A DNA stretch of 22,270 nt, taken from positions 1 through 22,270 of the forward strand of contig DAOOQE010000020.1 in the NCBI GenBank assembly GCA_035388585.1. The letters are read 5' to 3'. Made by a program: the position numbers and the translations under genes. Below, piece by piece: positions 1 through 22,270 of this stretch. Origin of the DNA: Clostridia bacterium. Lineage in GTDB: Bacteria > Bacillota > Clostridia > TANB77 > CAG-508. The notes under the pieces were generated by a model that was not told the DNA's origin, ran no database searches, and saw only the letters and a list, made by a program, of their open reading frames with translations. How positions within the stretch are numbered: the stretch's first letter is position 1; every line of letters begins with the position of its first letter.

Positions 1-83
1 TTTTTATAAAACATTAAAAACGGCAAATGGAAAGAGATGACAACTCATTTCTGAACTGCCACCCCAACTATTGACATTGAACC

Positions 84-136
84 GATAAATCTGGTTGCGG
101 GGGTAAGACTCGAACTTACGACCTTCGGGTTATGAG
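84..136 (-). repeat. att-like direct repeat, copy 1: 53 nt containing the 3' half of an initiator-type tRNA-Met(CAT) gene (a fragment, not a functional tRNA)
   Basis: The reverse complement reads TCGTCGGG-CTCATAA-CCCGA-AGGTC-GTAAG-TTCGAGT-CTTAC-CCCCGCA-A-CCA. That gives an anticodon stem with three G:C pairs, a CAT anticodon loop, a T arm, the 3' acceptor strand and CCA. The tRNA-like match spans 92-144. No D arm or 5' acceptor strand follows to the right. The 53 nt GATAAATCTGGTTGCGGGGGTAAGACTCGAACTTACGACCTTCGGGTTATGAG recur exactly at 12529-12581. Confidence 0.8.
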
Positions 137-422
137 CCCGACGAAGCATTTATTTAGCAATATTTCAAAGTGTTATAAAATGCTTTAAATTCTTGCTGCT
201 CTAAGTATATCTTTGTTTTAAAGTATCACAAATTATTTTGTAATATTGGGCATTATTTACCATTTTTCAGATTTCCGCCGTTTTTTCGCCGCTTGAATTT
301 ATGGCAATTTCTTCCATGTTTGATGGATTATGAAAAATATTTCGCCGCTTTTTTTAAGAACTTTTGGTTGCCACTTGGTATACATTTTGTCATACCACAA
401 GTTTACCATTGGTATACCATAC

Positions 423-590
423 TCATTTTATATTTTTAATATTTACTTCTTTAAAATCTAATTCATCTAAAATTATTTCTTCATTTCTATATTTTTCTTT
501 AACTATTCTTTTTGCATCTTCTTCACTAACCGCTTCCACTTTTATTGCTCTTTGTAATGTTTCTTCTATTTCTATCTTAAATTCTTGCAT
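423..590 (-). CDS. DpnD/PcfM-like small protein, 55 aa (below the ORF-track length cutoff)
   Basis: Hand translation of the minus strand gives MQEFKIEIEETLQRAIKVEAVSEEDAKRIVKEKYRNEEIILDELDFKEVNIKNIK*. The ATG is at 590-588 and is preceded by AGAGGTAGAAGT; the TGA is at 425-423. The pattern (F/Y)xIEIxETLxxxVxVEAxSxEEAxxxVxxxYxNxEIxLDxxDF matches my recollection of the DpnD/PcfM family found on Firmicutes mobile elements. Confidence 0.65.
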   Translation of the reverse strand: MQEFKIEIEETLQRAIKVEAVSEEDAKRIVKEKYRNEEIILDELDFKEVNIKNIK

Positions 591-671
591 ACTTCTACCT
601 CTATTCTTTTTAATATTTTGATCCTATTATAGATCAACTTTTTATTAATATCTATTTAATTCATAATTTAC

Positions 672-701
672 TTGACTTTTATCATTATTTAAGTGATTAA
701 T
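672..701 (+). promoter_or_regulatory. Candidate sigma70-type promoter of the backbone operon
   Basis: TTGACT (672-677), an 18-nt spacer, then ATTAAT (696-701) preceded by TG. The same elements are conserved in copy 2 (14065-14094). Confidence 0.4.
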
Positions 702-729
702 AACAACAATTTTTAAGGGGGTGAATTAT

Positions 730-1020
730 ATGAGCTTTAGAGAAGTTCGAGATGATATTTTTAGAGATTGGCTTGATTATCGTGAAGGAACTGAACTTGC
801 TTTTACTAATTCTGAAGATAAAAAACATGTGATACTTTTTGATGAAATTTGTGAAAATATTTTAAATAATGTTTCTGGAAGTAATTATGAATATATTCAA
901 AAACAATTAAATAAACTTGATGATAATTTTATGGATTATGTTGGTTATTGGAATGAAAAGTATTATAGAAATGGTTTCTGTGACGGCTTAGAATTGATAA
1001 TAGGCTGTTTAAATAAATAA
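730..1020 (+). CDS. Hypothetical 96-aa protein of the mobile-element backbone (C-terminal YYRNGFCDGLELIIGCL motif), function unknown
   Basis: ORF-track entry 721..1020. The ATG at 730 lies 7-8 nt after AAGGGGGTG, and the track's GTG at 721 sits inside that SD. The ORF is near-identical to 14123..14413. Confidence 0.75.
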   Translation: MSFREVRDDIFRDWLDYREGTELAFTNSEDKKHVILFDEICENILNNVSGSNYEYIQKQLNKLDDNFMDYVGYWNEKYYRNGFCDGLELIIGCLNK

Positions 1021-1035
1021 GGTGGTGAATTATAT

Positions 1036-1203
1036 ATATATGTTGTTAAAACTGCTTATAATGGCGAACAAATCTATCAAGTTTGTCCTAGCTGTGGCAA
1101 AAAGTTTAATTACTATCCAGCTATTTCTAGAAAAGATAATAAAACTGAAATCTGTCCAGAATGTGGTATGATGGAAGCTTTAGATAATTTCATAAGAGTA
1201 TAA
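1036..1203 (+). pseudogene. 4-Cys zinc-ribbon small protein, copy 1, with its start codon mutated (ATG to ATA); either a pseudogene or non-canonical initiation
   Basis: The frame reads I-Y-VVKTAYNGEQIYQVCPSCGKKFNYYPAISRKDNKTEICPECGMMEALDNFIRV*. Position-by-position alignment with copy 2 (same length, substitutions only) puts ATA at 1036-1038, where copy 2 has its in-frame ATG. The only nearby ATG (1040) is out of frame. The SD AAGGTGGTG is retained. Confidence 0.6.
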
Positions 1204-1207
1204 AAGT

Positions 1208-1245
1208 GACCAGGATTTCTCCTGGTCTTGTTCCTTATTTTTCAA
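1208..1245 (+). terminator. Rho-independent terminator of the backbone operon
   Basis: GACCAGGA (1208-1215), loop TTTC, TCCTGGTC (1220-1227), then T-rich TTGTTCCTTATTTTTC. The equivalent hairpin is found at 14601-14621. Confidence 0.65.
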
Positions 1246-1310
1246 GTTCTAGAAATTTATTTTCAATACTTCCTGTTTTAAGTTAGTTTTGTAAATATTT
1301 TTTCAATAGT

Positions 1311-1946
1311 TTATTTGTTTTCATTTCTACTTATTAATTCTTCTACAACTTTATACACTGCTGTGTAGGGATTACATTCTTCACTATCTAATGCTTGTCC
1401 TCTATCTAATTGATATTTTTCAAGCTTTTTGCTATTTGCTATTGCTTGTCCTGTAAAATCTTTAATAGTTAAATATGTATTATTATTTTTAGCATATCCT
1501 TCTACATGTTTTTTAAACTCATTTTGTAAATCATTATTAGATACAAATGATTTTGTTGTATATCCATAATGTAATAAAAACCATAATTCAAATATTGGAG
1601 TTGAAGTTATAATTTCAACCCCATTTTCCTTGGCTAACTTTTTTGCCTCTTCAATTTGTTTTTGTTTATTTTGATTTACATCTGTGTCAAAAACTGCATA
1701 AACTTTATCGTTTTCATCAATTTCTTCTATATCTAAATTTATATAATTTATTATATCTTGAACTATTCCTTTTGGATCTGTACTATTTCCTTTAGCAAAT
1801 TTTATGATACATTTTTTACTATGAAAATTTTTAAAATATAATTTTTCTGTTTTATTTAATCCTTCACATCCAATTATAACAAATGAATTTTTTTGTCTAT
1901 CTTTTTTATTTCTCTTTCTTTGTTCAAATTTTCTCATTCCTGCCAT
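1311..1946 (-). CDS. RloB-like (Toprim-like) protein, partner of the upstream AAA ATPase; AbiLii/RloB type
   Basis: The ORF contains FVIIGCEG..TEKLYF near the N-terminus, then VFDTD, then STPIFELWFLLHYGY. That last motif matches the RloB hallmark SNPCFE(L/F)W(L/F)LLHF. The ORF overlaps the ATPase gene. The start is either 1946 or the ATG at 1937, which forms an ATGA overlap with the ATPase stop. Confidence 0.75.
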   Translation of the reverse strand: MAGMRKFEQRKRNKKDRQKNSFVIIGCEGLNKTEKLYFKNFHSKKCIIKFAKGNSTDPKGIVQDIINYINLDIEEIDENDKVYAVFDTDVNQNKQKQIEEAKKLAKENGVEIITSTPIFELWFLLHYGYTTKSFVSNNDLQNEFKKHVEGYAKNNNTYLTIKDFTGQAIANSKKLEKYQLDRGQALDSEECNPYTAVYKVVEELISRNENK

Positions 1947-3229
1947 AGATTATTACCTGTTGCTACAAAAGGAATTGCACCATATCTACCATTTAAATAT
2001 CCTTTCTGAATATTCTCTGTTTTTCTTACAGAGAAATCATCTAACGGATATAATTCAGTAGCACCTTTCTTTGGATCTTTTTCTGCAAACCATATCTGAT
2101 CTCTTCTAAATAAATCTAATGATAATAAGTTTGTATCATGTGTATTAAATATAAGCTGTGCATTTGCTTTGTTTATTTCTGCATTATGGAAAAATTTTAT
2201 AATCATTTCTACTAAATTAGGATGTAAACTTCTTTCTATTTCATCTATTACTAATAGTTTTCCTTTTTCAAAAACATCCTTTAATATTGGTGCCATTGCA
2301 AATATTATTTTTGTTCCTGATGATTCATTACCTAAATCTAAGTTATATACTTTTGTATTACCTTCTTCATCTGTAACTTCATGAGACATTGTTATACTTT
2401 TAATTACTGTTGTTTTAGGTACAATTACATTAGATGGAACATTCATATTTTTTAATTGCATTATCATTCTAGCATCCATTTCTGCTTCTTCTATTTCTAT
2501 ATTATAATCTTTAATGATAATGTCAGCTTCTTCTAACAACTTTAATGTAAATTTCTTTAAACTTTCGTTTTCATCATCTTTATTATATGCTTCTATCGAA
2601 TATGGATTAAATTCATTTCCACCAATATAAGTATCAATCATATTTGCAAACCATAAATATGGAGCCCTTGTTTTATCATAATTCCATGTTGTTGCTGTTG
2701 ATAAAAATAATTTATTTTCTAAGTTTTGACTTTTTATTGCATTTAATTTAGCCTCATCTACCTGCAAGAATTTATAATCATTGCAATTTGTTCTTTCAAA
2801 TATTCTTGTTGGTTTTGCAGATAAATACTGATATAAATACTCTTCATAAACTTTCTCTTTATCTGCTTTAAATCCATATACATATTTATTTGAATTTGTA
2901 TAAAAAATAAATTCAAACTCACATGGTTCTTTTTTAGTATTTTCATCAAAAGCAAATGGTTCCATTTGAAGTAGTTTTTCTTCTGGCTGTCTATTATTAG
3001 ATAATCTTATCATCATTATTGCTGCAGAAAACGCTTTTATTAAATTCGTTTTTCCTGAAGCATTTGCACCATATAATGCCGTTGTTTTTAATACTCTTTC
3101 ATTTAATTCATCTATATTTATTATATTATCAAGATTTTCATCACCTATTCCAGCTTCCATACTAAAATCTTGTTTTTCTTTAAATGACTTGAATTTTTTA
3201 ACACTAAATTGAACTAACATTTCTATCAC
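1934..3229 (-). CDS. AAA_15/AAA_21-type ABC-like ATPase (RloA/AbiLi-like)
   Basis: Walker A is LYGANASGKTNL, Walker B is LLVIDEIERSLHP, and the H-loop-like motif is QLIFNTHDTNLL. SD AGAGGTGA sits before the ATG at 3229. Confidence 0.8.
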   Translation of the reverse strand: MIEMLVQFSVKKFKSFKEKQDFSMEAGIGDENLDNIINIDELNERVLKTTALYGANASGKTNLIKAFSAAIMMIRLSNNRQPEEKLLQMEPFAFDENTKKEPCEFEFIFYTNSNKYVYGFKADKEKVYEEYLYQYLSAKPTRIFERTNCNDYKFLQVDEAKLNAIKSQNLENKLFLSTATTWNYDKTRAPYLWFANMIDTYIGGNEFNPYSIEAYNKDDENESLKKFTLKLLEEADIIIKDYNIEIEEAEMDARMIMQLKNMNVPSNVIVPKTTVIKSITMSHEVTDEEGNTKVYNLDLGNESSGTKIIFAMAPILKDVFEKGKLLVIDEIERSLHPNLVEMIIKFFHNAEINKANAQLIFNTHDTNLLSLDLFRRDQIWFAEKDPKKGATELYPLDDFSVRKTENIQKGYLNGRYGAIPFVATGNNLWQE

Positions 3230-3329
3230 CTCTTTATATTATTATACGCTTTTATTCAAAAATTGCAAGTAATTTTAATATTATTTTATTTTTTTTTGCA
3301 TTTTTTATGCAAATTTATTAGAAATATTA

Positions 3330-3358
3330 TTGATTTTTAATATTATTCTTGTTATAAT
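3330..3358 (+). promoter_or_regulatory. Candidate promoter for the small basic protein gene
   Basis: TTGATT (3330-3335), a 17-nt spacer, then an extended -10 TGTTATAAT (TATAAT at 3353-3358). Confidence 0.5.
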
Positions 3359-3430
3359 TATCTTATCATCATATTTCTAGAATGAAATCAAATGAGGAAG
3401 GATTTTTATCCTAGAAAGGTGGTGATATAT

Positions 3431-3577
3431 ATGGCAAGATGTAAAACAACATCTGCAAGGGTTGCTTCAAAAGCTTCAAAGGCTTTAAGAAGTAGTAGCA
3501 CTTCAAAGACTACAAAGTCTATTGCTGGTTCTGCTCTTTCACAGAGACAACCTAATCATACACATAAGAGAAAATAA
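3431..3577 (+). CDS. Small basic Ser/Lys/Ala-rich protein (48 aa), function unknown
   Basis: The ATG at 3431 is preceded by AAAGGTGGTGA. The track start at 3392 has no SD. The product is MARCKTTSARVASKASKALRSSSTSKTTKSIAGSALSQRQPNHTHKRK. A promoter lies upstream and a terminator downstream. Confidence 0.55.
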   Translation: MARCKTTSARVASKASKALRSSSTSKTTKSIAGSALSQRQPNHTHKRK

Positions 3578-3587
3578 TTAAGTGAAA

Positions 3588-3623
3588 AGAGCAGACTCTA
3601 TAAAAAGTCTGCTCTATATTTTT
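3588..3623. terminator. Hairpin terminator between convergent genes (possibly bidirectional)
   Basis: AGAGCAGACT (3588-3597), an 8-nt loop, AGTCTGCTCT (3606-3615), then ATATTTTT. An A-rich run precedes the stem. Confidence 0.7.
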
Positions 3624-3647
3624 ACCACTGTCACATGGGTATATGTC

Positions 3648-5732
3648 TTATTCATCTATCACCTTTTTTAATTCAAATTCATAGTATTTCTTTAACATTT
3701 CTATAAATTCATCTGTATTATCTTTTTTGCAAATACTTCTTATATATAATTCCATGTTATTTACTAAAATTTTTGTATATGAATAATTTTTTTGTATCCA
3801 TTCATGATTTTCTAATACAATTAATTCATGTGAGTACATTTTAAAATTTCTTATTTCTTCTGGTATTTCATTGTACTCATTAATATTATTATAAATTATA
3901 TAATCTTGTACTAATGCTCTAACTAATTTAGCATTATCATAATATACTTCTTTATATAACCATTTTGATTTTCCATTTTTTCCATTTACGTCTTCTGGTG
4001 ATTTTACATTAATATCGCTTTCAGAAATACTCAACATTTTTTCTATTTCTTTTATCAGCATTTCTTTTCTTGCTTTTATTTGATCTATATTCCAAGTAGT
4101 ATTACCTCTATCATAGTCATCGATTATCTTTCTTGTAAATTCAAATGAAGTAATTCCTGTTTTATTATTTCCATCTTCATCCAAGCCTTTATAAATTCTG
4201 ATTTTTTCATCAAAACCACAATTCAAAGCTTCTTCATTTTTTATATCTTGCAATAAAGCCATATTACCTAATCCATTAAGTTCTTGCATTGCATCTTCAT
4301 CATTAATATAATTCCATTCATCTTTTTGCCCAAATGCTCTTGGTAAAATATGATCCATATGTAATTTACCATCTAACGAATAAAATGCTGTATTTGTTTT
4401 TTCTCTATTTTCATATTCTAATGATAACATTAATGGTTTTAAAAATTTTTCATTATATACATCATTTTTTAATGCATCATATGTTTTAGCAATCATCCTT
4501 CTAGAAATAATTAATCTATTTAAGTCTTCTTTTATATCTTCTATACTATTTCCATTTACAATTGATTCTATTAATTTAAATGATGTTTGTTTTATTTGAT
4601 TTAATGTACACCCTGAAATCAAGCAAATATAAAAAAATCTTCTAATTATTTTAAATAATTCTTCTTTTTTTAAATAGTTTACTGCATATGCACTTGTTAG
4701 TGCTGTCATTACATATGCTCTCCATGGTATATATCTTAAGCTTAATATTTCTGCTTCATTTGATTCATATACCTTTTTTAATGAATTTGAAAAACTATGT
4801 AATTCATCTACTAATTCATATATATCTGATTTTGTTATTATTTCTCTTAATTCATCAACAACCTGTTTCTTTGGGTTTGCTTTTAATTTATAGTATTCAT
4901 AAAAAACTATAAAATCATCAATTTTAAATCCATATTGTTTAGACATATCTTCTATGTATTTCCAATTATTATTAAATATTTGTTTCCCTGTTTCATCATC
5001 TTGATCGTACTTTCCAATAATATATGACTTAACTATATCTGACGGTGATAAATCTAATCCTCTATCATTAAGAACTTGGAAAAGCTTAATTGCAAATGAC
5101 TGATTTGTACACTCAATTTTTATAATATTTGTAGAATAAAATATGTAATTAATAAAATTATCTAAATCTTCTGCATTCAATTCTGACAATTTGTTATAAA
5201 AAAATACAGCAGAATTAATATATTTATATTGTGGATCGTCATATTTTAATTCTTTTTTTGTTGGTTCACTCATATCAGAAAATGTATCACAATTAATTAC
5301 AATATCATTAAATAATGAATCATATTTAGGATCTGTTTGTAATTGCAAACGATTTCTTCTTCCTTGAAACATTATACAATTTTGTATTTTTTCTTTGTCA
5401 GCCACAAATATAGCATCATTATCTTTGTTGATTTCTGGAAAATCTTTTAATAATACATTCATAAGTATTATTAGTGTTGTTATTCTCTGTTGTCCATCTA
5501 TTAATTCATAATATCCTTTTCCATCATTTACTACTACAATCGATCCTAAAAAGTAACAGTCATTTCCTTCACTTTTATTTTGATATGCTTCATATAAATC
5601 TTCCCATAATGCATCTAATTGGTCATTTGTCCAACTATATTGTCTTTGATAATTAGGTATTTTATATATTCCATCACAAGAAAAGATTTCACTTATTGTT
5701 TGATTTATTGGTTTAAATGTTTCTATAGCCAT
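3648..5732 (-). CDS. GmrSD-family type IV (modification-dependent) restriction enzyme: N-terminal DUF262, DUF1524 His-Me finger, plus an extra C-terminal region
   Basis: The DUF262 motifs are IPNYQRQYSW and DGQQRITTL. The DUF1524 motif is HMDHILPR...GNMALLQ...N. The likely start is the ATG at 5732, because the track's GTG at 5741 lies inside the SD GAGGTG. Confidence 0.8.
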   Translation of the reverse strand: MAIETFKPINQTISEIFSCDGIYKIPNYQRQYSWTNDQLDALWEDLYEAYQNKSEGNDCYFLGSIVVVNDGKGYYELIDGQQRITTLIILMNVLLKDFPEINKDNDAIFVADKEKIQNCIMFQGRRNRLQLQTDPKYDSLFNDIVINCDTFSDMSEPTKKELKYDDPQYKYINSAVFFYNKLSELNAEDLDNFINYIFYSTNIIKIECTNQSFAIKLFQVLNDRGLDLSPSDIVKSYIIGKYDQDDETGKQIFNNNWKYIEDMSKQYGFKIDDFIVFYEYYKLKANPKKQVVDELREIITKSDIYELVDELHSFSNSLKKVYESNEAEILSLRYIPWRAYVMTALTSAYAVNYLKKEELFKIIRRFFYICLISGCTLNQIKQTSFKLIESIVNGNSIEDIKEDLNRLIISRRMIAKTYDALKNDVYNEKFLKPLMLSLEYENREKTNTAFYSLDGKLHMDHILPRAFGQKDEWNYINDEDAMQELNGLGNMALLQDIKNEEALNCGFDEKIRIYKGLDEDGNNKTGITSFEFTRKIIDDYDRGNTTWNIDQIKARKEMLIKEIEKMLSISESDINVKSPEDVNGKNGKSKWLYKEVYYDNAKLVRALVQDYIIYNNINEYNEIPEEIRNFKMYSHELIVLENHEWIQKNYSYTKILVNNMELYIRSICKKDNTDEFIEMLKKYYEFELKKVIDE

Positions 5733-5951
5733 TTTTTTCACCTCTATTATTTTTAATCTGTTATTTCTCTAATAAATTGATCTAACTTAATGCTTTCTAT
5801 TCAAAAAAATTCACTAACATTTGATATCTTGTTAGGATCGCTTCCCTCATTAGTAACAATCCCTCATTTTACTTTTATTGCAATTGCTATAAAAATGGAT
5901 CACCATTTGAACTTGATTTTTTTCCTTTAACTTAAAAATACTGTTGTATAG

Positions 5952-6458
5952 CTATTTTACACAAGATAGATATTCTTTATATTTTTTTAACATCCTTATT
6001 TTTATAAAATCTTCCATATATTTATAATTTATACTTCCGATATTTGTAACAGGTAATAAAATTTTCTCTCTTTTTATGCTTTCCTGATTTCCCATTTTTC
6101 CATAACAATATTTTGAACATGTCCTTCTTATTATTTGAGAAAAAAAGATACCTGAATATCTATTAATTTGTTCATTATATAACAATAATATTGATGATCC
6201 AGCTCCACCTCTGCCCAAAAAATTAATGTTTTGATAAAAAGAACTTCCATCTACAGGACTTACAGTTATACAATTTCCTTTGTCTAATTCTTTATCTTTT
6301 TCTAATGGTTCACAAAATCTTATTACACCATTATTGACATTTCCAGAAGCAATAAATGGTATTTTTCCATCTTGATACTGTTTTTCTGAACGTGCAATTG
6401 ATCTTCTAACATTGAATATATTACCCACAAAGAATTCTTTCCATTCAACGTCATTCAA
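5952..6458 (-). CDS. Specificity (S) subunit, second target-recognition domain; an out-of-frame continuation of 6472..7035, probably not independently translated
   Basis: It begins (L)NDVEWKEFFVGNIF, the typical TRD entry motif, and ends ILLPV..NYKYMEDFIKI..KKYKEYL, which parallels the C-terminus of the upstream half. It has only a TTG start, no SD and no in-frame ATG until far inside. Confidence 0.7.
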   Translation of the reverse strand: MNDVEWKEFFVGNIFNVRRSIARSEKQYQDGKIPFIASGNVNNGVIRFCEPLEKDKELDKGNCITVSPVDGSSFYQNINFLGRGGAGSSILLLYNEQINRYSGIFFSQIIRRTCSKYCYGKMGNQESIKREKILLPVTNIGSINYKYMEDFIKIRMLKKYKEYLSCVK

Positions 6459-6471
6459 TTCTGAAATTTGC

Positions 6472-7035
6472 TTATAATGCGTTACCCCCCCCTAGTTTTT
6501 CAAGGGTTTCAGTGCAATATTTAATATATTCTTTTCTTTTTCTTAATTCTATTTCTTTAATATATTCTTCCATAAATCTATAATCTGGTTTTTCATTTTC
6601 ATCTATAGGCAGTAAAATACTTTTTCTTGGTAAATCAGTACTTGATAATTGATTTCCATATGAGCTGTCTCTTGTATTGTTATTAATTGCTGTAATTAAA
6701 AACAATGCCAAATTTTCACTTAATTCTCTATCAATTAGTTTTAATGCATGTACCTTCATATCCAATGTTGCCTTTCCTTTTTGATAGAATGAATTCCCTA
6801 AAAAGTTAACACTTATAAAATTTGAGAATTCTCTTTTATTTTTATCATTGGTATCCCTGTAGCCATCTACTCCATTATTTTGTGATGTGACTGTTATTCT
6901 TGGCGTTTTTCCTTCATTTAAATTTGCTTTGTTGATATACGCACCTGTAGGAACCTGAGTGCCATCGTTATCCTTAGTTTCAAAAATTTCGCCTATTTTA
7001 AATTCTTTCCACTTCTTTTCGCTAAGACTATTCAT
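6472..7035 (-). CDS. Specificity (S) subunit, first target-recognition domain, truncated just after a G8 tract
   Basis: The sequence is MNSLSEKKWKEFKIGEIFE... and ends SILLPIDENEKPDYRFMEEYIKEIELRKRKEYIKYCTETLEKLGGGNAL*. The ATG at 7035 overlaps the methyltransferase stop by 8 nt. The track start at 7056 is a TTG. Confidence 0.75.
   Translation of the reverse strand: MNSLSEKKWKEFKIGEIFETKDNDGTQVPTGAYINKANLNEGKTPRITVTSQNNGVDGYRDTNDKNKREFSNFISVNFLGNSFYQKGKATLDMKVHALKLIDRELSENLALFLITAINNNTRDSSYGNQLSSTDLPRKSILLPIDENEKPDYRFMEEYIKEIELRKRKEYIKYCTETLEKLGGGNAL
6485..6492 (-). repeat. Homopolymer C8 (G8 on the coding strand) at the junction of the two S-subunit halves
   Basis: Counted directly: gttaCCCCCCCCtag. 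This is the longest G/C run in a very AT-rich window, and it sits 10 nt upstream of the S-half-1 stop. Confidence 0.95.
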
Positions 7036-8944
7036 TTTCAGTATCCTCACTTTCAAACATGTATTTTCTCCCTTGCATTATCATTGAAAATTCAAAAGAC
7101 AAATAATCACCAACTGTTTTTTCAAACTCACTTGCTGTTGGAATTTCATCATTAAAATAATAATAACTATGTAACCATTCATCCGTTGGTTCTATTGTTG
7201 TTTTAACACAAAATTTTGTATCATCCTCTATTTTATCAAACCAAACATCAAGCAAATGCTGTTTTTTATCAATTGCTGATTCCGTTTCTATTAATCCAAT
7301 ATGTGGGGCTACTTTATAACCATCATTTTCAAAATTTATAAATTTGCATTCTTTTTCTTTTGGATGTGGCTCACCTGTTGTAAAAATAGCTATACATGGC
7401 ATTGTACCAACTCCATAAAAAGTATCCCCATTTAATGTAATTACCCCTTCTAAAGTATGGTGTTTTAGTATATTTTCTTTTATTGCTTGTTCTTCTTTTG
7501 TTTTTCCCGTTACTGAAGACTGTGGAATAATTACAATTGCTCTTCCTCTTGATACAAGACTATCTAATAAATGCTCTACAAAATTAATTTCATATAAATT
7601 AGGATTTTGTTTTGATCCTTGTGAATAAGGAGGATTCATCATTCCAACTGTTGCACCTTTTAATTGTAATTTATTTGAATCTTGTTTCAAAAAATCATCA
7701 CAATGTAAATTGCTTTTTCCATCTCCTCTTAATATCATATTAGTTGTTGCAATTGTAAACATATAATCTTGTAATTCATATCCATGTAATTGATCTCTTT
7801 TTATTGATTTCTTTTGATTATCATTTTTAGCTTTCTTTAACATATTATGCATTGCTGAAACTAAAAAGCCCGCGGTTCCACAACAGGGATCTAATACAAC
7901 ATCTTCTGGTTTTAAATCTATTAAATCACAAAATAAATTACATATGTGTTTTGGTGTTAAGACTATTCCTAAGCTTTGACCATCACTTCCAGAATAACTC
8001 ATAAACTCTCCATAGAATCTTCCTAAATAATCTTCACTTGTATTATTATATCTAATTGTTTTATATAATTTATTATGCAGAAATTCAGTATAATATCTTA
8101 ATGGAGTAACTCCAAGTGTTTCATTTATCTCATTTAAAATCACAGTATTTTTTATTATAGCAAATTGACTTAATAATTTATCTTTTTTGGTTTCTGGAGA
8201 TACCTGGGATCTTCTTAGGTTATCTTTAATTGCTGAATATATTTTTGCACCATCAGTATTTATTTCATCTCCATTTAAATCATTGATAGAAAAATTTTTA
8301 TAATCTATTTCTTTTAAAGCCAAAAGAATTCCGCTTACTACTAATGGTTTGTCTTTATCACTTAAATTCCCATAATTTCTTAAATTTTCATGCAATTCTT
8401 TAGCATCTTTTAATATTTCTTCAGTTGTTTTTTCATCATCTGTTGCTTCTTTTAATATTTCTCTTATATAGTACTCATCTATATTATCTTCATTAAAAGA
8501 TATGAAACTTTCAACCTCTGGCAAATCCATAAAATATTCTCTTCCATCCAAATAAATTGGTTTTATTATGTGCCTTTTTTCATCTCCACTTATACCAAAT
8601 GCAATTGCTTTCTTATAATGAGTATTTTCTAATATATGTTTAGCATAGAAATATGCACCATTTAAGGCATAATCAGTTACTGAATTAACACTCATATCCA
8701 ATATTCCATTTTCATTGAATTTTGCCTGTTTATCTACACTTGCCTTATCTTCAATAACAATTACAAAATCTTTTACAACGCCACAATATTCAGGAAATCC
8801 TGTATTTCCTGTTCTTTTTTTTGAAGCTGTTTTTAATGCATTATCTAATGCTACTATTTGACTTCCTTGTGGATCTAAATTCAAATTTGCATCTTTTAAT
8901 AAATCATATACCCATAGATCTGTTCTAACTTCCTTCTTTGCCAT
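7028..8944 (-). CDS. Fused PD-(D/E)xK-like N-terminal domain + gamma-class N6-adenine DNA methyltransferase (BcgI-A-like type IIB architecture; alternatively an atypical HsdM)
   Basis: The methyltransferase motif I is VLDPCCGTAGFL and motif IV is GMMNPPYSQG. The N-terminus has GFPEY-x13-VIVIEDKAS, a PE...ExK nuclease-like signature. The gene is translationally coupled to the S gene downstream and the HTH gene upstream. Confidence 0.7.
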   Translation of the reverse strand: MAKKEVRTDLWVYDLLKDANLNLDPQGSQIVALDNALKTASKKRTGNTGFPEYCGVVKDFVIVIEDKASVDKQAKFNENGILDMSVNSVTDYALNGAYFYAKHILENTHYKKAIAFGISGDEKRHIIKPIYLDGREYFMDLPEVESFISFNEDNIDEYYIREILKEATDDEKTTEEILKDAKELHENLRNYGNLSDKDKPLVVSGILLALKEIDYKNFSINDLNGDEINTDGAKIYSAIKDNLRRSQVSPETKKDKLLSQFAIIKNTVILNEINETLGVTPLRYYTEFLHNKLYKTIRYNNTSEDYLGRFYGEFMSYSGSDGQSLGIVLTPKHICNLFCDLIDLKPEDVVLDPCCGTAGFLVSAMHNMLKKAKNDNQKKSIKRDQLHGYELQDYMFTIATTNMILRGDGKSNLHCDDFLKQDSNKLQLKGATVGMMNPPYSQGSKQNPNLYEINFVEHLLDSLVSRGRAIVIIPQSSVTGKTKEEQAIKENILKHHTLEGVITLNGDTFYGVGTMPCIAIFTTGEPHPKEKECKFINFENDGYKVAPHIGLIETESAIDKKQHLLDVWFDKIEDDTKFCVKTTIEPTDEWLHSYYYFNDEIPTASEFEKTVGDYLSFEFSMIMQGRKYMFESEDTENE

Positions 8945-9163
8945 TTATAATTCCTCCCCTTTATCATTTTTCAATTCCATTATATCTTCTATATTACATT
9001 CTAATACACTACAAATTTTGGCTAACACCTCTACTTGTACCGACTCATTTTTACCTAATTTAGCCATTGCATTTGTAGTGATTTTAGCTTTCTCACAAAG
9101 CTCCGTTTTATTGATTTTCTTGTCTATCATAAGCTTCCATAATTTATAATAACTTATTGTCAT
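8945..9163 (-). CDS. XRE-family helix-turn-helix regulator (controller/C-protein-like), first gene of the R-M operon
   Basis: The 72-aa product contains INKTELCEKAKITTNAMAKLGKNESVQVEVLAKICSVLECNIEDI, a typical HTH_3/HTH_26 pattern. Its stop abuts the methyltransferase ATG. SD GGAGG precedes the ATG at 9163. Confidence 0.75.
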   Translation of the reverse strand: MTISYYKLWKLMIDKKINKTELCEKAKITTNAMAKLGKNESVQVEVLAKICSVLECNIEDIMELKNDKGEEL

Positions 9164-9199
9164 TTTCGACCTCCATTTTGATAATTTTTATACAAGAGT

Positions 9200-9228
9200 A
9201 TTCTATCATTTTCGACATTTTTTATCAA
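9200..9228 (-). promoter_or_regulatory. Candidate promoter of the HTH/R-M operon
   Basis: The minus strand reads TTGATA (9228-9223), a 17-nt spacer, then TAGAAT (9205-9200). The spacer contains one copy of an 11-nt repeat that recurs at the start codon. Confidence 0.55.
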
Positions 9229-9266
9229 GGAAATCTTGAATATTTCAAATATAAATTTAATATCGT

Positions 9267-10923
9267 GAAGTGAAAAAATAAATGCAAGTATCAATAATAT
9301 ACATTGCAATAAGTCTTACATTGTGTCTTAATGTAGAACATAATGCAATTTTGTTATAATTAAAAAGTAAATGTTTTTGGTAGAAATGGAGTAATAATAT
9401 GATTGAAAAAGGAAAACAAATCACATTAAACCAAAGGATAAGAATTGAAGAAATGTTAAACCAAAGACGTAGAAAATATGAAATTGCAAATGAATTAGAA
9501 AAAAAACAATCAACAATTGCAAGGGAAATTAATCGTCACAAAATTCTAAAACCACATAATATTTACAAATCAGCCAATATGTATAATTGTAAATTTTTTG
9601 TTAATTGCAAAGTATGTACAAATAAATGCCGTATTTTTCAACCAATTTCATGCAAAGAAAGAGATAGAAATATTGGTGTATGCAATAATTGTTCAAAACT
9701 TAAAACATGTAATTTAGACAAATATTTTTATTATGCGGATAAAGCACATGAACAGTATAAATAAACTTTACAAGATTCAAGACAAGGAGTTAATTTAAAT
9801 ACATCAGAATTAATTGAACTTGCACATATAATTTGCCCATTAATAAAAAAAGGACAATCAGTTTACACCATATTAAATAATCACCCCGAAATAAAATTCT
9901 GTGAAAAAACAATATATAATTACATTGAAATGGGATTATTTAAGGATTGGGGCATTACAAATTTAACATTAAAGAGAAAAGTAAAAAGAAGAATTTCAAA
10001 AAAACAATTAAAGAAACGAAAGGAGCCATATAATTACAACGGAAGAACATATACTGATTATTTAGAATTTAAAATTCAAAATCCAAATATAACAACAACA
10101 GAAATGGATACAGTATATAATAATCAATCTGGTCCATACATACAAACATTTATATTTGAAAATACTGAGTTTATGATTGGTGTATTACATACAGAAAAAA
10201 CATCGGATTCAATGTCAGAAAGTCTTAATAAATTTCATGAAAAATTAACTAATAAAGAATATGAACAATTATTTTCAGTATTATTAACAGACAGAGGAAC
10301 GGAATTTATAAAGTCTCAACAATTTTAAATAAACATACATACAGGAGAAATAAAAGGAAAAATATTCTATTGTGATCCAATCCAGTCAAGCCAAAAACCA
10401 CACGTAGAAAACAATCATAATTTTATTAGAGAAATTTTACCAAATGGAAAAAGTTGGAATCATTTAACCCAAGAAAAATTAGATTTAATGTTTTCTCATA
10501 TAAATTCTACACCAAGAGAAAATTTCGCTGGAAAAACACCTTATGAGATATTTACATTTATCTACGGTGAAGAATTAGCACAAAAGTTAAATATACAAAA
10601 GATTGCAAAAGACGAGGTTACCACAACTCCCCGTCTCTTAAAATAAGTTCATTATGATAAAATGAACAACTTAAATTAATATAAATCCAAAAACATTTGC
10701 ATAACCGAAAATTTAATTGCAAAGCAAAATAGCATTTACTTTTACCGCAAAAAAATTAATGCGATTTTGCTTATTAGTCGAGCAAATTTTCTTTGGAATA
10801 TATATTAATTTTACAAAAAAAAAGCAAAAAAAGCAATATTTTCGTTGAAAACACTGCTTTAATCTTGCATTAAATCATACAACTTGCATTTACTTTACAG
10901 AATTGCATTTAACTTTTTACTTC
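9267..10923 (+). mobile_element. IS30-family insertion sequence (degenerate)
   Basis: An imperfect terminal inverted repeat, GAAGTGAAAAAATAAATGCAAGTAT (9267-9291), pairs with the reverse complement of 10899-10923 (GAAGTAAAAAGTTAAATGCAATTCT), about 20 of 25 matches. There are multiple subterminal (A/T)TGCA(A/T)T motifs at both ends. The transposase reading frame lies inside. Confidence 0.55.
9399..10646 (+). pseudogene. IS30-family DDE transposase gene interrupted by two in-frame TAA codons (9762-9764 and 10326-10328)
   Basis: A single reading frame runs from 9399 to 10646. It has an N-terminal HTH (QSTIAREINRH), a Cys-rich linker, D in EMDTVY, D in LLTDRGTEF and E in HVENNHNFIRE, and ends PRENFAGKTPYEIF. 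Track ORFs 9399..9764 and 9930..10328 are in the same frame, as is the unlisted tail. Confidence 0.75.
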
Positions 10924-11298
10924 TCCTGTATATTGAATATTTTTTGTTATAATCATATCTATAGCTGCTCTCAGTATCCTAAAAAAGCCAGTATTTTTTT
11001 CCGGTTTAATAATATTGATTGGGATGGTTAATCGCCTCAATCATTTTTTTTGCAAAAAAAGTAATGCCCTTATTTTAAATACATTATAAAATTAATTCTC
11101 CAAAACAAATAATAAAGTGGTATTAATAAGTGCGTAACAATTGTATCAATAATTTATTAAATTTAAAATGTGTATTTATAAAAAGGTCAAAAATTCAAAA
11201 AATAATATTTCTATATATTTTGAAACAAAATGCAAAGGAATCTTATCATCTGCATATGTTTATTAAACGAATCAATAATCAAAATTTTATCGATATTT

Positions 11299-11652
11299 TT
11301 AATAAAACATTAAAACTGCAACAATAAAAAGATGATAATTCATTTCTGAATTATTTCTTTTGAATATATCATCAGGATTATATTTTTCAATTTTTGCTTG
11401 TTCCATTAATTCTTTATCATATTTTTCTTTTGCTTCTATTCTCTCTTTTTCATAAGATGTTGCCCAATATTTTTTATTTTGAGACACACCAATATCTCTT
11501 AGATGGTTTCTATGGGTATTCAATCTCAAATTATTAGTAGAAAAGTTGGACATTCCAGTGTTCAGGTTACTGATAAATTTTATTCTCATTTCTTTGATGA
11601 GGAATTTAAAAGTGTTTCTACTGTTATGGATGATGTTTTTGCAAATGTTCAT
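11299..11652 (-). CDS. Hypothetical ORF (117 aa), doubtful; possibly a gene remnant
   Basis: There is an open frame only, with no SD before any candidate start. Its last ~50 nt are homologous to window positions 4-55. Confidence 0.3.
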   Translation of the reverse strand: MNICKNIIHNSRNTFKFLIKEMRIKFISNLNTGMSNFSTNNLRLNTHRNHLRDIGVSQNKKYWATSYEKERIEAKEKYDKELMEQAKIEKYNPDDIFKRNNSEMNYHLFIVAVLMFY

Positions 11653-11700
11653 TAAAATAGACGAGATTCAATAATTGATCCCGCCTATTTTTTATTTTTC

Positions 11701-12375
11701 CTATAATCTTAAATCACATAAATATTTTCTTATTTTTACTAAAAGTTTTTCCTTTGTTTCTTTTATTAAATCTTCTTTTTCTTTAATTTCTTCCCACTCT
11801 TTATTTGTCATTTTCAAATCTCTACAACTGCTAAAACTTTCGTTATATTTAACATCAAATTCATACATTGCATACTTATCACCAATTGCAAAACATTCCC
11901 TTCTTATTAAATTTAAATCATTATAAAATTCTTCCATGTAAAACGGTGCATATTTATCAATGCAAATTGAAAACTCATTATACCCCTTACAAAAATTTTC
12001 ATATTTATTCTTTTTGTATTCTTCTAATTCTTTCTCATCAATCGGAACGTTTTCTATGCTCATTGGATATAATATTATTGTTTTTAAATAGCAATCATTT
12101 AGCTTAGGCCATATCTCCATATATATTTTAAATTCGTTCTCATAATTTATTTTTGATACGTATAGTGCTTTTTCCTCTATTTTATCCAATTTATTTAATC
12201 TTTCATTTATTTTTCCCTTAAATTCTTCAACATCTTTACTCATTTTATTTTTATATTTTTCTTCTATATTATTCGCTAATATATTGGCTAAATATTTAGA
12301 TATTCCTATGATAATCGTTCCCATTCCTCCCATTGAAACTATAATAATAGATATAACATTAATTGCATTTTCCAT
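11701..12375 (-). CDS. Membrane-anchored hypothetical protein (N-terminal TM helix + coiled-coil/alpha-helical domain)
   Basis: The N-terminus is AINVISIIIVSMGGMGTIIIGISKYLANIL, which is hydrophobic, followed by a charged helical region. SD-like AAGGAATGAGAAG precedes the ATG, and an extended -10 (TGATATAAT) lies upstream. Confidence 0.6.
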   Translation of the reverse strand: MENAINVISIIIVSMGGMGTIIIGISKYLANILANNIEEKYKNKMSKDVEEFKGKINERLNKLDKIEEKALYVSKINYENEFKIYMEIWPKLNDCYLKTIILYPMSIENVPIDEKELEEYKKNKYENFCKGYNEFSICIDKYAPFYMEEFYNDLNLIRRECFAIGDKYAMYEFDVKYNESFSSCRDLKMTNKEWEEIKEKEDLIKETKEKLLVKIRKYLCDLRL

Positions 12376-12528
12376 AGTCTTCTCATTCCTTTTTTCTTTT
12401 TTCTTTTTTCATATTATATCATCTTCTTTATTGAAAATAAACTCCTCTTTACTTATATAAAAAATTCTCCTCCAAGATTTCCGCCATTTTTTTCAAGACA
12501 AAAAAAATCAAGGAACTTAAAATCCCCT

Positions 12529-12581
12529 GATAAATCTGGTTGCGGGGGTAAGACTCGAACTTACGACCTTCGGGTTATGAG
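12529..12581 (-). repeat. att-like direct repeat, copy 2 (tRNA-Met 3' fragment; tRNA-like part 12537-12581)
   Basis: It is exactly identical to 84-136 and diverges immediately after the anticodon loop (TGCCGAAGG here, CCCGACGAAGC in copy 1). It has no D arm or 5' acceptor. Confidence 0.8.
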
Positions 12582-12787
12582 TGCCGAAGGTCTAATATTT
12601 GCTATTATTTCATTTTGTTTTAAAATGGTGCAATTCGTTGCAAAAGTAAGTATTAAAGTGTTATATTTTAGTATCAATTATTTTGCGTTATTCCCCCTTA
12701 TTTTCCATTTTTGAAACTTTCGCCACTTTTTCGCCACCTATTTTTATGGTGGAATATGGATATTGGGGGTATGGAAAAAGCTGGAGG

Positions 12788-13516
12788 TTATCCTGCGTTA
12801 TTTTTAAAAATTTCATATGATTCTTTTGATATTTTTTCAAATTCTTCCTTATCCATTATTATCTTTTCCAAATTATTTTTATTCAAATCAAATATATAAA
12901 TTTCATGTAATAAACATACATATATTATATTAAATTTTCTTTTTGCATCTTTCTGAATATTATTTATTTTTACCAATTCATTTTCTGCTTCTTCTTTTGT
13001 AACTAATATCGGTGTAAATATAAATAATCTATTATCTAAAATTTCTGAGTTATAATGATCATTTAATTTCTCTAATTTTTCATTAATACTTTTATTAACA
13101 TATGAAAAATCATCATTATAAACTGGAATAATATAAAAATAATTTTCATTAAATCCAAAGCTATCACGATAGTTTTCACCAAATATAATTCTAGCTAACT
13201 CTGGTGTAATAACTCTTCCTCCATTTTTTTCAAATTTCTTATTAAATTGCTTTATTTTTGAATCAGGTACAGGCTTCTTTACATTTTCTAAATCTCTCCA
13301 AAATTTAGTTCCTTCACTATTTCTTGTAACTTCAATTCCAATACTATTTTTTAAATCCTGCCAATCTGGTTCTTCTTTATCTTCAAACTTATCAATATCT
13401 ATTTGTATATACTCTTTTAATAATTTAAATGCAAATAGTTCAAAATATTTCTTTTCTATATCATGTTTCATAACAATATTCACTTCCTTTACCACTGCCA
13501 CATGGGCATATTTCAT
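12788..13516 (-). CDS. Hypothetical protein with a possible PD-(D/E)xK-like signature
   Basis: The candidate motif is EEPDWQD-x6-IGIEVTR, a PD...E-x-(K/T)-like pattern, and it is weak. Two starts are possible: 13516, an ATGA overlap with the upstream pseudogene, or the ATG at 13471, preceded by AAGGAAGTGA. Confidence 0.55.
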   Translation of the reverse strand: MKYAHVAVVKEVNIVMKHDIEKKYFELFAFKLLKEYIQIDIDKFEDKEEPDWQDLKNSIGIEVTRNSEGTKFWRDLENVKKPVPDSKIKQFNKKFEKNGGRVITPELARIIFGENYRDSFGFNENYFYIIPVYNDDFSYVNKSINEKLEKLNDHYNSEILDNRLFIFTPILVTKEEAENELVKINNIQKDAKRKFNIIYVCLLHEIYIFDLNKNNLEKIIMDKEEFEKISKESYEIFKNNAG

Positions 13517-14006
13517 TTAAATATACTTTCAAATTCTAACGGAATTATATCTTCATAAATAACCGTGAACTCAGGATTCACTTGTTTATTCTCATGGTAA
13601 TGTCCTAAGAACCATTTCTTAAATTCCGTCTTTTCATATATTTCCTGTAAATAATCCATCAATTCATCTTTTCTATATTTTCCAATTATAGCTTGTATAT
13701 TGGTTGGACAACAATGTGAAAATATATAATCAACTTTAAAATTAACTTTTTCTAAATTTCTAATTCCATTTTCCATTTCTTCTTTTGTTGGCATTTCTAG
13801 ATCCTACCATGAAAAATCTCTAATTCTAAAATATGCCCCTCTTTTTCTCTACTACTTTCTTCTTCAAATGTCCATACCCCACCAAAATCTCCGCATATAA
13901 TAACATAGTCATTCTTTGTCATTTCTTTTTGTATTGGAAACTTTTCTGTTGTAAATCTTTCAAAATTTGAATGTGTATCTCCTGTTATATAAATCATAAC
14001 TATCAC
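13513..14006 (-). pseudogene. Calcineurin-like metallophosphoesterase with an internal deletion (split into 69-aa and 93-aa ORFs)
   Basis: The N-terminal piece has IYITGDTHSNF and VIICGDFGG (motifs I and II). The C-terminal piece has FSHCCP and LGHYHENK. The central GNHE-containing region expected between them is absent, and the two pieces are in different frames, separated by a TAG. Confidence 0.6.
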
Positions 14007-14064
14007 TCCTCTTCGGTATTATACTATATTCATCTATTAATATCTATTAAAATTCCATAAATAC

Positions 14065-14094
14065 TTGACTTTTGGCTTTATTTAAGTGATTAAT
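14065..14094 (+). promoter_or_regulatory. Candidate promoter of backbone operon, copy 2
   Basis: TTGACT (14065-14070), an 18-nt spacer, then ATTAAT (14089-14094). This is conserved with copy 1. Confidence 0.4.
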
Positions 14095-14122
14095 AACAGC
14101 AATTTTTAAGGAGGTGAATTAT

Positions 14123-14413
14123 ATGAGCTTTAGAGAAGTTCGTGATGACATTTTTAGATATTGGCTTGATTATCGTGAAGGAACTGAACTTGCTTTTACT
14201 AATTCTGAAGATAAAAAACATGTGATACTTTTTGATGAAATTTGTGAAAATATTTTAAATAATGTTTCTGGAAGTAATTATGAATATATTCAAAAACAAT
14301 TAAATAAACTTGATGATAATTTTATGGATTATGTTGGTTATTGGAATGAAAAGTATTATAGAAATGGTTTCTGTGACGGCTTAGAATTGATAATAGGCTG
14401 TTTAAATAAATAA
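14123..14413 (+). CDS. Hypothetical 96-aa backbone protein, copy 2
   Basis: The ATG at 14123 follows AAGGAGGTG. It has one amino-acid difference (D to Y) from copy 1. Confidence 0.75.
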   Translation: MSFREVRDDIFRYWLDYREGTELAFTNSEDKKHVILFDEICENILNNVSGSNYEYIQKQLNKLDDNFMDYVGYWNEKYYRNGFCDGLELIIGCLNK

Positions 14414-14428
14414 GGTGGTGAATTATGT

Positions 14429-14596
14429 ATGTATATTATTAAAACTACTTATAATGGTGAACAAATCTATCAAGTTTGTCCTAGCTGTAACAAAGAGTTT
14501 AATTACTATCCTGCTATTTCTAGGAAAGATAATAAAACTGAAATCTGTCCTAAATGTGGTATGATGGAAGCTTTGGATAAATTTATAAGAGCATAA
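14429..14596 (+). CDS. 4-Cys zinc-ribbon small protein (55 aa), intact copy
   Basis: The product is MYIIKTTYNGEQIYQVCPSCNKEFNYYPAISRKDNKTEICPKCGMMEALDKFIRA*. It has a CPSC...CPKC pair, SD AAGGTGGTG upstream, and a TAA at 14594-14596. Confidence 0.7.
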   Translation: MYIIKTTYNGEQIYQVCPSCNKEFNYYPAISRKDNKTEICPKCGMMEALDKFIRA

Positions 14597-14600
14597 AAGT

Positions 14601-14636
14601 GACCAGGAATTTTTCCTGGTCTTATATTATTTTTCC
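14601..14636. terminator. Hairpin terminator between the convergent backbone operon and the NTPase gene
   Basis: GACCAGGA (14601-14608), a 5-nt loop, TCCTGGTC (14614-14621), then TTATATTATTTTTCC. Confidence 0.65.
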
Positions 14637-14657
14637 GCTATCAAATAAGCATTTACT

Positions 14658-17600
14658 CTAATACTCATCTTCATCCCAAACGAACTTTATGAATTTTGAA
14701 TAGTCTACTTTTTTATTCATTTCTTGATAAATTTCATATTTACAATTTTTACAATTTTCTTTATATTCAATGTTTATCGAAGATAAGTTATTATTTTTTA
14801 TGTTTTGTATAATATTACCATTTTCATCAATTTCAATATGCATAGATGCTTCTTCATTCCAGCCTTTATCTAAATAGCTTTTTTCTGTATATGCCCAATA
14901 TTTTATTTGATGTTCTTTCATAACTTCCTCTAAATATTTAGTTTTTATGTAGATCACTCCTGTTATAGGATTATTATAATAAGATTTGCTATTATTATCA
15001 CAATAAGCTATAGCCTCTCCATCAGCATTATCCCATGTTGAATATTTCCTGTTATAGTGTAAATTTAGTTCTGACACTATTATGTTCGGCGGCAATTTTA
15101 AATATGTTTCTTTAAAATCCAGAGAATTATATTCTATATCTCTTATTCTCATTGACCTTTCATAATTTTTTTCTTTATATTTTTCTATGTTTCCTATATA
15201 ATCTTTATTCCCTATTGTTAATTCTTTTGGTTCTATATCCGCTGCTATACTTCTTATTGAGTCTATACCAACATTATAATCATATGTTTCTGTATATATA
15301 TGTTTATTATCTTTATCTGACACATATCTATGAATATCTGCACATATTAATGTCCATTGTTCTTTTTCACATAATATTGGTGTCATTAACTTTTTTATAT
15401 TTTCAATAGAAAGTTCCTTTTTATTATACCATTCATCATCTCTTTTACCATATAAATCTAATCTTTTAATAACTTCATTATTTAATCTATCTATTTTTTC
15501 ACAATATATACTAACTGGAGAACATATCCTATATTCTTCTTCATTTAAATTAATAGGTTCATAAACTTTATATCCAAATGTTTTGTTGTCATTATACACA
15601 CTAATTTCATTTGTAAAATAATTACACATTAGTGAACCTAATAATATGTCCTGTGATATTAATAAAATTTTCTTTAAAATCGAATTACCGAACACATTAA
15701 GATGAGTATCAAATTTATCATTTTCTTTTGAATATCTATAATTATACTTATCACAAATATCTATAAATACTTTCTGAAATGCTATAAATATTTTTCGGTT
15801 ATCTATTTCTATTATCTGCAATGGTTTTAAATGTTTTTTGAACCTTTCACCATTGCCATATTTACAATACCCATCATCTTTTACACATCCAAATTTATTA
15901 TTTAATTCTTTATTCCATTCTATAATTTCATCTTTGTCATTTAAAATAAAATTATTATATATTGATAATTCATTTTCTTTATTATATCTTTCAAATTTCA
16001 ATAAATATTTTTCATAAATATCAGCTATAAAAATTATATAATTTAAATCAATATCCTTATCTACATGGTCATTTTCCGTAATTTCATTGTAAATATCATA
16101 TTTATTTAATTCAATGTATTCTATATTTCTTTCTAAAAAATCAGATATTCTATAAATTATTTCAGCATCTATTTGTGAATAATCATTTAAAACATCTTCT
16201 AGAAAATTAATCAAATTATCATCTTTAATATTAGTAGCTGTTAGTACTCTTATTATACCTTTCCTGATATAGTATTCATCGACTTTATAATAGTATTCGC
16301 GTAATATATCTGCATAATCATTAAATTTATCTACAATATCAAACAAAACTTTTAAAGCTAATTTTCTAATTCTGTCATTTGAGGATGATGTTAACCAAAA
16401 AGAATACCAAAATGCCTCTTCAATATAATCATTTTTTTCCTCAATAAAAATAATACTATATAACATATTTTTTAGTTTCATTATATATATTGAATCAGAA
16501 TAATTAACAGTTATGCCTCCCATATAATTTTTATTTTCTATTAATTTATTTGTTAAATAATTACTACAATTAAAAGGTCTGCTATGATATCCTCCTAAAT
16601 CCAAAAAAACGCTTTGCACATTTCTTATTGTAAATTCATTTTGTATAAAATCTATTTGCTCTTTTGAAAAGACAATTTTCTTAAGTATTGATAATTCAAA
16701 ATATTCTTTCAATTTTGAATTGAATATAATATTTAATGCTCTTTTAATATTTTGGTTTTTAAAACGGTCAAATATTAATATAATAAACGGCTCATATAAA
16801 GAATACATTTTAGATAATTTTTCATTAATCATATCGATTATTTTATCATCACTTAATCCATTAATTTTGTCGTGCAAAGTTCTAGCAATAATAAAATCAG
16901 AAAGCTTTTGTATATTAAAAACATATCTTTTTTTACTATCATAAATGTAAAAATCTATCAAACTGTTACTTTTCATCGTTCCTATATAATCTATTGCTTC
17001 ATTCTTCAATATGTTTTTAATTTCTTGTTCCTCTACTGATGTTTTATTATTTTCAAACATATATGTACCTAATTTTTTTTTATTATCCCAATATTTTCTA
17101 CCACATATTGTTTTTATATATTGTTCTAATATAAAAGTTACTTGTACTAAATCACCAATTTCTTCTTTTTTTATTTTAGGATTTTCTAATATCTTGTATA
17201 ACATTTTTAAATATAAAGGATTATTAGTTTCAATAACATCAATAAACTTTGTCACTTCTACACCATATGTTTCGATTATTTTTGTTAAACTTGATTCATA
17301 TTCCACTCCTTTAAAAGTATATATATTTTTTAGTATATTTTTTAAACTTTCTTCTATATCCAAATCAAGATTCTTGGTTCTATAACTAACAATAATGTTT
17401 ATATTACCTTTCGTTGCCATTTTTCTTATAAATTCCAGCATAACTTTCTGTTCATTTTGTTCTAACTCATTAAATGCATCTATAATCAAATAAAATTCGT
17501 TATCTATATTTTTAATTCTTTCTTCTATTTCCTTCTCAATACTTTTTGTATATTTACAATAAATACATAAATGTTGTATTGATAATCTTTCCAGTTCCTC

Positions 17601-18050
17601 CTCTAATTTAAATAAAAAGTAACTCTTTCCTATTCCACCTTCCCCATCCATTAAAAGTCTATTCGCCATCGATAGATTTTTTTTGTAATATTCAATATCA
17701 TATTTATTATGATATTTTAGAATTTCAAATTTCTCAAGAATAAATTTAAACTCTTTGTCTATATTTTCTATAAATGTCTTTTCTTTAATCTCCCTTCTAT
17801 TCATCTTTCTGATATTATCATTAATATTCTTTAAATAATCCCTATTATCTAAAAATTCTTTTGGATTATTAGAATATGGATGAATATCATCAAATCGCTT
17901 CAAAAGTACATTCATTATTTCTTCATCTTCCCATTTTAAATCAAAATCTGTTCTTGTTTCTGAAATCATATGCATTCTGTTTTTATAATTAATTTCATCT
18001 ATTGTCACATTTATCTCCTTCTTTTTTTTCATTAAATACAAAAAAAGCAA
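14658..18050 (-). CDS. Large STAND/NACHT-like P-loop NTPase with a helical (HEAT/ARM-like) repeat region and an uncharacterised C-terminal domain; candidate defence protein
   Basis: The Walker A motif is LLMDGEGGIGKSYF. The Walker B-like motif FYLIIDAFNELE lies about 50 residues later. A HEAT-like signature (SSSNDRIRKLALKVLFDIVD...IRKGIIRVLT) follows. The true start is probably the GTG at 18008 (AAGGAG, then 6 nt) or the ATG at 18032, because a hairpin plus T-run overlaps the first track codons. Confidence 0.7.
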   Translation of the reverse strand: MLFLYLMKKKKEINVTIDEINYKNRMHMISETRTDFDLKWEDEEIMNVLLKRFDDIHPYSNNPKEFLDNRDYLKNINDNIRKMNRREIKEKTFIENIDKEFKFILEKFEILKYHNKYDIEYYKKNLSMANRLLMDGEGGIGKSYFLFKLEEELERLSIQHLCIYCKYTKSIEKEIEERIKNIDNEFYLIIDAFNELEQNEQKVMLEFIRKMATKGNINIIVSYRTKNLDLDIEESLKNILKNIYTFKGVEYESSLTKIIETYGVEVTKFIDVIETNNPLYLKMLYKILENPKIKKEEIGDLVQVTFILEQYIKTICGRKYWDNKKKLGTYMFENNKTSVEEQEIKNILKNEAIDYIGTMKSNSLIDFYIYDSKKRYVFNIQKLSDFIIARTLHDKINGLSDDKIIDMINEKLSKMYSLYEPFIILIFDRFKNQNIKRALNIIFNSKLKEYFELSILKKIVFSKEQIDFIQNEFTIRNVQSVFLDLGGYHSRPFNCSNYLTNKLIENKNYMGGITVNYSDSIYIMKLKNMLYSIIFIEEKNDYIEEAFWYSFWLTSSSNDRIRKLALKVLFDIVDKFNDYADILREYYYKVDEYYIRKGIIRVLTATNIKDDNLINFLEDVLNDYSQIDAEIIYRISDFLERNIEYIELNKYDIYNEITENDHVDKDIDLNYIIFIADIYEKYLLKFERYNKENELSIYNNFILNDKDEIIEWNKELNNKFGCVKDDGYCKYGNGERFKKHLKPLQIIEIDNRKIFIAFQKVFIDICDKYNYRYSKENDKFDTHLNVFGNSILKKILLISQDILLGSLMCNYFTNEISVYNDNKTFGYKVYEPINLNEEEYRICSPVSIYCEKIDRLNNEVIKRLDLYGKRDDEWYNKKELSIENIKKLMTPILCEKEQWTLICADIHRYVSDKDNKHIYTETYDYNVGIDSIRSIAADIEPKELTIGNKDYIGNIEKYKEKNYERSMRIRDIEYNSLDFKETYLKLPPNIIVSELNLHYNRKYSTWDNADGEAIAYCDNNSKSYYNNPITGVIYIKTKYLEEVMKEHQIKYWAYTEKSYLDKGWNEEASMHIEIDENGNIIQNIKNNNLSSINIEYKENCKNCKYEIYQEMNKKVDYSKFIKFVWDEDEY

Positions 18051-18092
18051 AATATCTAAACAATTATTTTTTAATCGTTAATTATTTTGCTT
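18039..18092 (-). terminator. Possible terminator after dpnB (long-loop hairpin + T-run)
   Basis: The minus strand reads AAGCAAAATA (18092-18083), a 28-nt loop, TATTTTGCTT (18054-18045), then TTTTTTG. The loop is long for an intrinsic terminator. Confidence 0.4.
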
Positions 18093-18106
18093 TCTTTAGT
18101 GACTAT

Positions 18107-18970
18107 TTAATTAAAAACCTTTTTCATTACTCCATTTTTCATATCAGCAATATTATAAATATTATCCATTCTATCAAATGTTTCTTTTAAATTATTTCTT
18201 GCAGAAATCCATCCCATTCCATCTGTAAACCACACAAATTCAAAGCCTACAACTTTATCTGATTCTTCTGATAACATTTTATAGCTTCTTGCTGTTTCAT
18301 TTAATTTTGAGCCACCTGTAGCATAGAAATTAGTTTCAATTCCATAAATGCAATTATCCGTTTTAACTACAAAATCAAATCTCTTAGTTGATTGATTTTT
18401 ATTGCTTATAAAAGACATGTCTAATTTCCATTTTTCTTCTATATCTTGTAAATACATTTCTTTAAAATATGTTTCATTCTTCTTAAATCCAGCTTTTTGA
18501 ATAAATTTTTCTACAACATCTTCCATTAAATGTCCACCACGATTCTTTCTTGCATTCGAATTTAATCCACATTCAACTCCTAAAACATAATCATACAAAT
18601 TATTTACCATATGATTATGTAGCAAATCAAAAAGTCCTGTTTCTTTCATAAATACTTTATATTGTTCAACATCATAATTCATTTTTTTAAAATTATATTC
18701 AAATTTATTTCCTTCTTCATCTAGCACAATAATTTCTGATTGTCTTACTGCTAAAAGAGTAGGAATACATTTTAATACTTCTGGATATTTCTTTACTAAT
18801 TCTTCAAAATCATTTTCTATATTTTGACTACTAATTAGTGAATTTAAAATATTTAATTCTATTTTATATATTTCTGCATTTTTATATATAGTTTCAAAAT
18901 CTATGTAATATTTATAGTTAGCTATACTATCTGTAAAAGTTAACAGCCATTCTGCAAAATTTCTTTTCAT
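18107..18970 (-). CDS. dpnB: DpnII/MboI-family type II restriction endonuclease (GATC)
   Basis: The sequence appears collinear with my recollection of S. pneumoniae DpnII: NFAEWL..TDS.A...YY.DF..YKN.....ELNILNSLI.S.NIE.DF, then GLFDLL.NH.V.NL.DYV.GVE.G...N.RKNR.G..ME. It is the last gene of the M-M-R operon. Confidence 0.8.
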   Translation of the reverse strand: MKRNFAEWLLTFTDSIANYKYYIDFETIYKNAEIYKIELNILNSLISSQNIENDFEELVKKYPEVLKCIPTLLAVRQSEIIVLDEEGNKFEYNFKKMNYDVEQYKVFMKETGLFDLLHNHMVNNLYDYVLGVECGLNSNARKNRGGHLMEDVVEKFIQKAGFKKNETYFKEMYLQDIEEKWKLDMSFISNKNQSTKRFDFVVKTDNCIYGIETNFYATGGSKLNETARSYKMLSEESDKVVGFEFVWFTDGMGWISARNNLKETFDRMDNIYNIADMKNGVMKKVFN

Positions 18971-18972
18971 AT

Positions 18973-19746
18973 TTATTCCTCCATTATTTCTTTATATCTT
19001 CTTATTGATAAATCCAAATATTCTTTTGATTTATCAATTCCAACAAAATTTCTATTTAGTTTACTAGCAGCAACTCCTGTTGTACTGCTCCCACTGAATG
19101 GATCCAATATTAAATCATTTTCATTTGTTGATGCTAATATTATTCTTTCTAATACTTCTAATGGTTTCTGTGTAGGATGCTTCCCGTGTTTCTTTTCAGA
19201 TGGTTTAGTTAACGAAGTAGTCCATACATCCTTCATTTGTTTATTATTATTTAACTCTTTCATTAAATTATAGTTAAACTTATACTTTACTTTTGGTAAA
19301 TCTTTTCTTGCCCATAATATTGTTTCTGTTGAATGTGTAAAAGTTTTACATGCTAAATTAGGAGATGGATTTGTTTTCTGCCAAGTAATATTATTGATTA
19401 TTTTAAATCCTTCTTCTTCTAATGCCATACCAATTGAATATACATTGTGAAGAGTTCCACTTATCCATATTGTTCCTTCATCTTTTAAAACTCTATAACA
19501 TTCCTTTATCCAATTTCTATTATATTCATGTTTTTCTTTTACTGTTGATGTCTTATCCCATTTTCCTTTATTTACACTAACCATTTTTCCACTGCTACAA
19601 GTTATTCCATCATTGGATAAAAAATATGGAGGATCTGCAAAAATCATATCAAATGATTTTTCTCTCATTTCCTTTAGTGAATCAAAAGTATCATTATCGA
19701 TTAGTTTAAAACTATCTTCTTCAAAGTAGAATTTTCCTGGATACAT
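18973..19746 (-). CDS. dpnA: Beta-class N6-adenine DNA methyltransferase, DpnA-like (second methylase of a DpnII-type cassette)
   Basis: Motif IV (MIFADPPYFLSNDG) is N-terminal and motif I (ILDPFSGSSTTGVAA) is C-terminal. NITWQKTNP and GKHPTQKP blocks match DpnA as I recall it. Confidence 0.8.
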   Translation of the reverse strand: MYPGKFYFEEDSFKLIDNDTFDSLKEMREKSFDMIFADPPYFLSNDGITCSSGKMVSVNKGKWDKTSTVKEKHEYNRNWIKECYRVLKDEGTIWISGTLHNVYSIGMALEEEGFKIINNITWQKTNPSPNLACKTFTHSTETILWARKDLPKVKYKFNYNLMKELNNNKQMKDVWTTSLTKPSEKKHGKHPTQKPLEVLERIILASTNENDLILDPFSGSSTTGVAASKLNRNFVGIDKSKEYLDLSIRRYKEIMEE

Positions 19747-20651
19747 TCATTCATCTCCTCGTAGTTAGTAATAAGCAATTCTGATATTGCTCCTCTACCT
19801 TTAGCATTTGCATTTATCATTCTTTTTGCTGATACTTCATTTATATTAAATCCTTTATATATTTCTTCAAAAAAAGTATCTTCTTCATTAGTGTTTTTAG
19901 GATTTGAATTTGACAACATTAGTTTAGCGTTTTTCAAACTTAATTCTCTAAAATATATTGCTAATTCTTTTTGATTTTCATCATTAAAATCTTCTTTTGT
20001 ATACGATGTAAATCCTGATGAAACTGATAATGGTCTATAAGGTGGATCAAAATAAACAAAAGTATTATTATCTATATATTTTTCACTTTTTTTGTAGTCT
20101 CCATATTTAAAAACCACACTTCTTATTAAATAAGATAAGTTTCTCAAATTTTCAGAATCGCAGATTTTAGGATTTTTATATTTACCACATGGCACATTAT
20201 AATCACCACTTTTATTTACTCTATACAGTCCATTAAAACATGTTCTATTCAAAAATATAAATTCACTTGCTCTTTTTATACTTTGTTCATTTTCGCTTAT
20301 TTTATATGAATTATATTCTTTTCTAATATTATAAAAATACTTTTGTCTTTCATCAGATTCCAATACAAGAAATTCTTTTTCTTTTTTATATAATTCATGT
20401 ATTATCTCTTCAACATTATTTTTAATAACATTATAACAATTTATTAGATCCATATTTATATCAAAAGCATATGCTTCTTTAACATCATATTTTTGTAAAA
20501 TATTTATTAAAACTGCTCCTCCACCAATAAATGGTTCTACATATTTAGTTATTTTATCTCTCTCTATTTCAAATGGGTAAAATTTTTTTATTTGTGGAAT
20601 CAAACTTCCTTTTCCTCCGGCCCATTTTACAAACGGTCTTATTTCTTTCAT
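19701..20651 (-). CDS. dpnM: Dam-family (alpha-class) N6-adenine DNA methyltransferase, DpnM-like (GATC)
   Basis: The motifs are FVKWAGGK, EPFIGGGAV, NGLYRVN and FVYFDPPY, and it ends ELLITNY. SD AGGAGA precedes the ATG at 20651. Its 3' end overlaps the dpnA start by 46 nt. Confidence 0.85.
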   Translation of the reverse strand: MKEIRPFVKWAGGKGSLIPQIKKFYPFEIERDKITKYVEPFIGGGAVLINILQKYDVKEAYAFDINMDLINCYNVIKNNVEEIIHELYKKEKEFLVLESDERQKYFYNIRKEYNSYKISENEQSIKRASEFIFLNRTCFNGLYRVNKSGDYNVPCGKYKNPKICDSENLRNLSYLIRSVVFKYGDYKKSEKYIDNNTFVYFDPPYRPLSVSSGFTSYTKEDFNDENQKELAIYFRELSLKNAKLMLSNSNPKNTNEEDTFFEEIYKGFNINEVSAKRMINANAKGRGAISELLITNYEEMNECIQENSTLKKIVLN

Positions 20652-20689
20652 TTTTTCTCCTATTGTTTAGCCTACATTTTCTACTATAT

Positions 20690-20718
20690 TTTATATCACA
20701 TATTACAACATATTTCCA
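20690..20718 (-). promoter_or_regulatory. Candidate promoter of the dpnM-dpnA-dpnB operon
   Basis: The minus strand reads TGGAAA (20718-20713), a 17-nt spacer, then TATAAA(AT) (20695-20690), about 40 nt upstream of the dpnM ATG. It overlaps three 10-bp-phased ACATAT repeats. Confidence 0.45.
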
Positions 20719-21601
20719 CATATATTGATATATTTTTAAACCTATATTTTAGATATTAATTTCAACTATCTGTTTTACTTGGACGCCTCAGAAAATCGTT
20801 TTACAATGAGATTTTGCTTAAATCACTAAATATTTTCTGGGTCTATCACTTTTATTCTCTTTTGTGTTCAAATATTACACTCCGTTTCGAAATTAATCAC
20901 TTAAAGGGTATACTTTAATAACAATTATTTTGTGATTTTAATTTTTTCTTCTTAACAAATAATCTGATTATCATTATTTCAAATAATACTCTATCATATT
21001 TATATATTTATCCTGTGAATTTAAACATATATCAATTAAATAACCTTTTACTGTCTATTTTGAAAATATTTTAATCCTCTATTCTTTCATTCACCTATAT
21101 TTTTCTATTAACTAATTCATCTAAATATTTGGATAATTTATAAGCTACATTATCTATTTCTAAAATAGTTCACCGATTAAAATATTTTTCTTAAATATAT
21201 CTTAAATTTATAAAATTTTCGAAACTAATTCAAAAGTTTCTTTGAAAGAATTATAAACATTTATAATATTTACAGTATAGAAATCTTTTACTATTTTTTT
21301 TCGAATTTCAATTCGTCTATTATTTTTTTTATAATATATTCAGGCATTTTTTAAAATAGAAAATACAATTTATGTCCATTGCGATTTTCTTATCATGGAA
21401 GTGTTCTAATATTATTACCATTATGTATTATATGCTCTTAAAATACAAATCTAAAGTATATGTTAAAATAACTATTTTTCTCTGCAAAAAACTCTATCTT
21501 CTATTTTTGATTCAACTGCCATCCAACAATTAGATTTCATCCTTGCTAACATGATGATACTTTTAAATTCTTATCTTATATCTTCATTCTTAATTACCTT
21601 T

Positions 21602-22270
21602 CTAATAAAACTCATTCTTTTCTTTTTTTAATCCTCCTTCTTCTATTATAAAATACTTCTCCTTTAGCATTTTCCAATTAGTATATAATTTGAATTTATT
21701 TAGTCCTTTTATATTATCTTCAATTTGTTTAAATTGTACTTCTATCATTTCTTTAATATAATTTATATATTCCTTTTTAATCTTTAAAGTTTTTTTCTTG
21801 TTTGATTTAAATAGTAATTCAATATTAATTATATAAATTCCAAAAGTAAGTTCATATGTATTTTCAATCATTTCAATAAAATATTTATTTTTTTTAGTAT
21901 TAAGTAATAATTCAACTTCAATTAATTGTTTTTTCTCCCTAACATGATTACTTATATATATCAATTCTTCTGCTATTACTTCTATTTTTTCGTTTACTGA
22001 AATGGAAGAATTTAGTCCCTTTTTTAGTCTATATAAAACTCTATAATACCATATTAGGTCACTTATAAAATAAGTAATGTTTTCTTGTAATTTAATGTTA
22101 TATTCGACAAAAGAAATCCATGCTGAAGTAGCAAATCCAGTCATCAAATTCATCATAATTGCTTCATTAGTTGTACTCAATATATTTAAATATAATGAAA
22201 TTATAAAAGATATGAAAAATAATAACGTAGTATAAATTAACAATTTAGTTACATTTCTGATTGAATTCAT
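21602..22270 (-). CDS. Hypothetical membrane protein (two N-terminal TM helices + charged helical domain); the N-terminus coincides with the window edge and could extend beyond it
   Basis: LLIYTTLLFFISFIISLYLNIL and LMTGFATSAWISFV are hydrophobic segments, followed by a Lys/Glu-rich helical region. The ATG sits at 22270-22268, exactly at the window end. Confidence 0.5.
   Translation of the reverse strand: MNSIRNVTKLLIYTTLLFFISFIISLYLNILSTTNEAIMMNLMTGFATSAWISFVEYNIKLQENITYFISDLIWYYRVLYRLKKGLNSSISVNEKIEVIAEELIYISNHVREKKQLIEVELLLNTKKNKYFIEMIENTYELTFGIYIINIELLFKSNKKKTLKIKKEYINYIKEMIEVQFKQIEDNIKGLNKFKLYTNWKMLKEKYFIIEEGGLKKEKNEFY

Follow-up and report, generated by a model that had tools for sequence, protein, structure and literature searches.

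The stretch of DNA analysed (22,270 nt, hereafter the window) very probably holds two integrative mobilizable elements (IMEs), both decayed and arrayed in tandem, that were accreted at the initiator tRNA-fMet gene and in which swappable defence cargo lies beside p96, a gene specifying a 96-aa protein.

The repeat that the first-pass annotation had described is present: when the two halves of the window were compared by blastn, copies A and B of a module (Table 1) aligned over 604 nt with 93.9% identity. Similarity between them stops ~16 nt past a hairpin that scores as terminator-like on either strand, which agrees with the abrupt end of homology reported earlier. The different opposite-strand cargo ascribed to each copy was also confirmed, namely an AbiL pair, GmrSD and a restriction-modification (R-M)-like operon after copy A, and a 1130-aa NTPase and DpnII after copy B. 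Two other parts of the description held only in part. The proposed promoter corresponds to a conserved promoter-like stretch, with TTGACT at 672 and 14065, but its match to the consensus is weak and a promoter scan missed it. The zinc-ribbon ORF, taken to be a module gene, is found in both copies, but in copy A its start codon has been lost (ATA in place of ATG), and the gene is restricted to the window's lineage; the family-wide anchor is p96 alone.

Table 1. Features of the two islands; positions refer to the window.
Feature	Position	Strand	Location or remarks
Displaced tRNA-fMet 3′ part: 8-nt trailer, acceptor 3′ strand, T arm	84-120	-	Left flank, island 1
att core copy 1, ACCTTCGGGTTATGAG, tRNA-fMet anticodon stem-loop	121-136		Left end, island 1
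att arm, island 1	137-360	+	Direct repeats TTTCGCCGC at 284-292 and 340-348; TTTCCGCCG at 272-280
DpnD/PcfM-like small gene	423-590	-	Pfam PF14207, E = 2.6e-16; inserted between arm and p96
Module copy A	643-1243	+	Promoter-like region, p96, zinc-ribbon ORF, bidirectional terminator-like hairpin
p96 ORF (96 aa), copy A	730-1020		
Zinc-ribbon ORF (55 codons), copy A	1036-1203		
G+C-rich hairpin, copy A	1208-1227		
Island 1 cargo slot	1311-8944	-	AbiL pair, GmrSD, R-M-like operon (Pfam, PADLOC)
AbiLii/RloB	1311-1946	-	Island 1 cargo
AbiLi/AAA_21	1934-3229	-	Island 1 cargo
GmrSD	3648-5741	-	Island 1 cargo
R-M-like operon: N6_Mtase and two half-size S subunits	5952-8944	-	Island 1 cargo
Two half S subunits	5952-7056	-	R-M-like operon
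638-aa N6_Mtase fusion	7028-8944	-	R-M-like operon
Backbone HTH_26 gene (8945-9163) and upstream region	8945-9263	-	PF13443, E = 5.7e-19; right slot border
IS30-like transposase, three ORF pieces	9399-10646	+	Backbone interrupted; first ORF matches HTH_38
Tyrosine integrase C-terminal remnant	11470-11640	+	Island 1; tblastn with L077 integrase, E = 4e-7
224-aa membrane/coiled-coil protein	11701-12375	-	Right end, island 1
tRNA-fMet 3′ fragment (12529-12565) and att core copy 2 (12566-12581)	12529-12581	-	Island 1/island 2 junction
att arm, island 2	12582-12749	+	TTTCGCCAC at 12718-12726 and 12729-12737
242-aa gene (12788-13516) and broken metallophosphoesterase gene (13513-14006)	12788-14006	-	Between arm and p96, island 2
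Module copy B	14035-14635	+	p96, zinc-ribbon gene with ATG intact, hairpin
p96 ORF (96 aa), copy B	14123-14413		
Zinc-ribbon ORF (55 codons), copy B	14429-14596		
G+C-rich hairpin, copy B	14601-14621		
Island 2 cargo	14658-20651	-	1130-aa P-loop NTPase, DpnII system
1130-aa P-loop NTPase	14658-18050	-	Island 2 cargo
DpnII endonuclease and two methylases	18107-20651	-	Island 2 cargo
SoFic-type HTH-Fic C-terminal remnant	20977-21054	-	tblastn, 73-83% identity to F3 residues 282-307
222-aa gene	21602-22270	-	Right end, island 2

The borders of the islands are set by att repeats derived from tRNA-fMet, not by the module. Perfect 53-nt repeats at 84-136 and 12529-12581 match the initiator tRNA-fMet over its 3′ part, and they form the start of a second shared block, containing the attachment sites, in which 84-304 and 12529-12749 are 73.5% identical (the first 53 nt being identical). 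The live tRNA-fMet gene lies ~130 nt past the end of the window (locus L082, 18276-18351). Positions 84-120 are the reverse complement of its T arm and CCA end, while the 23 nt to the left of 12529-12581 resemble its trailer. A third att core lies inside this live gene, and both islands are bounded by att cores (121-136, 12566-12581 and the third one). One metagenome scan for the left junction, in a collection that lacks the source contig, returned no empty site or excised circle. The first-pass annotation had missed the att repeats.

Next to the cores, the att arms bear short direct repeats that may be arm-binding sites for the integrase. The motif TTTCGCCRC occurs four times in the window, always in the island 1 arm or at 12718-12737; over the window, chance would give 0.03 occurrences. 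Analogous but different repeat pairs are found at the same place near the core in L086, L099 and L102; the pairs are lineage-specific.

Both islands resemble cis-mobilizable elements (CIMEs): the att cores have been kept, but the genes for integration and transfer have been lost. Searches of the window islands by tblastn with the backbone genes of relatives detected no relaxase or MobC homologue in either island and no integrase in island 2; in island 1 they recovered only the C-terminal integrase remnant, whose 57 residues match positions 340-396 of the 400-residue L077 integrase (Phage_integrase, Pfam). No oriT was recognised in either island. The window copies would therefore be able to move, if at all, only with help in trans. 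Further signs of decay are the SoFic remnant, the IS30 fragments and the broken metallophosphoesterase gene. The SoFic remnant is a trace of earlier cargo; the family to which it aligns (F3) matches PADLOC SoFic and Pfam Fic. The broken gene gives a tblastn match to the intact Metallophos family F13, and L088 has an intact gene (252 aa). The transposase pieces other than the first we take, from a reading of their ORFs, to belong to IS30. The 224-aa protein of island 1 had no match in Pfam, PADLOC or NCBIfam, its sole match being phrog_26391 (E = 1.3e-12). The 1130-aa P-loop protein of island 2 matched no Pfam or PADLOC family; a homologue, 29% identical, is present in the neighbouring island at L032.

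The module extends beyond these two copies, as had been anticipated. Close copies, including the zinc-ribbon gene and with a p96 96-98% identical, are found at L086, L087 and L088, and p96 itself in 432 protein clusters and at 541 loci in GTDB species genomes, every one of these loci from an uncultured gut Clostridia-type MAG. Its distance from the 15-nt attachment core CCTTCGGGTTATGAG, the tRNA-fMet anticodon stem-loop, is 169-307 nt, with p96 on the inner side. This core-to-p96 geometry was observed directly: the att core lies at a fixed distance upstream in 70 of 82 p96 copies, and the exact 15-mer upstream of p96 in 62 of 80 GTDB loci. Of 70 family members, only ~18 have a recognisable tRNA part to the left of the core, and a good many insertions therefore lie outside tRNA-fMet.

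The stretch from the p96 terminator to the HTH_26 gene or the replication module is a cargo slot, filled mostly by anti-phage systems. The next gene (≥80 aa) is convergent to p96 in all 70 of the GTDB-locus copies that have one, and these 70 genes fall into 52 families, so what comes after the module varies; five close copies of the module carry three different cargos. In the window, L086, L116 and L003, four different cargos lie between conserved flanks, with p96 and the hairpin on the left and HTH_26 on the right. The HTH_26 region is 86% identical to L086 9687-9989, and after the cargo the similarity between the window and L086 resumes only at 8961; L086 and L116 also share the left flank of island 1, on the side of the DpnD/PcfM-like gene. 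The HTH_26 gene is recognisable in L116 and L003, with different cargo ahead of it each time. Island 2 has no HTH_26 border, and its slot is thus bounded on one side only. Conserved flanks with unrelated content between them, across related elements, bear out the reading of the locus as a variable-cargo hotspot.

Many of the next-genes encode hallmark defence proteins, among them Hachiman HamB, IetS, AbiD, AbiL, SoFic, SAVED effectors and PD-T7-3. Among 20 sampled next-genes, 13 match PADLOC at E ≤ 1e-5, many of them over their full length. PADLOC models are matched by 8 of the 10 recurrent families and by SoFic, and by 5 of 10 singletons drawn at random. By this sampling the occupants are mostly of defence type, not non-defence genes. 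The argument of guilt by position is weaker than hoped, since genes upstream of p96 match PADLOC about as often: 5 of 10 comparison genes taken 4-5 positions upstream did so, against 13 of 20 next-genes, single-model matches being promiscuous. Similarly, 169 PADLOC models were matched by 70 genes at 4-5 positions upstream and 297 by the next-genes, single models again being promiscuous. The frequent upstream matches are explained by a neighbourhood that is defence-rich as a whole and by this promiscuity. These comparisons did not show the slot to be richer in defence genes than its own surroundings.

If p96, with or without the zinc ribbon, were a functional partner of the slot cargo (a shared regulator, a counter-defence protein, or a factor giving immunity or acting against a toxin), its constant presence beside defence genes would be accounted for. 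In favour of this, the pairing does not vary and its geometry is fixed, p96 is small and acidic (pI 4.5), the zinc ribbon weakly matches Lar-like restriction-alleviation and FmdB-like regulator PHROGs and PADLOC PDC-M14A, and a recent preprint places defence and counter-defence genes near the oriTs of genomic islands. We nevertheless consider such a partnership very unlikely. The gene is convergent to the cargo with a terminator in between, and is thus not co-transcribed with it; one p96 allele pairs with unrelated systems; and p96 is tied to the att core, not to any cargo family. Its fold is predicted with confidence, yet it is an orphan, with no match to a known regulator or anti-defence protein in PADLOC, Pfam, NCBIfam, PHROG, PDB or Foldseek. 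At a guess, p96 might serve in element maintenance, as a recombination accessory or in entry, and not as a defence component.

The nature of the elements is indicated by the backbone genes of the relatives. TnpV, RepA_N and Phage_integrase were recognised in them by Pfam and, beyond the cargo, relaxase, MobC, Phage_rep_org_N and HTH_17, with the integrase directly ahead of the next core. Phage_integrase genes are present in L032, L077, L006, L004 and L012 (directly upstream of the next core in L032 and L077), while L099 has a relaxase (PF03432) and L089 MobC/NikA. With genes for integration (integrase), mobilisation (relaxase) and replication, together with TnpV, the relatives are integrative mobilizable elements. 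Identical elements were also observed directly in different contexts: L102 and L104 are 99.98% identical over 10.5 kb from the core onward but have unrelated chromosomal flanks, and L099 and L100 likewise share homology that starts exactly at the core in different chromosomal flanks. In both pairs this point lies 219-249 nt upstream of p96. This evidence concerns the elements of the relatives, not the window's own two islands.

Variable defence cargo between conserved flanks is a pattern known from P2/P4 hotspots. This likeness, together with the Phage_rep_org_N and HTH_17 genes of the relatives and the match of TnpV to a PHROG, might suggest that phage satellites or the remains of prophages make up the islands and form a P4/PICI-type hotspot whose cargo is spread by helper-phage packaging. 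That origin is quite improbable, given that no p96 relative was found among 2.9 million IMG/VR contigs or 50,697 GenBank phage records, that capsid, terminase and portal families are absent from every annotated context, and that relaxase and MobC/NikA indicate conjugative mobilisation. Plasmid collections contained no relatives either. Where the first-pass annotation had spoken of phage satellites, prophages and integrative elements together, it is the integrative type, in its mobilizable form, that is retained.

Under the IME reading, the two islands are members of a large family in uncultured low-GC gut Clostridia-type bacteria, in which p96 is the terminal, inward-pointing gene beside the att core. 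In the orientation of p96, a full member comprises the att core, the arm repeats, an optional TnpV, p96 and the terminator hairpin, followed by a convergent cargo block of ~6-10 kb. Beyond this comes the module for mobilisation and replication (relaxase or MobC, TnpV, Phage_rep_org_N and HTH_17; in the window's lineage, the small HTH_26 gene), then the tyrosine integrase and, at the far end, the tRNA 3′ part that serves as replacement, with a second att core. Elements would accrete in tandem through site-specific recombination at the initiator tRNA-fMet gene, in its anticodon loop; the regenerated tRNA could take repeated integrations, whole elements thereby piling up. The order in which the two islands integrated is an inference.

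Related elements would swap cargo by homologous recombination in their conserved flanks. The module is visibly mosaic: a 268-nt tract over p96 is identical in copies A and B, while 13 of 86 nt differ upstream of it and 17 of 185 nt downstream. The close copies show all four combinations of left and right flanks, and among them the promoter allele tracks the left flank. The mosaic flanks and the identical tract suggest that the exchange proceeds by homologous recombination. The alternative is a dedicated, site-specific capture of cargo at the hairpin, integron-like or of HUH type. In every close copy homology ends within ~16 nt of a perfect hairpin, and the hairpin is the best-conserved part of the module in 22 loci (column identity 0.97 versus 0.72-0.95 within p96), which seems to exceed what a terminator requires. 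However, hairpins across the family are of at least five unrelated sequence types with the A-tract/T-tract anatomy of terminators, and in the cases examined the cargo was not closed at its other end by a repeated hairpin or an attC-like site. The border there is instead the conserved HTH_26 gene, with homology resuming at its stop codon; what recurs in the tandem units is the att-p96 block as a whole, not a cassette; the backbone showed neither an integron integrase nor an HUH nuclease; and the breakpoints lie inside the module, as homologous recombination predicts. Hairpin-directed capture is therefore very improbable.

Two copies 13.4 kb apart on a metagenome contig might have arisen by simple segmental duplication of a host locus or by chimeric assembly; both readings are refuted by the recurrence of the two-copy arrangement in two independent assemblies (JGI 3300010355 and ENA ERZ27257431; hence it is no assembly artefact) and of copy A with its cargo in a third (JGI 3300009782), by the ~6% divergence of the copies, their different flanks and the att fragment ahead of each, and by the 541 loci in other genomes that carry the p96 gene.

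The arrangement has several known counterparts. For IMEs, a three-step model has been described: an element integrates, it decays to a CIME, and a second element is accreted at the att site in which the gene end lies (PMC5704250). As in the ICESt1-type CIME/IME accretions of streptococci (PMC5704250), the units seen here are att-bounded and in tandem at one target gene, decayed units keep attL and attR without integrase and transfer genes, a later element enters the att site containing the gene end, and the relatives carry a tyrosine integrase with relaxase/MobC. The present case differs in its hosts (uncultured low-GC gut Clostridia-type MAGs), its target (the initiator tRNA anticodon loop), its backbone (p96, TnpV, Phage_rep_org_N, HTH_17/HTH_26) and its cargo, which is almost all defence; mobility is here a prediction. 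The defence hotspots of P2-like prophages and P4-like satellites, and the defence-carrying mobile elements at integration hotspots of E. coli (Hochhauser et al. 2023, PMC10121019), similarly have backbone flanks around a slot that differs in content from one nearly identical element to the next, with a variety of defence systems, frequently more than one to an element, and an anchor that helps to find new systems. The elements described here, by contrast, are not phage-related, their anchor gene p96 is an orphan, and their cargo converges on that anchor; in the window's lineage it also lies downstream of a conserved small HTH gene and points the same way. Tycheposons of Prochlorococcus (bioRxiv 10.1101/2020.12.28.424599), compared by description of their lifestyle only, are also tRNA-targeting tyrosine-recombinase elements with cargo for adaptation or defence, in which each further integration displaces older elements inward, with partial tRNAs and pieces of integrase genes staying behind; they belong to a different phylum and habitat, and the modules found here are for conjugative mobilisation (relaxase/MobC). 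Pipolins and other bimodular defence platforms (PMC11551731) are likewise integrative, flanked by direct repeats and an exchangeable reservoir of defence genes, but the present elements have no PolB, a different backbone and a much smaller size (~10-27 kb). The two islands are a useful but unsurprising example of a known pattern.

Comparison of the two halves of the window confirmed that a stretch of 604 nt is present in two copies, A and B, which are 93.9% identical, and similarity ceases ~16 nt past a G+C-rich hairpin, as abruptly as the first-pass annotation had stated. Two independent assemblies show this two-copy arrangement and a third contains copy A together with its cargo; the duplicated module is therefore no chimera. 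Each copy contains the gene of an orphan 96-aa protein (p96) followed by a zinc-ribbon ORF. Two of the components originally assigned to the module stood in part. A conserved promoter-like stretch is found in both copies, although it matches the consensus only weakly; likewise, the zinc-ribbon ORF occurs in both, but its ATG, intact in copy B and in the relatives' loci L086, L087 and L088, has turned into ATA in copy A. This ORF is in frame with p96, five codons past its TAA stop (1021-1203 and 14414-14596), and in copy A the gene is either silent or reliant on non-AUG initiation or readthrough. The zinc ribbon was rejected as a family-wide part of the module: in 80 distant GTDB loci tblastn detected no copy of it beside p96, so it is lineage-specific and p96 is the only family-wide anchor.

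Features of the window and of related loci (window coordinates unless a locus is named)
Feature	Coordinates	Remark
Duplicated module	A 643-1243; B 14035-14635
p96 ORF	A 730-1020; B 14123-14413	96 aa
Zinc-ribbon ORF	A 1036-1203; B 14429-14596	55 codons
G+C-rich hairpin	A 1208-1227; B 14601-14621	terminator-like score on both strands
Cargo of copy A		opposite strand; AbiLii/RloB + AbiLi/AAA_21 (AbiL), GmrSD, N6-methylase fusion + two half-size S subunits (R-M-like)
Cargo of copy B	14658-18050 (1130-aa protein)	opposite strand; 1130-aa P-loop protein (NTPase), then DpnII system
Cargo of L086, close copy		SMEK_N/NPHP3_N NTPase + type III-like R-M
Cargo of L087, close copy		shares start of L086 cargo flank; contig ends there
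Cargo of L088, close copy		AbiL + DpnD + T5orf172 + HsdR
HTH_26 gene and upstream region	8945-9263; L086 9687-9989; L116 15661-15858; L003 18347-18544	far border of slot
IS30-like transposase, island 1	9399-10646	three ORFs
Tyrosine-integrase remnant, island 1	11470-11640	57 C-terminal residues
Metallophosphoesterase	13513-14006; L088 9117-9875	two ORFs in window; intact, 252 aa, in L088
SoFic-type HTH-Fic remnant, island 2	20977-21054	26 C-terminal codons, in ORF-free stretch
Small DpnD/PcfM-like genes in or around islands	423-590; L083 5594-5818; L088 12850-13014; L116 5830-5988

Far from being confined to these two copies, p96 was found in 541 loci of GTDB species genomes and in 432 clusters of a large protein collection, and L086, L087 and L088 have close copies of the module. 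Of the 541 loci the best 80 were retrieved, and nearly all of these bear labels of uncultured Clostridia, of Clostridium or of comparable low-GC MAGs. No relatives were found in IMG/VR, PLSDB or GenBank phages, and a metagenome scan returned distant relatives but no additional close copies. The protein had no match in Pfam, NCBIfam, PADLOC or PHROGs, nor in a profile search of PDB sequences, while a representative library yielded 379 clusters of small, single-domain, stand-alone proteins, with no informative fusion among them. The AlphaFold model built on a shallow alignment was unusable (pLDDT 59); with a diverse alignment (pLDDT 92.5), three short helices were predicted to lie against a 45-residue C-terminal helix bearing the invariant motif YWNEKYYRNGF. 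Foldseek gave no significant structural neighbour of this model in PDB or BFVD.

Pfam and PADLOC searches bore out that each copy faces different defence cargo on the opposite strand, and the genes that follow p96 are by no means always the same: 52 families were counted among 70 next genes of at least 80 aa, every one of them convergent to p96 (70/70 copies in the GTDB loci that have such a gene). Close copies of the module (p96 identity 96-98%) precede the cargo sets listed in the table, and more distant kin add others. A strong terminator-type hairpin, belonging to several unrelated sequence types, directly follows nearly every p96. In 22 loci (L008, L010, L011, L013 and L015 among them) it is a perfect 18-bp hairpin, AATCCAAAGTTTTTTC..GAAAAAACTTTGGATT, ~10 nt past the p96 stop, with a column identity of 0.97 versus 0.72-0.95 in the adjoining p96 coding sequence, a conservation that would seem to exceed the apparent need of a plain terminator. 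The far border of the slot in the window lineage is a conserved gene for a 65-72-aa HTH_26 protein together with the region upstream of it. The window again becomes similar to L086 from 8961 on, practically at the HTH_26 stop codon, and this gene stands at the head of the cargo strand behind four unrelated sets of cargo (window, L086, L116 and L003). The slot may act as a plug-in site, with p96 and the terminator on one side and the small HTH gene and its upstream region on the other, and the HTH_26 gene may provide a built-in promoter and regulator for the plugged-in cargo.

Next genes in the slot match 297 PADLOC models, often over their full length, including PD-T7-3, HamB, IetS, PDC-S04/S20/S51/S53, PDC-M11B, SoFic, AbiD, Ppl, PbeA-like and SAVED effectors; their Pfam content comprises KAP and other NTPases, helicases, Fic, SAVED and subtilases. 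It had been argued that position alone marks an occupant as defence-related. Many occupants are indeed of PADLOC type, but genes upstream match about as often: 13 of 20 sampled next genes versus 5 of 10 genes four to five positions upstream, single PADLOC models being promiscuous. These upstream control neighbourhoods often hold other islands or CRISPR-Cas loci. As PADLOC does not separate slot genes from upstream genes, guilt by position is no more than suggestive for the 1130-aa protein of copy B, which has a Walker A motif (GEGGIGKS) and no PADLOC or Pfam family. The case is somewhat stronger because a full-length homologue, 29% identical, lies among the cargo genes of an adjacent island of this element family in another species (L032, 891-4268). 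Compared with the SMEK_N NTPase at the same position in L086, the 1130-aa protein matched weakly and around the P-loop only, and the two were not equated.

The operon at 5952-8944 has no separate HsdR; it encodes two half-size S subunits and a 638-aa protein in which an N-terminal part of ~300 aa without assignment precedes an N6 methylase in one fusion, an arrangement reminiscent of BcgI-like type IIB enzymes. Two sets without a PADLOC match recur first in the slot: a 328-aa protein followed by one of 351-369 aa (L043 10329-12363, L050 and L056), and a 192-aa protein, after which come one of 143 aa and two small genes (L037 10342-12078 and L075). Fic and wHTH domains were detected in the tested member of the 351-369-aa family (L043), and a ThsB-type TIR domain in that of the 143-aa family (L037).

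Among close copies, two left flanks (DpnD type and Metallophos type) occur with different cargos in all four combinations. The promoter allele tracks the left flank, with 1-2 differences within a type versus 12-17 of 86 positions across types, and window copies A and B share 268 nt of p96 without a difference, against 13 differences in the 86 positions upstream and 17 in the 185 downstream. This pattern carries the signature of cargo exchange by homologous recombination and gene conversion inside conserved flanks, which would be the probable swap mechanism; no evidence of a dedicated cassette-insertion mechanism was found. Metallophos pairs (protein families F13/F16) are recurrent at island edges (L005, L009, L047, L066 and L080).

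Identical p96 genes with identical cargo lie in unrelated chromosomal contexts in L102 and L104, and again in L099 and L100. In both pairs the point at which homology sets in is precisely (A)CCTTCGGGTTATGAG, and the p96 start follows it at a distance of 219-249 nt; the 15-mer CCTTCGGGTTATGAG is the anticodon stem-loop of tRNA-fMet. A single exact match to this att core, always in one orientation, precedes p96 in 62 of 80 loci; with one mismatch allowed, it precedes 70 of 82 p96 copies at 169-307 nt, or at 569-698 nt where a TnpV gene intervenes. A direct-repeat pair particular to each lineage lies between core and p96, and one sub-lineage (22 loci) shows a conserved block that begins with the core, spans p96 and takes in two hairpins, after which identity drops to background. 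By this layout, p96 is the gene at the end of an integrative element. Beyond the cargo, 6.3-9.6 kb off and on the cargo strand, relatives carry a relaxase or MobC, TnpV, Phage_rep_org_N and HTH_17, and a tyrosine integrase is oriented towards the next core; by gene content, p96-family elements are integrative mobilizable elements. Literature searches on TnpV with defence or mobilizable elements gave nothing specific to this family. In a minority variant, integrase, RepA_N, TnpV and p96 stand in a row in one direction (L003, L054; L004, L012), directly downstream of a complete tRNA-Pro (~8571-8775 in L003 and L054) and without the tRNA-fMet core, which suggests an integration-specificity switch within the family. 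Only ~18 of 70 p96 loci show a recognisable tRNA T arm/acceptor left of the core, the others adjoining unrelated DNA, so many members would lie at non-tRNA sites or beside eroded fragments. Two distinct members with different cargo and p96 genes of 75% nucleotide identity (L099 3064-8837 and L104 19-4315) are found in two related genomes at one and the same position next to a type II-A CRISPR-Cas9 locus.

The real borders of the window islands went unseen in the first-pass annotation. Positions 84-136 and 12529-12581 form a direct repeat of 53 nt without a mismatch, which in reverse complement reads as the 3′ portion of initiator tRNA-fMet from the anticodon stem-loop through the T arm to the CCA end. 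Searches of the window found no complete tRNA and no known RNA (Rfam); the source contig extends a few hundred bases past the window end, and a complete tRNA-Met(CAT), which has a promoter of its own, is located ~130 nt beyond that end (18276-18351 in L082, a record extending past it). Repeats and live tRNA together give an array of fragment 1, island 1 (~121-12565), fragment 2, island 2 (~12566 to the tRNA) and the live tRNA. The fragments are identical to each other, but their T stem (GTAAG/CTTAC; 92-120 and 12537-12565) differs by a compensatory pair from that of the live tRNA (GTAGG/CCTAC), suggesting that the 3′ part of the working tRNA may be element-derived DNA; each incoming element would supply a new 3′ part, and such a pair would be expected. 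To the left of fragment 2 the sequence is similar to the live tRNA trailer, whereas that left of fragment 1 is not, so fragment 1 adjoins the original chromosome. In this chromosomal flank a heliorhodopsin gene is present ~2 kb upstream of the window start (6620-7399 in L083, a record extending past that end). The ~170 nt past each core are 73% similar between islands, and the short direct repeats TTTCGCCGC and TTTCGCCAC, confined to these stretches (4 window sites versus 0.03 expected), are putative integrase arm sites. The 224-aa and 222-aa right-end genes were ruled out as one conserved end gene, not being homologous. A search of JGI metagenomes gave no exact match to the window junction, as empty site or with other occupants, and the source contig itself was unmatched there.

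Both islands are decayed. Island 1 retains an integrase remnant and an IS30-like transposase in pieces, and L086 has a Phage_rep_org_N gene after HTH_26 where the window carries IS fragments. In island 2, p96 is the only intact backbone gene, accompanied by a broken metallophosphoesterase and the SoFic-type remnant, which is a trace of earlier cargo. Tandem islands have been proposed to arise in three steps, namely integration, CIME-type decay that keeps the att sites, and entry of a second element into the att site harbouring the gene end (PMC5704250), and the window islands match this scheme. In the tycheposon islands of Prochlorococcus (bioRxiv 10.1101/2020.12.28.424599), partial tRNAs and integrase fragments accumulate in the same way.

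The proposed variable defence-cargo slot of integrative elements was thus upheld, with a sharper anatomy in its att and HTH_26 borders. The islands belong to a well-known kind of integrative element, in which defence genes occupy an exchangeable cargo slot and units accrete in tandem at a tRNA gene (compare PMC10121019). They leave unchanged how defence islands are thought to form, and illustrate cleanly how an island grows in nature through accretion and decay at an essential tRNA gene whose 3′ part was apparently replaced by element DNA. We consider it possible, though with rather less than even confidence, that p96 is the hallmark of an unrecognised, widespread, defence-dedicated element family, that it has a new role at the element end, and that the recurrent uncharacterised occupants are new anti-phage systems. 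Such a role might be that of a recombination or entry accessory factor, or of a counter-defence protein. If this were true, the candidate systems would be the 1130-aa NTPase family, the 328-aa plus Fic/wHTH set and the 192-aa plus TIR set. Few routes to new anti-phage systems have been as productive as anchor genes at cargo slots, as in the work on P2 and P4 hotspots. The p96 anchor opens a poorly sampled host group, the uncultured low-GC gut Clostridia, where the 15-nt att core followed by a p96 gene provides a search handle for hundreds of occupied slots, roughly a third to a half of whose first genes have no PADLOC match. The practical value lies in this mining anchor and in an orphan hallmark protein, p96, that is worth testing.

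Follow-up and report, generated by a model that had tools for sequence, protein, structure and literature searches.

A putative poly-G contingency tract in the specificity gene of a BcgI-like Type IIB restriction-modification system

The DNA analysed here (the window, 22,270 nt) encodes a two-gene BcgI-like Type IIB restriction-modification (R-M) system, whose specificity (S, BcgIB-like) gene is interrupted by a run of eight G residues. This tract is probably a slipped-strand hypermutable contingency locus, a reading to which a rough probability of 75% is given. In near-identical relatives the G count at this site ranges from 4 to 8, so the mutational switch appears to be real, and the switch interpretation proposed in the initial annotation is supported at the level of sequence comparison. 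As the sequenced state is G8, the switch in the window would be in its truncated state, and the split S gene is best read as one phase-variable gene in that state, neither as two genes nor as a dead pseudogene. Likewise, the system, whose S gene might be annotated generically or as a Type I 'subunit S', should be reclassified as a BcgI-like Type IIB enzyme.

Structure of the split specificity gene

The R-M locus comprises the following features, all on the minus strand:

8945..9163, minus strand: 72-aa Cro/C1-type HTH gene, first of the operon and abutting the RM start (Pfam HTH_26, 5.7e-19)
7028..8944, minus strand: RM fusion subunit, BcgIA-like, Type IIB/IIG, 638 aa, intact (PADLOC, Pfam and motifs)
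6472..7035, minus strand: S half 1, TRD1 plus the complete central helix (CR1), 187 aa, closed by the TAA of the G8 frame after the tail ...EKLGGGNAL
6485..6492, minus strand: frameshifting tract, a G8 homopolymer on the coding strand (C8 on the plus strand), read from the sequence; the homologous tract varies in a sister lineage
5952..6458, minus strand: S half 2, TRD2 plus the C-terminal helix (CR2), 168 open codons in a frame different from that of half 1

The S gene has its own ATG and Shine-Dalgarno (SD) sequence, the ATG of half 1 lying in an 8-nt overlap with the RM stop. In the frame of this ATG (position 7035), the minus strand reads ...GAA AAA CTA GGG GGG GGT AAC GCA TTA TAA, with the stop codon at 6474-6472. 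Half 1 matches the PADLOC model Specificity_II (PDLC03591, 1.5e-16), and its exact protein is on public record as HOZ55238.1. Both halves match the 341-position PADLOC 'Type II specificity subunit' model and contain Pfam Methylase_S matches (1.3e-14 and 2.6e-12); they share 27% identity with each other and a common helix, ILLP...Y(R/K)(F/Y)ME(E/D)(Y/F)IK...KEY.

In silico editing of the tract gives a protein of 360 aa with G7 and 361 aa with G10, while G5, G6, G8, G9, G11 and G12 all give products of 183-188 aa; the repeat thus lies within the ORF and a change in its length shifts the frame, as in a contingency locus. The G7 product has 877 homologues, nearly all of which are two-TRD proteins of 340-365 aa, the best being aligned over 100% of its length, and the split of the S gene is therefore not ancestral. 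Several claims of the initial annotation are borne out by these data, namely that G8 splits the specificity gene (from the sequence and reading frames), that G7 or G10 would fuse the halves into a protein of roughly 360 aa, and that the halves are tandem TRDs each followed by the same conserved helix (from the Methylase_S matches and the helix alignment).

The closest intact homologue is P0001, a 358-aa sister allele, whose AlphaFold (AF2) model has a mean pLDDT of 92.3 and matches the fold of Type I S subunits and of the BsaXI S subunit (chain C). This model places the central helix at residues 152-184, with TRD2 starting from about residue 193 and the tract codons at residues 182-184, so the tract codons are predicted to occupy the last turn of the central helix. 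As modelled, the G8 product would be exactly TRD1 plus the complete CR1.

Half 2 opens (TTG)NDVEWKEFFVGNIF... and has only TTG and GTG as possible starts. The initial annotation described it as devoid of both an ATG and a Shine-Dalgarno sequence, which holds, with the addition that an in-frame TTG (6458-6456) lies 13 nt past the half-1 stop and a GTG follows 10 codons beyond; gene callers predict ORFs of 168 and 158 aa from the TTG and the GTG, respectively. TRD2 of half 2 shares 66% identity with TRD2 of the intact homologue P0002 and contains no secondary lesions. An open frame of 168 codons would arise by chance with a probability of about 1e-8 at the base composition of the window (a rough estimate).

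The nearby TTG, the predicted second ORF and the fully intact half 2 would suit a functionally complete G8 locus, in which a fraction of the ribosomes or RNA polymerases slip on the G run, or reinitiation at the TTG supplies TRD2-CR2 as a separate chain that pairs with TRD1-CR1, the two pieces keeping the bipartite specificity of the intact S subunit. Also in its favour, the S subunit of BsaXI remains functional when circularly permuted (PMC9159934). Against this, neither the TTG nor the GTG is preceded by a Shine-Dalgarno sequence, and in BsaXI, TRD2-CR2 on its own is not expressible and CR1-TRD2-CR2 supports only nicking (PMC9159934). With no positive support found for recoding or TTG reinitiation, a functionally complete G8 locus is considered very unlikely.

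The tract itself stands out from its surroundings. The window has a GC content of 25% and contains one G8 run, where 0.03 would be expected, and this is its sole G/C run of six or more; only 2 of 100 dinucleotide-preserving shuffles contain any G8. The initial annotation had called such a run improbable by chance in DNA this AT-rich, and the counts agree. GGG accounts for 8.5% of the glycine codons in the genes of the window, and the linker in tract-less homologues is not Gly-rich. Since GGG is a rare codon and the tract-less linkers are not Gly-rich, the G run is a DNA-level feature rather than a protein requirement, and it is over-represented with respect to both base composition and codon usage, as in contingency loci.

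Classification of the system and its neighbourhood

The RM protein matches the PADLOC model REase_MTase_IIG (PDLC03602) from end to end, with residues 3-634 on profile positions 3-634 of 637 (E=2e-169), and thus resembles RM-fusion enzymes rather than HsdM. PADLOC Type I MTase models match only residues ~295-549 in its C-terminal half, and Pfam N6_Mtase covers residues 303-585. It contains the motif P51-E52...E65-D-K67 in the N-terminal part and N437-P-P-Y440 in the C-terminal half, which are kept in at least 96% of 54 family members; a PD-(D/E)XK nuclease motif and a gamma-class N6-adenine methylase (NPPY) are thereby combined in one polypeptide. In a PDB sequence search, the matches of this protein were confined to Type I M subunits and extended over the methylase half, and NCBIfam gave no family-specific match for either the RM or the S gene.

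Directly downstream of the RM gene lies the separate HsdS-like two-TRD gene, contiguous at G7 or G10 and split as sequenced. Profile searches revealed no HsdR or ResIII helicase gene among the ORFs of the 22-kb window. The RM-fusion profile, the nuclease and NPPY motifs, the separate S gene and the absence of HsdR from the window together identify the locus, from sequence features, as a BcgI-like Type IIB system in the order HTH gene, RM gene, S gene. Membership in Type I was considered and rejected, as the methylase is fused to the nuclease and the pair of a separate HsdM and an ATP-dependent HsdR is absent from the window.

The HTH gene at the head of the operon may possibly encode a controller (C-protein-like) protein. 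A promoter-like site is located upstream of it at 9228-9200 on the minus strand, the number of such sites in the window being no greater than expected by chance; the promoter and terminator scan of the window as a whole performed no better than on shuffled sequences.

Profile searches of the window ORFs place the R-M locus in a defence island, with these neighbours:

1311-3229: AbiLi/AbiLii
3648-5741: GmrSD
18107-20651: DpnII-type system
elsewhere in the island: 1130-aa NTPase

The window also contains 53-nt repeats resembling the 3' part of a tRNA-Met gene, and ARAGORN detected no tRNA in the window.

Tract-length polymorphism in a sister lineage

The remaining members of the 90% cluster of the half-1 protein form a sister lineage, whose S proteins start with MINLSKKKW and carry a TRD2 different from that of the window, while its RM protein falls into the same 90% cluster as that of the window. 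DNA of this lineage was obtained from 26 public metagenome contigs from different samples. The tract flanks are identical throughout (GAAAAACTA-Gn-TAAC...), and five tract lengths occur:

G4, in frame: 357 aa, ending LGVTPYKQ...; one contig (L018)
G5: 186 aa, ending LGGNTL and a stop; one contig (L019)
G6: 183 aa, ending LGG and a stop; 10 contigs (L007-L014, L188-L189)
G7, in frame: 358 aa, ending LGGVTPYKQ...; 11 contigs (L004-L006, L180-L187)
G8: 187 aa, ending LGGGNTL and a stop; three contigs (L015-L017)

The protein lengths, 357 and 358 aa in frame and 183, 186 and 187 aa out of frame, agree exactly with the DNA tract lengths. Across the 3026 bp of the RM and S genes, the tract is the sole difference between a G6 contig (L007) and a G8 contig (L015). 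One SNP-identical 3-kb background carries G6 (L007, L012), G7 (L181, L185) and G8 (L015); a second carries G6 and G7, plus G4 (L018) with one extra SNP; and a third carries G7 and G8. The comparison of tract length across related isolates, which the initial annotation had put forward as a check, thus reveals variation from G4 to G8 on otherwise identical DNA. The alternation between in-frame and out-of-frame lengths on identical haplotypes indicates that the tract has changed its length repeatedly and was not lost to the frame just once.

At least six independent slips are set against about 10 SNP columns in the 3026 bp of this lineage, from which the tract is roughly estimated to change about a thousand times faster than an average site. 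It is the only indel among intact sister copies, the one other indel being a 14-bp deletion in a broken RM gene, and the 12 A/T runs of 6-7 nt in the same 3 kb are invariant. The polymorphism, as seen in assembled contigs, is entirely between samples. Some sister copies carry independent RM lesions (a nonsense mutation in L019 and the 14-bp deletion in L188 and L189), which indicates that the system is sometimes simply decaying.

Lineage of the window

All assemblies with an identical RM protein (the window and L001-L003) have G8. They differ from one another at eight positions, all inside the repeat at 14224-14336; a reading of five G8 contigs as two strains 8 SNPs apart was rejected, as all eight differences fall within this repeat. 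The assemblies thus represent effectively one strain, and their uniform G8 is weak evidence against switching. The hypothetical G6, G7, G9, G10 and G11 products of the window allele are absent from a collection of 15 billion proteins by exact look-up. Switching of the window's own copy is inferred from sequences of the sister lineage and the wider family.

Homopolymers are error-prone and the data are all metagenome assemblies, so the true tract could in principle be G7, with the extra G a sequencing or assembly error. G8 is, however, agreed on by three assemblies from different pipelines (ENA, JGI and Logan), the sister-lineage lengths G6, G7 and G8 recur in separate samples, and every other homopolymer in the compared 3 kb is constant in length. 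As different pipelines and samples reproduce the lengths, an artefact is regarded as extremely unlikely.

Survey of related loci

Scans with the RM protein yielded 160 loci at 67-80% identity, being the best 80 per collection of about 1200 pattern-matched loci. These listed loci come from Bacilli and Clostridia MAGs, Lachnospiraceae, Oscillospiraceae, Alphaproteobacteria, Campylobacterales, Acinetobacter and others, and the 137 of them with a complete S region served as the survey set. Loci were called in or out of frame by a stop test of the S frame, except that L078, L079 and L083 were set to 'out of frame' by hand, their stop lying 180 nt past the tract.

Among the matches listed, 38 of 137 loci (28%) contain a G6-G10 run at the same TRD1/TRD2 junction. 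The tract puts the S gene out of frame in 21 of these 38, whereas at most 9 of the 99 tract-less loci listed have a short S ORF. L094, in which the S region is incomplete, carries G12. Across the listed loci the tract flanks belong to several sequence families, and pairs with the same flank differ by one G (L042 with G9 and L043 with G8; L076-077 with G9 and L078 with G8; L039/L046; L041/L119). In-frame and out-of-frame length polymorphism among otherwise identical alleles is accordingly found both in the sister lineage and in same-flank family pairs. In L097, L098, L083 and L073, the S gene has three TRDs and a G run at each of its two junctions. Judged from these sequences, the G run recurs in this BcgI-like family as a feature of the DNA, and the survey suggests that poly-G switching of S subunits is frequent in this enzyme family among uncultured gut and digester bacteria.

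The occurrence of only G8 in the window's own lineage, the broken RM genes at some sister-lineage loci and the rapid turnover typical of defence islands, in one of which the window lies, are all compatible with simple decay. On that view, a one-off +1 frameshift at a mutational hotspot permanently inactivated the S gene, Gly-Gly-Val codons happened to create the tract, and copies elsewhere differ in length because they became pseudogenes independently, with neither adaptive nor reversible switching involved. Such decay is nevertheless unlikely, as half 2 and the RM and HTH genes are free of secondary lesions, the tract persists across diverged lineages with varied flanks, rare GGG codons have been kept in 25% GC DNA, and in-frame lengths, G4 included, alternate with out-of-frame lengths on identical haplotypes. 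The intact RM gene, HTH gene and TRD2 likewise count in favour of the contingency locus. On the other side, G7-G8 is at the short end of the tracts usually called phase-variable, which counts against it.

Proposed mechanism and its consequences

Slipped-strand mispairing is an established mechanism for tracts of this kind. In the contingency locus proposed here, replication slippage would alter the run length, in this exact strain as in the sister lineage, and the change would be reversible. At G7, and also at G4 and G10, TRD1-CR1 and TRD2-CR2 would share one frame and give a normal two-TRD S subunit, which would place two RM subunits at a bipartite, asymmetric site. At G8, G5, G6 and G9, translation would stop 0-4 codons past the tract, leaving a TRD1-CR1 half-subunit. 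Two biochemical outcomes, judged roughly equally likely, may follow from this truncation: (a) the TRD1+TRD2 specificity is lost, and cutting and methylation are both switched off; or (b) the half-subunit dimerises, and the RM protein is retargeted to a symmetric TRD1/TRD1 site.

A broader reading, offered tentatively and held to have somewhat less than an even chance, is that the tract does more than turn the enzyme on and off and provides a natural switch of specificity for a protein with cutting as well as methylating activity, where the in-frame state would recognise an asymmetric TRD1+TRD2 target and the out-of-frame state, as a TRD1-CR1 homodimer, a symmetric one; the device would be common, at 28% of the listed loci of this family, among them gut Clostridia, Bacilli and Alphaproteobacteria, and some members would have more than two states. 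If so, three TRDs and two G runs in some members would provide those additional states, repeat-driven epigenetic switching would join the inversion-driven switching described in gut commensals, and the question would arise of how cells stay alive when a Type IIB nuclease abruptly turns to a different target.

Comparison with known systems

BcgI from Bacillus coagulans is the archetype of Type IIB enzymes and assembles as A2B, where A (71.6 kDa) contains a PD...EXK nuclease motif (Glu53) and a methylase, and B (39.2 kDa) is HsdS-like with two domains (PMC3592470). The 638-aa protein with P51-E52...E65-x-K67 and the 360-aa fused S subunit are likened to these by motifs, size and architecture; no poly-G switch in BcgI is described in PMC3592470.

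In BsaXI, another Type IIB enzyme with an RM fusion and an S subunit organised as TRD1-CR1-TRD2-CR2, TRD1-CR1 alone, when combined with the RM subunit, directs cutting to a new symmetric site, AC N5 GT (Gidwani, Heiter & Xu 2022, PMC9159934; structure 8W0P). The engineered TRD1-CR1 is the same kind of product as that of the G8 allele, but the truncation in BsaXI is a product of engineering and not a natural switch; if the half-subunit is active, the present loci would be natural examples of this retargeting. The PDB sequence matches of the RM protein described here do not include the BsaXI RM subunit, a similarity between the two thus being undetected by that search.

In the NgoAV system of Neisseria gonorrhoeae, which the initial annotation named as an example of poly-G switching in S genes, loss of one G from the tract between hsdS1 and hsdS2 switches the specificity from GCAN8TGC to GCAN7STCA (Adamczyk-Poplawska 2011; PMC9577141); the truncated HsdS is active, and tract lengths among strains are 6-9 (PMC9577141). 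Here too, a poly-G at the end of the first TRD-plus-helix unit splits S, and loss of one G would fuse the halves. The comparison holds for the type of mechanism but not for the class, as NgoAV is a Type I system with a separate HsdM and an ATP-dependent HsdR, whereas the window encodes a PD-ExK nuclease and methylase in one polypeptide with a separate S (BcgI-like Type IIB) and lacks HsdR. The locus would work like NgoAV without being a member of Type I.

A REBASE survey of Type I hsdS genes (Atack et al. 2020) found SSRs in 7.8% of genes, always between the TRD regions, predicted a switch between full-length and truncated S, and included three-TRD 'extended' hsdS with G[n] tracts (PMC7383803). 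Three-TRD S genes with G runs also occur among the loci related to the window; that survey covered only genes annotated as Type I, whereas the present family is Type IIB, and the tract share of 28% among the 137 listed loci exceeds the 7.8% for Type I hsdS.

What has been mapped to date of methylation phase variation in gut and digester communities comes chiefly from DNA inversions; a recent gut-microbiome survey of epigenetic phase variation deals with structural variants, for the most part inversions, and makes no mention of such repeats (PMC11741434).

Among known systems, the poly-G S gene HP1471/JHP1364 of Helicobacter pylori comes closest. The systems HP1471/HP1472 and JHP1364/JHP1365 (Hpy99XXII) are BcgI-like Type IIB systems (Krebes et al. 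2014, PMC3936762), whose S genes HP1471 and JHP1364 contain a G13/G14 tract described as prone to phase variation, with G14 in the published genomes and G13 in the authors' stocks of the same strains (PMC3936762). The systems were inactive with G13, and one of the two, that of J99, became active after a repair that included, besides frameshift correction, a new start codon and ribosome-binding site; the repaired enzyme methylates the bipartite sequence TCAN6TRG (PMC3936762). As in H. pylori, the window encodes an RM fusion gene and a separate S gene in which the length of a G repeat decides on full-length translation. The differences are a tract of G8 here and of G13/14 there, an S gene with its own ATG and SD overlapping the RM stop here, and the hosts, an uncultured low-GC Bacillota MAG and a mismatch-repair-deficient Epsilonproteobacterium, respectively. 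The likeness to H. pylori is one of architecture, and among the matches listed, members of the present family also occur in Campylobacterales at ~70% identity. Poly-G switching between TRDs is therefore already known from Type I hsdS (NgoAV), with BcgI-like S genes of H. pylori also carrying poly-G, while the frequency of the device in this Type IIB family and among uncultured commensals may be new.

Genomic setting of the defence block

A block of approximately 12.4 kb containing AbiLi/ii, GmrSD and the BcgI-like system is bracketed in the window by two pairs of direct repeats:

84-136 and 12529-12581, 53-nt direct repeat, two exact copies
658-957 (to approximately 1243) and 14051-14350 (to approximately 14635), long direct repeat of 300-600 nt, copies 93-96% identical

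The reverse complement of the 53-nt repeat resembles a tRNA-Met(CAT) gene from the anticodon loop to CCA, while no complete tRNA was detected in the window by ARAGORN. The arrangement suggests insertion at a tRNA gene, either of a single island or of islands arrayed in tandem; no integrase for the putative island was identified. The window and L001/L002, contigs encoding an identical RM protein, show 8 differences in total, all within 113 bp (14224-14336) inside the long direct repeat, and this clustering fits gene conversion, or mixing of the repeat copies during assembly, better than divergence between strains.

Two further features lie on the complementary strand:

14658-18050 (-), 1130-aa ORF flanked by the island repeat on one side and the DpnII-type system on the other
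18107-20651 (-), complete DpnII-type cassette, comprising a D12-class Dam-like methylase, an N6_N4 methylase and a DpnII endonuclease (match 8e-108)

With this complete cassette, the putative island stacks Type II, Type IIB and Type IV (GmrSD) systems and AbiL. The 1130-aa ORF may be an uncharacterised defence NTPase, as it has only faint P-loop/STAND-like matches (NPHP3_N, Hda) and no PADLOC match.

Sister lineage

In the sister lineage, which shares the tract flanks but has a different TRD2, GmrSD is replaced by a CBASS-like operon adjoining the RM-S pair:

L004 7283-10564 (equivalents in L007-L019 and L180-L188), CBASS-like operon with a DncV-like nucleotidyltransferase, a ThiF/E1-like protein and an SUa-2TM effector

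The RM-S pair here is devoid of the upstream 72-aa HTH gene, in place of which is a 160-aa ORF with no Pfam match. The RM gene of L019 (1092-3008) is split by a nonsense change into 165 + 455 aa, and that of L188 (1106-3008) by a 14-bp deletion into 384 + 260 aa, the 260-aa fragment being identical to that of L189. As these broken RM genes co-occur with an out-of-frame S tract, some sister-lineage copies of the system are decaying.

L004 and L005, more diverged among the sister-lineage contigs, carry a second G run inside the RM gene:

L004 5308-5313 and L005 4159-4164, G6 run in R-G-D codons (AGGGGGGAT)

No length variation was seen at this run, nor was it found in the other sister contigs by exact-pattern search; at its counterpart in the window (approximately 7730-7745) the run is interrupted (AGAGGAGAT).

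Three-TRD S genes

Some members of the wider BcgI-like family (L069, L073, L083, L089, L097 and L098) have S genes with three TRDs (approximately 4900-6530, locus coordinates), the product being 534-547 aa when the frame is open. G runs lie at both TRD junctions, for example:

L097, G9+G7
L098, G9+G8
L083, G8+G8
L073, G10+G7

The second tract differs by one G between L097 and L098, with the same flanks. Similar 'extended hsdS' genes occur in Mannheimia and Fusobacterium (PMC7383803), whereas those seen here belong to a Type IIB family.

Follow-up and report, generated by a model that had tools for sequence, protein, structure and literature searches.

Our analysis revealed that the largest open reading frame in the window (the whole stretch of 22,270 nucleotides that was analysed) encodes a STAND/NACHT-type ATPase belonging to a family that, judged from sequence profiles, is remotely but specifically homologous to Avs2 (AVAST type 2). 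The gene is probably a compact, effector-less antiviral STAND NTPase of the Avs2 lineage, carried as the autonomous cargo of an integrative island. It had been described preliminarily as a candidate undescribed single-gene defence system; the reading as a single-gene cargo holds, but the protein is not a wholly new system, being a distant, shortened relative of Avs2 that lacks an effector domain.

The gene is one intact open reading frame on the reverse strand (14658-18050), which gives 1130 aa when translated mechanically from a TTG. Its existence and size rank were described correctly. The true start is most likely the GTG at 18008, giving 1116 aa. An AAGGAG ribosome-binding site (RBS) is located at 18020-18015 and the GTG comes 6 nt after it, a database protein that is 100% identical to the window protein (P0001) is 1116 aa long, and the ortholog at locus L061 (an 87%-identical gene) has an ATG at exactly this position. 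The gene and its surroundings are arranged as follows.

14601..14621, both strands: bidirectional terminator hairpin rich in G+C, separating the stop codon of the STAND gene from the convergent backbone module (terminator scan).
14658..18008, reverse strand: coding sequence of the Avs2-like STAND NTPase, 1116 aa when counted from the probable GTG (ORF list, translation, RBS and start codon, P0001, L061).
14661..16043, reverse strand: alpha/beta region at the C-terminus (aa ~656-1116), probably a sensor that binds a ligand (separate AF2 model, 8dgc match, conservation).
16044..16808, reverse strand: alpha-helical repeat region, aa ~401-655 (DSSP of the model, HMMER to 9o4e_A, hhalign).
16809..17672, reverse strand: STAND NTPase module, aa ~113-400, with NBD (K128; D177, E181; R210), helical and winged-helix subdomains (invariant columns, Foldseek, Pfam on homologs, EcAvs2 alignment).
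17673..18008, reverse strand: N-terminal ~112 aa, confident helical region (secondary structure, pLDDT, conservation).
18032..18110, reverse strand: terminator- or attenuator-like hairpin with U-run, lying between the DpnII endonuclease stop codon and the STAND RBS (RNA fold, sequence).
18107..20651, reverse strand: DpnII-type R-M cassette (D12 MTase, N6_N4 MTase, DpnII endonuclease), upstream neighbour of the STAND gene (Pfam).

The Walker A motif GEGGIGKS and the Walker B segment LIIDAFNELE, both noted previously, were located at aa 122-129 and aa 174-183 (1116-aa numbering), with IIDAFNE as the extended Walker B and R210 as the sensor arginine. Nine residues of these motifs (G122, G125, G127, K128, D177, A178, N180, E181 and R210) do not vary among 31 homologs, and in a set of 102 full-length homologs each of them is conserved to 98% or more. 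The full-length AlphaFold model was predicted with confidence (pLDDT 85.4, pTM 0.79), including the helical region, which had been likened to HEAT/ARM repeats, and the long C-terminal part that follows it. Foldseek matched this model to EfAvs5, NLRC4, SAMD9, NLRP7, Avs4, NLRP3 and NAIP5. Furthermore, two homologs (P0015 and P0027) score above the Pfam gathering thresholds for nSTAND3, and P0015 also for NACHT and NPHP3_N, so that fold and homologs alike bear out the original STAND/NACHT assignment. The window protein itself stays under the Pfam cut-offs (NPHP3_N 21.5 bits against 24.8; NACHT 16.1 bits against 26.7), its NCBIfam match to EruA is also under threshold (E=0.024), and Pfam, PADLOC and NCBIfam returned nothing for it beyond sub-threshold P-loop matches. 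The nSTAND3/NACHT/NPHP3_N and bNACHT models recognise the P-loop module that the family shares with them, but they cover the ATPase module only and are silent on sensor and output.

The link to Avs2 emerged only when the most distant members of the family were used for a profile. A profile of these members searched against all PDB sequences had 9o4e_A (EcAvs2; PDB title 'AVAST type 2 anti-phage system protein Avs2') as its sole match (E=3.6e-19), with no other STAND protein even at E<=10. Profile positions 111-601 (491 positions) align to EcAvs2 331-887, a stretch that continues beyond the ATPase into the repeat region; on the EcAvs2 side, the HMMER envelope begins as early as residue 238. Similarly, hhalign of an alignment headed by the window protein against EcAvs2 331-887 gave 97.0% probability (E=8.3e-11) over 469 columns (window aa 115-589), and BLASTP of the window protein alone gave E=7e-4. 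Of the 31 members scanned with the PADLOC Avs2 models, eight match PDLC02164 (best E=1.8e-18) and two match PDLC02166; six of the 14 most distant members are gut Lachnospiraceae examples. The window protein itself had no PADLOC match at E<=1, so the Avs2 link rests on profile-profile comparison and on transitivity via the distant members. Neither phmmer nor a profile headed by the window protein found anything useful among PDB sequences, 9o4e not being reached by HMMER, and beyond window aa ~590 no sequence similarity to Avs2 or Avs3 was detected.

Comparison with Avs2 showed that the ATPase, the winged-helix and the first part of the TPR region are homologous, and that GxGIGKS, IDAINE, NNPLxLK, GxxxxPFN and WxLxSSNxxxR are common to both. 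Within the helical repeats, alignment with the beginning of the EcAvs2 TPR extends over the first ~190 aa and includes the motifs GGYxxxPFNC and FWLxSSxNxRIRxLAxK. The predicted order of ATPase, helical repeats and beta-rich C-terminal domain appears to be the same, and Avs2 too is a single-gene, horizontally mobile resident of defence islands. However, Avs2 carries an N-terminal Mrr-like nuclease, a trypsin-like protease or the ~240-aa EcAvs2 domain, none of which occurs in the present family, and its hosts are Proteobacteria whereas those of the family are gut anaerobes. The window protein is also ~370 aa shorter than EcAvs2 (1116 aa against 1484 aa). VcAvs2-trypsin has 1461 aa, including an effector of 203 aa and an insertion of 131 aa (bioRxiv 10.64898/2026.08.25.746987); removal of both leaves ~1127 aa, and the 1116 aa found here thus fit Avs2. 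Avs3 (SeAvs3, 8dgc) shares the STAND core and gives a structural match at the C-terminus, but it has 2028 aa, a Cap4 nuclease and a much longer TPR region, and shows no sequence similarity to the family. Because the sequence profile did not match 8dgc, the ATPase of the family is placed closer to Avs2 than to Avs3.

The several hundred C-terminal residues, previously considered unassignable, could be given a structural counterpart. A separate AF2 model of this region (pLDDT 83.5) was used for a Foldseek search of the C-terminal 470 aa against PDB, in which the SeAvs3-terminase structure 8dgc was the sole significant match (E=4.9e-7, probability 1.0, 390 columns; runner-up E=0.09). The Foldseek output lists this match by score and column count rather than by coordinates; since neither a Cap4 nuclease nor another STAND entry matched the C-terminal model, the match seems to fall in the part unique to Avs3, its sensor. 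According to published structures, the ATPase domain of the terminase is bound by a beta-rich C-terminal sensor common to Avs2 and Avs3 (PMC13601566; bioRxiv 10.64898/2026.08.25.746987), and the predicted layout of TPR-like repeats followed by a C-terminal domain agrees with the Avs2/Avs3 sensor order. The EcAvs2 entry 9o4e was absent from the Foldseek matches of both the full-length and the C-terminal model, and the structure library may lack it. A C-terminal profile had no match among PDB sequences, the model had none among BFVD viral structures, and the C-terminal alignment searched against an index of 5.8 billion proteins returned family fragments only, with no other architectures.

One alternative is that this alpha/beta region is an unrecognised enzymatic effector, the helical repeats alone being the sensor. 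The region is indeed as conserved as the ATPase and matches no family by sequence, and in the alignment of 31 sequences E1042, H1057 and E1059 hardly vary. In 102 sequences, however, the conserved charged residues are reduced to K780 and E1042; the rest are structural (W, Y, G, P, N and C) and include four cysteines (C708, C715, C1086 and C1089), a possible Zn site. A PD-(D/E)xK reading of YCDNN / YTEK / HxE was considered and rejected, as D1004 is unconserved and H1057 and E1059 are less than 90% conserved in the larger alignment. Judged by this pattern, the conserved residues look like those of a binding domain and not of an enzyme. In addition, the sole structural match is a sensor-bearing Avs3 entry and not an enzyme, and effectors of STAND proteins are normally N-terminal, which makes a C-terminal enzyme very unlikely.

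The other end of the protein is equally without a recognisable effector. The N-terminal ~112 aa show the lowest conservation in the protein, with 19% identity to distant members; their length is conserved, and they possibly correspond to the 'helical extension' ahead of the ATPase in EcAvs2. Searches against Pfam (E<=1), PADLOC, NCBIfam and PDB assigned no family to this region and no Pfam adaptor domain was matched; an N-terminal profile gave compositional matches to designed helical repeats only, with no recurrent Pfam family. No nuclease, SIR2, TIR, protease or membrane domain was found in the protein by Pfam, PADLOC or NCBIfam, which agrees with the preliminary description, and no N-terminal addition or effector was present in any of ~50 full-length 50%-identity clusters or at least 330 90%-identity clusters. 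The absence of an N-terminal effector from every member is the unusual feature of this family. Purifying selection acts on all domains of the gene, as dN/dS between the window gene and its L061 ortholog is 0.17 overall and 0.12-0.22 in every domain.

These observations also fit an explanation in which the same Avs2-like sensor protects without effector and without cell killing, by binding the terminase ATPase and active-site surface stoichiometrically, with avidity from the oligomer, and so sequestering the packaging motor. Both the lack of an effector domain in all those clusters and the selection on every domain would be expected, and the active site of the terminase ATPase, together with its ATP, is where Avs2 and Avs3 bind (PMC13601566; bioRxiv 10.64898/2026.08.25.746987); such binding would by itself be inhibitory. 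Yet such sequestration is without precedent, since effector deletion abolished activity in all tested Avs families (PMC12803255), and the strict conservation of the ATPase motifs suggests signalling over plain binding. We regard pure sequestration as unlikely.

Analysis of the genomic context supported the description of the gene as cargo of a defence island. A backbone module of ~570 nt is present in two copies (~640-1230 and ~14030-14625; 300 nt at 96%), and the gene occupies the slot after it; in the sister island the same module is followed by an AbiL-like RloB + AAA_21 pair. The terminator at 14601..14621 (9-bp stem, 5 GC pairs) is kept in the sister island. Besides the STAND gene, the window carries AbiL, GmrSD, type I M/S and the DpnII R-M cassette, of which the endonuclease (18107-18970) and two MTases (18973-20651) lie immediately upstream of the STAND gene, on its strand. 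As described, a hairpin separates the two; its folding energy is -20.9 kcal/mol (z = -5.68, 0 of 200 shuffles equally stable) and it overlaps the upstream in-frame TTG and ATG codons. DpnII was rejected as a functional partner, because it is absent at the locus of the closest homolog and elsewhere flanks the gene on the opposite side. At loci L061-L065 the gene for a protein 84% identical to the window protein (P0004) stands by itself, with housekeeping genes to one side and the same backbone module to the other, and has no DpnII adjoining.

Across the family no cluster of neighbours recurs at more than nine of 60 loci, nor is any small ORF conserved. The neighbourhoods are rich in R-M genes, recombinases and defence genes, with no conserved housekeeping operon. 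Expressed as family counts only, the genes within two positions on either side at 36 non-redundant loci include ResIII (6), mad2 (5), SWI2/SNF2 (4), serine recombinases (4), RmrA (4) and PDC-S05 (3), together with DNA MTases and RhuM. Family loci are also found in rumA-associated elements, beside type I R-M and beside DpnII.

The carriage of the gene on integrative islands, where integrase and replication modules adjoin it, could also be accommodated by a non-immune role, as a STAND-type regulator or in mobile-element maintenance, such as sensing of a helper phage that leads to island induction; non-defence STANDs are known to be interleaved with defence clades (PMC12803255). Nevertheless, Pfam and NCBIfam reveal no DNA-binding or other output domain, the gene resides in several island types (rumA-associated, type I R-M, DpnII), and its homology is specifically to Avs2, a proven antiphage protein, so that a non-immune function is highly improbable.

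A further possibility is that the protein is the sensor half of a split system, in which activation lets the N-terminal helical region call in an effector whose gene lies at another place in the genome or island, comparable to sensor/helper NLR pairs or to the action of Avs2-trypsin on a separate MBL protein. Multi-gene Avs2 systems offer precedents (KpAvs2 with Avap1 and Avap2, PMC11564622; Avs2-trypsin-MBL, bioRxiv 10.64898/2026.08.25.746987), the N-terminal ~110 aa are helical and conserved in length, and at one locus (L035) a radical-SAM-like gene lies immediately downstream. Against this, non-redundant loci share no conserved neighbour gene or small ORF, the gene moves alone between phyla, and the N-terminus matches no Pfam adaptor-domain model at E<=1. 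A split system is thus distinctly unlikely.

At 90% identity the family falls into at least 330 clusters, and some of these have metagenomic copies in the hundreds; its hosts are gut anaerobes (Clostridia, Bacilli, Fusobacterium and Treponema). Proteins at least 80% identical were found in Granulicatella, Lachnospiraceae, Fusobacterium, Extibacter and Diplocloster, and the family has moved recently between phyla of gut anaerobes. Cultured strains with an ortholog include Oribacterium asaccharolyticum ACB7 and Diplocloster agilis ASD5720, and a further ortholog belongs to Erysipelotrichaceae HCN-30851. Several copies are pseudogenised. Neither effector swapping nor a hypervariable sensor was seen in the family, and both absences are atypical for Avs. 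A tblastn search against plasmids and phages detected no family members, P0055 giving weak P-loop matches only.

For an antiviral Avs2-lineage receptor, which we consider the best explanation, we infer the defence function, the ligand, the oligomeric state and the output step as follows. At rest, the NACHT-like ATPase would be held inactive by the helical repeats and by the C-terminal alpha/beta domain, stabilised by its cysteines, both packed against it. Upon infection, a conserved protein of the phage would bind in a pocket to which the repeats and the C-terminal domain both contribute; analogy with Avs2 and Avs3 points to the phage large terminase as the probable ligand. The ATP-bound ATPase modules might then oligomerise, probably into tetramers as in Avs2-4. 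For the output, our preferred guess combines two events: the helical regions of ~110 aa at the N-termini cluster, and the ligand is held tightly. The consequence would be either a non-enzymatic function, toxic or recruiting, or a direct block of DNA packaging. This last step is speculative, because all characterised Avs proteins need their effector (PMC12803255) and none was found here.

In the Avs and NLR-like proteins characterised so far, a sensor is coupled to a fused death effector, deletion of which abolishes function (PMC12803255). Here, an abundant family under purifying selection has kept only the ATPase and a probable sensor, which raises the question whether an NLR-like receptor may protect by ligand capture alone or by an unrecognised output. 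It is conceivable, if rather doubtful, that an Avs2-derived receptor has lost its effector and still defends, by trapping terminase in an ATP-dependent oligomer or by a new non-enzymatic output of the N-terminus; if true, this would be the first 'sensor-only' bacterial NLR-like immune protein. Furthermore, PADLOC (v2.0.0) misses this branch as represented by the window protein. Since its Avs2 models match only 8 of the 31 members scanned and NCBI labels are generic ('hypothetical', 'ATP-binding' or 'NACHT domain-containing' proteins), Avs-type sensors may be under-counted in defence inventories of gut Clostridia.

The open reading frame flagged in the preliminary description (14658-18050, minus strand) was confirmed as the largest in the window, whose G+C content is about 25%, and comprises 1130 aa when counted from TTG. 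An AAGGAG box at 18020-18015 is followed, after 6 nt, by an in-frame GTG at 18008. Based on this spacing, the 1116-aa length of a 100% identical database homolog (P0001) and the presence of ATG at exactly the same codon in the 87% identical gene of another genome locus (L061), we take the real gene to be 14658-18008, encoding 1116 aa. The Walker A (GEGGIGKS) and Walker B (LIIDAFNELE) motifs noticed by eye are located at aa 122-129 and 174-183. Across 31 homologs, down to 28% identity, G122, G125, G127, K128, D177, A178, N180, E181 and the sensor arginine R210 do not vary, and the same motif residues are at least 98% conserved among 102 full-length homologs; the motifs are evidently not chance matches. 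The dN/dS between the window gene and the L061 gene is 0.17 overall (0.12-0.22 per domain, N-terminus included), which argues that the window protein is functional and no decayed remnant.

The full-length AlphaFold2 model, based on the 31-sequence alignment, was confident (mean pLDDT 85.4, pTM 0.79). The predicted helix run corresponds to the long alpha-helical region noted after the ATPase.

Predicted regions of the protein encoded at 14658-18008, minus strand (AlphaFold2 model)
aa 1-112: N-terminal region, helical
aa ~113-400: P-loop alpha/beta domain, then helical and winged-helix subdomains
aa ~400-655: helix run
aa ~655-1116: C-terminal alpha/beta region

Foldseek search of the full model against PDB ranked EfAvs5, NLRC4, SAMD9, NLRP7, Avs4, a TPR-STAND, NLRP3 and NAIP5 before the Cdc6/ORC/RFC AAA+ proteins, an order that confirms, at the level of the predicted fold, a STAND/NLR-type NTPase. 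The window protein itself is below the Pfam threshold for NPHP3_N and NACHT, and Pfam gathering scores are passed by its homologs P0015 (nSTAND3, NACHT and NPHP3_N) and P0027 (nSTAND3 and NPHP3_N), so the original STAND/NACHT-like assignment was borne out by both fold and homologs. No nuclease, SIR2, TIR, protease, HTH or membrane domain was found in the window protein by Pfam, PADLOC or NCBIfam, in line with the earlier view that it has no recognisable effector. The region before the P-loop, previously called unassignable, gave compositional matches only over its 112 aa.

Several searches relate the family to Avs2, which is the chief amendment to the preliminary description. Among the 31 aligned members, the PADLOC Avs2 model PDLC02164 matches 8 (best E=1.8e-18) and PDLC02166 matches 2, while other Avs or NACHT models match none; the window protein, however, is not matched by the PADLOC Avs2 models. 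When a profile of the 19 most distant members was searched against every PDB chain sequence, the single strong match was 9o4e_A, "AVAST type 2 anti-phage system protein Avs2" (EcAvs2, 1484 aa), with profile positions 111-601 aligned to EcAvs2 331-887 (E=3.6e-19); no other STAND protein (Avs3, Avs4, Avs5, NLRs, MalT) was matched even at E<=10. The alignment extends well beyond the P-loop through the winged helix and into the first TPR helices, and includes paired family-specific motifs (family/EcAvs2: NNPLYLK/KNPLFLK, GGYxxRPFNC/GLVGHPFNA and FWLTSSSNDRIRKLALK/WFLTSSNRELRDCSTK). EcAvs2 331-887, rebuilt from the HMMER output, was also compared by hhalign with an alignment headed by the window protein (probability 97.0%, E=8.3e-11, 469 columns, window aa 115-589), and BLASTP of the window protein alone against EcAvs2 gave E=7e-4 in the ATPase region. 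The family is thus a specific yet distant relative of Avs2 (18% identity), and the proposal of an undescribed system was not upheld.

The C-terminal several hundred residues gave one significant structural match. With aa 647-1116 modelled separately (pLDDT 83.5), only the two chains of 8dgc, SeAvs3 in complex with the PhiV-1 terminase, were matched significantly in PDB (E=4.9e-7, probability 1.0, 390 columns; next-best E=0.09); low TM-scores (0.33 and 0.10) are to be expected from multi-domain flexibility. In PDB the C-terminal model matched neither Cap4 nuclease entries nor other STAND entries, from which we infer that the matched part of Avs3 is the one that no other solved structure contains, namely the Avs3 sensor. 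The same model found no match in a viral structure set, 8dgc was outside the best 50 PDB matches of the full-length model, and no sequence similarity to Avs3 was found in the C-terminal half. According to two recent papers, a "C-terminal sensor" (CTD) rich in beta-strands is common to Avs2 and Avs3, and CTD and TPR together clasp the terminase ATPase domain (PMC13601566; bioRxiv 10.64898/2026.08.25.746987). VcAvs2-trypsin has 1461 aa, including a 203-aa trypsin domain and a 131-aa insertion (bioRxiv 10.64898/2026.08.25.746987); without these two segments it would be ~1127 aa, which agrees with the 1116 aa of the window protein. Residues at least 90% conserved in the C-terminal half of 102 sequences are aromatics, Gly, Pro, Asn and the cysteines C708, C715, C1086 and C1089, which plausibly form a Zn(Cys)4 clasp. 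Because such structural residues and cysteines are conserved and the only conserved charged residues are K780 and E1042, the pattern looks like the signature of a binding scaffold and not of an active site.

At 90% clustering, 62 full-length relatives of the window protein were found, and a profile of the more distant branch recovered at least 330 such clusters, several of them comprising hundreds of sequences. When 1.84 billion representatives were scanned exhaustively with HMMER, 460 matches were obtained; those listed include ~50 full-length clusters at 50% identity. The full-length members listed are 1053-1175 aa long with one architecture and no N-terminal domain swapping, the sole length outlier being a distant relative of 1208 aa (P0205). 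NCBI names family members "hypothetical protein", "ATP-binding protein" or "NACHT domain-containing protein". P0046, P0246, P0257, P0274 and L012/L043 (9977-13729) have at the C-terminus an additional Spx/ArsC/glutaredoxin-like domain of ~110 aa (Pfam ArsC E=1e-16; NCBIfam Spx/MgsR E=2e-28), which is absent from the window protein; this sub-branch is widespread (one cluster has 243 member sequences), and the domain could serve as an output, acting in redox or by binding RNA polymerase, or as a regulator. P0173, a 584-aa protein from the representative search, begins with ~420 aa that resemble a phage tape-measure protein, joined in frame to a sequence clearly homologous to the family's last ~140 aa (profile 957-1098, E=5e-39); it is either a chimera produced by assembly or gene calling or the product of a phage that captured the C-terminal module of the sensor.

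The STAND gene was located in 60 genome loci. Their sources are Lachnospiraceae of gut and rumen, Oscillospiraceae, "Bacilli" MAGs, Erysipelotrichaceae, Oribacterium, Extibacter and Diplocloster, and also Granulicatella, Fusobacterium necrophorum, Treponema, Muribaculaceae bins and an Anaerolineaceae MAG. Different phyla share proteins with identities of at least 80%: those of loci L010, L029, L032, L047, L048, L056 and L057 belong to Granulicatella, Lachnospiraceae, F. necrophorum, Diplocloster, Extibacter and Clostridiales S5-A14a. A RumA-type tRNA/rRNA U5 methyltransferase lies upstream in L010, L029, L032 and L047, and RhuM downstream in L029, L047, L048 and L056. This identity, together with the similar flanks, suggests that a single mobile element has recently moved between phyla. 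The gene is broken in seven loci (L007, L020, L032, L045, L048, L050 and L054), where frameshifts or stops divide it into 2-4 ORFs, F. necrophorum ATCC 25286 included, which indicates recurrent inactivation. Given the high identity between phyla and the broken copies, the patchy, mobile and decaying distribution is typical of defence genes.

When all genes up to four positions away from the STAND gene were clustered across the 60 loci, no conserved neighbour emerged (no cluster in more than 9 loci), and no conserved small ORF was found beside it. R-M genes and recombinases do recur: the commonest neighbours are the RumA-type methyltransferase, whose gene is presumably a target of integration, type I HsdR, RhuM, a DpnII R-M cassette, on the opposite side of the STAND gene from that in the window, and serine recombinases. 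The 118 immediate neighbours from 36 non-redundant loci include ResIII (6), SWI2/SNF2 (4), serine recombinases (4), several DNA methyltransferases, RhuM, YhcG and AAA_21, and PADLOC matches include mad2 (5), RmrA (4), PDC-S05 (3) and type II and type III MTases. In L035 only, the family member is directly followed by a radical-SAM-like ORF (13610-14398, CPVRCKFC motif), reminiscent of Avap1, the radical-SAM accessory in the KpAvs2 operon (PMC11564622). The gene for P0004 (84% identical, Hadza gut contigs) is solitary, with NUDIX and pyrophosphatase genes on one side and, on the other, the backbone module also found in the window, beyond which lies an integrase; DpnII is absent there. The STAND gene thus travels and persists without partners.

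By its gene content (an AbiL-like pair, GmrSD, type I M/S and DpnII), the window is a defence archipelago. The initial account of the context was confirmed. Upstream of the STAND gene and head-to-tail with it is the DpnII cassette, composed of two methyltransferases and the endonuclease, and a stable hairpin with a U-run (-20.9 kcal/mol, z = -5.7) separates the two. The ~570-nt backbone module occurs twice in the window, and its sister copy is followed by an AbiL-like RloB/AAA_21 pair. The module copies (~640-1230 and ~14030-14625) are alignable over ~570 nt, with 300 nt at 96% identity, encode two ORFs, one of 99 aa and a small zinc-ribbon one (CxxC...CxxC), and end in the same G+C-rich bidirectional terminator. 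In L061-L065 the part with the 99-aa ORF flanks the STAND gene, and the adjoining product, 77 aa long, carries the annotation DUF7695. A perfect direct repeat of 53 nt (84-136 and 12529-12581) corresponds, on the minus strand, to a tRNA 3' half from the CAU anticodon loop to the acceptor end, and ARAGORN found no complete tRNA in the window; the repeats look like att scars of two tandem integrative islands, with the tRNA-Met/Ile2 target beyond the right end of the window. At 5952-8944, a type I R-M methylase, HsdM (638 aa), precedes two separate specificity ORFs of half size (194 and 168 aa), each with one Methylase_S domain; the window has no HsdR gene, and the GmrSD type IV enzyme adjoins the HsdM/S genes. 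Near the right end of the first island, in which no integrase was recognised, ~1 kb (10328-11299) without an ORF of at least 80 aa on either strand may be a decayed recombination module.

We infer the defence role, ligand and oligomeric state of the window protein from these comparisons, and the reading with most support, held with moderate confidence, is a defence role as an Avs2-type pattern-recognition receptor for a phage protein. Under this sensor reading, the repeats and the C-terminal domain would bind a conserved phage protein; the prime candidate, the terminase large subunit, would have a roughly even chance of being the ligand. ATP-bound STAND modules would then oligomerise. In EcAvs2 the N-terminal effector is followed, before the ATPase, by a "helical extension" contacting the terminase (PMC13601566). 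Since the EcAvs2 ATPase starts near residue 331 and the HMMER envelope extends back to residue 238, the 112-aa helical N-terminus of the window protein may be equivalent to this extension, leaving no effector. Output could come from non-enzymatic action of clustered N-termini, recruitment of an unlinked partner or direct sequestration of the ligand. The hairpin is directly before the RBS without room for a promoter, which suggests expression by attenuated read-through of the DpnII operon or from a promoter inside the endonuclease gene, where there are candidate sites; low expression would fit a potentially toxic sensor.

The family is not a categorically new system; it is an effector-less variant of Avs2/AVAST type 2, and its hosts are ones in which Avs proteins are so far unstudied. 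In the recent 589-clade STAND catalogue only Enterobacteriaceae representatives were tested (PMC12803255). Effector deletion inactivates all tested Avs proteins (PMC12803255), and for this reason the complete, family-wide lack of an effector is what would interest the specialist, the other features being expected.
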